A stretch of DNA of 36,857 bases, taken from the NCBI GenBank assembly GCA_035546895.1, contig DASZVW010000040.1, positions 1 to 36,857 on the forward strand, given 5' to 3'. The first letter of the stretch is position 1, and the number at the start of each line of letters is the position of its first letter. The notes beneath the pieces were generated by a model, which was not told the DNA's origin, ran no database searches, and saw only the letters and a list, made by a program, of their open reading frames with translations. The position numbers were made by a program, and so were the translations under genes. This stretch comes from Polyangia bacterium. GTDB taxonomy: Bacteria > Myxococcota_A > Polyangia > Fen-1088. This document shows, one piece after another, positions 1 to 36,857 of the stretch.

Positions 1-318
1 ATCAACGACCGGATGGTCTCCCGCATCCGGGCCGGCGACGCCGACGGCGCCGTCCGTGGCGGCGTCGACGCGCTCATCGCCGCCATCGGCGCCCCGGCCG
101 GCGGCGGCCCGGCCGCGCTCCACGTCCCCGTCTGGGAGCTCCTGGCGGGCGGCGTCCTGCTCCTGTTGTTGGTCATCTTCCTGGTGACTCACCCTGGGCT
201 GGCCTGGCTGCTGCTGACCAGCGTCGGCTCGGGACGCGGCGGCGGGGGCTTCGGGGGCGGCGGCTTCAGCGGCGGCGGCGGCCGCTCGGGCGGCGGAGGA
301 GCCTCCGGATCATGGTGA
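1..318 (+). CDS. TPM-domain (YgcG-like) membrane protein, C-terminal part; the 5' end lies outside the window
   Basis: Frame 1 is open from nt 1. A hydrophobic helix (LLAGGVLLLLLVIFLV) is followed by a Gly-rich tail (GRGGGGFGGGGFSGGGGRSGGGG), as is typical of TPM/YgcG proteins. The stop overlaps the next start (ATGGTGA, 312-318). Confidence 0.6.
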   Translation: MNDRMVSRIRAGDADGAVRGGVDALIAAIGAPAGGGPAALHVPVWELLAGGVLLLLLVIFLVTHPGLAWLLLTSVGSGRGGGGFGGGGFSGGGGRSGGGGASGSW

Positions 319-764
319 CGCAGGCGTCGTCGAAGTTGGTCCAGGGCATCGACGTGGCGCGCGTGGAGGCCGCCGTCGCCGCCGCCGAGCGCCTCACCTC
401 GGGCGAGGTGCGCGTCGCGATCTCGCGCTTCTACTTCTGGGGCGACGTCCGCCGCGCGGCGAACGCCACGTTCACTCGGCTACACATGGGGCGGACACGT
501 CACCGTAACGCCGTGCTGGTCTTCGTGGCCCCGCGTCGGCGCCGGTTCGCCGTGGTCGGCGACGTCGGCATTCACGCGCGGGTCGCCGATTCGTTCTGGC
601 GCGAGGTGGCGCGAGATCTCCAGGCCAGCTTCAAAGGCGGCGACCTCACGGTCGGGCTCGAGCGCGCCGTGGCGACCATCGGCGAGCGGCTGGCGGCGCA
701 CTTCCCCCCCGACCCCGGCGCGGGCAACGAGCTTTCGAACCGCGTCGTCAGTGGACGACGGTGA
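312..764 (+). CDS. TPM-domain protein (DUF477-like, soluble)
   Basis: 150-aa ORF. The motifs SGEVRVAI...HRNAVLVFVAPRRRRFAVVGDVGIH resemble the TPM phosphatase-like fold. It is translationally coupled to the preceding TPM gene. Confidence 0.65.
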   Translation: MVTQASSKLVQGIDVARVEAAVAAAERLTSGEVRVAISRFYFWGDVRRAANATFTRLHMGRTRHRNAVLVFVAPRRRRFAVVGDVGIHARVADSFWREVARDLQASFKGGDLTVGLERAVATIGERLAAHFPPDPGAGNELSNRVVSGRR

Positions 765-1179
765 CCGAGCAGCTCGCCGCGTTCATCACGTGCCCGCCGA
801 CGGAGCCGATGAGGAGGCGCGTTCCCAGACGGTGGCCGTGCCAACCGAGCACGATCAGATCCGCGCGCCGCTCGGCGGCCTCGCGGCAGATCACGTCGCC
901 GGGGCGGCCCATCTCGACGACCTGCTCGGCGTCGGGGAGACCGAACTCGCCGGCCAGCCGGGCGAGGTAGTCCGTCGCTTGCTTCATCCGCCTCGCGTAC
1001 TGCTCGGACAGCGGCGGATCGAAGTTGCCCAGGTCGCCTTCGGGGAAGGGCTCGATGACGTGGAGCAGGACCAGCCCGGCCTTGAAGGCCCTGGCCAGGT
1101 CCCGGCCGAACTCGAGCGCGCGCCAGGCGCCTTCGCTCCCGTCCACGGCGACCAGGATCCGGCCGACACTGGCCATCAC
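748..1179 (-). CDS. Universal stress protein (UspA family)
   Basis: RILVAVDGSEGA at the N-terminus and LIVLGWHGHRLGTRLLIGSVGGHVMNAASCSVTVV at the C-terminus match the USP ATP-binding G-2x-G-9x-G(S/T) region. Confidence 0.85.
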   Translation of the reverse strand: MMASVGRILVAVDGSEGAWRALEFGRDLARAFKAGLVLLHVIEPFPEGDLGNFDPPLSEQYARRMKQATDYLARLAGEFGLPDAEQVVEMGRPGDVICREAAERRADLIVLGWHGHRLGTRLLIGSVGGHVMNAASCSVTVVH

Positions 1180-1180
1180 A

Positions 1181-1636
1181 CTACGCCGCCTTCTTGGAGA
1201 AGGGGACGGTCAGGACTGGACAGCCCGCGTGCTGGACGACCCGCTCGGCGACGCTCCCGAGCAGGGCGTGGGCGAGCCCGCGGCGGCCGTGCGTCCCGAG
1301 CACCACGAAGTCGGCCCTCGCCTCCCGGGCTTCCCGGACGATCTCCTGGGAGGCGCCGCCCTCGAGCATCCGGGTGTAGCAGCGCAGCCCCGCCGCGGTC
1401 GCCCGCTCGGCGCGGACGGCCAGCTCCCGATCGACGAACGCCGCCAGCGCCCCCGGGTTGCCGACGTAGTTGATCAGACCGTAGGGGAACTGGCTGGAGT
1501 CGCCGAGCTCCAGGACGTGCACCAGCTCCAGCGTCGCGCCCGTCAGCTTGGCCAGCTCGAGCGCGTGGCCGAACGCCTCGTCGCTCGCCTCCGAGAAGTC
1601 GGTCGCCACCAGAATCCTCTTCGTCGCGGCTGTCAT
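1181..1636 (-). CDS. Universal stress protein (UspA family)
   Basis: KRILVATDFSEAS ... FVVLGTHGRRGLAHALLGSVAERVVQHAGCPVLTV. The start is set at ATG 1636 (MTAATKR) rather than at 1666, because a -24/-12 element occupies 1650-1665. Confidence 0.85.
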   Translation of the reverse strand: MTAATKRILVATDFSEASDEAFGHALELAKLTGATLELVHVLELGDSSQFPYGLINYVGNPGALAAFVDRELAVRAERATAAGLRCYTRMLEGGASQEIVREAREARADFVVLGTHGRRGLAHALLGSVAERVVQHAGCPVLTVPFSKKAA

Positions 1637-1649
1637 GGTCCCTGATGAT

Positions 1650-1665
1650 TGCAACGTTCGGACCA
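1650..1665 (-). promoter_or_regulatory. Candidate sigma-54 -24/-12 promoter, TGGTCCGAACGTTGCA
   Basis: GG and GC have the canonical spacing (consensus TGGCAC-N5-TTGCW). The -12 C at 1651 is 15 nt from ATG 1636. Confidence 0.55.
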
Positions 1666-1757
1666 CGGATGGGGATTGGCCGACGCCTCCTCTCGAGGCA
1701 GCCCCCGCAGTGGCTGCGCCCCGTCTCGACGGCCACGCAGGATCTGCGCGCCGCTCG

Positions 1758-3347
1758 CTAGGACGCTCGCCGTTCCGCCGCCGGCGAGATCCCGAAGTGC
1801 GTCAGCCGCGACAGGACGTCCTCGAGCGCGCCCGCGGGCGATCCCGCGGTGTCGACGGGAAGATGGGGCGTCGGATCGCCAGCGCCGCGCGGTTCGTAGT
1901 TCCGAAGAAACTGGTCGAGGAGTGATCCGCCGGCGTCCGACGTCGACGGCCCCGACTGACGCGCCGCCAACCGCGATCGCAGCACCTCCGAGGGGCAGCA
2001 GGCCTCCAGCCAGACGAAAGTTGCGTTCGCCGCGCGCGCCGCCTCCGCCGCGCGCCGCCGCCAGCGGGAGTTGGAGAACGTGGCGTCGAGGATGACGCCC
2101 CGACCGGCCTCGCGCACCTGCCCGGCCCGGCGGATGATCTCCTCGTAGGTCCGGTCTCGCGCCTCGAGGGTGTACGCGGCGGCGCCGGCGCGGGTGGTCG
2201 GCGGCAGGCCCGCCAGCACCTTCCTCGTCCGGTCCGAGCTGGCGACCGGGACGGCCAGCGCTCGACCGAGGCCGGCCGCGAGCGTGCTCTTGCCGCTGCC
2301 GATCGCCCCGCCGACGGCGATGAGGAACGGGCGATCGACCGGTTGGCCGGAAAAAGACCGGGCCAACCCGAAGCATCGCCGGGCCTCGTCTCGCTTGGCG
2401 GCGCGCAGCGCGCCGGGCGCCGTCGGGTCGCCGGCCACGAACGTCGCCACTTTGCCGCGCACCCAGGCCCGATACGACAAGTAGAAGTCGAGCACGCCGT
2501 AGAGGCCGTAGTCGTCGCTCGCCTCGGCGAAGCGGGCCAGGAAGCCGGCCGCGAGATCGGGGCGCCCCGCGGCTTCGAGCTCCATCGACAGGAAGGCCAG
2601 CTCCGCCGCGACGTCGCCGCAACGGAACCTTTCGTTGAACTCGACGCAGTCGATGACCACCGGCTCGAGGTAGCCGTCTCGCCCCGGGAGAAAGTAGACG
2701 TGCTCCAGCCGGAGGTCGCCGTGCCCTTCCCGGACGCGATCCTCCGTCAGGCGCGCGATGAAGCGATCGTGATGCCGTGTCAGCCGGCTCCGCTGAAAGG
2801 CCTGCACGTCGTCGAACGTCCCCCGCTCCAGCAGATCGCCGACGAACGGCGCCACCTGAGAGAAGTTCTCGTCGAGATTCCGGCCGAGCGCGGTGGGCGT
2901 TCCGAAGGCCGGCGCGGGCGGCGCCTCGTCGAAAAAGGCGATCAGCCGCTCGGCCAAGGTCGCCAGCAGCCGGGCGTCGAGCTGCCCCCGCGCCAGGAGC
3001 GCCGAGGCGCTCGCCTCGTCGGGCAGCCGTCGCATCCGCACCGCCCAGTCGACGATCGGCCCCTCCCCCACGATTCCGCAGCCCGAGGGCGTGCGGCGGA
3101 CGGGAACGACGCCCAAGTATACGTCGGGGGCCAGACGCCTGTTCAGCCGCACCTCTTCCTCGCAATCGAGACGGCGGGCCTCGATGGTGCGGAAGTCGAG
3201 GAATCCCAGGTCGACCGGACGCTTGACCTTCCAGACGTCTCGGTCGGTGATGAACACCCACGAGGCGTGAGTCGTCTCCAGTCGGACGTCGCCCGGATCG
3301 GGCTCGTACGCTTCGCGTCGCAGGAGCTCGCGTGCGATGTCGGGCAT
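1758..3347 (-). CDS. Bifunctional aminoglycoside-phosphotransferase-like / P-loop ATP-binding protein (Rv2004c-like)
   Basis: The N-terminal half has a kinase-like HGDLRLEHVYF catalytic-loop motif. The C-terminal half has a Walker A motif (GGAIGSGKSTLA). A GGAGG Shine-Dalgarno (SD) sequence lies 5 nt before ATG 3347. Confidence 0.85.
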   Translation of the reverse strand: MPDIARELLRREAYEPDPGDVRLETTHASWVFITDRDVWKVKRPVDLGFLDFRTIEARRLDCEEEVRLNRRLAPDVYLGVVPVRRTPSGCGIVGEGPIVDWAVRMRRLPDEASASALLARGQLDARLLATLAERLIAFFDEAPPAPAFGTPTALGRNLDENFSQVAPFVGDLLERGTFDDVQAFQRSRLTRHHDRFIARLTEDRVREGHGDLRLEHVYFLPGRDGYLEPVVIDCVEFNERFRCGDVAAELAFLSMELEAAGRPDLAAGFLARFAEASDDYGLYGVLDFYLSYRAWVRGKVATFVAGDPTAPGALRAAKRDEARRCFGLARSFSGQPVDRPFLIAVGGAIGSGKSTLAAGLGRALAVPVASSDRTRKVLAGLPPTTRAGAAAYTLEARDRTYEEIIRRAGQVREAGRGVILDATFSNSRWRRRAAEAARAANATFVWLEACCPSEVLRSRLAARQSGPSTSDAGGSLLDQFLRNYEPRGAGDPTPHLPVDTAGSPAGALEDVLSRLTHFGISPAAERRAS

Positions 3348-3370
3348 GCCGTCCTCCGCCTGACCGGCGA

Positions 3371-4087
3371 TCAGGCGGCAGCCGCCCCGGACCCGCCCTC
3401 CAGCGCGTCGCGAATCGCCGCCTTCAGGTTTAATTCGATCTGCCGGATCCGCTCCCCCGACACGGCCACGCGTCTCGCGACCGCGCGGAGCGGGATCGGC
3501 TCGTCGGCCAGCACCCGCTGCCGCAAGATCGTGAGGTCGCGGCCATTCAGGCGGCGTTCGAGACTCCTGGCCGCCGCGCGCGCCTTTCGGGTGAGCTCCG
3601 CCCTCTCGAGCCGGCGATCGGGCGCCGGGGCCGGATCCGCGATGAGCTCACCGAGGGGAGCACGGTCGCGCGCGACGGGTGCGTCCCAGGATACGTCCGT
3701 CGCACCGACGATACCGCGGAAGAAGGCCGCCCGTTCGGCCCGCGTCCGGACCGCACGCACGATCCGGACGTTATCCATCTTGTACTTGTGGATGTACGCC
3801 CGTATCCAAAAGGCAGCATAGGTCGAAAGCCGTGCCCCCTGCGCCGGATCGAAGCGGCGGAGCCCTTCGACGAGCCCCACACATCCCTCCGAGAAGAGAT
3901 CGTCGAAGCTCCGCCCGCGGGTCCTGTCGAGCTGGTGGGCGATCTTGGCCACCAGCCGCAGATTGGTCTCGACCAGCCTCTTCTCGATGCGCGGATCCTT
4001 GCTCTCGCGATATTCGACGATCAGCCGCAGTTGCTCGTCCGCGGGCAAGGGACGGGTGCCCGGATGACTCAAGAGTCGCTGGATCAT
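3371..4087 (-). CDS. Sigma-70 family alternative sigma factor, sigma-32 (RpoH)-like
   Basis: Region 2 reads DLFSEGCVGLVEGLRRFDPAQGARLSTYAAFWIRAYIHKY. It is followed by an RpoH-box-like segment (VRIVRAVRTRAERAAFFRG) and a region 4 HTH (PLRAVARRVAVSGERIRQIE). The ATG (4087-4085) overlaps the TGA (4086-4084) of the upstream ATPase. Confidence 0.85.
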   Translation of the reverse strand: MIQRLLSHPGTRPLPADEQLRLIVEYRESKDPRIEKRLVETNLRLVAKIAHQLDRTRGRSFDDLFSEGCVGLVEGLRRFDPAQGARLSTYAAFWIRAYIHKYKMDNVRIVRAVRTRAERAAFFRGIVGATDVSWDAPVARDRAPLGELIADPAPAPDRRLERAELTRKARAAARSLERRLNGRDLTILRQRVLADEPIPLRAVARRVAVSGERIRQIELNLKAAIRDALEGGSGAAAA

Positions 4088-6651
4088 GGTTCCGACCGAT
4101 GCAGCCCGGATGCCAACCGCATCCGCACTCCCGGCTTGTGAGCAGTCGCGTAGAACCACCGCTTCAGGATCTCGGCCGAGACCACATAGATGAGGACGAT
4201 AGCGGCGATGAGCAGCAGAACCATCGGCTGCGGCGGGGCGAGGCCGAGCGGCCGGGCGAGCGGGCTGAACGGGAGCAGCACGGTCGCGCCGAGACAGAAC
4301 GCGGTCGCCTTCAAGAGACTGCGCCCGGGCCGACTGCGGCCGAGCGGCAGCCGGCTCCTCACCACCAGGACCACCGAGGCGGCGGAGACGACCGACTCGA
4401 CGAACCAGGCCGTTCGGAAGGCGACCGGTCGCGCGCCGAAGAGGAACAACAACGCGCCGAACGTCAGGTAATCGAAGACCGAGCTCAAGAGGCCGAAGGC
4501 GACCATGAAGCGCCGCACGAGGCGGATGTCCCAGCGCCGGGGCCGATCGGTCGCCTCGTCGTCGACGTTGTCGGAGGCGATCGCCATCTCCGGAAGGTCG
4601 GTGAGCAGGTTGGTGAGCAGGACCTGCTTGGGGACCAGCGGCAGGAACGGAAGGAACAGCGATGCCCCCGCCATGCTGAACATGTTGCCGAAGTTCGCGC
4701 TGGTCGCCATGAACACATACTTGAGTGTGTTGGCGAAGGTGCGCCGCCCCTCGCGCAGCCCGCGGGCCACCACGCCCAGCTCCTTCTCCAGCAGCACGAT
4801 GTCGGCCGCCTCCCGCGCCACGTCGGCGGCGCCCGCCACCGAGATCCCCACGTCGGCGGCGTGGAGCGCTGGCGCGTCGTTGATGCCGTCGCCGATGAAC
4901 CCCACCACCTGGCCCGATCGGCGCAGCGCCGCCACGATCTGCTCCTTCTGGGTGGGCTCGACCTCCGCGAAGATGTCGACCGTGCGGCTCAGCGCGGGGA
5001 GCGCCGACGCCGCCGCCGTCCGCAGCTCGGCCCCGGTCTTGATGACCGCGTTCGGTAAGCCGATGGCCCGAGCGAGCGCCCGAGCGGCTACCGCGTTGTC
5101 GCCGGTGACGATCTTCACCGTGACACCCAGGCTCCCGAGCTCGTCCAGCGCCGCCCGGACGTCGGGCTTGGGCGCGTCGTGGAAGCGGACCAGCCCCGCG
5201 AAGGTCATCCCGCGTTCGTCTTCGCGGGTGACGCGCGCGGTTCCGGGGAGAGATCGATAGGCCACCGCGATGACGCGCAGGCCGTCCTCGCAAGACCGGT
5301 TGAACTCGGCCTCGATCGTGTCGCGCCGGCCGCCGAGGGGAACGACGCCGGCGGAGGTCTCGACGCTCTCGCAGGCCTCCAGCACCGTGGCGACCGCCCC
5401 CTTGGTGACGAGCAGACCGCCCTCGACGTCGAGGAGCACCGAGAGGCGGCGGCGGACGAAGTCGAAGGGGATCTCGTCGCGCTTCTGCGCCGGCTCGACC
5501 GGGCAGACTGCCAGCCCCCGCAGCGCCTCGTCGAGCGGGCTCGCGTAGCCGGTCTCGTGAGCCGCATTGAGGAAGGCGAGCCGGCGCACCCGCGCGCTCT
5601 CCCCGCCCTCGGCGTCGACCGCCCCCTCGAAGGTGAGCCGCCCCTCGGTCAAGGTGCCGGTCTTGTCGCAGCAGAGGACGGTCATGCTCCCGAGGTTCTC
5701 GATCGAGGCCAGCCGGCGGACGATGGTCTTCTCGGCGGCCATACGGGAGGCGCCGCGGGCTAGGTTGACCGCCACGATGGCCGGCAGGAGCTGCGGCGTC
5801 AGGCCGATCGCCAGCGTCAGCGAGAACATCAGCGACTCGAGCACCGGCCGATGGAAGGCCACGTTGGCGGCGAAGATGCCGAGCACGAGCAACAGCGTGA
5901 CCTCCATCAGGAGGTAGCCGAAGCGCCGCAGCCCCCGCTCGAAGTCGGTCTCCGGCGCGCGGGTGGCGACGTGGGCCGCGACGCGCCCCAGCTCCGTCCG
6001 CGGCCCCGTCCTGACGATGGCCATCCGCGCGGCGCCGCTGATGACGTGGGTCCCGAGGAACACCGCGCCCGTCCGTCGGGCGAGCGGCGTCTCCGCGGCG
6101 CTGGGGCCCGGCGCCTTCTCGGCCGGCTCGCTCTCGCCGGTCAGCGCCGCCTCGGAGACGAAGAGATCGCGCGCCTCCAAGAGGACGCCGTCACCAGGCA
6201 CGCTGCGGCCGGCGCTGAGCAAGGCGACGTCGCCGGGGACCACCTCGGCGATCGGGACCTCGCACGTCCGGCCGTCCCGCACCACCTGCGCCCGGGTCGC
6301 GACCTGGGCCAGGAGGCGCTGGACCGCCTGGGACGCGCCGTGCTCTTGCCAGACGCCCAGCGTCGCCGAGGCCGCCACGATGGCCAGCACGATGCCGGCA
6401 TCGCTGGCGTCGCCGAGAAAGAACGCCAGCACCGTCGCCGCGAGGAGGATGAGGACGATCGGGCTCCCGAGCTGGCCGACGATCAGCGCCGGCATGTCGG
6501 TCCGCCGGCGCGCAACCAGCAAGTTGGGACCCCTCTCGTGGAGGCGGCGCTCCGCCTCCTCCTGCCCCAGCCCCGAGGCTGCCGACCCCAGGCACTCGAG
6601 CACCTCGGCCGGCGCTTGCGCCCAGAAGGTGTCGCTCTCCCCGCCGCTCAC
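4084..6651 (-). CDS. mgtA: P-type ATPase, MgtA-like (type IIIB magnesium-importing family)
   Basis: Motifs seen: DLFVSEAALTGESEPAEK, the phosphorylation site CCDKTGTLTEG, TGDN and GDGINDAPAL. GTG start at 6651. The ion specificity is inferred from resemblance to the MgtA motif only. Confidence 0.85.
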   Translation of the reverse strand: MSGGESDTFWAQAPAEVLECLGSAASGLGQEEAERRLHERGPNLLVARRRTDMPALIVGQLGSPIVLILLAATVLAFFLGDASDAGIVLAIVAASATLGVWQEHGASQAVQRLLAQVATRAQVVRDGRTCEVPIAEVVPGDVALLSAGRSVPGDGVLLEARDLFVSEAALTGESEPAEKAPGPSAAETPLARRTGAVFLGTHVISGAARMAIVRTGPRTELGRVAAHVATRAPETDFERGLRRFGYLLMEVTLLLVLGIFAANVAFHRPVLESLMFSLTLAIGLTPQLLPAIVAVNLARGASRMAAEKTIVRRLASIENLGSMTVLCCDKTGTLTEGRLTFEGAVDAEGGESARVRRLAFLNAAHETGYASPLDEALRGLAVCPVEPAQKRDEIPFDFVRRRLSVLLDVEGGLLVTKGAVATVLEACESVETSAGVVPLGGRRDTIEAEFNRSCEDGLRVIAVAYRSLPGTARVTREDERGMTFAGLVRFHDAPKPDVRAALDELGSLGVTVKIVTGDNAVAARALARAIGLPNAVIKTGAELRTAAASALPALSRTVDIFAEVEPTQKEQIVAALRRSGQVVGFIGDGINDAPALHAADVGISVAGAADVAREAADIVLLEKELGVVARGLREGRRTFANTLKYVFMATSANFGNMFSMAGASLFLPFLPLVPKQVLLTNLLTDLPEMAIASDNVDDEATDRPRRWDIRLVRRFMVAFGLLSSVFDYLTFGALLFLFGARPVAFRTAWFVESVVSAASVVLVVRSRLPLGRSRPGRSLLKATAFCLGATVLLPFSPLARPLGLAPPQPMVLLLIAAIVLIYVVSAEILKRWFYATAHKPGVRMRLASGLHRSEP

Positions 6652-6678
6652 GCGCGAATCCTAACGCCCGCCGGACGA

Positions 6679-7053
6679 CTAAGCCGCCAGGGGAATCCCG
6701 CCCTCTTCCGGAACCGACGCCGGCGGCGTAGCGGGAAGCGACACGAGCCGGTGGACGCGGGGCGACGCGCTGAAGGGTCCCGCCGCGCAGGTGAACATGG
6801 TGACGCCCCAGGAGACCGCGACGACCTTCTCCAGCAGCGTCGAGGGGAAAATGAACCCGGTCAACGCCACCCAGCCGGCGACCATGCCGACCGCGACGGT
6901 GACACGCCGGCCGGCCAGCGAGAACGCCGACAGGACGACCGCCAGCGAACCGGCGATCAGGTCGTTGGCCGTGTGGGCGGGGCCGAGGGAGAGGATCAGC
7001 GCCGCGGTGGGCAACCAGGGGGCGATGAGGATGGCGAGCGCGCGAGAGAACAT
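6679..7053 (-). CDS. Small polytopic membrane protein (possibly SPW-repeat-like)
   Basis: 124 aa with 3-4 hydrophobic segments (ILIAPWLPTAALILSL, LIAGSLAVVLSAFSL, VGMVAGWVALTGFIF). An AGGAGG SD lies 5 nt before ATG 7053. The family assignment is weak. Confidence 0.55.
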   Translation of the reverse strand: MFSRALAILIAPWLPTAALILSLGPAHTANDLIAGSLAVVLSAFSLAGRRVTVAVGMVAGWVALTGFIFPSTLLEKVVAVSWGVTMFTCAAGPFSASPRVHRLVSLPATPPASVPEEGGIPLAA

Positions 7054-7084
7054 GGGGGCCTCCTATGGGTTCCCTCTCTCGCTG

Positions 7085-7100
7085 TGCAACCCGCGTTCCC
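7085..7100 (-). promoter_or_regulatory. Candidate sigma-54 -24/-12 promoter, GGGAACGCGGGTTGCA
   Basis: Correct GG-N10-GC spacing with a perfect TTGCA. It sits 32 nt upstream of ATG 7053, so the predicted leader contains the AGGAGG SD. It heads the membrane protein-mgtA-sigma-kinase gene string. Confidence 0.45.
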
Positions 7101-7206
7101 ATCGAAAGCCCGGCCCGGCGAATGGAAAGTCCGCATCCACTTCGTCGATGCCGCCCGCGCGCGCAGAAAGTGCGCGCCCGCCGCACGAACTCCGCATCCC
7201 CTAGCT

Positions 7207-7222
7207 TGGCATCGAGGTTGCG
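7207..7222 (+). promoter_or_regulatory. Candidate sigma-54 -24/-12 promoter, TGGCATCGAGGTTGCG
   Basis: Near-consensus match. The -12 C at 7221 is 14 nt from GTG 7235 of the CBS gene. Confidence 0.6.
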
Positions 7223-7234
7223 TTACCTCGGGCC

Positions 7235-7660
7235 GTGACCGCCCAACGCCCCACACTCCAATTCCCCGTCGTGCGCCAGTACATGACCGCCGCCCCGCAC
7301 ACCATCGGGCGGACCCGCTCTCTGTCCACCGCCCGTCGCCTGATGGTGGACCGGCACGTGCGCCACCTGCCGGTCCTGGACGGCGGCCGGGTGGTGGGCC
7401 TGCTCTCCGAACGCGACCTCTTCCTGGTGGAGTCGCTCCCCGGCGTCAACCCGACCGACGTTCGCGTCGAAGAGGCGATGGTCGAGGACGTCTTCACCGT
7501 GGCGCCCGACGCGCCGATCGGCGAGGCGGTCGAGACCATGATCGCGCGCAAGCTCGGGTCGGCGGTGGTCAGCGATGGCGAGCGGGTGGTCGGCGTCTTC
7601 ACCACCATCGACGCACTACAGGCGCTGCACGAGCTGCTCGAGGCGCCAGGAGGCGAATGA
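7235..7660 (+). CDS. CBS-domain pair protein
   Basis: Two CBS repeats: VRQYMTAAPHTIGRTRSLSTARRLMVDRHVRHLPVLDGGRVVGLLSERDL and VEEAMVEDVFTVAPDAPIGEAVETMIARKLGSAVVSDGERVVGVFTTID. Confidence 0.85.
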   Translation: MTAQRPTLQFPVVRQYMTAAPHTIGRTRSLSTARRLMVDRHVRHLPVLDGGRVVGLLSERDLFLVESLPGVNPTDVRVEEAMVEDVFTVAPDAPIGEAVETMIARKLGSAVVSDGERVVGVFTTIDALQALHELLEAPGGE

Positions 7661-8673
7661 CCATGTCGACCATCACCACAGAGCGTTCAAACCTCGAAGA
7701 ATCGATCCAGACGATCCTGGGCGGCGATCACCGGCGGCTAGAGAAGTCGTTCGAGTCGGTCGTCGCCGCCTCCACCTACTACGATCCGGAGGATCTGCGG
7801 GAGCTGTGGCAGAGGTTCGAACGGGAGCTCCTCGCCCACCTCGACGCCGAGGAGGCTCACGTCCTGCCGCTCTTCGGCCAGTCCGAACCGGAGGCGGCGC
7901 GCGAGCTCCTGGACCAGCACGTACGGATCCGGGAGCACCTCCTGACGCAGGCGATCGACCTCGATCTGCACAGCCTCAGACCCGAGCAGGTGAGAGACTT
8001 CATCGGCGAGCTGCGGACCCACGCGGCGCGGGAGGAGCTGCTCCTCTATCCCTGGGCGGCCCGGCAGCTCGGGAAGGTCACGGGCGCCCACCTGCGGCGA
8101 GCCCTGGCGGCCGGCAAGACGCCGCCCCTGCGCGAGCACGACTGGCGCATCGACGGCGAGCGCTCCGCGCTCAGCTTCTGGCTCCGGCACGTCGTCGTGC
8201 ACGAGATCAAGGGAACGTTCACCCGCTGGGGCGGGACCATCACCCTCGACGAGGTCGATCCCACCCGGTCTCGGGTGCGCGTGTGGGTCGATCTCGCCAG
8301 CATCGACACGGCCGATCCCGCGCGCGACGCCCAAGTCCGGTCGGCCGAGTTCTTCGACGTCGCGCGCTTCCCGCGCGCTGTCTTCGCCAGCACCGAGATC
8401 CGGCTGCCCGACGCCGGCAACCCCGTGGTCCGCGGCCGGCTCCGCCTGCACGGCGCCGAACGCGACGTCGATCTGGAGATCTTCCAGCGCGACGAGCACC
8501 TCGACCGCGAAGGGAACGAGCGTGCCGTCTACTCGGTGAAAGGGCGCCTCGATCGGCGGGACTTCGGGCTTCGCTGGAACCAGGATCTGGACGTCGGCGG
8601 GGTGGTGGTCGGCGACCAGGTGCAGATCGAGGCGCACGTCGAGGTGGTCCGCCGCAGGCGCGCGCGACCCTGA
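7657..8673 (+). CDS. Hemerythrin-like (HHE cation-binding) domain fused to a YceI-like domain
   Basis: The start ATG 7657 overlaps the CBS stop (ATGA). The N-terminal ~130 aa carry spaced H/E helices (DHRRLEKSF...HLDAEEAHVLP...HVRIREHL...HAAREELLLYP). The C-terminal part is YceI-like (FWLRHVVVHEIKGTFTRWGGTI...VDLASIDTADPARDAQVRSAEFFDVARFP...RLHGAERDV). Confidence 0.8.
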   Translation: MTMSTITTERSNLEESIQTILGGDHRRLEKSFESVVAASTYYDPEDLRELWQRFERELLAHLDAEEAHVLPLFGQSEPEAARELLDQHVRIREHLLTQAIDLDLHSLRPEQVRDFIGELRTHAAREELLLYPWAARQLGKVTGAHLRRALAAGKTPPLREHDWRIDGERSALSFWLRHVVVHEIKGTFTRWGGTITLDEVDPTRSRVRVWVDLASIDTADPARDAQVRSAEFFDVARFPRAVFASTEIRLPDAGNPVVRGRLRLHGAERDVDLEIFQRDEHLDREGNERAVYSVKGRLDRRDFGLRWNQDLDVGGVVVGDQVQIEAHVEVVRRRRARP

Positions 8674-8700
8674 GCCCGGGAAATCAGATGACCGGGCTCA
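8671..8700. terminator. 9-bp GC-rich hairpin between convergent genes (possible bidirectional terminator)
   Basis: TGAGCCCGG-gaaatcagatga-CCGGGCTCA. It begins in the stop codon of the hemerythrin-YceI gene. There is no U-tract on either strand. Confidence 0.3.
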
Positions 8701-9066
8701 TCCGTCGGCTCGGAGCTTTGGCCGCCGCTCCGGAGAGCATCCTGCAGGACGAAGAACCGCTCCGGCAGGACGGCGTTGAGCTCGTCTCCAGCCAGCGGAC
8801 GGGCGATCCCTGGCTCGTCGAAGATCTCCCCCGCCACCTTTGCCGCGCCATCGTAGTCCAGGACCACCACCCTCGACACGAGCTCGGGTACCTGCTCGGC
8901 GTGGCGCCGCATCTTGCTGGCGACGACCTGGCGAATCGCCGGCGAGATCCGGTCGGACGCCGCGAGCTCCGGGACCCCGCGGGATCGTGTGCGAGGGGCG
9001 GAGGAGGAGGGCGACCACGAGGGCGCAGCCCAACACGGCCGACGAAACGATGACGGTCCGCTTCAT
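8698..9066 (-). pseudogene. Small secreted protein of unknown function with an apparent frameshift near 8971-8985
   Basis: A good signal peptide (MKRTVIVSSAVLGCALVVALLL) is read in one frame. High third-position GC (GC3) and protein-like sequence then switch to another frame (VPELAASDRISPAIRQVVASKMRRHAEQVPELVSRVVVLDYDGAAKVAGEIFDEPGIARPL...). That second frame has no start codon upstream of ATG 8912. Confidence 0.4.
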
Positions 9067-9068
9067 GC

Positions 9069-11822
9069 TCAGATCTTCCTTTCTGCGCGGATCACGCCGT
9101 CTTCCGCGGCGCCCACGGTGAATCCGAGCCGGGCACAGAGGCGCTGCATGTGTACGTTGGCCTCCAGGACGTCGGCGTAAATCCGTGCGAGGCCCTCCTG
9201 CCGAGCGACCTCGACCAGGCGCGAGAGGAGCTGGCCCCCCACCCCCTGCCCCTGCCAGGGATCGGCCACCAGGAGCGAGAACTCGGCCCCCGTCGCACCC
9301 CGTATGCGTTCGCGGCTCAGGCGGCCAAGCGCGATGATCTGCCGCTGGCCCGGGGACTGCCGCTCGGCCACCAGCGCCAGCTCGCGGTCGTAGTCGGTAA
9401 AGCAGATCCGGACCAGCCGCTCGTGGGCGGTCCGTTCGCCGAGCTCGAGCCCCGCCAGGTAGCGCATGCGGACGCTCTGCTCACTCAGCGTCTGGTGGAA
9501 AGCGACCATCGCCGGCTCGTCCTCGGGTCGGATCGGACGGATCGCGATCGGCGAACCGTCGCGCAGCTCGCCGTGCGAGACGTACGCCGCCGGGTAGGGC
9601 CGGATGGCCGGCCTCGGCAGGCGCTCGTCCGGCGTGTCGGGATCGGCCAGGACCACGCGGGCGTCCAGGGCCACGAGCTCGCCGGCGGACACGAGCAATG
9701 GGTTGACGTCGATCTCCCGGATGCGCGGCTGCTCGATCACGAGGTCGCCGAAGCGAACCAACAGGGCTGCGAGCGCCTCGAGGTCGACCGAGGCCCGGCC
9801 GCGGACGCCCCGCAGGGCCTGGTAGATCTGCGTCTGCTCCATGGCGCGCCGGGCCAGCGTGGTGTTGAGCGGCGGCAGGGCCAGCGCGCGATCCCGGAAC
9901 ACCTCGACCAGCTCGCCGCCGGTGCCGAACAAGATCACCGGCCCGAGCTGCGCGTCGATGCTGCTCCCCAGGATCAGCTCGTAGCCGCCGTGCCGTTCGA
10001 CGCAGGGCTGCACCGTCACGCCGAGGAAGCTTCCGGCCCCCACCTTCGCCGTCACGCTCTCCCGGATGCCGCGAAAGGCGGTTGCCACGGCATTTGCGTC
10101 GCCGAGTCCGAGTCGGACGCCCCCCACGTCGGTCTTGTGGGTCACCGTCCGCGACCAGAGCTTCACCGCGACCGGGAACCCCAACGTTCGCGCCGCCTCT
10201 ACCGCCTCCGCCTCGTCGCGCGCGACCCGGATCGGGGTCACCGGGATCCCGTAGCTGGCGAGCAGCGCCTTCGACTCCTGCTCATCGAGCAGGGTCCGCC
10301 GCTCGGCGTGCGCTGCGCCGATGATCGCCCGCGCGCCAGCCGGCTGCGTCTCGCCGTCGGGCTGCCGCACCGGCGTCTCGTAGAGGCCGCGGAGGTTGTA
10401 GGCGTAGCGCCACATCTGGCAGAAGGTCCGCGCCGCGTCGTCGGGGAACTGGAAGCTCGGGATCCCGGCGCGGTTGAGGATGTCGGCCCCGGCCGCCACG
10501 TCGGCGCCCCCCATCCAGCTCGCCAGGACCGGCTTCCCTTCGATGTGCGCGTGCTTGGCGAGCGCCTCCGCCGTGAGCGTCGGATCGGTCATGTCCTGCG
10601 GCGTGAGGATCGCGAGCAGCCCGTCACTGGCGCCGTCGTCCGCGGCGAGCTGCAGCGCGCTCGCGTAGCGCGCCGGATCGGCGTCGCCCAGGATGTCGAG
10701 CGGGTTGGCGTGGCTCCAGGCGGCCGGCAGGATCGCGTCGAGGCGAGCGAGCGTCTCGCCGGAGAGCGCCGCCAGTTCGCCCCCGCCCGCCACCAGCGCG
10801 TCGGTGGCCAGGACGCCGGGGCCCCCCGCGTTGGTGACGATGGTCAGCCGCCCGCTCCGGGGCCGCGGTTGGCGGCCGAGAACGTCCGCCAGCCGGAAGA
10901 CGTCGCCGATGTCGGTGACCCGCAGGACCCCGCTGCGCCGGAAGGCGGCGTCCAGCACCTCGTCGGACCCGGTGAGCGCGCCGGTGTGCGAGGCGGCCGC
11001 CTTGCTGGCCGCCGCCGAACGGCCCGCCTTGATGACGATGATCGGCTTCGTGAGCGCCACCTCGCGCGCCGCCGACAGGAACGCCCGCGCATCGCCGATC
11101 GACTCCATGTAGAGCACGATGGCGCGCGTCCGTGGATCGTCGCCCAGGTAGTCGATGAGGTCGCCCCAACCGACATCGAGCATTGAACCGAGCGACACGA
11201 AGGCGCTGAACCCCACGCGCTCGCGCAAGCTCCAATCGAGGATCGCCGTCAGCAGCGCGCCGCTCTGGCTGAGGAAGGCCACGTTCCCCGAGAGGGCCAT
11301 GCCGGCGGCGAAGGTGGCGTTGAGCCCCGTCAGCGGGCTCATCACGCCGAGGCAGTTCGGACCCACGACCCGCATCCCGCCCCGCTGCGCCTCCGCGCGC
11401 ACCTGCCGCTCCAGCTCGGCGCCGGCGGGACCTGTCTCGTGAAAGCCGGCAGAGATGATCACCGCAGCGGGTACCGCCCGGTCCACGCACTCGCCGATCA
11501 CCTTAGGCACTGTGGCGGCCGTGGTCACGACGACCGCCAGGTCGACCGCGCCCGGCACGTCGGCGATCGAACGGTAGGCCTTGATTCCGAGCACGCTGTC
11601 GCGCTTCGGGTTGACCGGATAGACGGTGCCGCCAAAGGGGCTGGAGATCAGGTTGTGGAGCAACGTTCGCCCGACGCTGCGGGGCGTTTCGCTGGCCCCG
11701 ATGACCGCCACCGAGCGGGGGCGGAAGAAGGGATCGAGCGGGTGTTGCTTCGCCTGCTTGAGGACGTCGTGGGCCAGGCCCGTCGTGCGCCCGTCTGCTT
11801 GCGCCGGAGGAGGAGTTGGCAT
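9069..11822 (-). CDS. pat: Pat/PatZ-type protein lysine acetyltransferase (ADP-forming acetyl-CoA synthetase-like domains plus a C-terminal GNAT)
   Basis: The N-terminus has a CoA-binding motif ([19 protein letters not shown]...VYPVNPK). Succinyl-CoA-synthetase-like and ATP-grasp regions follow. The C-terminal GNAT reads [49 protein letters not shown]. The start is set at ATG 11822; the ORF extends to 12011. Confidence 0.85.
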
Positions 11823-11835
11823 CGAGCCGTTCGAG

Positions 11836-11851
11836 TGCAAGCGTTGCGCCA
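11836..11851 (-). promoter_or_regulatory. Candidate sigma-54 -24/-12 promoter, TGGCGCAACGCTTGCA
   Basis: Near-consensus match. The -12 C at 11837 is 15 nt from ATG 11822 of pat. Confidence 0.6.
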
Positions 11852-11858
11852 CTGCACG

Positions 11859-11874
11859 TGGCCAGGATCTTGCC
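11859..11874 (+). promoter_or_regulatory. Candidate sigma-54 -24/-12 promoter, TGGCCAGGATCTTGCC
   Basis: Correct spacing. The -12 C at 11873 is 14 nt from ATG 11887. It lies back-to-back with the pat element, 7 bp away. Confidence 0.55.
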
Positions 11875-11886
11875 TCGTCGAGAAGC

Positions 11887-12195
11887 ATGAAAACCTCCAA
11901 GCCGCTGCTGCGCATTGTCTGCGTCGGGGTTGCACTCCTCTCCGGCTGCGCGACGGCGCCCCGGGCGCGTCCCGAATCAGCGCCGCGCGTCCCTGACTCC
12001 GCGCCCGACAAGGTCGCAGCTCAGCGCGCCGCCGCTGGTCTTCACCTCGAGGAGGAGGACGACCGGTGGGGATTCGAAGCGGCGCGCGAGCTGAAGCAGC
12101 GGAAAGAACAGAAGACGGCGGCGCAGCAGCCCCCGCCTCCCGCCGGTCCCGGCCCCGTCGACCTCGAACAGCCCGCCGACGCCGGCGTCCGCTGA
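11887..12195 (+). CDS. Small lipoprotein of unknown function
   Basis: Signal peptide with lipobox ([21 protein letters not shown]). The mature part is charged and Pro-rich. GC3 is high. Confidence 0.6.
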
Positions 12196-12297
12196 GTCCC
12201 CAGATGTGTCGTGAGCGTGCGAAGCAACTTCTGCGGGGCTCGTTGCGACTCGCGCAGGTTTTGCGCGGACAGGCGGGTTAGGCCCGATGGTTCTGCC

Positions 12298-12313
12298 TGG
12301 CCCGTCGCTTGAA
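12298..12313 (+). promoter_or_regulatory. Weak sigma-54-like element, TGGCCCGTCGCTTGAA (GA replaces the -12 GC)
   Basis: It has the same geometry as the stronger sites: 14 nt from the -12 position to GTG 12326. It shares GTCGAGA downstream of the -12 with the lipoprotein site. Confidence 0.3.
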
Positions 12314-12325
12314 TAGGTCGAGACC

Positions 12326-13462
12326 GTGCGCGGAATTCTCAAGATCGCCTACAAGCTCCTGGTCAACGACAAGGGGAAGTTCGCCGCGCTGCTGATGGGG
12401 ATCACCTTCGCGGTGTTCCTGATGATCCAGGTGACCTCGATGTTCGCCGGGATGATGCTGAAGGCCTCGGCGACGGTCACCAACACCGGCGCCAAGATGT
12501 GGGTGATGGATCGTGCGGTCACGAACGTGGCCAGCAGCATCCCGATGCCCGACTACGTGCTCGATGCGGTCCGCAGCATGTCGGGCGTCCGCTACGCCGT
12601 GCCGCTCTACTCGGGCGCCGGACTCGCGCGGTTGCGGAGCGGCGCCTATCAGGCAGTGACGGTGCTGGGGCTCGACGACACCAGCCTGTTCGGACGCCCC
12701 AAGCTGATAGATGGCCGCATCGAGGACATCTACGCGGAGAACGGCTTCATCGTCGTCGCCGACGAGGAGCTCCCAAAGCTCGACAACCCCAAGATCGGCA
12801 CCGAGTTCGAGATCAACGACAACCGCGGCGTGATCGTCGGCCTGGCCAAGGTCCCCGCCAGCGGCCTGTTCGGGATCCCGACGCTCTACACGACCTTCAG
12901 TCGGGCGGTCCAGTACATCCCGTCGATGCGCTACACCGTCTCCTACATCCTCGTCGAGCCGACGAGCGACCGGACGGTCCCGCACATCAAGCAGGAGGTC
13001 GCCAAGCTCGGCTACGAGGCGCTCACCGAGCAAGAGTTCATTGACAAGATCACCACCTTCTACAAGTACCGGACGGGGATGGGGATGAACATCCTCATCA
13101 TGACGCTGATCAGCTTCATCGTCGGCCTCTCGATCTCGGGGCAGACGTTCTACACCTTCACGCTCGAGAACCTTGACAAGTTCGGGGCGCTCAAGGCCAT
13201 CGGCGCCAAGCGAAACGAGCTGGTGGCGATGATCCTGCTTCAGGCGGGCGTCACCGCCATCGCGGGGTACGGCCTCGGGATCGGGCTCTGCGCGCTGCTC
13301 ATCGCGGTCGCCAAGCTACGGCTCCCCGACTACGCCTCGGTCATCACCTTCGGCAACCTCGGCGTGGCGTTCGGCATGGTGCTGGTGATCGCCGGGATCT
13401 CCAGCTACATCGCCGTCCGCAAGGTGCTGAAGATCGAACCCTTCGAGATCTTCCGGAGCTGA
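12326..13462 (+). CDS. devC: ABC exporter permease, DevC/FtsX-like family
   Basis: 378 aa. An N-terminal TM helix is followed by a large periplasmic domain and three C-terminal TM helices with the FtsX motif region (FGALKAIGAKRNELVAMILLQAG). GTG start. Confidence 0.85.
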   Translation: MRGILKIAYKLLVNDKGKFAALLMGITFAVFLMIQVTSMFAGMMLKASATVTNTGAKMWVMDRAVTNVASSIPMPDYVLDAVRSMSGVRYAVPLYSGAGLARLRSGAYQAVTVLGLDDTSLFGRPKLIDGRIEDIYAENGFIVVADEELPKLDNPKIGTEFEINDNRGVIVGLAKVPASGLFGIPTLYTTFSRAVQYIPSMRYTVSYILVEPTSDRTVPHIKQEVAKLGYEALTEQEFIDKITTFYKYRTGMGMNILIMTLISFIVGLSISGQTFYTFTLENLDKFGALKAIGAKRNELVAMILLQAGVTAIAGYGLGIGLCALLIAVAKLRLPDYASVITFGNLGVAFGMVLVIAGISSYIAVRKVLKIEPFEIFRS

Positions 13463-13464
13463 CC

Positions 13465-14158
<694 letters not shown>

Positions 14159-14166
<8 letters not shown>

Positions 14167-15244
14167 CCGCATCCTGTTCGGGCTGGTCGCGCTGGGGGTC
14201 CTGGCCGGGCTCGTCAGCGCCTACGTCTACGCGAGGCCCAAGCACCCGCTGCCGCCGGCCTTCAACCCCGCGCCGAACCCCTACGGGCAGGGGATCTACG
14301 CCAACGGCATCGTCGAGAGCTACCAGGAGCACGGCGAGAACGTGAACCTCTACCCGGAGGTGCCGGGGACGATCATCAAGGTGCTGGTCAAGGAGGGCGC
14401 CACCGTCACCCAGGGGACGCCGCTCTTCGTCATCGACGACACCGTGCAACGCGCCGTGGTCGCGCAGCAGGAGGCGCAGGCGGCCGCCGCGCAGGCGCTG
14501 CTGGAGGAGCTGAGGGCACAGCCCCGCCGGGAAAACCTGGACGTGGCGCACGCCCAGGTGGAGATGGCAAGCGCCAACCTCAAGAGCAGCGAAGACCAGC
14601 TGGAGAAGCAGGCGCGCGCCTACAAGCTCGACCCGCGCGCCGTCAGCAAAGACGCCTACGACAACGCCCAGAACGCCGCCAAGGTGGCGCGCGCCAACCT
14701 GGAGGTGGTCGGCCGCCAGTACGAGCTGACCAAAGCCGGTGCCTGGAAGTACGACGTCCGCAACCAGGAGAAGCAGGCCGAGGCGCTGGCCAAGGCGGCC
14801 GCGTCGTCGACGGCGCTGCTCGCCAAGTACACCGTGCGCGCTCCGGCCGACGGCGTCGTCCTGTCGATCAACACCGCCGTCGGCAGCTACGTCTCGCCAC
14901 AGGGCGTGTACGACACTTACACGCAGACCTTCGGCCCGGTCGCGGTGATGGGGAACGGCCGCTCGTTCCTCGGTGTCCGCTGCTACATCGACGAGATCCT
15001 GATCCCGCGCCTTCCCCCCACCGACAAGATGGAGGCCAAGATGTTCGTCCGCGGGACCAGCGTGAGCGTGCCACTGGAGTTCGTCCGCGTTCAACCCTAC
15101 GTCTCGCCCAAGATCCAGCTCTCCAACGAGCGGACCGAGCGCGTTGACCTGCGCGTCCTCCCGGTCATCTTCCGCTTCGCCCCCCCGAAGGGGGTGGACA
15201 TCTACCCCGGCCAACTGGTGGACGTCTATGTCGGCCAGACTTAA
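14159..15244 (+). CDS. devB: Membrane fusion protein (HlyD/DevB family periplasmic adaptor)
   Basis: N-terminal TM helix, lipoyl-like motif (VPGTIIKVLVKEGATVTQGTPLFVIDD), long coiled-coil (AQQEAQAAAAQALLEEL...) and a second lipoyl half (VRAPADGVVLSIN). GTG start overlaps devA by 8 nt. Confidence 0.9.
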
Positions 15245-16694
15245 GCCGCCGGCGGCGGTCGTCTCCGCACTCGCCTTCGCGAGCTGCGCGGTCGGCCCGA
15301 CCTACGTCCGCCCCGAGGCGCCCAAGAGCAAGGGTTACACGGTTGGGGAGTCATTCGGGGCGACGCCGATGGCGGCCGGACAGAGTCAACAGATCGCGGC
15401 GTCGAACGTTTTGACGCCGGACTGGTGGCGGCTGCTTCGCGCGCCGGAGCTCGACGCCATCGTGGCCGACGCGCTCGCCCACAATCCGACGCTCGACGCC
15501 GCAGAGGCGACCTTGCGGAAGACGCAGGACACGTTGCGCGCCGGCTACGGCGTGTTCTTCCCCGATGCGGATCTGAGCGGAGGTGCCTCGCGGCAGAAGT
15601 TCAGCCCGGCCCGCTTCGGATCGGCGGCCGCGCCGAGCGTGTTCAACCTCTTTACGCTCTCGGGAACGGTGAGCTACGCCTTCGACGTCTGGGGCGGCCA
15701 GCGGCGAACGGTAGAGGCCCTGCGGGCGCAGGTGGACGCCCAGCGCTACACAATGATTGGCGCCTACGAGATGATCGCCGGCAACATCGTCAACGCGGTG
15801 ATCGCCGCGGCTGCGTACCAGGCCCAGATCGACGCCACCAACGAGCTGCTCCGCCTGGAGGAGGACCAGGTGCACCTCGGCCACGCGCAGGCCGAGGCGG
15901 GAACGGTCCCCTACTCCAATGTGCTCAGCCTGGAGAGCCAGATCGCGCTCACCCGGGCGACCCTGCCGCCGCTGGCCCAGAAGATCGAGCAGGCGCAGCA
16001 CCTGATCGCGACGCTCGCCGGCCGACTGCCCGGCGACTGGTGCCCGCCGGCCATCCCGCTCGCCGCCCTGGCGCTCCCGACGGAGATCCCGGTCAGCCTC
16101 CCCGCCGCGCTCGTCCGGCAGCGGCCCGACGTCCTGGTCGCCGAGGCTCAGCTCCATGCCAGCACCGCGCAGATTGGCGTCGCCACCGCCGCCATGTTGC
16201 CGAACGTGACCCTCAGCGCGAGCTACGGCCTCAACAGCACGACGGCTGGGGGCTTCGGCTCCAGCAACAGCATGTTCTGGAGCGTCCTCGGCGGTCTGAC
16301 ACAACCCCTGTTCCACGGCGGGGCCCTCTACTACCAGCGCAAGGCGGCGATCGACGCCCGCGACCAGGCCTTCTCCAGTTACCGGCAGACGGTGCTCGGC
16401 GCCTTCCAGCAGATCGCGGACGGCCTCCGGGCGTTGCAGTACGACGGCGACGCGCTCGCCGCCGAGGAGGCCGCCGTCAAGAGCGCCGGCGATGCCTTCC
16501 GACTGGTGCAGATCAACTACGACTCCGGGCTGGTGAGCTACCTCGAGGTCCTGACCGCAAACGCCCAGTACCTCCAGAGCCGCCTCGGCTTCATCCAGGT
16601 GCAGGCGCAGCGGCTGGAGGACACGGTCGCGCTCTTCGTAGCCCTCGGCGGCGGCTGGTGGAATGCCGGCGGCGGGGCCGCCGGCGGGAAGTGA
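15228..16694 (+). CDS. Outer-membrane efflux lipoprotein, NodT family
   Basis: Lipobox (ALAFASCAVGPTYVRPE), WW motif (LTPDWWRLL) and two OEP repeats. The C-terminus (LFVALGGGWW) is typical of NodT. The start ATG 15228 overlaps the end of devB. Confidence 0.9.
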   Translation: MSARLKPPAAVVSALAFASCAVGPTYVRPEAPKSKGYTVGESFGATPMAAGQSQQIAASNVLTPDWWRLLRAPELDAIVADALAHNPTLDAAEATLRKTQDTLRAGYGVFFPDADLSGGASRQKFSPARFGSAAAPSVFNLFTLSGTVSYAFDVWGGQRRTVEALRAQVDAQRYTMIGAYEMIAGNIVNAVIAAAAYQAQIDATNELLRLEEDQVHLGHAQAEAGTVPYSNVLSLESQIALTRATLPPLAQKIEQAQHLIATLAGRLPGDWCPPAIPLAALALPTEIPVSLPAALVRQRPDVLVAEAQLHASTAQIGVATAAMLPNVTLSASYGLNSTTAGGFGSSNSMFWSVLGGLTQPLFHGGALYYQRKAAIDARDQAFSSYRQTVLGAFQQIADGLRALQYDGDALAAEEAAVKSAGDAFRLVQINYDSGLVSYLEVLTANAQYLQSRLGFIQVQAQRLEDTVALFVALGGGWWNAGGGAAGGK

Positions 16695-16698
16695 AGCG

Positions 16699-16986
16699 AT
16701 GTACCGGGCGGCGCTCCACGGCAGGTTGCTGACGCACACCCGGCGCCTCCGCCCGCCGGCCGACGAGACGTTCGCCCGGTCGACCCTGAAGGCGATCACC
16801 TATCGGCTGCTGATCGTCTCGCTGGACTTCGCCGCGCTCTACCTCTTCACGCACAGGCTGTCAGTGGCCGTCGGGTTCACGATCGCGAGCAACGTCTACA
16901 CGACGGTGGCGTACCTGGTTCACGAGCGTTTGTGGGCCAACGTCGCCTGGGGACGGAATTCCGCCCCCGAAGCGCCGTCCCGCTAG
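16699..16986 (+). CDS. DUF2061-like small membrane protein
   Basis: RSTLKAITYRLLIVSLDFAALYLFT ... VAYLVHERLWANVAWG matches the DUF2061 pattern as I remember it. It starts 5 nt after the outer-membrane factor stop. Confidence 0.65.
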   Translation: MYRAALHGRLLTHTRRLRPPADETFARSTLKAITYRLLIVSLDFAALYLFTHRLSVAVGFTIASNVYTTVAYLVHERLWANVAWGRNSAPEAPSR

Positions 16987-17660
16987 ACCGAGCGGGCGTG
17001 GCGGACGTCCTGACCACGGACGTGATAGATGGTCATCTCGGCGATGTTCGCCACGTGATCGGCCATCCTCTCGATCCGCTGGGCGAAGAGAAGAAGGGCC
17101 ACGCCGCGGTCGATCGCCTCTGGAGCGGACTCCATCTCCGTCTTCACCTCGGCGCAGAGCCGGCGCACGGGCTCCCCGAGAGCCGCAGCATTGGCCAGAA
17201 TCTCCGCCGCCTCGGCCGCATCATTGGCGACGAAGGCGTCGAGCACCTCCCGCAAGAGCTCCTGCGCCCTCTCGGCCAGCCCCGGGATGGCCGACGCCGC
17301 GGGCAGCGGCGGCTGTCCGGCGAGCAACCGGACGCCCTCCGCCATGTTCACCGCCAGGTCCCCGATCCGCTCGAGGTCGGTCACCATCTTGAGCGTCGAC
17401 GCCACGAAGCGCAGGTCCGACGCCTCGGGCTGGTAGAGCGCCAGAACGCGGATGCACTGCTCGTCCACCGCGAGCTCCATCTGGTTCACCGCCCTGTCGG
17501 CGTCGATCACGCGGCCCGCGAGCTCCACGTCCCGTTGTACGAAGGCGCGAACCGAGTCGCTCACGTGCGCGTCGACGAGGTGTCCCATCGCGAGGACCTG
17601 CTCGTTGATGGCTCGCAGCTCGCTTTCGAGGCTGGCGTTCGTGTGGGGTCTGTTGGTCAT
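16983..17660 (-). CDS. phoU: Phosphate signalling complex protein PhoU
   Basis: Two PhoU repeats (INEQVLAMGHLVDAHVSDSVRAF...DADRAVNQMELAVDEQCIRVLALYQPEASDLRFV...DLERIGDLAVNMAE, and a second repeat ending RIERMADHVANIAE). Confidence 0.9.
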   Translation of the reverse strand: MTNRPHTNASLESELRAINEQVLAMGHLVDAHVSDSVRAFVQRDVELAGRVIDADRAVNQMELAVDEQCIRVLALYQPEASDLRFVASTLKMVTDLERIGDLAVNMAEGVRLLAGQPPLPAASAIPGLAERAQELLREVLDAFVANDAAEAAEILANAAALGEPVRRLCAEVKTEMESAPEAIDRGVALLLFAQRIERMADHVANIAEMTIYHVRGQDVRHARSV

Positions 17661-17672
17661 GGCATCCGGAGA

Positions 17673-17688
17673 TGCAATCGGCGCACCG
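17673..17688 (-). promoter_or_regulatory. Candidate sigma-54 -24/-12 promoter, CGGTGCGCCGATTGCA
   Basis: Correct spacing with a perfect TTGCA. The -12 C at 17674 is 14 nt from ATG 17660 of phoU. Confidence 0.5.
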
Positions 17689-17735
17689 ACCTCTCGGAAG
17701 CCGGGACGACCGCCGATTTGTGAGTCGAGCCGACT

Positions 17736-18479
17736 TCACAGACCAATGGCGCCCAGAAGCTTGCCAATCAGCGCGCTGGCGGCCATCGCCAGCCCACCGC
17801 CGATCAGGACGCGGAGAGCGGCGCGCAAACGCGGCCCCCCTCCGAGCGCCGCGCCCGACGCGCCCAGCGCCGCCAGCCCCGCGAGAGACACCAACGCCAC
17901 CCCGATCGACCGGAGAGGAACGGGCGCGATCGCGAAGGTCAAGAGGGGAACCGCGGCCAGCGAGGCAAAGCTCAGGGCAGACACACCCGCCGCCTGTAGG
18001 GGCCGCGCCCGCAAGGACTCACGCAGCCCGAGCTCATCTCGCAGGTGGGCCCGGAGACGATCCTGTGAGCTCAACTGCTCGGCGACCTTCCGAGCCAGCT
18101 CGGGCCCGAGGCCCCGCTTCAGATAGATGTCCGTCAGCTCCGCCAGCTCGCCTGCCGGATCCTCGCGGAGCTGACGGCGCTCGAGGGCGACGTCGGCTTC
18201 CTCGACGTCTCGTTGCGACGAGACGGACACGTACTCGCCCGCCGCCATGGCCAGCGCGCCGGCCACCAGACCCGCGGCGCCGGCGACCAAGACGGCTCCC
18301 TTCGAAGCCGACGCCGACGCCACGCCGATGACCAGGCTGGCCGTCGAGACGACGCCGTCGTCCGCGCCGAGCACAGCCGCGCGCAGCCAACTCCCGCGGC
18401 CGATCCGGTGACGCTGGGCGCGAAATGATTTCGAGCCGACACCGGCGGTCACGGACCGTTCGACCCGCGCGCGCACCAT
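17736..18479 (-). CDS. VIT1/CCC1-family (vacuolar iron transporter-like) membrane protein
   Basis: LRAAVLGADDGVVSTASLVIGVA...MAAGEYVSVSSQRD, then a cytoplasmic helical segment and C-terminal TM helices. An AGGAG SD sits directly after the upstream USP stop. Confidence 0.85.
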   Translation of the reverse strand: MVRARVERSVTAGVGSKSFRAQRHRIGRGSWLRAAVLGADDGVVSTASLVIGVASASASKGAVLVAGAAGLVAGALAMAAGEYVSVSSQRDVEEADVALERRQLREDPAGELAELTDIYLKRGLGPELARKVAEQLSSQDRLRAHLRDELGLRESLRARPLQAAGVSALSFASLAAVPLLTFAIAPVPLRSIGVALVSLAGLAALGASGAALGGGPRLRAALRVLIGGGLAMAASALIGKLLGAIGL

Positions 18480-18488
18480 GGATCTCCT

Positions 18489-18947
18489 CTACGCCGAGCC
18501 GCTCGCGGGGACCACCAGGACCGGGCACTCGCCGTGCTCGACGACCTTCTCGGCGACGCTCCCGATGAAGGCGTGAGCGAGACCGCGCCGCCCGTGCGTC
18601 CCCATCACGATGAGGCCAGCGCCGCTGCGGCGCACCCTCTCGATGATACTCGTCGAGGACCGCCCGAACTCCGAGGCGCTGGTGCAGGAGACGCCCGCCC
18701 GCCGCACCTCGGCCACCACCCGCTCGAGCCTTTCGGCCGTCCGTGCCACCACACGTTCGACCGCGATCGGTCTGGACACGACGTCCACCGGCGGTGGCAA
18801 TAGCAGCGCAGGGTCCGGGTCGACGTGAAAGACTTCGATCGCGGCATGAAATGCCTGCGCCATCCGGACCGCGGTCCGCATCGCCACGGCGGACGCCTCG
18901 GAAAAATCGGTCGGGACCAGGATCAGCTTCAGATTGTCGAAATTCAT
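18489..18947 (-). CDS. Universal stress protein (UspA family)
   Basis: LKLILVPTDFSEAS ... LIVMGTHGRRGLAHAFIGSVAEKVVEHGECPVLVV. The start is set at ATG 18947 (MNFDNL) with a GGAG SD. Confidence 0.85.
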   Translation of the reverse strand: MNFDNLKLILVPTDFSEASAVAMRTAVRMAQAFHAAIEVFHVDPDPALLLPPPVDVVSRPIAVERVVARTAERLERVVAEVRRAGVSCTSASEFGRSSTSIIERVRRSGAGLIVMGTHGRRGLAHAFIGSVAEKVVEHGECPVLVVPASGSA

Positions 18948-18968
18948 AGCGGCTCCGAGCAGCAACGT

Positions 18969-18984
18969 TGCAGCGCCTGTGCCA
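18969..18984 (-). promoter_or_regulatory. Candidate sigma-54 -24/-12 promoter, TGGCACAGGCGCTGCA
   Basis: Perfect TGGCAC with a CTGCA -12. It sits 22 nt upstream of ATG 18947, so the predicted ~11-nt leader contains the GGAG. Confidence 0.6.
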
Positions 18985-19100
18985 GCAAATGCCCTCCCCC
19001 GAGCGGAGGTTCATCGAACGACGCCAGCAATCGGTGCATGGGTGCCGACCTCTCCCGCAAAGTTTTCGCGGTTCCGCACGACGTTGAGCCGCCTCTGCGC

Positions 19101-19116
19101 CGGCACGGCGGATGCT
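19101..19116 (+). promoter_or_regulatory. Candidate sigma-54 -24/-12 promoter, CGGCACGGCGGATGCT
   Basis: Correct GG/GC spacing. The -12 C at 19115 is 17 nt from ATG 19132. Confidence 0.4.
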
Positions 19117-19131
19117 CCGTAAGCGACCGAG

Positions 19132-19815
19132 ATGCGACCTTCCCCGCGCAACGGCGCCTCCAAAACGACGACGGCGCTCTGCCCGATGCCCGACACCCGA
19201 TCGCCGATCCGCCTTCCGAAGCCGAGCCTGGCGCCGTTCGGCTCGATCGCCGACGCGCTTCGGCGGCGACGAACCACCCGCTCGATCGGCGCCCGCCAAC
19301 TCGGCGCACAGCTCCTCTCCAACGTCCTCTTCGCGGCCTGCGGCGTGAATCGCAAGCGCGGCCCTTTCGGCGCTCCCGGCGTCACGGCGGCGTCCGCCAG
19401 CAACTCCCAGGAGGTCGACGTCTACGTCGCCCTCGAGGACGGGGCCTATCGCTTCGACACCCGTTACCACCTGCTGGTGCCCGTCACCAACGAGGATCTC
19501 CGCCTGCTGGCCTACACGCCCCACCAACCGCTCCTGTCGCCGGACGCGCCCGTGCAGCTGATCTTCGTCGTCGACCTCGGCAAGCTGGAGCACACCTCCG
19601 GCTTCGAAGAGCCCGGTCTGCACGACCCCGAGGTGCAGAAGTCCTACTATTACGTCGACACCGGCGTCATCGCCGGGAACGTCTACCTGTTCGCGGCCGC
19701 CGAGGGGCTGGCCTGCTGGTTCCACAACTGCGACCGGCGCGCCCTGGCCAGACGCCTGCGACTCGGGAAACACCAACGCGTCCTGTTCGCGCAGACCGTG
19801 GGGTATCGATCATGA
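19132..19815 (+). CDS. Nitroreductase-family protein
   Basis: SIADALRRRRTTRSIG...LLSNVLFAACGVNR...AASASNSQEVDVYVALEDGAYRFD...YVDTGVIAGNVYLFAAAEGL. The alternative start ATG 19186 is equally compatible with homologues. 19132 is favoured by high GC3 and by the promoter geometry. Confidence 0.8.
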   Translation: MRPSPRNGASKTTTALCPMPDTRSPIRLPKPSLAPFGSIADALRRRRTTRSIGARQLGAQLLSNVLFAACGVNRKRGPFGAPGVTAASASNSQEVDVYVALEDGAYRFDTRYHLLVPVTNEDLRLLAYTPHQPLLSPDAPVQLIFVVDLGKLEHTSGFEEPGLHDPEVQKSYYYVDTGVIAGNVYLFAAAEGLACWFHNCDRRALARRLRLGKHQRVLFAQTVGYRS

Positions 19816-20276
19816 ACGACTCATCGAAGCGCGTCAGCCTCTCCAGCGAGGCCCGGAACGCCATCCTGGCCCAGCACGACGAGCTGCGGACCCTGACCGC
19901 GAAGGTCGGTGAGCTATTGCATCTCGGCTCGGCCAGCGCATCGGCGATCGAGTCAGTCCGCGCCGAGGCCCGGGCCCTCTATGCGCGGCTCGACGAGCAC
20001 ATGCGTTTCGAGGAGAGCACCCTCGAAGCCGCACTGAGTGACGTCATCGGTCGCGGCCCGGAGCTGCACGCCGAGATCGAACGGGACCACGAGCATCAGC
20101 GCGCCACCCTCGCCGCCGCCATCGCGGAGATCGGACAGACCGGACCTTCGCGCGAGGAGCTCGTTCAGGGCATCCGGCGCTTCATCGATCTCCTGCTGCG
20201 TGACATGGATGAAGAAGAGCAGATCCTGCTCGACGCCGAGGTCGACGCGCTGTTGACCGACGGTGAGGGCGGCTGA
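19812..20276 (+). CDS. Hemerythrin-like (HHE) domain protein
   Basis: 154-aa helical protein with spaced H/E residues (QHDELRTL...LDEHMRFEES...ERDHEHQRATL...DMDEEEQILL). Its ATG overlaps the nitroreductase stop (ATGA, 19812-19815). Confidence 0.7.
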   Translation: MNDSSKRVSLSSEARNAILAQHDELRTLTAKVGELLHLGSASASAIESVRAEARALYARLDEHMRFEESTLEAALSDVIGRGPELHAEIERDHEHQRATLAAAIAEIGQTGPSREELVQGIRRFIDLLLRDMDEEEQILLDAEVDALLTDGEGG

Positions 20277-20337
20277 ACGAACCTGCACCACAGCGCGCGC
20301 CGCCCCGCGGTCGATGGCGCGAACCGGCTTGACCCAC

Positions 20338-21618
20338 CTACGGTTCGCCCGCGCCGTACGGCGAGACCGGCGGTCGGACGAGGCAGGTGGTCGGCGAACG
20401 ATCGCTGACGGCCACCATTCCAGGCTCGAGGTCGAAGCTCCGGATCTCGATGAGATCCCCGTCCAGGACCCCGACCTCGACGGCCTTCCGGTAAGGGCGT
20501 CCTCTTTCGTCCGTGAGCCAGATCGACGCCGCCTGCCCCTGCGGACGCGTCCCGCTCACGAAGGGCGTGAATCCGACGGGCGCCCCGTACTCGACGGCCG
20601 CCTCGGGCACAGCCAACGCGTCCGCCGGACTGGTCGCGGAAAGCTCCACCAGCGCGGACATGCCGACATGGAGTCGACCTTCGGGATTGGGGACCGAGAG
20701 GACGACGGTGTAGTAAGCGGGGCTGCGGACCGCGTCGACGAGCGGCACGATCTCGCGCACCGAGGCAGTGAGCTCGTCGCGGCCGAACGCCGGGGTCGTG
20801 AACCGCGCGTCGTCGGGCCGGATGGAGGTCACGTACCGCTCGTCGACCTGGACCTCGAGCCGCAGCCCGCGGAGGTCTGCCGCGATCACGAAGAGCGGCG
20901 GTGCCGGCGGGCTGGCCGAGATGGTTTCGCCGACATCGATCATCCGTCCCAACACCACGCCCGAAAGCGGAGATCGGATGGTGCGCTTGGCCAGGACACT
21001 TCGCGCGCGCCGCAGATCGGCGGCCCGCCGCTTGGCGCGGGCGGTCGCCTGCATGAGGTCCAGTTGGGCGTCCCCGGCTTCCCCGTCGAGCAGTTGGTTC
21101 GCCGGCCAGTCCTCGGGTCCAACGCCGTCGGCGCGGAAGCCGTCCAGGATGTCTCCGAGCGCGCGTTCTGCCTTCACTTGGGCGACCGCGGCCTCCGCGA
21201 CCTGCGCCGCGGCCCCCTCGACGCCCGCCTCCTGATCGTCGCCGTCCAACCGGGCCAGGATCTGCCCGGCCGCGACCCTGTCGCCCGGAACGACGTCGAC
21301 CTCGACGACACGGCCCGCGCCCTCGAATCCGACGCGGACCATTCTGGTCGCGCGCAAGACGCCCGGGAGGCGAAGGACTCCATCCAAGGCGCCTCGGGTC
21401 ACGATCGCGGTCTGGCAGGGGCGCGCGACCTCGAGCTTCGTCGTCTGCGCTCGCCGCAGCGCCAGGCCCCCGGCGATCAGCCCGAGGGCACCGGCGACGA
21501 CCACCGCCCGGGTGAACGCCCTCCGCCCCGGGGGCGAGCTGGGCGTCGGCGACAGCCGGGGCGCGATCGAAACGGGCGCGACGCGGTGAAGAGGTCGATG
21601 GTGGTGAACGGTTGCCAT
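20338..21618 (-). CDS. Periplasmic adaptor / membrane fusion protein (HlyD-RND MFP family), orphan
   Basis: TM anchor (AVVVAGALGLIAGGLAL), lipoyl motif (GAGRVVEVDVVPGDRVAAGQILARLD), coiled-coil and a second half (IRSPLSGVVLGRMIDVGE). The start is set at ATG 21618. Confidence 0.8.
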   Translation of the reverse strand: MATVHHHRPLHRVAPVSIAPRLSPTPSSPPGRRAFTRAVVVAGALGLIAGGLALRRAQTTKLEVARPCQTAIVTRGALDGVLRLPGVLRATRMVRVGFEGAGRVVEVDVVPGDRVAAGQILARLDGDDQEAGVEGAAAQVAEAAVAQVKAERALGDILDGFRADGVGPEDWPANQLLDGEAGDAQLDLMQATARAKRRAADLRRARSVLAKRTIRSPLSGVVLGRMIDVGETISASPPAPPLFVIAADLRGLRLEVQVDERYVTSIRPDDARFTTPAFGRDELTASVREIVPLVDAVRSPAYYTVVLSVPNPEGRLHVGMSALVELSATSPADALAVPEAAVEYGAPVGFTPFVSGTRPQGQAASIWLTDERGRPYRKAVEVGVLDGDLIEIRSFDLEPGMVAVSDRSPTTCLVRPPVSPYGAGEP

Positions 21619-21630
21619 GCCCCATCGAGG

Positions 21631-21646
21631 ATCACGTCGCGTGCCA
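21631..21646 (-). promoter_or_regulatory. Weak sigma-54-like element, TGGCACGCGACGTGAT (perfect -24, degenerate -12)
   Basis: Same 14-nt geometry to ATG 21618 as the stronger sites. The conserved GC of the -12 is missing. Confidence 0.25.
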
Positions 21647-21779
21647 GGTGGTGCGTCGCACCTCCCCACGCGCGAGCGGCACCGGACGCAGTCGCACAGT
21701 TTGCGCCGCGTCGGGGAGCGCGACGCATATTCTGCAGATCGCTCGCTCCCTCACTCTCGTCGACGGCGTCGAAGCGCAA

Positions 21780-21795
21780 GGGAACATTCCTTGCA
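21780..21795 (+). promoter_or_regulatory. Candidate sigma-54 -24/-12 promoter, GGGAACATTCCTTGCA
   Basis: It has the same GGGAAC-N5-TTGCA form as the 7085-7100 site. It lies about 80 nt upstream of the CheB-like start. Confidence 0.45.
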
Positions 21796-21874
21796 CGCGG
21801 TCTGGCCGACCATTCGAGCCAGCCCCGACCTTCCGGAAACCTACCCGTTCGGATTGTGAACCGAGAAGGGGTAT

Positions 21875-22564
21875 GTGATGCGAACGTCCCGTCGAAGACG
21901 GCTCCAGCCTGACGTGAGCAAGACAAACGTGCCGCCTCGACACCTGATCGCGATCGTGGGCTCGAGGGGAGGCCTGAAGCCCTTGGTGACGATCGTTCGC
22001 GACCTGCCGCTCGATCTGGATGCGGCCGTCGTCGTGTTGATTCACCGAGGCGCTACAACGAAAAGCCATCTCGCGGAGATCCTCTCACGTGCCACCTCCT
22101 TGCCGGTCGCGTTCGCGGTCGACGGCGAGCGCCTCGAGAGAGGCCGGATCTACGTCGTACCACCTGGCGACCGCCACGCCCTGATTCAAGGCCGAACGAT
22201 CCGTCTCGTCGCTGCCCCTCGGGTCCACTATCATCGCCCGGCGGGCGATCCTCTCCTCTATTCGGCCGCCGCCGCGTTCGGCCCCGACGCCATCGGCGTG
22301 ATCTTGAGCGGGATGGGACGAAATGGCGAGGCTGGGGTCGCCGCCATCAAGCAAGGCAGGGGCAAAGTGTTCGTGCAGTCCGTCGTCGAGGCCGAGTACC
22401 CCAGCATGCCGAGACACGCCATGGCCGCAGCCGAGCCAGATGCGTGCCTGATGGCCGCCGAGATTGCGCCGCGGCTGGCGGCTCTGTGCGCGCCTGCAGT
22501 TGTCCCGTTCGAGGCGGCGGACAGAGCTGAGCGCCCACGTCGTCGCGAGCACAGGTCGGCTTGA
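21875..22564 (+). CDS. CheB-type methylesterase-domain protein without a receiver domain
   Basis: IAIVGSRGGLKPL (Ser motif), VVVLIHRG (His motif) and GVILSGMGRNGEAGVAAIKQGRGKVFVQ...PSMPRHA. A GAGAAGGGG SD precedes GTG 21875 / ATG 21878. Confidence 0.8.
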   Translation: MMRTSRRRRLQPDVSKTNVPPRHLIAIVGSRGGLKPLVTIVRDLPLDLDAAVVVLIHRGATTKSHLAEILSRATSLPVAFAVDGERLERGRIYVVPPGDRHALIQGRTIRLVAAPRVHYHRPAGDPLLYSAAAAFGPDAIGVILSGMGRNGEAGVAAIKQGRGKVFVQSVVEAEYPSMPRHAMAAAEPDACLMAAEIAPRLAALCAPAVVPFEAADRAERPRRREHRSA

Positions 22565-22688
22565 GATCCCCGCCCGCCAGATGACGCAGACGCGTCCGAA
22601 GGCGTTGCCCGGCCGACCCGGAGGAGACCTGAAACCGAGCCACTCTGGCGGACCGCCTGAAGCGGATAACGATTGGACGGCGGCGCGC

Positions 22689-22886
22689 TCAGGTCGTTTT
22701 GAGTTCAGGCGTTAGCGCGAGCGTCGCTCGGCCCAGGCTCTCTTCTATTCGGGAGAGGTGTTTCTCGACTTCGGCGTCGACTGCTCCGACGCCGTCGAGA
22801 TGCTTGCGAAGAAGATAGACGGATGTGCGGGCCACCGCGAGCCCCTCGCGTACGACGCGCACCCATTCATCCGACGACGACGCCAT
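22689..22886 (-). CDS. Hypothetical small helical protein (65 aa)
   Basis: ATG-initiated ORF with moderate GC3 in the lower-GC islet. I recognise no family. Confidence 0.3.
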   Translation of the reverse strand: MASSSDEWVRVVREGLAVARTSVYLLRKHLDGVGAVDAEVEKHLSRIEESLGRATLALTPELKTT

Positions 22887-23104
22887 CAGTCCAAAGCCTT
22901 GCGAGGTGACGATCGCTCATCGGCGACGACATCTCGGCTCACTGTTCGCGACATCGTCGACTTCACCTTACGCCTCGTTCGACGCGACATACACCTTACG
23001 AGGAACGGCAATCGACCTCGTACAATGTCTTACGCCCGGCTCGCGATTACGGGTTCACCTGAGACACCCGATCTCCCTGATGAGCGGGCTTTCACGCGAT
23101 GGAT

Positions 23105-23308
23105 CTACGCACGCTTGCCGCGGCGAATCATCAAGTGAAGGAGGCAGGGCCCCCACAGTCCCATCGCTATCGGCAAAAGCCCAATGACCGCGACGACACG
23201 CCCGCCTATCCCCCTCGCTCCCAAGCCGAGATGAATGAGTACGACGCCCAGCGCGACCCGCAGCCCACGACCGAAGGGACGCTCCATGAACTCGAAGACT
23301 TTGTTCAT
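23105..23308 (-). CDS. DUF2892 (YgaP-like) small membrane protein
   Basis: Two TM helices and a C-terminal GLWGPCLLHLMI motif resembling the conserved G-x-C-P-x-Y region of DUF2892. GGAG lies 8 nt before ATG 23308. Confidence 0.6.
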   Translation of the reverse strand: MNKVFEFMERPFGRGLRVALGVVLIHLGLGARGIGGRVVAVIGLLPIAMGLWGPCLLHLMIRRGKRA

Positions 23309-23332
23309 CGTCTTTTCTCCGTCACGGATAAT

Positions 23333-23348
23333 TGCAACGGCGATGCCG
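23333..23348 (-). promoter_or_regulatory. Candidate sigma-54 -24/-12 promoter, CGGCATCGCCGTTGCA
   Basis: Correct spacing with a perfect TTGCA. It sits 25 nt upstream of ATG 23308, so the predicted leader contains the GGAG. Confidence 0.5.
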
Positions 23349-23515
23349 TGGTCAGATCCGCGTGACGCCTCGCCCGATTTCTCGTCGACTGTGCGAAACC
23401 GCGCAAAGGATGCCGGCAAGGACGGCAACCGTGTAGAAGCTGCGCGCTCGCCGCTAGGGAAGCCCGACCGGTCGAAATCGTGCGCCCGGCATCATTGGCT
23501 CTGCTGCGGAGATCG

Positions 23516-24148
23516 TCACTCGAGAGGGGCCCAGCGAGGCGTCGCCTCCTCCCAAGGATTGTCCGTTAGAGACGTAAGCTCTGACCCGTCGGGACGCATG
23601 ACGACGATTTCCCCGTAGGACTGTGGGTTGTGCGGATGCAAGGCCATTTCGTCTTTGAAGCCCGCGCGACCCGACGAAAATGCGATCCATTTTCCGTCCG
23701 GCGACCAGCTGGAGTGGGCGTCATTTCCCGGCAGATGAGTGAGCCGCTTCAAGCCTGTGCCGTCGGGGCGGATGACGTAGATCTCGTAGTCGAGATCTTC
23801 GCGATTGCTGGTGAAGCAAATCCAGTCACCTTGCGGCGACCACTCGGGGAAATTATCCGTTTGGTTGCCTTCGGTCAGCACTTTCACCTCAGCGGTTTCG
23901 ACGTCTACGATGCGCAAGCCCTTGCCGCCCTTGCTCGCTCCTCGGAACACAATCCGCTTGCCGTCGGGAGCCCAGCTCAGGAAGCCGTCGTTGCCGTCGC
24001 CATGTGTGACTTCAGGACGCTCCTCGCGACGGCTGTTTTGAGCCCGAGCGCCGAACAGCCGGCCGACGGTGTCCCCCGGGTTTTCCGAAGTGCCCGAACT
24101 ATCTCGGGAACCTTCGGGAACTGCTCCGGTCTCTCTAACGAGCCGCAA
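23516..24148 (-). pseudogene. PD40/TolB-like beta-propeller protein, N-terminally decayed fragment
   Basis: Three to four PD40 repeats (FLSWAPDGKRIVF, FPEWSPQGDWICFTS, HSSWSPDGKWIAFSS). There is no signal peptide and the only possible start is TTG. PD40-like sequence (VEVIAFSRNS) continues upstream to an in-frame TGA at 24185-24187. Further repeat-like fragments appear in other frames up to about 24330. Confidence 0.5.
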
Positions 24149-24357
24149 ACACTGCGAATTGCGGCTAAACGCGATTACCTCAACTCAGACCAGAACTTAA
24201 TTTCACTTAGGACACCAGCAGTTACCACGAACCAGTTGTTTACCGGCGGAGCCGCGGTCGTTCACTTCGTGAGAAGCTACCCGAGGTTGCCGCCGTAAAT
24301 CCCACCGGCCCGCAGCCGTTTCGGACCAGGGCTGGGCACCCAGTCGTGCTGCTCGGT

Positions 24358-25014
24358 TCAGCGCTCGGGTCCGCGTGCCCTGCCCAACGTCAGCAACTTC
24401 GCGCTGAGCCGCTCTACCCGCTGGCGCAGCATTGGTACCGCCTTGGCCGCGGTCGGGTGCTCCTCGGCCAAATTGATGATGTCGAGGAGATCGATCCGTC
24501 GCTTGCTCGGGCGGCGCGCCGGTTCCTCCGCCGCCGCCAGCTTCAAAATGAGAAGGTCCTTCGGGGACGCGAGCCGAAAGCGGTAGCCACCGGCGTCAAC
24601 CACCTTGGCGCGCGCCACCGCGTCCTCGATCCCCACGTCCTCCGAAGAGAACTGAACGACGGTGCGCTCTTTCTTCGGCCGCGGTCCGGGCGCCCGCCAG
24701 TTGTCACTGTGCTCGTACCGCCCCTCGTGCACGAAGCCCGCCTCGATTAAAGCATCCCGTGGGATGTCATCGAACCGAGCCACCGCCAGATCCACGTCCA
24801 AAGTCGTCCGCGGCTCCTGCGAATAGATCTGAACGGCGACGCCGCCGATCAGCGCGTAGCGGGTACCTGCCGCCTCCAGCACCTTCACCACCGCACGCAA
24901 CGCGCTCTCCTTGGTGTCGCCTTCGGGCAAGCCCATCGTCTCCCTCCAAAGCCGGTCCAGGGCATAGCTCTGCCCCAGCCGATCTCGGACCGCGGCAGCA
25001 GAGGGAGCGCCCAC
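24358..25014 (-). CDS. Nucleotidyltransferase-fold protein (AbiEii/DUF6036-like minimal NTase)
   Basis: YALIGGVAVQIYSQEPRTTLDVDLAV matches the Pol-beta NTase G[GS]-x(n)-DxD signature. GTG start at 25014, with ATG 24936 as an alternative. Confidence 0.6.
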   Translation of the reverse strand: MGAPSAAAVRDRLGQSYALDRLWRETMGLPEGDTKESALRAVVKVLEAAGTRYALIGGVAVQIYSQEPRTTLDVDLAVARFDDIPRDALIEAGFVHEGRYEHSDNWRAPGPRPKKERTVVQFSSEDVGIEDAVARAKVVDAGGYRFRLASPKDLLILKLAAAEEPARRPSKRRIDLLDIINLAEEHPTAAKAVPMLRQRVERLSAKLLTLGRARGPER

Positions 25015-25142
25015 GACCGCAATTATACCTTGGGACGAAAAGCTCAGCCTATCCGGTCAGAAGGGCGCGGCTGCTTACCGCGAATTTGTCGTTTGGAAAG
25101 GTGCCGGAAACAGTCGCGGGTCTATCATGAAGGCAGGCGGAC

Positions 25143-26450
25143 ATGGCACGCGCGACGAACCGGGGCTATCAGGTTCACGACAGCGGCGATCACACGACGC
25201 TCGACGGGATCTTCCGTCTCATCTCGCTCGGTGAACGCGAGGCGCCGCTCGAGGACGTGCTGACCGCGATGTGCGGCGACGTCGCGGCAATCGCCAGCGC
25301 CGACGTGGCCAGCATCTACGTCCGTGAGGACGGGCCCGGCGGCGAGCGGTTCACCATGCGCGGCAACGTCGGCTTCCCGGCCGAGGCGCTCGGGCGCGTG
25401 CACCTCGGCCGCGGCGAGGGGATCACCGGATTCGCGGCCGACCGGCTGCGGCCGGTCTCGGTCGCCGACGCCGATCGCGACGCGCGCTTCAAGTACATCC
25501 CGGGGCTGGGCGAGGAGCGGTTTCCGGCGCTGCTGGCGGTCCCGGTGCTCCGCGCCGGCGCCGCCGCCGGGGTGCTGGTGCTGCAGCGGCGGGTGGCGAA
25601 CGCGTTCACGCCCGAGGAGGTGGCGCTGGCCAGCGCGCTGGCCGCCGTCATCAACCACGCGCTCGAGCGCGGCGAGGGGCGCGCCCGGCAGCACGCCGCC
25701 GCCGCCGACCGGCGGACGGTCCGGCTGGCAGGTGTCTCGATCGTCGGCGGCGCGGCGATGGGGCGCGCCGAGACCTTGCCGACGCTGGCCGCGCTCGCCC
25801 GCGGCGAGACGGCCGCGCGGCCAGTGGAGACCGCCTACCTGGAGACGATCTGGAACCGACTGCGCGGCGAGCTGCAACGCGCGGCGGGCCTGATCGGCGG
25901 CGCGGCGCGCGCGGAGATCGCCTTGTCGGCGATGATCCTCGAGGACGAGCGCTTCCGTGGCCGGCTCGCCGAGGCCTGCGCCGCCCCGGCCCCGCTCAAG
26001 GCGCTCTCCGACCTGGCGCGCGCCTACGCCCGGGTGCCGTTCTCCGGCGCCTCCGGCGACGGGGCGAACGCCGAATGGCTCGGCGCGCGCGCGGCGGAGA
26101 TGGAAGACCTCTGCGTCCTCGTCCACGCGGGCGCGCGCGCGGCGCAGAGCGGGCGGCCGCTGTTTCCTTCCGGCTCCGTTCTGGCCAGCGAGCGCCTCGG
26201 CCTCTTCTCGACGGCCTACGCGATCGCCGCCGGCGCCTCGGCGTTCGTCGTCGACGGCGACGTCCCGGGTGAAGGCGGTCCCGCGGCGCTGGTCCGCGCG
26301 GCCGGCCGGCCGCTCCTCGCCTCGGTGCGCGGCCTCTACGCCTGGCTCCGGCCCGAAGATCTCCTGGTGGTCGATGCCGACGCCGGCGTCGTGCGCATCA
26401 ACCCGCCGGCCACGGCGGTGGCCAGGTTCAGGCAGGCCCGCAGCCCCTAA
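25143..26450 (+). CDS. GAF domain fused to PTS Enzyme I-like N-terminal and swivel domains (truncated PtsP-like protein)
   Basis: GAF: VASIYVREDG...GEGITGFAADRLRPVSVADADRDARFKYIPGLGEERFPALLAVPVLRAGAAAGVLVLQRR. An EI-N-like helical region follows, then a swivel-like end (LLVVDADAGVVRINP). The PEP-binding barrel is absent. Confidence 0.75.
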   Translation: MARATNRGYQVHDSGDHTTLDGIFRLISLGEREAPLEDVLTAMCGDVAAIASADVASIYVREDGPGGERFTMRGNVGFPAEALGRVHLGRGEGITGFAADRLRPVSVADADRDARFKYIPGLGEERFPALLAVPVLRAGAAAGVLVLQRRVANAFTPEEVALASALAAVINHALERGEGRARQHAAAADRRTVRLAGVSIVGGAAMGRAETLPTLAALARGETAARPVETAYLETIWNRLRGELQRAAGLIGGAARAEIALSAMILEDERFRGRLAEACAAPAPLKALSDLARAYARVPFSGASGDGANAEWLGARAAEMEDLCVLVHAGARAAQSGRPLFPSGSVLASERLGLFSTAYAIAAGASAFVVDGDVPGEGGPAALVRAAGRPLLASVRGLYAWLRPEDLLVVDADAGVVRINPPATAVARFRQARSP

Positions 26451-27331
26451 CCGTCCAGGGGCGCCACGTCGACCGAGACGCTCAGTTGATGTTGACCCCC
26501 GCCGAGGAGGACGCCGCGCATCGGCGTCACGTCATCGAAGTCGCGACCGTAGGCGACCGTCAGGTGGCGGTCGGTGGGGATGACGTCGTTGGTGGGGTCG
26601 AGGTCTAGCCAGCCTGCCGGGCCGAAGTGGGGCGAACGGACCGACAGCCAGGCATGCGAAGCGTCGGCGCCCACGACACGTGGCTTGCCGGGCGGCGGCG
26701 TGGTGGCGAGATACCCGCTCACGTAGCGGGCCGGCAAGCCGAGCGCGCGCAGGCAGGCGAGCTGGACGTGCGCGAAGTCCTGGCAGACGCCCCGACCGCC
26801 GCGGAGGACGTCGTCGACGGAGGTCGAGACATCGGTGGCGGTCTGATCGTAGGCGAGCGCCGCGTGAAGTCGACTCATCAGGTCCTGCGCCGCCTCGACC
26901 AGCGGCCGCCCTGGCCGGAACGAGGCCAACGCGAAATCGAGCGCGGCAGGCGACAGCTCGACGTGCGGCGAAGGAAGTATCCACTCACCCGCGGCGCGCG
27001 CCTCCGGATCGGCCGCGCCCTTCACCCAGTCACGCGTCGCCTCCCAAGGACCTCCGTCGCCGGCCGGTGGGGGCGGCGACGTCACCTCCAAGTCGGCTTC
27101 GGAGGTGACGGTCAGGCTGGTGTGACGCTCGTGAATGGCGAGGTGGGTGGCGCGGTTGCCGAACCAGTCGAAGCGATCGCGCCGCACCGCCGGCGCCGGA
27201 TCGACTCGCAGCGACTCGGTGCGAATCCGCTGCCACGGTCCGCCGTGCAGGAGGACATGTAGCTCGTGGTGCGAGGTGGAGACCGGAACGCTGTAACGGT
27301 AGGCGGTGACGTGTTTGACTCGGTAGATCAT
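26447..27331 (-). CDS. Transglutaminase-family protein (Bact_transglu_N plus transglutaminase core)
   Basis: N-terminus MIYRVKHVTAYRYSVPV. Cys-His-Asp core: GRGVCQDFAHV, DASHAWLSV, LDLDPTN. Its start overlaps the upstream gene's stop by 4 nt. Confidence 0.9.
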   Translation of the reverse strand: MIYRVKHVTAYRYSVPVSTSHHELHVLLHGGPWQRIRTESLRVDPAPAVRRDRFDWFGNRATHLAIHERHTSLTVTSEADLEVTSPPPPAGDGGPWEATRDWVKGAADPEARAAGEWILPSPHVELSPAALDFALASFRPGRPLVEAAQDLMSRLHAALAYDQTATDVSTSVDDVLRGGRGVCQDFAHVQLACLRALGLPARYVSGYLATTPPPGKPRVVGADASHAWLSVRSPHFGPAGWLDLDPTNDVIPTDRHLTVAYGRDFDDVTPMRGVLLGGGQHQLSVSVDVAPLDG

Positions 27332-29928
27332 GCGCCGATCTCCGGGGAGGCCAGCGCGCGGGAAATTGTCGCCGGCGTCAAATAGGCGGAGAACAGCGCA
27401 TCGGACAGCGACTGCAACCTGCGCACCAGGTCGGCGAGCAGCGCGCCCAGCGCCGGCCTACCTCCGTCCGCGGGCGCGCAGACGGCCTCCACGTCGAGGA
27501 GTCGGATCTCGGAGAGCACTTCGTGGGCCAGCCGCTCTTCCAGGCTACGCCGGGCACCCGCCGCGTCGCGCGGCAGTGCGCTGACGTGATCGGCCAGCGC
27601 CGCCAACTGGAAGACGATGGCGCGCGGGTTCCGGTCGTCGCTCACCAGGAGATCGACCACCGGCGCCACCTGCAACGTCGCGCGGTAGCGGCGCCGGTAG
27701 GTCATGGCGCTGTCGGCCGCGGCCAGCAGCGCTTCCAAGAGCGGCAGCTCCTCGTCGGTCGCCGCGTGGGGCAACGTCCGTTCGATCATCAACGCCGTAT
27801 TGAGCGCGCGCTCGAGCCGGCGGCCCATGTCCAGGAACCGCCAGGGCGCCTCGCGCGTCATGCTCTCCGAGGTCAGCCCGGAGAGCCCGGCCAGGATCAT
27901 GACCACCCGATCGAGGCGGGCGCCGAGGACGACCGGTCGTTCGTCGGCACCGCCCCGCACGGCATCGGCCAGCTCGTGCGCCAGCGCCGACACGGCCGTC
28001 CAGGTATCCATGGACAAGCGATCGCGGATGGCGCGCGCCACCCGATCGACCGCCCGGCCCGAGGCGATCAGCGAGCCAGACACAGCCTCGTCGAACAGCG
28101 CCTCGCGCATGATCCGACTCGAGGCCGCGACCTCGGCCTGCGGCGGCAGGGCGGTGAGGTCGGTCCCCGAGGCGACCATGGTCAAGGCGCGGAGCGCCGC
28201 TACCAGCGGCGCCAGGTCGCCGGCCAGGAACTGCGGATCGCGGGGCTCGGCGAGCCGCGTGCAGATGATCCGCCCCAGACGCGCGATCGCCTCCGCCCGC
28301 TCGGCGTAGCGCCCGAGCCAGAAGAAGTTGTCGGCCACCCGGCTCGGCAGGTCGCCTCCCCCGCGGGTCAGCTCGACCGGCTCGACGGTCGGGCGCAGCA
28401 GCGAGAACTCGCTGACCGGGCTGTCGCTGATCACCCAGGTGTCCTTGCTGCGGGCGCCGCGCGCGATCGAGATGTCGGCCTCCCCCGCTCCGCCGCAGAG
28501 CCCCAGCGCGCCGGGCATCACCTGGTAACCCCGCCCTCCGTCGGCGACGACGAAGCTGCGCAGCACGACCGGCCGTGGTCTGAGATCGTCCCCCTCGATG
28601 ACCGGGACGGTCGAAGGCGCTACCTGCCGCTGCGCCACCCAGCGCCCCGGCGCCGCCTGGATGGTGGCCGCCAGGTTGTCGAGCGCGCCGCGATCGAGCC
28701 GGCCGGCGAAGATGGGGTCGGTCGGACCGAGGGGATAGGTCGGCTTGATCACCATCTCGGGCAGGTGGGCGAGCACGTGCGCCAGGATCTCCGGCTGGCC
28801 GCACCACCAGGTCTCCACCGACGCCAGCTTCAGCTCCTCGCCCAGCAGCAGGCGGCAGATCCCGGGCAGGAACGGGATCAGCGCCGGCGTCTGCAGGACG
28901 CCGGTGCCGAGCGCGTTGGCGACGGCGACGGCCCCGTCGCGCGCGGCCTGCAGGAGCCCCGGCACGCCGAGCAGCGAGTCGGGGCGCAGCTCGAGCGGGT
29001 CGCAGTAGTCGTCGCGCAGCCGGCGCAGGATGACGTCGACGGGATGCAGACCGCCCAGCGTCTTCAGGAACACGCGCCCGTCGCGCACGGTGAGATCGCC
29101 CCCCTCGACGAGCGGGTAGCCGAGGTACTGCGCGAGGAACGCCTGCTCGAAGTAGGTGGCGTTGTGGGCCCCGGCGGTCAGCAGCACGATGCGCGGATTG
29201 GACACGCCGTGCGGGGCCAGCGCGGCCAGCGTCTCGCGAAGGGTCCGGAAGAACAGCGCCAGCCGCTGGGTGTTGGAGTCGCGGAACGCCTCCGGCAGCA
29301 CGCGCCCGAGGACGATCCGGTTCTCCAGCGCGTAGCCGGCTCCGGCCGGCGCTTGCGTCCGGTCGGCCATCACCCGCAGCGTCCCCTCGGGCGTGCGCGC
29401 CAGGTCCGCGGCGTAGAAGTGCAGGAACTGCCCGCCCGGCGGCTGCGACCCGGCGCAGGCCCGCAGCAGGTTGGGGTGGGCGAGGAAGACCTCCGGCGGG
29501 ACGATCCCCTCGGCGATGGTGCGCCGCGGGCCGTAGAGATCGGCCAGCAGCCGGTCGAGCAACATCGCCCGCTGCGCGAGGCCCGCCGCCAGCGCGGCCC
29601 ACTCGTCGGCCGCCAGCAGCACCGGGATCGGGTCGAGCGGCCAAGGGCGCTCGAGCCCCCGCGGATCGCCGTAGACGTTGAACGTGACCCCGTGCTGGCG
29701 GATCAGCTGGCGCGCCTGCTCCCATCGCCGCCACAGCTCACCGGGCCCGAAGGCGCCCAGCGCGCGCTCGAGGACCTGCCAGTGCGGGCGCACGGCGCCG
29801 TCGGGCGCCCGCATCTCGTCCCAGGGTGGGACGGATGACGTGACGGGTGCCACCGCCGCGTTGCGCGTGGAGGCCTCCCCCGGCGGCGCGCCGGGCGCCT
29901 CGTGCGGTTCTCCGTGAATGTCGGCCAA
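27328..29928 (-). CDS. Circularly permuted type-2 ATP-grasp domain fused to an Alpha-E domain
   Basis: WDEMRAPDGAVRPHW...GVTFNVYGD...PGLLQAARDGAVAVANALGTGVLQTPALIPFLP, then Alpha-E (SRVADNFFWLGRYAERAE). It is paralogous to 30031-32519. The TTG start at 29928 is uncertain; GTG 29853 is an alternative. Confidence 0.88.
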   Translation of the reverse strand: MADIHGEPHEAPGAPPGEASTRNAAVAPVTSSVPPWDEMRAPDGAVRPHWQVLERALGAFGPGELWRRWEQARQLIRQHGVTFNVYGDPRGLERPWPLDPIPVLLAADEWAALAAGLAQRAMLLDRLLADLYGPRRTIAEGIVPPEVFLAHPNLLRACAGSQPPGGQFLHFYAADLARTPEGTLRVMADRTQAPAGAGYALENRIVLGRVLPEAFRDSNTQRLALFFRTLRETLAALAPHGVSNPRIVLLTAGAHNATYFEQAFLAQYLGYPLVEGGDLTVRDGRVFLKTLGGLHPVDVILRRLRDDYCDPLELRPDSLLGVPGLLQAARDGAVAVANALGTGVLQTPALIPFLPGICRLLLGEELKLASVETWWCGQPEILAHVLAHLPEMVIKPTYPLGPTDPIFAGRLDRGALDNLAATIQAAPGRWVAQRQVAPSTVPVIEGDDLRPRPVVLRSFVVADGGRGYQVMPGALGLCGGAGEADISIARGARSKDTWVISDSPVSEFSLLRPTVEPVELTRGGGDLPSRVADNFFWLGRYAERAEAIARLGRIICTRLAEPRDPQFLAGDLAPLVAALRALTMVASGTDLTALPPQAEVAASSRIMREALFDEAVSGSLIASGRAVDRVARAIRDRLSMDTWTAVSALAHELADAVRGGADERPVVLGARLDRVVMILAGLSGLTSESMTREAPWRFLDMGRRLERALNTALMIERTLPHAATDEELPLLEALLAAADSAMTYRRRYRATLQVAPVVDLLVSDDRNPRAIVFQLAALADHVSALPRDAAGARRSLEERLAHEVLSEIRLLDVEAVCAPADGGRPALGALLADLVRRLQSLSDALFSAYLTPATISRALASPEIGA

Positions 29929-30030
29929 CTTAGGAGGTCCGAGGTTAATGAAAGGTTTCGAGACGGATCAAATACCGTAAACGGGCCGCGCCGCCATGGT
30001 CTGCGCCGCGCGCATTTCCTAGGATGGCCC

Positions 30031-31535
<1,505 letters not shown>

Positions 31536-31539
<4 letters not shown>

Positions 31540-32519
31540 TCTCCCGGGTGGCCGACCACTGCTTCTGGCTCGGCCGCTACGTCGAGCGCGCCGAGAGCAG
31601 CGCGCGCCTCCTGCAGGTGACCCGCACGCTGGCCTTCGACGCCGAGCTGCCGCCGCTCCATTGCTGGCGGCCGCTGGTGATCGTGTCGGGGCAGTACCCG
31701 GACCTGGCCGGGCAGATGGGCGCGGAGGCGGCGGGCGACGGCGAAGCGGTCCAGCGCTACATGACCTGGGCGCCCAACAACCCGGTGTCGATCCGCAACT
31801 CGATCCGCGCCGCGCGCGAGGGGGCGCGCTCGATCCGTGAGGTGATCGGCCACGACATCTGGGAGGCGACCAACGAGCTCTACCTCTGGTTCATGAGCGA
31901 GGGAGGCGCCGCGCAGTACCTGCAGGACCGCGACGAGGTCTACAGGCACATCCGCCGCTCGACCCAGCTGACGCTCGGCCTCGTGCGCAGCACCATGATG
32001 CACGACGAGCCGATGGACTTCCTGTGGCTCGGCGTGATGCTCGAACGCGTCGGCCAGACCGCCCGCACGCTGGACATGCACTTCCACATCCGCGGCGCCG
32101 CCGAGAGCCAGGCCCAGCCGCTGCTGCAGAACGCGCTCTCGCTGTCGCTCCTGCGCGCCTGCTCCGGCTTCGAGGCCTACATGCGCAAGCAACAGGGGCG
32201 CGTCAGCGGCGAGACCGTGAGCGCGTTCCTGCTCTTCGACGACCGGTTCCCGAGGTCGTTGCGCTACTGCCTGCGTACGGCCCTGGCGCTGATCAAGCGC
32301 CTCCCCGCTTCGCGCAGCGGGGGGATCCTGGCCGCGCGAAGGCGCCTCGACGCCCTCGACCAGTGGCTGGACGGCCAGGAGAAGAACGGCGCCTCCCCGG
32401 CCGAGCACCGGCTCCTCACCCGGGTGGTCGACGAGACCGCGGAGATCTGTGGCGAGGTCCAGAGCGGCTTTCAGGGCGAGCCGCCGGCGGCGCTCTCCCA
32501 GCCGGAAGCGGCGCAGTAG
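31536..32519 (+). CDS. Alpha-E domain protein
   Basis: VISRVADHCFWLGRYVERAESSARLL... The GTG overlaps the upstream stop (GTGA, 31536-31539). Confidence 0.88.
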
Positions 32520-32534
32520 CGTGGTCCCCTCGGC

Positions 32535-35500
32535 ATGAGCATCCGCGTCGCGCTCACCCACACCTCACGTTACCGCTACGACCGGGAGGTCACGCTGCAG
32601 CCGCACCTCGTGCGCCTGCGCCCCGCGCCGCATGGCCGCGCGCCGATCGTCAGCTACGCCATGCAGGTGACGCCCGGGGACCACTTCCTCAACTGGCAGC
32701 AGGATCCGTTCGGCAATTACCAGGCGCGGCTGGCATTTCCCAGTCCTGCGCGCGAGCTCAGCGTGGTGGTCGATCTGGTGGCCGACATGGTCGCCGTCAA
32801 CCCATTCGACTTCTTCATCGAGGCGTACGCCGAGAAGTACCCGTTCCGCTACGAACCCTCGCTGGCCCGCGAGCTGGCCCCGTACCTGACCCAGTCGCCG
32901 CCCGCGCCGCGGTTCTGCGCGCTCATCGAAGAGGTACACAACCGGCACGCGCGCCCGGGCCGCCGCAACGTCGACGTGCTGGTCGACATCAATCGCGACA
33001 TCTCGGGGCGGCTCCGCTACGACCTGCGGATGGAGCCGGGCGTGTTCGAGCCCGAGGAGACGCTCACGCGCGGCCACGGGTCGTGTCGCGACTTCGCCTG
33101 GCTCGAGGTCGAGCTGCTGCGGCGGCTCGGCTACGCGGCGCGCTTCGTCTCCGGCTATTCGATCCAGCTCAAGCCGGACGTCAAGCCGCTCGACGGCGGC
33201 CCGGCGGGCGTCGCCGAGGACGTCGCCGACCTGCACGCCTGGACAGAGGTCTACCTCCCCGGCTCGGGGTGGATTGGGCTCGACGCCACCAGCGGCCTCC
33301 TGGCCGGGGAGGGGCACATCCCGCTGGCTGCCACCGCCTGGCTGTCGACGGCCGCGCCGATCACCGGATCGTTCGCCTTCCAACCGAAAGTGGAGGGAGA
33401 GCGGGTCGGCGAGGAGGCCACCTTCGCCCTCCGCGTCCAGCGTATCGCCGAGGCGGCGCGCGTCACCAAGCCGTACCGCGATGACCAGTGGGCAGCGATC
33501 GACGCGCTCGGCGCGGCCGTCGATCGCGATCTCGAGCGCTACGACGTGCGGCTGACCATGGGGGGCGAGCCGACGTTCGTCTCCATCGACGACCGCGACG
33601 CGCCCGAGTGGAACACCGCCGCGCTCGGCGATGGGAAGCGGAACCTGGCGGACCAGCTGGTTCGACGGCTGCGCGCCCGCTTCGCACCGGGCGGGCTGCT
33701 GCACCACGGTCAGGGGAAGTGGTACCCGGGCGAGCCGCTCCCCCGGTGGGCCTACACCTGCTACTTCCGTCGCGACGGTGAGCCGGTCTGGAGCGATCCG
33801 GCGCTGTTCGCCGAGGAGCGCTCTGCCCGCCCCGCGGTCGATGCCGACGCGCGGGGGTTCGTGACCGAGCTGGCTCGGCGGTTGGGCCTGGCGGATGATG
33901 CGGCGCAGGCCGCCTTCGAGGACGCCTTCTACTACCTTTGGCGCGAGCGCCGCCTCCCGAGCAACGTCGACGTGCTGGAGAGCCGCCTCGACGATCCGAT
34001 CGAGCGCGCGCGGCTGGCGCGGGTGTTCGACGCCGGCCTCGGCGCCACGGCCGGCTACGTCCTCCCACTGCGCGCGCGCCTGATCGAGGGCGACGGCGCG
34101 GCGCCGCTGGTGTTCTGGGAGAGCGGCCGCTGGTCGGTGCGCGCCGACCACCTCTTCCTCGTCCCCGGCGATTCGCCGATGGGGTTCCGGCTGCCGCTCG
34201 ACGGTCTGCCCTGGGAAGCCGAGGAGACGCGCCACACGATCCACGAGCGCGATCCGCTCGAGGCCCGGCCGCCGCTTGGCACGACCATCCAGCGCGGACC
34301 GCGACCGGCGGCGCCGGCGACGGGCGAGGTCGGGGCGCCGCCGACCGAGATCGTCCGCACCGCTCTCTGCGTCGAGCGGCGCGACGGGCTCCTGCACGTC
34401 TTCATGCCGCCGCTCGATCACCTCGAGGAGTACCTGGCGCTGGTGGCCGCCGTCGAGGACGTGGCGCGCGCGCGGGCGCAGCCGGTGCGCATCGAGGGCT
34501 ACCACCCGCCGCGCGATCACCGGCTCGAGCGCCTGTCCGTCACACCCGATCCCGGCGTCATCGAGGTGAACGTCCATCCGGCCCGGAGCTGGGCGGACCT
34601 TTCGCGGACCACGACGGCGCTCTACGAGGAGGCGCGGCTCTGCCGGCTCGGCACCGAGAAGTTCATGCTCGACGGGCGGCACACCGGCACCGGCGGCGGC
34701 AACCACGTGGTGCTGGGCGGCCCGACGCCGGGCGACAGCCCGTTCCTCCGCCGCCCCGATCTGCTGCGCAGCCTGGTCGGCTACGTCCTCAACCACCCGT
34801 CGCTGTCGTATCTCTTCTCGGGCCTCTTCGTGGGACCGACCAGCCAGGCGCCGCGTCTCGACGAGGCCCGCCAGGACAGCGTGCACGAGCTGGAGCTCGC
34901 GTTTGGCGAGGTGCCGCGCGAGGGCGCCGCGCCGCCGTGGCTGGTCGATCGGATCTTCCGCAACTTGCTGGTCGACGTCACGGGCAACACCCACCGCGCC
35001 GAGATCTGCATCGACAAGCTCTACAGCCCCGACAGCGCCAGCGGACGGCAGGGGCTGGTCGAGCTGCGCGCGTTCGAGATGCCGCCGCACCCGCAGATGA
35101 GCCTCACGCAGCAGCTCCTCCTGCGCGCCCTGATCGCCTGGTTCTGGCGCGCCCCGTACGTCCGAAGACCGGTGCGCTGGGGGACGGCCCTCGCCGATCG
35201 CTTCACCCTCCCCCACTTCGTGGCCCAGGACCTCGAGGACGTGCTCGACGATCTGCGCGCGGCGGGCTACCCGTTCGCCAGCAACTGGTTCCGCGCCCAC
35301 CACGACTTCCGGTTCCCGCTGGCCGGCGCGATCGCCGTCGACGGCGTCGCGCTGGAGCTGCGTACCGCGATCGAGCCCTGGCACGTGCTCGGCGAGGAGC
35401 CGGGCGCGGGCGGCACCGTCCGCTACGTCGACTCCTCGGTCGAGCGGCTGGAGGTCAAGGCCCGCGGCCTGGTCGAGAGCCGGCACGTGCTCGCCTGCAA

Positions 35501-35864
35501 CGGGCGCCGCCTCCCCCTCCATCCGACCGGCTCGCCCGGCGAGGCGGTGGCCGGGCTGCGCTTCCGCGCCTGGCAGCCGGCCTCGGCGCTGCACCCGACG
35601 ATCGGCGTCCACGCGCCGCTCATCCTGGACGTGATCGACACCTGGACGGGCCGCGCGATCGGCGGCTGCACGTACCACGTCGCGCACCCTGGCGGGTTGG
35701 CGCACGAGCGCCTGCCGGCCAACGCGCTGGAGGCCGAGGGCCGCCGCATCGCCCGCTTCTTCCCTTTCGGTCACACGCCCGGGCCTCAGGAGGCGCCGCC
35801 CGAGGAGCGCAACCCCGACTTCCCCTTCACGCTTGATCTGCGCCGTCCGCCGCCCCGCGGTTAG
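32535..35864 (+). CDS. Large transglutaminase-family protein (Bact_transglu_N, transglutaminase core and a DUF2126-type C-terminal region)
   Basis: N-terminus MSIRVALTHTSRYRYDREV. Core: GHGSCRDFAWL, DLHAWTEVYL, GLDATSG. A ~800-aa extension follows, as is typical of the ~1100-aa members. Confidence 0.9.
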   Translation: MSIRVALTHTSRYRYDREVTLQPHLVRLRPAPHGRAPIVSYAMQVTPGDHFLNWQQDPFGNYQARLAFPSPARELSVVVDLVADMVAVNPFDFFIEAYAEKYPFRYEPSLARELAPYLTQSPPAPRFCALIEEVHNRHARPGRRNVDVLVDINRDISGRLRYDLRMEPGVFEPEETLTRGHGSCRDFAWLEVELLRRLGYAARFVSGYSIQLKPDVKPLDGGPAGVAEDVADLHAWTEVYLPGSGWIGLDATSGLLAGEGHIPLAATAWLSTAAPITGSFAFQPKVEGERVGEEATFALRVQRIAEAARVTKPYRDDQWAAIDALGAAVDRDLERYDVRLTMGGEPTFVSIDDRDAPEWNTAALGDGKRNLADQLVRRLRARFAPGGLLHHGQGKWYPGEPLPRWAYTCYFRRDGEPVWSDPALFAEERSARPAVDADARGFVTELARRLGLADDAAQAAFEDAFYYLWRERRLPSNVDVLESRLDDPIERARLARVFDAGLGATAGYVLPLRARLIEGDGAAPLVFWESGRWSVRADHLFLVPGDSPMGFRLPLDGLPWEAEETRHTIHERDPLEARPPLGTTIQRGPRPAAPATGEVGAPPTEIVRTALCVERRDGLLHVFMPPLDHLEEYLALVAAVEDVARARAQPVRIEGYHPPRDHRLERLSVTPDPGVIEVNVHPARSWADLSRTTTALYEEARLCRLGTEKFMLDGRHTGTGGGNHVVLGGPTPGDSPFLRRPDLLRSLVGYVLNHPSLSYLFSGLFVGPTSQAPRLDEARQDSVHELELAFGEVPREGAAPPWLVDRIFRNLLVDVTGNTHRAEICIDKLYSPDSASGRQGLVELRAFEMPPHPQMSLTQQLLLRALIAWFWRAPYVRRPVRWGTALADRFTLPHFVAQDLEDVLDDLRAAGYPFASNWFRAHHDFRFPLAGAIAVDGVALELRTAIEPWHVLGEEPGAGGTVRYVDSSVERLEVKARGLVESRHVLACNGRRLPLHPTGSPGEAVAGLRFRAWQPASALHPTIGVHAPLILDVIDTWTGRAIGGCTYHVAHPGGLAHERLPANALEAEGRRIARFFPFGHTPGPQEAPPEERNPDFPFTLDLRRPPPRG

Positions 35865-35867
35865 GTT

Positions 35868-36170
35868 TCAGTCGACGGCGCGCGCGCCGGCCGTCAGACG
35901 GCGGGACAGGAGGGGGACCGTCGTGCCAAAGAGTCCGGCGAGACGCTCGAGATCGCCTCCGCACGCCTCTTTTTCGTAAAGAAGTATCGGCAGCGACACG
36001 CACGCCAGCCGGTGGAGCTCGGGCCATCGCGTGACCCGGCGCCAGAAGGTGCCGCGCGAGATCCCCAGGAGCTGGGCAGCGCGTCCTCGATTCCAGTTGG
36101 AATCCTCGAAAGCCGAGAGGATCTGCTCGGCGGTCGGCCCTCCGCCCGGCGATGGCTGCGGCGTCTGCAT
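35868..36170 (-). CDS. Small Fis-type (HTH_8) DNA-binding protein
   Basis: AEQILSAFEDSNWNRGRAAQLLGISRGTFWRRV resembles the C-terminal HTH of NtrC-type activators. No AAA+ or receiver domain is present. The 100-aa ORF starts next to an AT-rich patch. Confidence 0.5.
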   Translation of the reverse strand: MQTPQPSPGGGPTAEQILSAFEDSNWNRGRAAQLLGISRGTFWRRVTRWPELHRLACVSLPILLYEKEACGGDLERLAGLFGTTVPLLSRRLTAGARAVD

Positions 36171-36285
36171 AAGTAAGTATACGTTTACATATATCTGGCC
36201 CGCCAGGGAAGCCCCGGACGGCCGACCCGGCGCTCCTCGCGTTTGGCGCCGCGGAGCCGGCCATCGTGTCGTGTACTCTGCGCCG

Positions 36286-36857
36286 ATGGGCAGGACGCGG
36301 GACGCCGACCGGACGCGGGAGCAGATCCTACGCGCGGCGACGAGTGAGTTCGCGGCGCACGGCTACAGCGGCGCCCGGGTGGAGCGCATCCGGCGGCGCG
36401 CGCGGGTCAACACCCGCATGATCTATCACTACTTCGGCGACAAGAGCCGCCTCTACGTCGCCGTCCTGGAGCGCACGATCGGTGACCTGCGCCAGGAGGA
36501 GCTGCGGCTGGAGGTCGACGACGTCGACCCGCTGGAGGGCTTGCTGCAACTGTTCGAGTTCGTCGACCGCCACTTCGCCAACCACCCGGAGCTGATCACG
36601 CTGCTCAGCGGGGAGAACCTGCTGCGCGGGCGCTTCATGCGCAGCACCACCACGCCGCCGATCGTCAGCTCGCCGCTCATGCCCCTCATCGAGGAGCTGC
36701 TCCGCCGCGGCGAGCGCAAGGGCCAGATCCGCGCCGGCGTCGATCCGCTGCACCTCTACATCGCCATGGTGGGGCTCTGCTACTTCCTCCGTTCGAACGC
36801 CCACACCCTCTCCTTCCTGTTCCGGACCGACCTCCTATCGGCACGATGGCGAGGCGA
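36286..36857 (+). CDS. TetR/AcrR-family transcriptional regulator; the 3' end lies outside the window
   Basis: MGRTRDADRTREQILRAATSEFAAHGYSGARVERIRRRARVNTRMIYHYFGDKSRLY is a canonical TetR N-terminal HTH. The frame is open to the window end. Confidence 0.85.
   Translation, partial: MGRTRDADRTREQILRAATSEFAAHGYSGARVERIRRRARVNTRMIYHYFGDKSRLYVAVLERTIGDLRQEELRLEVDDVDPLEGLLQLFEFVDRHFANHPELITLLSGENLLRGRFMRSTTTPPIVSSPLMPLIEELLRRGERKGQIRAGVDPLHLYIAMVGLCYFLRSNAHTLSFLFRTDLLSARWRG

Follow-up and report, generated by a model that had tools for sequence, protein, structure and literature searches.

An array of sigma-54-type promoters with NmpR-type boxes in an uncultured myxobacterium of the Polyangia

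In Myxococcus xanthus, the oxygen-sensing NmpRSTU relay acts through NmpR, an NtrC-type activator whose consensus site GCGCA-N5-TGCGC has been established with EMSA and lacZ reporter assays (McAllister et al. 2025, J Bacteriol, PMC11841059). Expression of these reporters required both the NmpR box and the sigma-54 site, the boxes can form pairs with a reported gap of 14-15 bp (29-30 bp centre-to-centre), and the regulon consists of 7 promoters and 23 genes dispersed over the genome (PMC11841059). The DNA considered here (the window, 36,857 nt in full) carries between positions 1650 and 23348 twelve 16-mers resembling TGGCAC-N5-TTGCW, which the original prediction had read as promoters of a single sigma-54 stress regulon covering most of 1-23 kb. 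All twelve are letter-exact at the coordinates and on the strands given for them (Table 1). The dense array of sigma-54 promoters is real, and the regulon reading is supported and can be narrowed to an NmpR-type regulon of oxygen limitation: with a probability of about 0.85, positions 1-23.4 kb and a further 9 kb or more to the left form a clustered sigma-54 (RpoN) regulon under an NmpR-type activator in an uncultured myxobacterium of the Polyangia/Myxococcales lineage.

Table 1. Promoter elements and NmpR-type boxes between 1650 and 23348 (distances in nt from the end of the -12 element to the start codon; rank by a position matrix from other genomes)
Feature	Position	Strand	Sequence	Distance and start codon	SD	Rank	Remarks
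USP-pair promoter (1636->748)	1650..1665	-	TGGTCCGAACGTTGCA	13, ATG 1636	absent	1	
NmpR-type box S2, USP promoter	1705..1719	.	CCGCAGTGGCTGCGC				1 mismatch; centre 48 bp 5' of T of TGG
NmpR-type box S1, USP promoter	1735..1749	.	ACGCAGGATCTGCGC				1 mismatch; S1-S2 30 bp centre-to-centre
Internal element, 3' end of P-type ATPase gene	4100..4115	-	TGGCATCCGGGCTGCA	12, ATG 4087		7	precedes RpoH-like sigma gene
SPW-membrane protein operon promoter	7085..7100	-	GGGAACGCGGGTTGCA	31, ATG 7053	GGAGG	12	
NmpR-type box common to divergent SPW and CBS promoters	7161..7175	.	GCGCAGAAAGTGCGC				exact; centre -40 from CBS TGG, -69 from SPW GGG
CBS and hemerythrin-YceI operon promoter	7207..7222	+	TGGCATCGAGGTTGCG	12, GTG 7235	absent	16	
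pat promoter	11836..11851	-	TGGCGCAACGCTTGCA	13, ATG 11822			
Lipoprotein-gene promoter	11859..11874	+	TGGCCAGGATCTTGCC	12, ATG 11887			
NmpR-type box inside lipoprotein coding sequence	11910..11924	.	GCGCATTGTCTGCGT				1 mismatch; 67 bp 5' of pat TGG
NmpR-type box, devC	12252..12266	.	GCGCAGGTTTTGCGC				exact; centre -40 from devC TGG
devC operon promoter	12298..12313	+	TGGCCCGTCGCTTGAA	12, GTG 12326		3	
phoU promoter	17673..17688	-	CGGTGCGCCGATTGCA	12, ATG 17660		10	
USP and VIT promoter	18969..18984	-	TGGCACAGGCGCTGCA	21, ATG 18947	GGAG	23	
NmpR-like box between divergent USP and nitroreductase promoters	19055..19069	.	CCGCAAAGTTTTCGC				degenerate, 2 mismatches; centre -40 from nitroreductase CGG
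Nitroreductase and hemerythrin promoter	19101..19116	+	CGGCACGGCGGATGCT	15, ATG 19132	absent	6	
RND/MacA-type adaptor (MFP) promoter	21631..21646	-	TGGCACGCGACGTGAT	12, ATG 21618		5	
NmpR-type box common to MFP and CheB promoters	21692..21706	.	TCGCACAGTTTGCGC				1 mismatch; -54 (MFP), -82 (CheB)
CheB-like methylesterase element	21780..21795	+	GGGAACATTCCTTGCA	82, ATG 21878	present	118	weakest candidate
Small DUF2892/YgaP-like membrane protein promoter	23333..23348	-	CGGCATCGCCGTTGCA	24, ATG 23308	GGAG	4	

When 73,684 positions are ranked by a position matrix trained solely on sites from other genomes (L001, L087 and L088), the first 23 places include 11 of the 12 sites, together with a thirteenth that had not been listed and that lies before the sigma-factor gene. 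The devC and MFP sites, previously called weak, rank 3 and 5; the only weak one of the twelve by this matrix is the CheB site, whose GGAAC variant nevertheless recurs among accepted sites (SPW, and as TGGAAC in L001 and L087). Across 24 aligned sites the GG and the TG of the -12 element are invariant and the C of the -12 GC is present in 21; the three exceptions are devC and MFP in the window and devC of L001, which retains both the TTGAA variant and a GTG start, there at 13 nt. The devC promoter precedes genes for DevC, an ABC ATPase, HlyD, an OMF and DUF2061, and the SPW promoter an operon of the SPW-membrane protein, the MgtA-type ATPase, the sigma factor and an AAA_33 protein. Within this operon the ATG of the sigma gene overlaps the ATPase stop codon (ATGA); the RpoH-like matches of its product fall below the NCBIfam cut-off. 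The pat gene encodes an ADP-forming acyl-CoA synthetase/GNAT and shares its promoter with a downstream ORF of 178 aa; this promoter stands back-to-back with that of the lipoprotein gene, with 7 bp between them.

Upstream of the promoters lies a palindrome, GCGCA-N5-TGCGC, often paired at 30 bp, which was derived from the window sequence alone and is identical to the published NmpR site (PMC11841059). Intergenic DNA contains 6 copies with at most one mismatch, where 0.36 would be expected, and exact or one-mismatch copies stand at the same distances in other genomes as well as in the left flank. The spacing of 30 bp centre-to-centre corresponds to the gap of 14-15 bp reported for NmpR sites. 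Only degenerate boxes are found at the USP-VIT/nitroreductase, DUF2892 (at -61 and -91) and phoU promoters, the last having just one weak box with 2 mismatches at -143; the window palindrome search assigned none to the lipoprotein promoter and found none within 170 bp of the sigma-gene element. In M. xanthus, sites with such mismatches are often unbound (PMC11841059).

In four further genomes the elements are found again before orthologous genes, with differing spacers and flanks, and orthologous promoters were found in L001, L087, L088, L094, L095 and L091, including relatives whose Pat protein is only ~72% identical. The USP orthologues of L087 and L088 have a 12-nt spacing and boxes at -78/-48 and -77/-47; the CBS orthologue of L001 shows TGGAACGCAAGTTGCT, then 12 nt, then ATG; the pat orthologue of L087 shows CGGCTCGTCGCTTGCA, then 13 nt, then ATG, with the N-terminus MPTP in both; and lipoprotein orthologues carry the element in L001 (13 nt) and L087 (12 nt). 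Additionally, a near-identical public contig continues the array for at least 9 kb past the left end of the window, adding PPDK, further CBS genes, and YceI with glycogen phosphorylase after it, which brings the count from at least 13 promoters in 23 kb of the window to at least 17 in 33 kb. No rpoN gene is present in the window, and the earlier statement that it holds no enhancer-binding protein (EBP) gene applies to every ORF scanned with Pfam, the ORF at 35868-36170 matching HTH_8 only. No EBP relative on a 105-kb contig was found among the best 120 matches; the activator gene therefore probably resides on a different contig, or this metagenome-assembled genome lacks it. Relatives do have such a gene: the L001 island holds a C-terminal EBP fragment (WPGNVRELENVVERAVVL, then HTH_8-type sequence), the L088 protein consists of REC, Sigma54_activat, AAA_lid_14 and HTH_8, and that of L087 has the same domains without the called REC part. 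In L087 and L088 the gene is accompanied by a protoglobin-HisKA kinase, a receiver protein, a hemerythrin and a cytochrome c', and in L088 a REC-PAS-HisKA kinase adjoins it. These proteins are considered putative NmpR orthologues on the basis of the DNA site and gene neighbourhood, not of protein comparison.

Several of the sites have 2-3 mismatches, and the original prediction had rightly cautioned that the bare GG element is common by chance in GC-rich DNA (GG-N9-TGC, 146 matches against 126 expected), so that accidental matches to a loose consensus have to be considered. Allowing at most 2 mismatches, however, TGGCAC-N5-TTGCW occurs 23 times in the whole window against 8.8 +/- 2.8 in dinucleotide shuffles (reached by 0 of 100) and 10 times in the intergenic DNA (2,554 nt, 64.6% GC) against 0.76 +/- 0.85 (maximum of 5, with 0 of 2000 shuffles reaching 10), whereas the ~68 kb of coding strand hold 12 other matches. 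The T-containing core, which had been described as not common by chance, has the spacing TGG-N8-TTGC and not N9 (6 exact matches, among them the four exact cores noted earlier, against 2.3 expected). Together with the exact spacing to start codons and the conservation in other genomes, the shuffles rule out chance matches. A very unlikely alternative is that the 16-mers are operators instead of promoters, bound for example by an OmpR/PhoB-type regulator and overlapping a 5' UTR or a sigma-70-type core promoter; the consensus formally resembles a direct repeat (TGGC-N7-TTGC at 11-bp spacing, one helical turn apart), and neither activator nor sigma factor was observed in this genome. Yet no -10 or -35 hexamers flank the motif, and none of its informative positions departs from the RpoN consensus, the invariant GG and TGC among them. 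The motif also occurs together with a distinct upstream site for which binding of a sigma-54 activator has been proven, the homologous islands contain EBP genes, and in M. xanthus expression was abolished when the corresponding sigma-54 site was mutated (PMC11841059). It is even harder to maintain that the motif is the promoter of the island's own RpoH-like sigma factor (3371-4087), a sigma-70-family gene that adjoins an AAA_33 kinase-like gene, given that 11 bp separate the starts of the two conserved blocks while a sigma-70-family promoter requires a gap of 16-18 bp between its hexamers, that the motif also precedes the sigma gene itself, and that L087 and L088 share the promoters without such a gene in the island. 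Recognition by sigma-54 is thus supported in five independent respects, because the invariant GG and TG(C), one helical turn apart, are hallmarks of the RpoN consensus, because the elements stay before orthologous genes while spacers and flanks differ, because the upstream palindrome is the validated site of a sigma-54 activator, because an NtrC-type EBP gene sits in the homologous islands of relatives, and because the 11-bp offset fits no sigma-70-family promoter geometry.

The distance to the start codon separates the promoters further. Of the 13 window promoters, 8 have 12-13 nt between the end of the -12 element and the start codon, and a Shine-Dalgarno (SD) sequence is absent at all sites of 15 nt or less, while GGAG, GGAGG or a similar purine-rich stretch is found at all sites of 21 nt or more; this combination suggests that mRNAs of the 12-13 nt class are leaderless. 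The fixed spacing went unremarked in the original prediction. Among 291 non-redundant promoter-plus-box sites from Myxococcota loci, 21.3% have a start codon at offset 12 and 10.7% at offset 13, compared with ~3% at other offsets. In a Myxococcus genome, the orthologue of mxan_3966, a validated target, shows TGGCACGGCTCTTCCA, then 13 nt, then ATG. It is possible, if somewhat doubtful, that the sigma-54/NmpR promoters are real but the mRNAs leadered, with the start site elsewhere or additional upstream promoters supplying leadered transcripts, and with the spacing set by another constraint such as promoter-proximal regulation or intergenic compaction. Two genes in the 12-13 nt class have GTG as start codon, a codon that serves poorly for leaderless initiation in E. 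coli, the left-flank YceI site keeps AAGGAG between promoter and ATG, and mxan_4236 of M. xanthus has a leader with a clear SD. Against this, start codons are fixed by conserved N-termini and several are the first possible in the open frame, an SD is lacking at every site of 15 nt or less and present at every site of 21 nt or more, the sharp peak over many genomes is what selection for a 5'-terminal start codon predicts, and dRNA-seq in C. jejuni placed the sigma-54 motif 8-13 nt upstream of start sites. No description of the 12-13 nt spacing was found in the literature, and the M. xanthus NmpR paper does not discuss it (PMC11841059).

In the mechanism that we propose, each -24/-12 element would be bound by sigma-54 RNA polymerase unable to open the DNA alone, and an NtrC-type response regulator orthologous to NmpR would bind GCGCA-N5-TGCGC at a single box or at a pair spaced by 30 bp, with centres ~40-110 bp 5' of the -24 element. 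Once phosphorylated, the activator would oligomerise and open the promoter with ATP. Falling oxygen is, by analogy with M. xanthus and Anaeromyxobacter, the expected signal, read by a heme protoglobin kinase of the NmpU/AfGcHK type and relayed via a hybrid kinase; dependence on sigma-54, NmpR and oxygen in this organism is inferred from sequence and from this analogy. At the 12-13 nt promoters the transcript would begin at the start codon or 2-3 nt before it, giving a leaderless mRNA. The output may be a dormancy-like gene set, as the island encodes three USPs, CBS proteins, two hemerythrins, a nitroreductase, the MgtA-type ATPase, PhoU, a VIT transporter, the Pat-like acyl-CoA synthetase/acetyltransferase, the DevCAB-OMF exporter and the RpoH-like sigma factor.

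Like canonical sigma-54 systems (glnAp2/NtrC, nifH/NifA), the window combines GG and GC at a distance of one helical turn with the extended TGGCAC-N5-TTGCW consensus, and dyad-symmetric activator sites stand in tandem farther upstream. These sites are close, however, the centre of the proximal box often being just ~65 bp from the expected start site, and the promoters abut start codons, whereas the classical promoters have leaders with SD. Leaderless promoters of Deinococcus-Thermus and Actinobacteria likewise lack an SD and keep a core element at a short, constant distance from the start codon; there a sigma-70-type -10 box abuts the ORF, whereas in the window that place is taken by the -12 element of a sigma-54 promoter, for which an ATP-dependent activator would be needed. 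The regulons of DosR/DevR (Mycobacterium tuberculosis) and OsdR (Streptomyces) likewise include several USPs, a CBS protein, a nitroreductase and a P-type ATPase, and their signal logic is similar, with heme kinases that sense O2/NO/CO and signal to a response regulator; the window CBS protein matches Rv2626c weakly (E = 3e-7). These regulons nevertheless differ in their NarL-type regulator, sigma-70-type promoters and palindrome, and to our knowledge Actinobacteria have no sigma-54, so that the resemblance to DosR/OsdR is an analogy of function and not membership. The USP parallel with a DosR-type regulon was also drawn by the M. xanthus authors (PMC11841059). The closest system is that of NmpR itself, with an identical box, the same pair spacing, sigma-54 -24/-12 promoters, CBS, USP, hemerythrin and P-type ATPase target families in common (PMC11841059), and, in relatives, an NtrC-type EBP adjoining a protoglobin kinase, a hybrid kinase and a receiver protein. 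It differs in that at least 13 promoters are gathered in 23 kb here against 7 genome-wide in M. xanthus, the regulator genes are absent from this window, several promoters have a single or merely degenerate box, the P-type ATPase is MgtA-type instead of Cu-type, and the cbb3 oxidase, hemN and pilR of the M. xanthus regulon were not seen here. New families in the window and flank are the Pat-like synthetase/GNAT, DevCAB-OMF, PhoU, VIT, nitroreductase, RpoH-like sigma, PPDK and glycogen phosphorylase. The array is, in this comparison, a large clustered version of the M. xanthus NmpR oxygen-limitation regulon.

The window (about 70% G+C) carries a clustered array of -24/-12 elements, which confirms the original prediction. 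All twelve 16-mers proposed there (pattern TGGCAC-N5-TTGCW) were recovered letter for letter at their coordinates and on their strands, and the gene labels attached to them agree both with a gene map built from third-position G+C and Pfam/NCBIfam matches and with the gene calls of a near-identical public contig, which matches the window at 99.4–99.96% identity (GCA_964568375.1, CAZMRV010000306.1). With up to two mismatches, TGGCAC-N5-TTGCW occurs 23 times in the whole window versus 8.8 ± 2.8 in dinucleotide shuffles, and 10 times in the 2.55 kb of intergenic DNA versus 0.76 ± 0.85 in shuffles of the same DNA, none of 2000 such shuffles attaining ten matches; all ten intergenic matches point toward the neighbouring gene start. 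The core had been written as TGG-N9-TTGC. The four exact cores named were recovered, with the true spacer of N8; a scan for the N9 pattern gave 4 matches against 2.6 expected, none of which was a proposed site. A thirteenth site, absent from the original list, is TGGCATCCGGGCTGCA, located within the end of the P-type ATPase gene and 12 nt upstream of the ATG of an RpoH-like sigma-factor gene; it is a good match, and no activator box of the type described below lies within 170 bp of it.

The window holds twelve or thirteen transcription units (see table). Left of it, on the near-identical contig, further sites precede two CBS genes, PPDK and a YceI gene that has glycogen phosphorylase downstream, and the array totals at least 17 promoters in about 33 kb. 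Its right end is at 23.35 kb, beyond which lie a stretch of lower G+C and then unrelated ATP-grasp/transglutaminase operons. The nitroreductase and CBS proteins gave generic matches only when compared with solved structures.

Coordinates of promoter elements, activator boxes and other features of the window
Feature	Coordinates (strand)	Content
USP-USP unit	1665-1650 (-)	two USP genes
SPW unit	7100-7085 (-)	SPW membrane protein, MgtA-type ATPase, RpoH-like sigma, AAA_33 protein
Internal site of SPW unit	4115-4100 (-)	before sigma gene
CBS unit	7207-7222 (+)	CBS, hemerythrin-YceI
pat unit	11851-11836 (-)	Pat-like synthetase/GNAT, 178-aa ORF
Lipoprotein unit	11859-11874 (+)	lipoprotein
devC unit	12298-12313 (+)	devC, ABC ATPase, HlyD, OMF, DUF2061
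phoU unit	17688-17673 (-)	phoU
USP-VIT unit	18984-18969 (-)	USP-VIT
Nitroreductase unit	19101-19116 (+)	nitroreductase-hemerythrin
Adaptor (MFP) unit	21646-21631 (-)	RND-type adaptor
CheB unit	21780-21795 (+)	CheB-like methylesterase
DUF2892 unit	23348-23333 (-)	DUF2892 protein
NmpR-type boxes, exact	7161-7175, 12252-12266	intact GCA-N5-TGC core
NmpR-type boxes, one mismatch	1705, 1735, 11910, 21692	core intact
Sigma/AAA_33 gene pair	1758-4087 (-)	238-aa and 529-aa proteins
178-aa ORF	8529-9065 (-)	directly 3' of pat
HTH_8 ORF	35868-36170 (-)	100 aa, Fis-type HTH_8
TGGTGCGCAGGTTGCA	27413-27428 (-)	sigma-54-like site within ATP-grasp/alpha-E gene
Lower-G+C stretch	22565-25142	G+C 61-66%
ATP-grasp/transglutaminase neighbourhood	26447-35864	two gene sets

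Whether these elements belong to sigma-54 was examined by aligning 24 sites, drawn from the window, the flank on its left and L001, the closest relative (a homologous locus of another genome). GG is present in 24/24 sites, T(-14)G(-13) in 24/24 and C(-12) in 21/24, with T, C, A and C preferred around the GG, and this pattern is the RpoN signature; the GG-N10-GC arrangement, with one helical turn between the invariant GG and the (T)GC, is that of an RpoN promoter. A position matrix trained solely on sites from other genomes (L001 and the islands L087 and L088) and applied to 73,684 window positions placed eleven of the twelve proposed sites, together with the sigma-gene site, among its top 23, the CheB site at 21780 being the sole weak one (rank 118). 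Judged by the Pat protein, the nearest relatives (72% and 68% identical) are uncultured Myxococcales/Polyangia. In L001, the 72% relative, the same elements precede the lipoprotein, hemerythrin-YceI, CBS and devC orthologues while spacers and flanks have diverged, and the unusual TTGAA of the devC site is retained. The promoter pattern was not found at Pat-anchored loci of other phyla, of other Polyangia (L002, L033) or of Sorangium (L044, L058).

Other origins of the motif were weighed. The 11-bp offset between the two blocks does not fit promoters of the sigma-70 family, and no sigma-70-type -10 hexamers were found between the motif and the start codons. A motif acting at the RNA level was set aside because its two blocks are unable to pair with each other. 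The island encodes an RpoH-like sigma factor of its own that might be proposed as the driver; the geometry is wrong for it, and the sigma gene is absent from the islands of the relatives L087 and L088. The sigma-54 interpretation originally offered is supported by the RpoN signature, the enrichment, the ranks under the other-genome matrix, the conservation in L001 and the boxes found upstream. Myxococcota carry rpoN.

These boxes, noticed by inspection upstream of the promoters, consist of the palindrome GCGCA-N5-TGCGC with an A+T-rich spacer. With up to one mismatch, the palindrome occurs 6 times in the intergenic DNA of the window against 0.36 expected, in a post hoc test; at up to two mismatches over the whole window there is no enrichment (83 versus 87 expected), and the informative matches are only those with at most one mismatch in intergenic DNA. 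Boxes of this quality lie upstream of the USP pair, SPW/CBS, pat, devC and MFP/CheB, and the remaining window promoters have a degenerate box, such as those at 19055 and 23401, or none. An exact or one-mismatch box recurs at the same distances in DNA that was not used for deriving the palindrome, namely the left flank (CBS, YceI and PPDK promoters), L001, L087 and L088. At the CBS, devC and nitroreductase promoters, and at those of YceI and CBS in the flank, the box centres gather at -40, counted from the T of TGG; other boxes are paired, 30–31 bp apart, those of the window USP pair standing at -78/-48 and those of its orthologues at nearly the same positions (-78/-48 in L087, -77/-47 in L088). 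The two-box arrangement is clear at the window USP pair (30 bp centre to centre), at CBS2 and PPDK in the left flank, and in L001, L087 and L088; several window promoters have only one good box each. Judged by its letters, the window palindrome is exactly the binding site of NmpR, the NtrC-like enhancer-binding protein (EBP) of the NmpRSTU oxygen-sensing phosphorelay of Myxococcus xanthus, which was defined by EMSA and by lacZ reporters needing both the box and the sigma-54 site (PMC11841059). The favoured gap between NmpR boxes is 14–15 bp, that is 29–30 bp centre to centre (PMC11841059).

The statement that no AAA+ EBP gene is present holds: among the ORFs of the window, neither such a gene nor rpoN was found. 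The HTH_8 ORF near the right end consists solely of the Fis-type domain, adjoins a TetR gene and is no part of an EBP. At its end, the homologous island of L001 encodes the C-terminal part of an EBP (WPGNVRELENVVERAVVL, followed by HTH_8-type sequence). The nearest relatives of this EBP in the protein database, among the matches listed, lie in the islands L087 and L088. Both of these have the same promoters and boxes as the window and contain genes for AAA_33, USP, hemerythrin and cytochrome c' proteins, with Pat and YceI additionally in L087. The EBP of L088 has REC, Sigma54_activat, AAA_lid_14 and HTH_8 domains; that of L087 has Sigma54_activat, AAA_lid_14 and HTH_8, with no REC called. The gene is split or truncated by frameshifts in both islands; the contig name of L088 suggests a long-read assembly. 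Next to the L088 EBP are a REC-PAS-HisKA hybrid kinase, a protoglobin-HisKA kinase and a single receiver protein, whose predicted architectures are those of NmpS, NmpU/AfGcHK and NmpT respectively. In L087, the kinase beside the EBP is a fragment showing HisKA/HATPase only, and a protoglobin-HisKA kinase and a REC protein are also present; L093, a locus from the same genome as L001, has a protoglobin kinase. None of the best 120 EBP relatives listed is on the contig that carries the window's array, and therefore the putative activator gene is probably located elsewhere. A search for M. xanthus via NmpU-like proteins returned only Polyangia and Nannocystis relatives; one Myxococcus locus was obtained via a published primer sequence.

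Several genes of the array deserve comment. The RpoH-like sigma factor is below all NCBIfam cut-offs, and its ATG overlaps the stop codon of the ATPase (ATGA, 4084-4087), which suggests translational coupling of the two genes. Its 529-aa partner has a C-terminal AAA_33 kinase-like domain as its sole recognised part; AAA_33 proteins adjoin USP genes in L087 and L088 too, there without a sigma factor. The public gene call (L081 2201) begins pat at ATG 11888 (939 aa) and leaves the lipoprotein gene (11887-12195) uncalled; ATG 11822 (917 aa) is the favoured candidate start, given where the promoter lies and how the orthologues begin (MPTP... in L087, MPLAHD... in L001). The pat and lipoprotein promoters (11836-11874) stand back to back, their -24 elements 7 bp apart and with no activator box between, and could hardly both be occupied at once by two sigma-54 holoenzymes. 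The corresponding promoters are 126 bp apart in L087, with two NmpR boxes between, and about 240 bp apart in L001. The only good box of pat (11910-11924) lies inside the lipoprotein coding sequence. The 178-aa ORF that follows pat is annotated as a gene on the public contig; it has a signal-peptide-like start, no Pfam match and an overlap of about 145 nt with the convergent hemerythrin-YceI gene; a frameshift or miscall is possible because its codon-position G+C is mixed.

Outside the array, TGGTGCGCAGGTTGCA ranks second in the window by sigma-54 score; situated 81 nt upstream of a transglutaminase ATG (27331) and lacking an NmpR box, it could be a chance match or an internal promoter that serves another activator. 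The lower-G+C stretch, at whose left edge the array stops, contains genes for a PD40 beta-propeller protein and an AbiEii/DUF2204-type nucleotidyltransferase, as well as 540 bp in which no gene is convincing, and may be foreign DNA. Further right are two sets of circularly permuted ATP-grasp, alpha-E and transglutaminase genes and a 1109-aa transglutaminase-DUF2126 protein, a known conserved gene neighbourhood unrelated to the promoter array. Identity to CAZMRV010000306.1 is 99.96% over 1-14088 and 99.39% over 25868-36857 (67 substitutions), a drop that suggests another strain or a mosaic assembly.

The part that a specialist would not expect is the fixed distance between promoter and start codon, on which the original prediction did not remark. 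In eight window promoters (USP, sigma, CBS, pat, lipoprotein, devC, phoU and adaptor) TTGCW and the start codon are separated by exactly 12 or 13 nt, and at the nitroreductase promoter by 15 nt. The start codons of the 12–13 nt class are well anchored, being first in the open frame or followed by a conserved N-terminus (MTAATKRILVATDFS versus MTSSLKRILVATDFS; MPTP... for Pat; signal peptides for the lipoprotein). No Shine-Dalgarno (SD) sequence was found at any promoter up to 15 nt from its start codon; all promoters at least 21 nt away have one (GGAGG, GGAG, GAAGGAAGGGA), and SD-led genes are otherwise normal in this DNA. The sigma-54 holoenzyme starts transcription about 11 nt after the C of the -12 element, and dRNA-seq in C. 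jejuni placed the sigma-54 motif 8–13 nt upstream of start sites, so transcripts of this class should begin on the start codon or 2–3 nt before it and may be leaderless.

The spacing is not peculiar to the window. A set of 291 non-redundant sigma-54-like sites that have an NmpR box was drawn from the window and from Myxococcota loci anchored on NmpR-/NmpU-like genes; 21.3% of them have ATG/GTG at offset 12 and 10.7% at offset 13, all other offsets being at about 3%. The Myxococcus orthologue of mxan_3966, a validated NmpR target, has TGGCACGGCTCTTCCA 13 nt from its ATG and an exact NmpR box upstream. This gene, a USP (site at L213 2040-2055 (-), Myxococcus sp. CA023), has its ATG as annotated, a -12 element without the G and a second in-frame ATG 6 codons downstream. 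Another candidate carrier in culture is Sorangium cellulosum So0157-2, where a CBS gene follows the site at L131 12312-12327. By contrast, mxan_4236 has an AGGAG leader, and a leaderless reading is likewise disfavoured by the AAGGAG in front of YceI in the flank and by the use of GTG as start codon in two genes. On balance, we hold it slightly better than an even bet (about 0.55) that, in a Myxococcota lineage, the sigma-54 promoters of the NmpR regulon are hard-wired for leaderless mRNAs, the -12 element being kept 12–13 nt from the start codon such that a single activator-dependent step would set both transcription and SD-independent translation of a low-oxygen/dormancy gene set. If true, this would be an undescribed coupling of enhancer-dependent transcription to SD-independent translation: sigma-54-driven leaderless mRNAs were not found described as a class in the searchable full-text literature, and the spacing is unmentioned in the NmpR paper (PMC11841059).

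By analogy, the system falls within an established type, the oxygen-limitation regulon of NmpR and sigma-54 that was described in 2025. For the 30-plus 'stress' genes that this uncultured myxobacterium carries in one island, NmpR would then be a named regulator with an experimental basis, and oxygen limitation the signal. The M. xanthus regulon comprises 7 promoters and 23 genes, including a CBS-protein operon, a USP, hemN-hemerythrin and a P-type ATPase with cbb3 oxidase (PMC11841059); by comparison, the window island is much expanded, physically clustered and contains many new gene families. It would roughly double the known kinds of genes under the NmpR system, adding protein acetylation, metal and phosphate homeostasis, an exporter, carbon-reserve enzymes and a second sigma factor, which point to a dormancy-like programme comparable to that of mycobacterial DosR but based on sigma-54. 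The likeness to the DosR set is one of function and gene content only, since the mechanism differs: DosR/DevR is a NarL-type regulator that acts through the DosR box at sigma-70-type promoters, whereas the window has sigma-54 elements and the box of an NtrC-type activator.

Follow-up and report, generated by a model that had tools for sequence, protein, structure and literature searches.

Our analysis of a 36,857-nt stretch of Polyangia bacterium DNA (assembly GCA_035546895.1, contig DASZVW010000040.1; hereafter the window, meaning this whole stretch) points to a set of probably genuine sigma-54 promoters that would make leaderless mRNAs, with 0–3 nt ahead of the start codon, and that would constitute a discrete, conserved alternative to Shine-Dalgarno-led versions. 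The observation behind this reading is one of spacing, defined here as the number of nucleotides between the C of the -12 GC (or the equivalent position) and the first base of the start codon. When recounted, all eight spacings listed in the original prediction were correct, with 13 or 14 nt at seven sites and 16 nt at the nitroreductase gene, and a ninth site, absent from that list, was located before the ECF sigma gene (Table 1). The spacing observation is hence confirmed, and is stronger than first reported. Sigma-54 dependence, the position of the transcription start and leaderless translation of the window genes are, on the other hand, what we infer from the DNA itself.

Table 1. Candidate sigma-54 motifs and NmpR-type sites in the window, by position.
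Feature	Positions	Strand	Motif	Spacing or leader, start codon	Score (bits)	Remarks
USP	1634..1665	-	TGGTCCGAACGTTGC 1651-1665	14 nt, ATG 1636	13.7
Two NmpR-type palindromes	1705..1749	.	CCGCAGTGGCTGCGC, ACGCAGGATCTGCGC			15 nt apart; 39 and 69 bp upstream of USP -24; putative enhancer
ECF sigma gene	4085..4115	-	TGGCATCCGGGCTGCA / TGGCATCCGGGCTGC 4101-4115	13 nt, ATG 4087	13.4
SPW-like membrane protein	7051..7100	-	GGGAACGCGGGTTGC 7086-7100	32-nt leader, ATG 7053		AGGAGG in leader
NmpR-type palindrome, perfect	7161..7175	.	GCGCAGAAAGTGCGC			Between divergent SPW/CBS promoters; 31 bp from CBS -24, 60 bp from SPW -24
CBS-domain gene	7207..7237	+	TGGCATCGAGGTTGC 7207-7221	13 nt, GTG 7235
pat (acyl-CoA synthetase/GNAT)	11820..11851	-	TGGCGCAACGCTTGC 11837-11851	14 nt, ATG 11822	14.3
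Lipoprotein gene	11859..11889	+	TGGCCAGGATCTTGC 11859-11873	13 nt, ATG 11887
NmpR-type palindrome	11910..11924	.	GCGCATTGTCTGCGT			58 bp upstream of pat -24, inside lipoprotein CDS
NmpR-type palindrome, perfect	12252..12266	.	GCGCAGGTTTTGCGC			31 bp upstream of devC -24
devC-like ABC permease	12298..12328	+	TGGCCCGTCGCTTGA 12298-12312	13 nt, GTG 12326		-12 element TTGA
phoU	17658..17688	-	CGGTGCGCCGATTGC 17674-17688	13 nt, ATG 17660	9.7	Weak motif (CGGTGC-N5-TTGC)
Third USP gene	18945..18984	-	TGGCACAGGCGCTGC 18970-18984	22 nt, ATG 18947	15.7	GGAG in spacer
Nitroreductase	19101..19134	+	CGGCACGGCGGATGC 19101-19115	16 nt, ATG 19132	11.8	Start uncertain; alternative 19186
Membrane-fusion protein (MFP)	21616..21646	-	TGGCACGCGACGTGA 21632-21646	13 nt, ATG 21618	9.7
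NmpR-type palindrome	21692..21706	.	TCGCACAGTTTGCGC			45 bp from MFP promoter, 73 bp from motif 21780-21794
CheB-like gene	21780..21794	+	GGGAACATTCCTTGC	83 nt upstream, ATG 21878	12.2	Long-leader class
67-aa membrane protein	23306..23348	-	CGGCATCGCCGTTGC 23334-23348	25 nt, ATG 23308	13.0	GGAG in spacer
Weaker NmpR-like sites	23401-23415, 23431-23445					15 nt apart; near 67-aa membrane protein promoter

Motifs were scored with a sigma-54 matrix that we built from the published consensus, at a cut-off of at least 9.5 bits. The window holds 23 such matches against 7.9 +/- 2.6 in 200 dinucleotide shuffles, and in eight of them an ATG or GTG stands at 13–14 nt, for which the shuffles gave a mean of 0.26 and a maximum of 2. 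The exact string TGGC-N7-TTGC occurs three times (0.76 expected), each time 13–14 nt before a start codon, and 9 of the 10 matches with at least 11.5 bits have a gene start no more than about 85 nt downstream. With this self-built matrix the devC, MFP and phoU motifs are weak matches, that of MFP combining a good -24 element with a poor -12 element (GTGA). The contig sequence covered amounts to 45.7 kb, the window plus 8.8 kb more; on the left-hand side of the window it adds two genes in the short register, YceI (14 nt) and a further CBS gene (13 nt).

The same spacing is found well beyond this contig. In 80 Myxococcota genome loci, a sample biased to one stress regulon in that it was gathered through homologues of the island's own genes, 58 of 198 matches were spaced at 13–14 nt, compared to 3 of 141 with a reversed matrix (P = 3e-12) and 2 of 107 in other phyla (P = 2e-10); as in the shuffles, the in-register criterion in these controls was automatic and not hand-picked. 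Because the loci were collected in this way, the spacing result may describe one regulon instead of all sigma-54 promoters. At least one site at 13–14 nt was present in 41 of the 80 loci, and the labels in the sample include Polyangia, Polyangiaceae, Myxococcaceae, Archangiaceae, Kofleriaceae and Haliangiales. Several loci show a tail of 15–16 nt spacings, as nitroreductase does. Among the loci from cultured strains that we examined (Sorangium, Minicystis, Archangium and Nannocystis) no short-spacing site was found, and their CBS genes are Shine-Dalgarno-led where the motif is present. A logo of 124 sites showed G in 97–100% at both GG positions and GC in 100%, with flanking T in 69–74%, C in 75–81%, A in 65–73% and TT in 63–95%, and the start codon was ATG in 105 of the 124.

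That the register is fixed, as originally proposed, holds among orthologues of the CBS, USP, ECF sigma, lipoprotein and DevC genes, where motif and spacing are kept while the spacer sequence drifts. About 28 of the 33 soil-metagenome CBS orthologues keep the motif 13–14 nt (one 15) before an ATG or GTG, and so do 25 of the 47 Myxococcota genome orthologues having a motif. Locus L082, which is the same contig as L151, keeps the register for USP (13 nt, N-terminus MTSAVRRILVATDF), ECF sigma, CBS and a secreted protein. ECF sigma orthologues in L082, L088 and L152 are at 13–14 nt with conserved N-termini, those of the lipoprotein in L152, L155 and L100 are at 13 nt, and the devC orthologue in L002 keeps TGGCCCGCCCTTTGA, including the non-consensus TTGA, at 14 nt and with the same N-terminus, VRG(I/V)LKIAYKLL. 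The motif is absent from the pat upstream regions of L002 and L003, as pat sits behind a USP gene there. A tblastn search against all fetched loci returned no orthologue for the N-terminal regions of nitroreductase, phoU and MFP. An MFP orthologue in L154, which came to light only through the motif scan, has a 13-nt spacing and the N-terminus MGTVTAHR...RVAP, compared to MATVHHHR...RVAP in the window. Depending on lineage, orthologues of one gene fall in the leaderless-type or in the Shine-Dalgarno-led class; for SPW, all 14 orthologous sequences, from 13 contigs, have a leader of about 32 nt with AAAGGAGG.

The assignment of these motifs to sigma-54, also part of the original prediction, is favored by their geometry and consensus, GG-N10-GC within TGGCAC-N5-TTGCW, from which devC (TTGA) and MFP (GTGA) deviate at -12, by their orientation towards genes, and by what accompanies them. 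Putative NmpR-type palindromes are located 31–73 bp upstream of seven to eight promoters, and the related loci L144 and L222 code for NtrC-type proteins that carry a Sigma54_activat domain, L002 having a fragment. The presence of rpoN in Myxococcota is established; within the 45.7 kb of contig there is no rpoN or activator gene. In M. xanthus, NmpR recognizes the consensus GCGCA-N5-TGCGC, often as tandem sites 14–15 nt apart, and together with sigma-54 drives CBS, USP and hemerythrin genes in hypoxia, where mutation of the sigma-54 site abolishes expression (PMC11841059). Eight of the 18 sites of this type in the window fall within 6.7% of its length (P ~1e-5); CBS, devC, pat and MFP have one good site each, and no palindrome was found in the window for the ECF sigma, phoU, third USP and nitroreductase promoters. 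These sites resemble enhancers and would link the island to the sigma-54-dependent hypoxia regulon of M. xanthus. We also considered an ECF-sigma promoter, with a GGAAC-like -35 and the island's own ECF sigma gene, and rejected it: just 5 nt separates the two conserved blocks, and the start would then be placed within coding sequence. A single palindromic operator at 11837-11873 was rejected as well, since outside the sigma-54 consensus positions the motifs of the two genes, pat and lipoprotein, do not match. Rfam had no match in the window at gathering thresholds.

Shine-Dalgarno sequences are distributed in the complementary manner that had been proposed. The long-spacing sites at 7053, 18947 and 23308 do carry AGGAGG or GGAG, other window genes also use GGAGG-type sites, and GGAG or GAGG occurs in 16 of 124 short-spacing sites versus 47 of 92 long-spacing ones (P = 1e-9). 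GGAG-like strings are seen in some short spacers, namely those of devC in L002, ECF sigma in L082, and YceI. Of the further claim that short-spacing transcripts would be near-leaderless and without a Shine-Dalgarno sequence, the depletion stands, but the expected leader of 2–5 nt does not: canonical geometry would leave 0–3 nt. Two weak hints on the start position are a C at -1 of the start codon in 80% of short-class sites versus 60% of the long class (P = 0.006), and, in long-leader promoters, a purine peak 14–16 nt after the -12 C. In C. jejuni, mapped sigma-54 starts are 8–13 nt past the TTGCTt motif, equal to 10–15 nt past the C (PMC3847290).

The explanation we prefer assigns the motifs, as sigma-54 promoters of the -24/-12 type, to a hypoxia/stress regulon of a Polyangia-like myxobacterium, where an enhancer-binding protein of the NtrC family, similar to NmpR, would probably activate them from GCGCA-N5-TGCGC sites a few tens of bp upstream. 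One discrete class would have the -12 GC 13–14 nt before the start codon, and a second would have leaders of 20–60 nt with a Shine-Dalgarno sequence. As sigma-54 RNA polymerase initiates about 11–15 nt past the -12 C, transcripts of the short class would begin at the start codon or 1–3 nt before it. On such a predicted transcript the short spacer leaves no room for a Shine-Dalgarno sequence, and translation would hence follow the leaderless route, the ribosome recognizing a start codon at the 5' terminus. Against this explanation counts that, as Krishnan et al. reportedly found in 2010, extra 5' nucleotides lower leaderless translation in E. coli.

It could be objected that the promoters are real and that the adjacent ATG or GTG is not the start, translation beginning at a downstream codon behind an ordinary, Shine-Dalgarno-poor leader. 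Candidate starts are indeed numerous in high-GC ORFs, an internal Met17 is invariant in CBS, and for four genes, nitroreductase and MFP within the window plus YceI and the second CBS elsewhere on the contig, the deposited annotation uses a downstream ATG. We nonetheless find this improbable, as the in-register codon is kept across orthologues while adjoining bases vary, the downstream alternatives lack a Shine-Dalgarno sequence, and an in-frame start at exactly 13–14 nt would be expected by chance at about 2% of sites compared to the 30–40% seen. Residues upstream of Met17 in the CBS family are under coding constraint, with synonymous changes in QFPVVRQ, and known N-termini begin exactly at the in-register codon: in the GroEL paralogue the Cpn60 domain runs from residue 23 and the in-register start MPAKHLLFRTEARAKLLRGV is collinear with GroEL, in NtrC-type regulators the receiver domain runs from residue 8, and FtsH and ATP synthase beta also fit. 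Family N-termini, domain offsets, signal peptides and orthologue N-termini thus agree on the adjacent ATG or GTG, except for nitroreductase, where the deposited annotation begins at 19186 and neither candidate codon has a Shine-Dalgarno sequence. The earlier preference for start 1636 fits both the orthologue N-termini and the deposited annotation, and that for 11822 fits where Pat homology begins, 13–16 residues past this Met in a comparison with 80 Pat homologues (Sorangium has MPDPLPTTDRAHDVL); start 21618 is backed by the orthologue N-terminus. For devC and phoU the ORF has no possible start ahead of the in-register codon, the PhoU domain beginning at residue 23, and the lipoprotein product begins with a signal peptide and lipobox (21 residues) in a gene that the deposited annotation does not call. 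One gene is missed in the contig annotation and at least five starts look mis-called, and the annotated Pat ORF, starting at 11888, engulfs both the pat and the lipoprotein promoters. To chance, a GC-rich artefact, or start codons picked to fit we assign almost no weight: TGGC/TTGC-like strings are common at 70% GC, and the window has 50 pattern matches if one mismatch is allowed, but the 13–14 nt peak is absent from dinucleotide shuffles, reversed matrix and other phyla, and chance is already refuted.

A different objection would be that the main transcripts arise from upstream sigma-70-type or operon promoters, and that the sigma-54 holoenzyme, or another protein, sits at the start codon as a roadblock, operator or insulator. 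The holoenzyme binds as a stable closed complex. It can occupy promoters without initiating transcription, and numerous intragenic sites for it exist in E. coli (PMC4591121). Furthermore, the Shine-Dalgarno-like strings in a few short spacers (L002 devC, YceI) would be useful only on read-through mRNA, and the ECF sigma gene, whose motif lies within the 3' end of the P-type ATPase gene and whose ATG overlaps the ATPase stop (ATGA), could be translated from an operon transcript. Most sites, however, head divergent or intergenic transcription units with no space for another promoter, as in the 64-bp gap between the start codons of the back-to-back pat and lipoprotein genes; enhancer-type sites accompany the motifs; in orthologues where the same motif stands at a variable 20–60 nt and a Shine-Dalgarno sequence is present, it behaves as a promoter; and reporter assays in M. 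xanthus showed the orthologous promoters to depend on sigma-54 (PMC11841059), all of which makes the objection rather unlikely to hold. It is also unlikely that initiation is canonical and leaves a real leader of 2–5 nt, translated by a mechanism distinct from leaderless initiation at a 5'-terminal AUG. The textbook start at 11–12 nt after the C (nifH and glnAp2) would be in keeping with it, and the 15–16 nt tail (nitroreductase and several loci) would give 3–5 nt. A start on the codon itself is in line with how sharp the 13–14 nt peak is, with the step from C to purine at that codon, and with the purine maximum 14–16 nt after the C in long-leader promoters, and the starts mapped in C. jejuni span 10–15 nt past the C (PMC3847290); such a short leader is, in fact, a sub-variant of our preferred explanation, inseparable from it by sequence alone.

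We only tentatively entertain the further possibility of a dedicated Myxococcota class, in which sigma-54 polymerase would begin transcription with the start codon's first base and a whole hypoxia/stress regulon would be leaderless, without Shine-Dalgarno sequences. The toggling of orthologues between leaderless and Shine-Dalgarno-led states suggests a selected choice, and stress-state ribosomes preferring leaderless mRNAs, for example, would explain such selection if the class exists; transcriptional and translational control would then be coupled in a single 30-bp element. If our findings are confirmed, they would define a new class of tightly switchable promoters needing no 5' UTR, bear on leaderless translation in stress and hypoxia programmes outside Actinobacteria and Deinococcus, and offer a natural experiment in the orthologues that exist in both forms. 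They would also give annotators of GC-rich myxobacterial genomes a concrete rule by which to correct gene starts, imply that some published myxobacterial "intragenic" sigma-54 promoters may be an annotation effect, and suggest to synthetic biology a design for small expression cassettes gated by an activator.

Both sigma-54 promoters and leaderless mRNAs are familiar on their own, but full-text literature searches returned no report joining the two. With canonical sigma-54 promoters (glnAp2 and nifH; mxan_4236, katB and ahpC of M. xanthus) the island shares TGGCAC-N5-TTGCW, putative upstream enhancers and stress-related cargo, and the window sites at 7053, 18947 and 23308 are of this canonical type, whereas the short class would have no leader. 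The contrast is clearest for the M. xanthus CBS orthologue mxan_4236, where the published primer 4236proR shows AGGAG 8 nt before the ATG, compared to 13 nt in total for the window CBS gene. Published M. xanthus primers, of about 20 nt, show mxan_4236 to be Shine-Dalgarno-led and mxan_3966 to read ...GTGCC-ATG; no match to the primer sequences was found among the collected loci, and a protein search with the tandem USP of a "Myxococcaceae" MAG returned seven matches with no evident M. xanthus orthologue. The M. xanthus NmpRSTU oxygen-utilisation regulon (PMC11841059) resembles the island in its CBS, USP and hemerythrin content, in a sigma-54 dependence that is predicted for the window genes, and in the consensus and tandem spacing of the putative enhancer sites. 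It differs in that no NmpR, NmpS, NmpT or NmpU gene is present in the window, several window promoters have no recognizable site, and the island is much larger, adding Pat, P-type ATPase, nitroreductase, PhoU, VIT1, an ECF sigma factor and efflux systems; promoter-to-start-codon distance and leaderless transcripts are not discussed in that paper (PMC11841059).

The Nla28/Nla6 intragenic sigma-54 promoters of M. xanthus (PMC9765219) are alike in having motifs inside annotated coding sequence, as the ECF sigma promoter does in the ATPase gene, but they are either far upstream with long 5' UTRs or operon-internal, while in the window part of the "intragenic" placement is an artefact of over-extended start calls. 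The closest parallel in design is with the sigma-70-type leaderless promoters of Deinococcus-Thermus and Actinobacteria (PMC12340547), where a core element likewise keeps a constant and very small distance to the start codon, no Shine-Dalgarno sequence is present, a sizeable and lineage-specific fraction of genes is involved, and starts are mis-called. A domain-wide survey of motifs next to ORFs described only -10 and ribosome-binding-site motifs (PMC12340547). In those promoters, however, the element adjoining the ORF is a TANNNT -10 box, while here it would be a -24/-12 sigma-54 motif, silent without an ATP-hydrolysing activator.

Every spacing in the original prediction, counted in nucleotides between the -12 C (or its equivalent) of the sigma-54 motif and the first base of the start codon, proved right when confirmed by reading the sequence, and the three sites with longer spacing each carry AGGAGG or GGAG, as had been stated (see the table). 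Using a position-weight matrix of our own making, derived from the published consensus, we also obtained a strong match before the ECF sigma factor gene, and further sites lie left of the window on the same contig (extension L231). Exact matches to TGGC-N7-TTGC occur three times in the window against 0.76 expected, all three in register with a start codon, while matches of at least 9.5 bits number 23, as compared to 7.9 +/- 2.6 in 200 dinucleotide-preserving shuffles. An ATG or GTG follows 13-14 nt past eight matches (shuffle mean 0.26, maximum 2), and nine of the ten matches scoring at least 11.5 bits directly precede gene starts. The short spacing is, in fact, not only confirmed but extended to additional genes and, as detailed below, to related loci.

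Sigma-54 motifs, start codons and associated features (L231, leftward extension of the same contig; SPW, SPW-like membrane protein; MFP, membrane-fusion protein)
Gene or site	Start or position (strand)	Spacing or leader	Deposited start	Remark
USP	ATG 1636	14 nt	1636
ECF sigma	motif TGGCATCCGGGCTGCA at 4101-4115 (-)	ATG 13 nt on		Within ATPase gene end; additional to the original prediction
SPW	7053	long		AGGAGG or GGAG
CBS	GTG 7235	13 nt
pat	ATG 11822	14 nt	11888	Acyl-CoA synthetase/GNAT protein
Lipoprotein	ATG 11887	13 nt	none	Gene 11887-12195
devC	GTG 12326	13 nt
phoU	ATG 17660	13 nt
Long-spacing site	18947	long		AGGAGG or GGAG
Nitroreductase	ATG 19132	16 nt	19186	Candidate start
MFP	ATG 21618	13 nt	21504
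Long-spacing site	23308	long		AGGAGG or GGAG
DUF2204/AbiEii-like nucleotidyltransferase	GTG 25014 (25014-25040, -)			Perfect TATAAT 7 nt upstream
Lone 13.2-bit match	27414 (-)			Intragenic, out of frame with next ATG
YceI	L231	14 nt
Second CBS	L231	13 nt
PEP-synthase-like	L231	28-nt leader		GAAGGAAGG

A peak of motif-to-start distances near 14 nt had been proposed as a check, and one was found at 13-14 nt in loci sampled around one regulon. Under an automatic criterion (matches of at least 11 bits, the start being the first ATG or GTG past the motif with a reading frame of 80 or more codons), 65 high-GC loci (599 kb) gave 169 matches, 70 of them at 13-14 nt, versus one of 98 with the reversed matrix. 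A CBS alignment retrieved 80 Myxococcota genome loci (830 kb), in which 58 of 198 matches fell at 13-14 nt and six more at 15 nt, as opposed to three of 141 for the reversed matrix (Fisher P = 3e-12) and two of 107 in 89 loci (788 kb) of other phyla (P = 2e-10). At least one such site was present in 41 of the 80 loci, whose taxon labels include Polyangia, Polyangiaceae, Myxococcaceae, Archangiaceae, Kofleriaceae and Haliangiales; among the loci examined, the short class has so far been found in no cultured strain. The distribution is bimodal, with the sharp peak accompanied by a broad class of Shine-Dalgarno-led leaders of 20-60 nt. A GroEL paralogue on a soil-metagenome contig (L116:6525-7750) has CGGCATGGCTGTTGCT in front of it, followed by 13 nt, and the same design is seen before FtsH (L156), ATP synthase beta (L087), a HemN-like radical SAM protein (L183) and NtrC-type activators (L144, L222), so that the short class reaches beyond small stress proteins.

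Orthologues tend to preserve this arrangement. In a MAG locus whose ECF sigma factor is 65% identical (L082), motif and spacing are kept for USP (13 nt), CBS (13 nt, with GTG), the ECF sigma factor and a secreted protein (both 14 nt), and the SPW orthologue retains AGGAGG in a leader about 32 nt long. Even the non-consensus TGGCCC-N5-TTGAA of devC is retained in another locus (L002), with a spacing of 14 nt. TGGCAC-N5-TTGC lies 13-14 nt (in one case 15) before ATG or GTG in about 28 of 33 soil-metagenome CBS orthologues, in which the spacer sequence varies freely, and all 14 SPW orthologous sequences (13 distinct contigs) are long-leader with AAAGGAGG; each gene family thus keeps its class within the clade. 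In the CBS family, 25 of 47 motif-bearing loci are at 13-14 nt and about nine have long leaders containing GAGG, among them those of Minicystis rosea, Sorangium So ce388 and Archangium minus; M. xanthus mxan_4236 is likewise Shine-Dalgarno-led, to judge by a primer in print (...TGCCAGGAGTACCGCC-ATG). One and the same gene thus has either of two discrete architectures, depending on the lineage.

The 124 distinct short-class sites have conserved -24 and -12 blocks, an unconserved spacer, and ATG (85%) or GTG (15%) as start codon. The complementary Shine-Dalgarno pattern that had been anticipated is borne out, as GGAG or GAGG occurs in 16 of the 124 short spacers versus 47 of 92 long leaders (P = 1e-9). 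Since the C lies at -12 in glnAp2 and at -13 in S. meliloti nifH, textbook sigma-54 geometry would leave a short-class leader of 1-3 nt. C immediately precedes the start codon in about 80% of short-class sites versus 60% in the long class (P = 0.006), and long-leader promoters show a purine peak 14-16 nt past the -12 C, with the pyrimidine-purine step commonest at 13/14; these features hint weakly that transcription starts on the start codon's own A or G and not 2-3 nt before it. In C. jejuni, sigma-54 starts have been mapped to 8-13 nt past the TTGCTt motif, which is 10-15 nt past the C (PMC3847290). A leader of 0-3 nt is therefore predicted. Operon-internal and non-sigma-54 genes of the window mostly have clear GGAGG-type Shine-Dalgarno sequences, and the organism is thus not generally free of them; the short class is a distinct subset. 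The TATAAT before the DUF2204 gene suggests that sigma-70-type leaderless transcripts are also present in this genome, this gene being a candidate.

Several observations bear on the start codons. The in-register codon is the first possible ORF start for devC, CBS, phoU and nitroreductase, and the lipoprotein start is supported by a signal peptide with lipobox, which must be N-terminal. The Pat start favored in the original prediction agrees with 80 homologues, similarity to which begins 13-16 residues past Met-11822, and a Sorangium Pat begins with MPDPLPTTDRAHDVL at the equivalent position; the favored USP start likewise matches orthologue N-termini (MTSAVRRILVATDF and similar). In related loci, the short-class design is followed by proteins with well-established N-termini: the Cpn60 domain of the GroEL paralogue runs from residue 23, the protein being collinear with GroEL from residue 1, the receiver domain of the NtrC-type regulators starts at residue 8, and further cases are FtsH, ATP synthase beta and a number of signal peptides. 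Codons 5' of the invariant internal Met17 of CBS orthologues vary mostly synonymously (QFPVVRQ), and translation must therefore begin upstream of it. The design seems to mislead gene callers: the deposited annotation omits the lipoprotein gene, gives Pat 22 extra residues that cover both promoters, and starts YceI and the second CBS gene at internal ATGs (L231:18338-18347, 19033-19051). At YceI (L231:18338-18377, -), AAGGAG lies between the -12 element and the first ATG, and a second ATG, three codons on, follows this AAGGAG after 10 nt; being missing from the predicted sigma-54 transcript and present on read-through mRNA, it makes two translation modes possible.

Two promoter arrangements are worth describing. 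The start codons of pat and the lipoprotein gene are divergent and only 64 bp apart (11823-11886), with the two motifs back-to-back and their -24 elements 6-7 bp apart, and two holoenzymes may be unable to fit simultaneously; enhancer sites must fall within the neighbouring coding sequences, and one does (11910-11924). In the region 4084-4115 the ECF sigma and P-type ATPase genes overlap in ATGA and the motif lies within the ATPase 3' end, so that the factor could have two sources, the transcript of the operon and one from an activator-dependent promoter of its own; one sigma factor would then govern another.

Comparative genomics, with sampling centred on one regulon, supports the leaderless sigma-54 interpretation. 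Most likely, these are enhancer-dependent sigma-54 promoters with an NmpR-like activator, placed so that transcription would begin at the start codon or within 3 nt of it; the resulting mRNAs would be leaderless, an alternative, itself conserved, to the layout in which these promoters are Shine-Dalgarno-led. Two known mechanisms would hence be joined in a way we did not find described: the literature, as far as its incomplete full-text coverage goes, yielded no description of sigma-54-dependent leaderless transcripts. Genome-wide mapping of transcription starts in S. meliloti, B. japonicum, Leptospira and C. jejuni (for the last, PMC3847290) handles the two topics separately, a domain-wide survey of ORF-adjacent motifs reports -10 and ribosome-binding-site motifs only (PMC12340547), and, in myxobacteria, a leaderless sigma-A transcript is proposed for pexR (PMC12754779) and many sigma-54 promoters are labelled 'intragenic' (PMC9765219).

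The window has a G+C content of 70%, and the closest relatives to which its Pat protein leads are two MAGs, one labelled 'uncultured Myxococcales' (75% identity) and the other Polyangia (68%); the source is accordingly treated as a Polyangia-like myxobacterium. Pfam annotation reveals a dense stress or hypoxia-type island (window 1-21750 and L231:11300-20456 considered) with three USP genes, a CBS-domain protein and a second CBS gene immediately left of the window, two hemerythrin proteins (one fused to YceI), nitroreductase, P-type ATPase, ECF sigma factor, an AAA_33 kinase-like protein, Pat, PhoU, VIT1, a second membrane-fusion protein and, together with its outer-membrane factor, a DevCAB-type efflux system; the left flank includes genes for a PEP-synthase-like enzyme, glycogen phosphorylase and a Zip transporter. 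Segment 21750-24360 (G+C 63% versus about 70%) may have been inserted into the island later; it carries an orphan CheB-like methylesterase, several short Pfam-less ORFs and a 67-aa membrane protein. At positions 26447-36857, genes for circularly permuted ATP-grasp, Alpha-E, transglutaminase-like and DUF2126 amidoligase proteins are clustered, and no gene of this part follows a strong sigma-54 motif.

Eighteen sites in the window resemble GCGCA-N5-TGCGC, which experiments have defined as the binding site of NmpR, an NtrC-like regulator of M. xanthus (PMC11841059). Eight of them lie 31-73 bp upstream of -24 elements, a zone that makes up 6.7% of the window (P about 1e-5; about 1e-4 without the site overlapping the pat promoter), and the two USP sites, as well as those at 23401 and 23431, are 15 nt apart, the spacing preferred by NmpR (PMC11841059). 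No activator gene or rpoN was found in the window or its leftward extension; related loci encode NtrC-type activators, several themselves preceded by the short-spacing design. In gene content (USP x3, CBS x2-3, hemerythrin x2, YceI, nitroreductase, P-type ATPase, Pat, PhoU, VIT1) the island resembles two hypoxia regulons, that of NmpR and the mycobacterial DosR dormancy regulon. The NmpR regulon is hypoxia-induced, counts a CBS protein, a USP and a hemerythrin among its members, and loses expression when the sigma-54 site is mutated (PMC11841059). By its shared genes and the NmpR-type palindromes before many of its promoters, the island would appear to be an enlarged homologue of the NmpR regulon, a likeness that lends indirect experimental backing to the sigma-54 assignment.

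Follow-up and report, generated by a model that had tools for sequence, protein, structure and literature searches.

The window, a stretch of 36,857 nucleotides from a Polyangia (Myxococcota) genome, carries at 26447-35864 one copy of the widespread cpATP-grasp/Alpha-E/transglutaminase-like/GS-like (DUF2126) amidoligase cluster, here divided between two divergent operons. From their sequences, the five genes are predicted to encode three ligases that form amide bonds at the expense of ATP, and two transglutaminase-like cysteine enzymes. The cluster is not new. It is an ordinary copy of a system that was predicted by genome comparison (Valas & Bourne, 2008; Iyer et al., 2009) and is already annotated by domain, so that its original presentation as functionally undescribed does not hold; the attribution to the Aravind-group amidoligase analyses was correct. 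One small new item is a 39-nt non-coding element that is conserved across Polyangia. The most likely role of the cluster, favoured with a confidence only slightly better than even, is a cytoplasmic cycle, linked to nitrogen scavenging, in which amide bonds are made at the cost of ATP and cleaved by thiol amidases.

The five genes and their products

The open reading frames and Pfam matches define TGs and FUS on the minus strand and GRASP, ALPHAE and DUF2126 on the plus strand (Table 1). The gene calls of the source record are the same as the window open reading frames (294, 866, 502, 327 and 1109 aa) and bear the same Pfam domains; the Alpha-E gene is named after its domain there. The source is an uncultured Polyangia MAG, and the domains are the same as in other copies. 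As originally predicted, profile searches place all five proteins in the named families, with Pfam E-values of 2.3e-19 to 0 for the reported domains apart from the Transglut_core match of DUF2126 (7e-16). All five appear to be cytoplasmic and to keep the family-invariant residues. PADLOC gave no defence-system match for any of them.

Table 1. Features of the amidoligase locus (positions in the window)
Feature	Position	Strand	Description
TGs	26447..27331	-	294 aa; Bact_transglu_N 1.7e-20, Transglut_core 2.3e-19 (Pfam)
FUS	27328..29928	-	866 aa, cpATP-grasp + Alpha-E fusion; CP_ATPgrasp_2 3e-144, Alpha-E 8.7e-73 (Pfam)
FUS Alpha-E domain	27379-28350	-	residues 527-850
FUS cpATP-grasp domain	28504-29625	-	residues 102-475
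Divergent spacer	29929..30030		102 bp; presumed shared promoter/operator region
Conserved non-coding element GTTAATGAAAGGTTTCgagacGGATCAAATACCGTAAAC	29944..29982	+	39 nt
GRASP	30031..31539	+	502 aa, stand-alone cpATP-grasp; CP_ATPgrasp_2 1.2e-159 (Pfam)
ALPHAE	31536..32519	+	327 aa; Alpha-E 9.5e-71 (Pfam)
DUF2126	32535..35864	+	1109 aa; Bact_transglu_N 3.5e-23, Transglut_core 7e-16, DUF2126 E=0, 1280 bits (Pfam)
DUF2126 protein, N-terminal transglutaminase-like part	32550-33287	+	residues 6-251
DUF2126 protein, C-terminal DUF2126/GS-like carboxylate-amine ligase part	33414-35843	+	residues 294-1103

The paralogy that had been noticed between the two arms is borne out by BLASTP. FUS and GRASP share 37% identity over 467 aa (E 3e-88), the C-terminal part of FUS and ALPHAE 30% (E 1e-16), and TGs and the N-terminal part of DUF2126 28% (E 3e-15); the motif pairs GVTFNVYGD/GVTFSVYSD, FWLGRYAERAE/FWLGRYVERAE and GVCQDFAH/GSCRDFAW are present in the translations. 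Translational coupling, also part of the original prediction, can be read directly: the ATG start of TGs overlaps the FUS stop (gcATGAtc, 27328-27331) and the GTG start of ALPHAE overlaps that of GRASP (tcGTGAtc, 31536-31539). The fusion in FUS, together with these 4-nt overlaps, shows that grasp and Alpha-E are obligate partners. FUS starts with TTG at 29928, and in the alignment its relatives keep TTG or GTG and the following M-x-x-I-H; GRASP starts with GTG, 6 nt downstream of AGGA.

Both grasp proteins of the window keep all 25 columns in which the two grasp families together show at least 95% conservation. FUS-type and GRASP-type sequences are at most 45% identical, whereas the window GRASP shares 47% identity or more with the GRASP proteins of other phyla; the paralogues are ancient lineages and not the outcome of a local duplication. 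The only solved relative is PDB 3n6x, which FUS matches with an E-value of 8e-94. A grasp-family profile of 24 sequences searched against the PDB at E<=1 reached 3n6x alone and neither GspS nor trypanothione synthetase, and Pfam gave no GSP_synth match in the five proteins. Rv2567 of Mycobacterium tuberculosis is presumably also a cpATP-grasp and Alpha-E fusion. The sequence FWLGRYxERAE occurs in both Alpha-E copies, with W11, G13, R14, Y15, R18 and E20 invariant. The AF2 model of ALPHAE is all-helical (pLDDT 70.6) and has no fold match in the PDB.

A Bact_transglu_N Cys-His-Asp protein is present in two copies, and the triads are conserved in both. That of TGs (C183/H226/D245) falls in alignment columns with 95% conservation or more among 115 sequences, and that of DUF2126 (C184/H234/D250) is invariant in 45 homologues. 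The TGs sequence displays no N-terminal hydrophobic stretch, signal peptide or hydrophobic segment. The Pfam DUF2126 match spans model positions 6-826 of 826, and the transglutaminase-like plus carboxylate-amine ligase architecture is that of Rv2566 (Iyer et al., 2008, PMC2588565). Assignment of the C-terminal part as GS-like follows Pfam and published profile work, and fold-level support is weak: with the AF2 model as query, Foldseek ranks glutamine synthetases, 2wgs among them (E 0.055, probability 0.90), and Dop (5lrt) highest, all with E >0.05.

At E<=1e-30, homologues of DUF2126 fall into 2,671 clusters (50% identity level). Cross-phylum identity is 54-64% over 1100 aa for DUF2126 and about 50-55% for GRASP, and conservation this high suggests a universal substrate.

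Gene order and linkage

Linkage was surveyed in 159 related loci, with phylum assigned by record title. FUS is followed by TGs in 64 of 68 and 40 of 42 loci, DUF2126 by FUS in 42 of 66, and GRASP-ALPHAE adjoins DUF2126 in 23 of 64. The commonest unit and natural core is DUF2126-FUS-TGs, with GRASP-ALPHAE an optional add-on. The original division into two modules does not fit this order, and the GS-like ligase domain of DUF2126 is without a counterpart on the FUS-TGs arm. All five genes occur in a single locus, in several gene orders, in 12 of 41 and 8 of 50 loci, by record title from Myxococcota, Planctomycetota, Verrucomicrobiota, Acidobacteriota, Desulfobacterota and Pseudomonadota; the exact order of the window was found in none of the 159. 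The co-conservation that had been expected is therefore present, and co-location of the five genes across phyla argues that the two halves are functionally linked. The analysis makes a modest addition: these counts, by which the fused-type module, the split-type module and DUF2126 travel together across phyla, the support for DUF2126-FUS-TGs as the core, and the conserved element of the spacer. The window copy itself adds little to the known system.

DUF2126 stands apart from the four-gene core in several close relatives, and in the closest ones it lies on another contig. A phosphoenolpyruvate carboxylase gene adjoins the cluster in Polyangia and lies within the operon in two Verrucomicrobia. 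In agreement with the original prediction, the scanned window open reading frames include no Anbu or other proteasome-type Pfam match, and none was found beside the extra transglutaminase-like genes of four further loci (L089, L103, L109 and L118). Anbu often accompanies the system but does not always do so; the other genes are also present in genomes that lack it (PMC3235984).

The divergent spacer

The control region that the two operons had been proposed to share is indeed less GC-rich than its flanks (GC 0.56-0.59 against 0.72-0.80). Within it lies the 39-nt element, which holds a small palindrome, CCGTAAACGG, both arms of which co-vary in relatives. The element is near-invariant in about 20 Polyangia loci; its Polyangia matches number one per contig, and each such contig carries the cluster. 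The head-to-head GRASP/FUS junction is kept with the element throughout the Polyangia clade, and a weaker form is found upstream of GRASP in more distant Myxococcota. A locus-specific element of this kind, presumed to be a promoter or operator, offers a possible handle for finding the regulator in Polyangia.

Searches of the spacer detected no Rfam family at the Rfam threshold, no sigma-70 consensus, no terminator and no conserved RNA fold, and a sigma-54 (-24/-12) promoter was not evident by eye. As the original prediction had it, there is no conserved small-peptide gene: the sole small open reading frame of the spacer (MKGFETDQIP) has no ATG in four relatives (L004, L005, L007 and L010).

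Homologues in the literature

The literature places the system in pathogens, among them M. tuberculosis, Burkholderia cenocepacia and Pseudomonas. The four genes I35_5080-83 of B. cenocepacia are all down 6-9.4-fold when ntrC is mutated and nitrogen is limiting (PMC5491218), and Pseudomonas putida PP2685-87 are up 6.6-11-fold under nitrogen limitation (PMC3325844). In marine metagenomes, cluster domains co-vary with urea-metabolism domains (PMC3597751). Nitrogen regulation of homologous clusters has been shown in Proteobacteria only.

The ATP-grasp protein of the Yersinia bercovieri Anbu operon frees orthophosphate from ATP (PMC6376114). Rv2411c and Rv2567 have been handled as ATP-binding candidate enzymes (bioRxiv 10.64898/2026.04.15.718621); made in E. 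coli, they were inactive in the single assay tried. For Rv2569c, a cell-wall location and cleavage of casein and E-cadherin have been reported, with the protease activity contested; it was sensitive to serine-protease inhibitors and unaffected by E-64 and N-ethylmaleimide (PMC11081392).

No member of the cluster family has a substrate, product or mutant phenotype on record. The earlier statement that no substrate, product or phenotype was established thus stands for substrate and product; as to phenotype it is out of date, given the ntrC and nitrogen-limitation regulation, the phosphate release from ATP and the contested protease report (PMC5491218, PMC3325844, PMC6376114, PMC11081392).

Proposed mechanism and alternatives

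In the proposed cycle each cpATP-grasp would act together with an Alpha-E, to which it is fused in FUS and coupled through translation in GRASP/ALPHAE. The pair would convert a carboxylate to an acyl-phosphate and then join it to an amine. A second, gamma-glutamyl-type amide bond may be formed by the GS-like domain of DUF2126, and the two Cys-His-Asp transglutaminase-like domains would act on these amide or isopeptide bonds by hydrolysis or transfer. The sum would be an ATP-driven ligation and cleavage cycle on a common, ubiquitous nitrogen-containing substrate; candidates are a small amine, an amino acid, a peptide or possibly protein side chains. The cycle would probably help to capture or mobilise nitrogen, since homologous clusters are induced by nitrogen limitation via NtrC/sigma-54. 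Its closest analogies would be gamma-glutamylation-based amine assimilation (PuuA/PuuD) and glutathionylspermidine synthetase/amidase. As the grasp profile misses the latter synthetase by sequence, the small-molecule analogy is architectural only.

Protein tagging is the main competitor, possible but considered rather unlikely. According to this model (Iyer et al., 2009), the ligases put an amino acid or short peptide on carboxylates or lysines of target proteins, as in pupylation or TTL-type modification, and the transglutaminase-like peptidases, together with Anbu in genomes that have it, take the tag off or process the tagged proteins. Proteins are common substrates of papain-fold enzymes, PafA/Dop-related GS-like ligases are among the DUF2126 fold matches (5lrt), superfamily searches that recovered PafA also recovered Rv2566 (PMC2588565), and other genomes show the cluster in association with Anbu, a proteasome homologue (PMC5666114, PMC3235984). 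However, the spacer holds no tag gene, its small open reading frame not being kept in relatives; a nearby Pup-like open reading frame was not found by Iyer et al. (2008) either (PMC2588565); Anbu is absent from the window and the loci checked; and when Anbu was produced along with the remaining proteins of its operon, no different form of it arose (PMC5666114). A nitrogen-starvation-induced modification that needs no tag gene is a speculative variant that we regard as unlikely: cellular proteins would receive amino-acid or gamma-glutamyl tags from two grasp/Alpha-E ligases of different specificity and from the GS-like ligase, with the transglutaminase-like enzymes erasing or transferring the tags, and would thereby be marked for turnover under nitrogen scarcity. 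If true, thousands of genomes would encode a bacterial equivalent of pupylation or polyglutamylation. Three ligase active sites of two folds and two hydrolase-type domains could also build the backbone and side branches of a cyanophycin-like non-ribosomal peptide polymer or storage compound, which the thiol peptidases would mobilise. The nitrogen-regulated homologues and the neighbouring phosphoenolpyruvate carboxylase, a supplier of oxaloacetate and hence aspartate, are consistent with such a polymer, but storage polymers are normally built in nitrogen excess and the reading is purely an analogy; none of the many cultured carriers is known to make such a polymer, and we think the reading improbable.

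That FUS-TGs and GRASP-ALPHAE-DUF2126 are independent systems, neighbours by chance and with no common target, is held to be equally improbable. FUS-TGs stands alone in Sphingomonas (23 loci), DUF2126 stands alone in 12 loci and lies on a separate contig in the closest relatives; yet the presence of all five genes together in about six phyla and in differing orders is hard to explain without selection for linkage, and the junction with its 39-nt element is conserved across the Polyangia clade. Finally, TGs might be a protease that is secreted or sits at the cell surface and attacks external proteins, the role claimed for Rv2569c from its location and its cleavage of casein and E-cadherin (PMC11081392), with the ligases unrelated to this role. 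A signal peptide is absent from TGs, whose translation is coupled to that of a cytoplasmic ligase, and the inhibitor pattern of Rv2569c does not fit the conserved Cys-His-Asp triad, which makes this explanation highly implausible.

The amide ligation and cleavage cycle is preferred. The cluster is found in thousands of genomes, costs ATP and answers nitrogen status. After about 17 years, identifying its substrate would close a real gap in what is understood of nitrogen or protein-modification biology in bacteria.

Comparison with known systems

The Anbu operon (COG2308, COG2307, COG1305) has the same three families in the same order and coupling, grasp, Alpha-E and a transglutaminase-type protein; both systems are cytoplasmic and uncharacterised. 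The window differs in lacking Anbu, an NTN hydrolase, in having the large transglutaminase plus DUF2126 protein after Alpha-E instead of a short transglutaminase, and in having a second, fused copy. Matched by annotation names, the B. cenocepacia H111 cluster I35_5080-83 (BCAM1233-1236) consists of a cpATP-grasp, an Alpha-E, a transglutaminase-like and a large transglutaminase-like protein, and corresponds to the plus-strand operon of the window together with TGs. It is NtrC/sigma-54-dependent, a control not found in the window, and lacks the fused FUS gene. The M. tuberculosis genes Rv2566-Rv2567 ... Rv2569c and Rv2409c-Rv2411c, likened by description, are unlike the window in gene order and pairing, and the 'serine protease' activity of Rv2569c conflicts with a transglutaminase-like fold.

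In GspSA and the Puu pathway (PuuA/PuuD) an ATP-dependent amide ligase has a cysteine amidase as its partner, by which the bond is reversed or processed, and 3n6x was deposited as a 'putative glutathionylspermidine synthase'. Their hydrolase folds are CHAP or GATase, whereas that of the window is transglutaminase-like, and the likeness is one of logic only. PafA/Dop have the GS-like carboxylate-amine ligase fold in common with DUF2126, Dop (5lrt) being among the weak fold matches. Unlike that system, the window has no Pup-like gene, proteasome or AAA ATPase, and its DUF2126 domain is fused to a thiol-peptidase-like domain.

Gene content and paralogy

The cluster comprises a transglutaminase-like protein (TGs) and a fusion of a circularly permuted (cp) ATP-grasp with Alpha-E (FUS) on the minus strand, and a stand-alone cpATP-grasp (GRASP), a stand-alone Alpha-E protein (ALPHAE) and a protein with transglutaminase-like and DUF2126 regions (termed DUF2126) on the plus strand. 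The five open reading frames are those of the source record's own gene calls. Pfam places the cpATP-grasp, Alpha-E, transglutaminase and DUF2126 domains exactly where the original prediction had put them, and the overlapping start and stop codons that it described, ATGA and GTGA, are both present. The proposed paralogy of three pairs is borne out by BLASTP (37% identity, E 3e-88; 30%, 1e-16; 28%, 3e-15). NCBIfam yielded no match to any of the five. In the source record the Alpha-E gene bears a domain-based name; 'transglutaminase family protein' is the name given to close homologues of DUF2126, the large protein.

The paralogues FUS and GRASP diverged long ago. Between the FUS type and the GRASP type, domain identity reaches 45% at most, whereas the GRASP of the window shares at least 47% with its counterparts in other phyla; in a neighbour-joining tree, moreover, GRASP-type domains group as one clean clade.

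Features of the five-gene cluster, its spacer and the remainder of the window
Feature	Position	Strand	Size, start	Domains or remarks
TGs	26447-27331	-	294 aa	Bact_transglu_N + Transglut_core (Pfam)
FUS	27328-29928	-	866 aa, TTG start	CP_ATPgrasp_2 3e-144 + Alpha-E 8.7e-73 (Pfam)
AGGAGG ahead of 10-codon ORF	29932-29937			perfect motif
39-nt element	29944-29982		39 nt	non-coding
10-codon ORF	29948-29980	+	10 codons	inside 39-nt element
Second conserved block	30006-30030
GRASP	30031-31539	+	502 aa, GTG start	CP_ATPgrasp_2 1.2e-159 (Pfam); AGGA six nt upstream
ALPHAE	31536-32519	+	327 aa	Alpha-E 9.5e-71 (Pfam)
DUF2126	32535-35864	+	1109 aa	Bact_transglu_N, Transglut_core, DUF2126 E=0, 1280 bits (Pfam)
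Stress-gene set, taken together	748-1801; 18489-19010; 4084-6660; 7205-7660	-; -; -; +
Acyl-CoA synthetase/GNAT fusion	9069-12020	-	983 aa	CoA_binding, Succ_CoA_lig, ATP-grasp_5, GNAT
PhoU and VIT1 genes	16983-18488
CheB methylesterase domain, stand-alone	21875-22564	+
Lower-GC stretch	about 22000-25100			GC 0.61-0.66 vs about 0.70-0.74
AbiEii/DUF2204-type nucleotidyltransferase	24358-25014	-
GAF-domain protein	25143-26450	+	435 aa	convergent four-nt overlap with TGs 3' end (26447-26450)
Fis-type HTH_8-only protein	35868-36170	-	100 aa	convergent to DUF2126
TetR-family regulator	36286-36855	+		beyond HTH_8 protein

Gene neighbourhoods across genomes

Two scans of one-genome-per-species collections yielded 159 loci, in which the five window proteins were mapped by tblastn. 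FUS is followed by TGs in 64 of 68 FUS-anchored and 40 of 42 DUF2126-anchored loci, and DUF2126 by FUS in 42/66. ALPHAE precedes DUF2126 co-directionally in 15 of 64 cases, and a divergent GRASP precedes it in 8 of 64. All five genes share one locus in 12 of the 41 well-flanked DUF2126-anchored loci and 8 of the 50 well-flanked FUS-anchored loci. The orders seen include GRASP-ALPHAE-DUF2126-FUS-TGs and DUF2126-FUS-TGs-GRASP-ALPHAE, as well as ALPHAE and GRASP on one strand, divergent from either DUF2126-FUS-TGs or FUS-TGs-DUF2126. By record titles, these loci belong to Myxococcota, Planctomycetota, Verrucomicrobiota, Acidobacteriota, Desulfobacterota and Pseudomonadota. With the five genes together in varied loci across phyla, the two modules are thus co-conserved, as the original prediction supposed. 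Its division of the genes into FUS-TGs and GRASP-ALPHAE-DUF2126, as they lie in the window, is not the arrangement that recurs: DUF2126-FUS-TGs is the unit found repeatedly, and GRASP-ALPHAE is optionally added to it.

None of the 159 loci has the exact gene order of the window. In the closest relatives, at 83-85% nucleotide identity, collinearity is limited to 26460-32520, a four-gene head-to-head core at both ends of which synteny breaks off (compared with L001, L002, L004, L007, L011, L016, L019 and L042). DUF2126 is on a separate contig in three closest-relative genomes (L080, L082, L131) and lies after TGs in L008, L009, L035 and L049; compared with these relatives, the window alone has it after ALPHAE. 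The window genome therefore appears to be rearranged on either side of the core.

Clustering of neighbouring open reading frames revealed no further universally conserved partner gene. A short-chain dehydrogenase cluster was rejected as a partner, the family being generic and its distances variable. The only recurring neighbour is phosphoenolpyruvate carboxylase, in two lineages: it is convergent to TGs in eight Polyangia relatives (e.g. L001 13809-16496(-)) and inserted between ALPHAE and DUF2126, on the same strand, in two Verrucomicrobia (L142 2442-5198(+), L144 953-3709(+)). This adjacency may reflect a carbon/nitrogen-balance link or coincidence.

The DUF2126 family comprises 2,671 clusters (50% identity level) at E<=1e-30. 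Some homologues of about 770-840 aa (P0246, P0273, P0274, P0290) align only from about query residue 290-310 on; these may be stand-alone glutamine-synthetase-like (GS-like) ligases that lack the transglutaminase-like domain, or truncated gene calls.

The divergent spacer

The shared control region of lower GC content that had been described between the divergent genes is a 102-bp spacer with 56-59% GC, compared with 72-80% in the flanks. It contains a 39-nt element, GTTAATGAAAGGTTTC-N5-GGATCAAATACCGTAAAC, which hardly varies among about 20 Polyangia loci even though their proteins share only 72-88% identity with those of the window; across about 20 Polyangia genomes it is conserved above the flanking coding DNA. 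Within it is a small palindrome, CCGTAAACGG, both arms of which co-vary in relatives. In a scan of 185,579 genomes, Polyangia matches are always on the cluster-carrying contig, one per contig. Matches in unrelated taxa outside Polyangia look like chance. More distant Myxococcota, in which GRASP diverges from DUF2126 instead of from FUS, have a degenerate version ahead of GRASP. A second conserved block (ATAGATTGCG...TTTTCTAGGATT in relatives) spans the GRASP 5' leader and ribosome-binding site.

The 39-nt element is read as a putative promoter/operator. As the marker of a regulon it was rejected, since the genome-wide search places the Polyangia matches at this locus only. A riboswitch or leader RNA was rejected because RNAalifold gave no conserved structure (-1.65 kcal/mol), and Rfam returned only a sub-threshold chance match for the spacer. 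Spacer scans found neither a sigma-70 promoter nor a terminator, and visual inspection showed no evident sigma-54 promoter, the distance between GG and TTGC in relatives falling 2 nt short.

The element also holds a 10-codon open reading frame, MKGFETDQIP*, preceded by AGGAGG. As a substrate peptide it was rejected: the ATG is ACG in four relatives (L004, L005, L007, L010), so that a gene here is improbable. Nor is the AGGAGG conserved. As this only spacer frame is not conserved as coding sequence, there is no candidate substrate-peptide gene, in keeping with what had been noted from the sequence.

Predicted activity, location and structure

The five proteins look active and cytoplasmic. An alignment of 175 grasp domains of both types has 25 columns with an identity of 95% or more, and both window proteins keep 25/25. 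Alignment shows conserved triads in TGs (C183/H226/D245) and DUF2126 (C184/H234/D250), and an N-terminal hydrophobic segment is absent from all five.

The sole solved relative of any cluster protein is 3n6x, a structural-genomics cpATP-grasp deposited as a 'putative glutathionylspermidine synthase'; a profile of the grasp family, run against the PDB, picked up no other entry. Among PDB entries, the AF2 model of the DUF2126 region (pLDDT 74, pTM 0.76) comes closest to glutamine synthetases and to Dop, a depupylase. These matches are weak (best E 0.055); they agree with the published placement in the carboxylate-amine ligase superfamily (PMC2588565) but do not prove it. Alpha-E is predicted with moderate confidence to be all-helical (pLDDT 70.6), and the model has no meaningful match among PDB folds (best E about 1, TM below 0.25).

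Other features of the window

The HTH_8 and TetR genes are not syntenic in relatives, and a regulatory role for them in the cluster is therefore unsupported. A homologue of the GAF-domain protein, 71% identical, is present in L007 on the opposite side of the cluster, 6.7 kb away. The lower-GC stretch, which may be a small acquired island adjoining the cluster, carries the nucleotidyltransferase, a short Tricorn/PD40-like fragment (by the source's gene calls), open reading frames with no Pfam matches and the stand-alone CheB domain. The window is rich in stress genes, with three universal-stress-protein genes, a P-type cation ATPase and a CBS-pair protein. The 983-aa fusion, an ADP-forming acyl-CoA synthetase joined to an acetyltransferase, resembles Pat-type protein acetyltransferases and has its own ATP-grasp domain, unrelated to the cluster.

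Relation to known systems and possible function

An operon of COG2308 (ATP-grasp), COG2307 (now Alpha-E) and COG1305 (transglutaminase) with Anbu was described by Valas & Bourne (2008; PMC3235984), and Iyer et al. (2009), as cited in PMC5666114 and PMC6376114, read it as a peptide-synthesis or tagging system. The families DUF404/407 and DUF403 are now CP_ATPgrasp_1 and Alpha-E (PMC3597751). A 2008 study described Rv2566 as a fusion of transglutaminase-like and carboxylate-amine ligase domains and found no Pup-like open reading frame in its vicinity (PMC2588565). The ATP-grasp protein of the Yersinia bercovieri Anbu operon releases orthophosphate from ATP; Anbu activity was undetected in that study, whose authors call the published hypotheses unconfirmed (PMC6376114). 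Rv2411c and Rv2567 made no GABA-trehalose in E. coli (bioRxiv 10.64898/2026.04.15.718621). Rv2569c has been reported as a surface 'serine protease' (PMC11081392), a poor fit to the family's cysteine triad and cytoplasmic nature. The literature searched gives no substrate or product for the cluster.

In M. smegmatis, msmeg_4567, msmeg_4569 and msmeg_4570 are putative orthologues of this system. Nitrogen starvation raises the expression of these three genes 3.1-3.5-fold (PMC4222082). P. putida PP2685-87 are up 6.6-11-fold under nitrogen compared with carbon limitation (PMC3325844), and B. cenocepacia I35_5080-83, which are also sigma-54-dependent, drop 6-9.4-fold in an ntrC mutant under nitrogen limitation (PMC5491218). 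In marine metagenomes, urea-metabolism domains co-vary with the domains of this cluster (PMC3597751).

The cluster is a known and widespread system, experimentally unsolved, rather than the functionally undescribed one originally proposed, and the window copy is a rearranged member of it, not a variant new in kind. PADLOC found no defence-system match for the cluster. Its function is no more testable at this locus than in cultured, genetically tractable carriers.

The cluster contains, all intact, three domains of ATP-dependent ligase type, two of thiol transglutaminase-like type and two Alpha-E partners; they are genetically linked in several phyla and show translational coupling. Amide bonds would be formed, via acyl-phosphate intermediates, by the grasp/Alpha-E pairs and by the GS-like domain, and would be hydrolysed or transferred by the transglutaminase-like domains; the whole set would form a cytoplasmic ligation/cleavage cycle for nitrogen scarcity. 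The tagging model of Iyer et al. is a live rival. With modest confidence, a ubiquitous small molecule or peptide is favoured as substrate over lineage-specific proteins, because identity between phyla is unusually high for DUF2126 (54-64%) and GRASP (about 50-55%), because there is no tag gene, and because the logic of the cluster parallels that of GspSA and PuuA/PuuD, in which an ATP ligase is likewise paired with a cysteine amidase.
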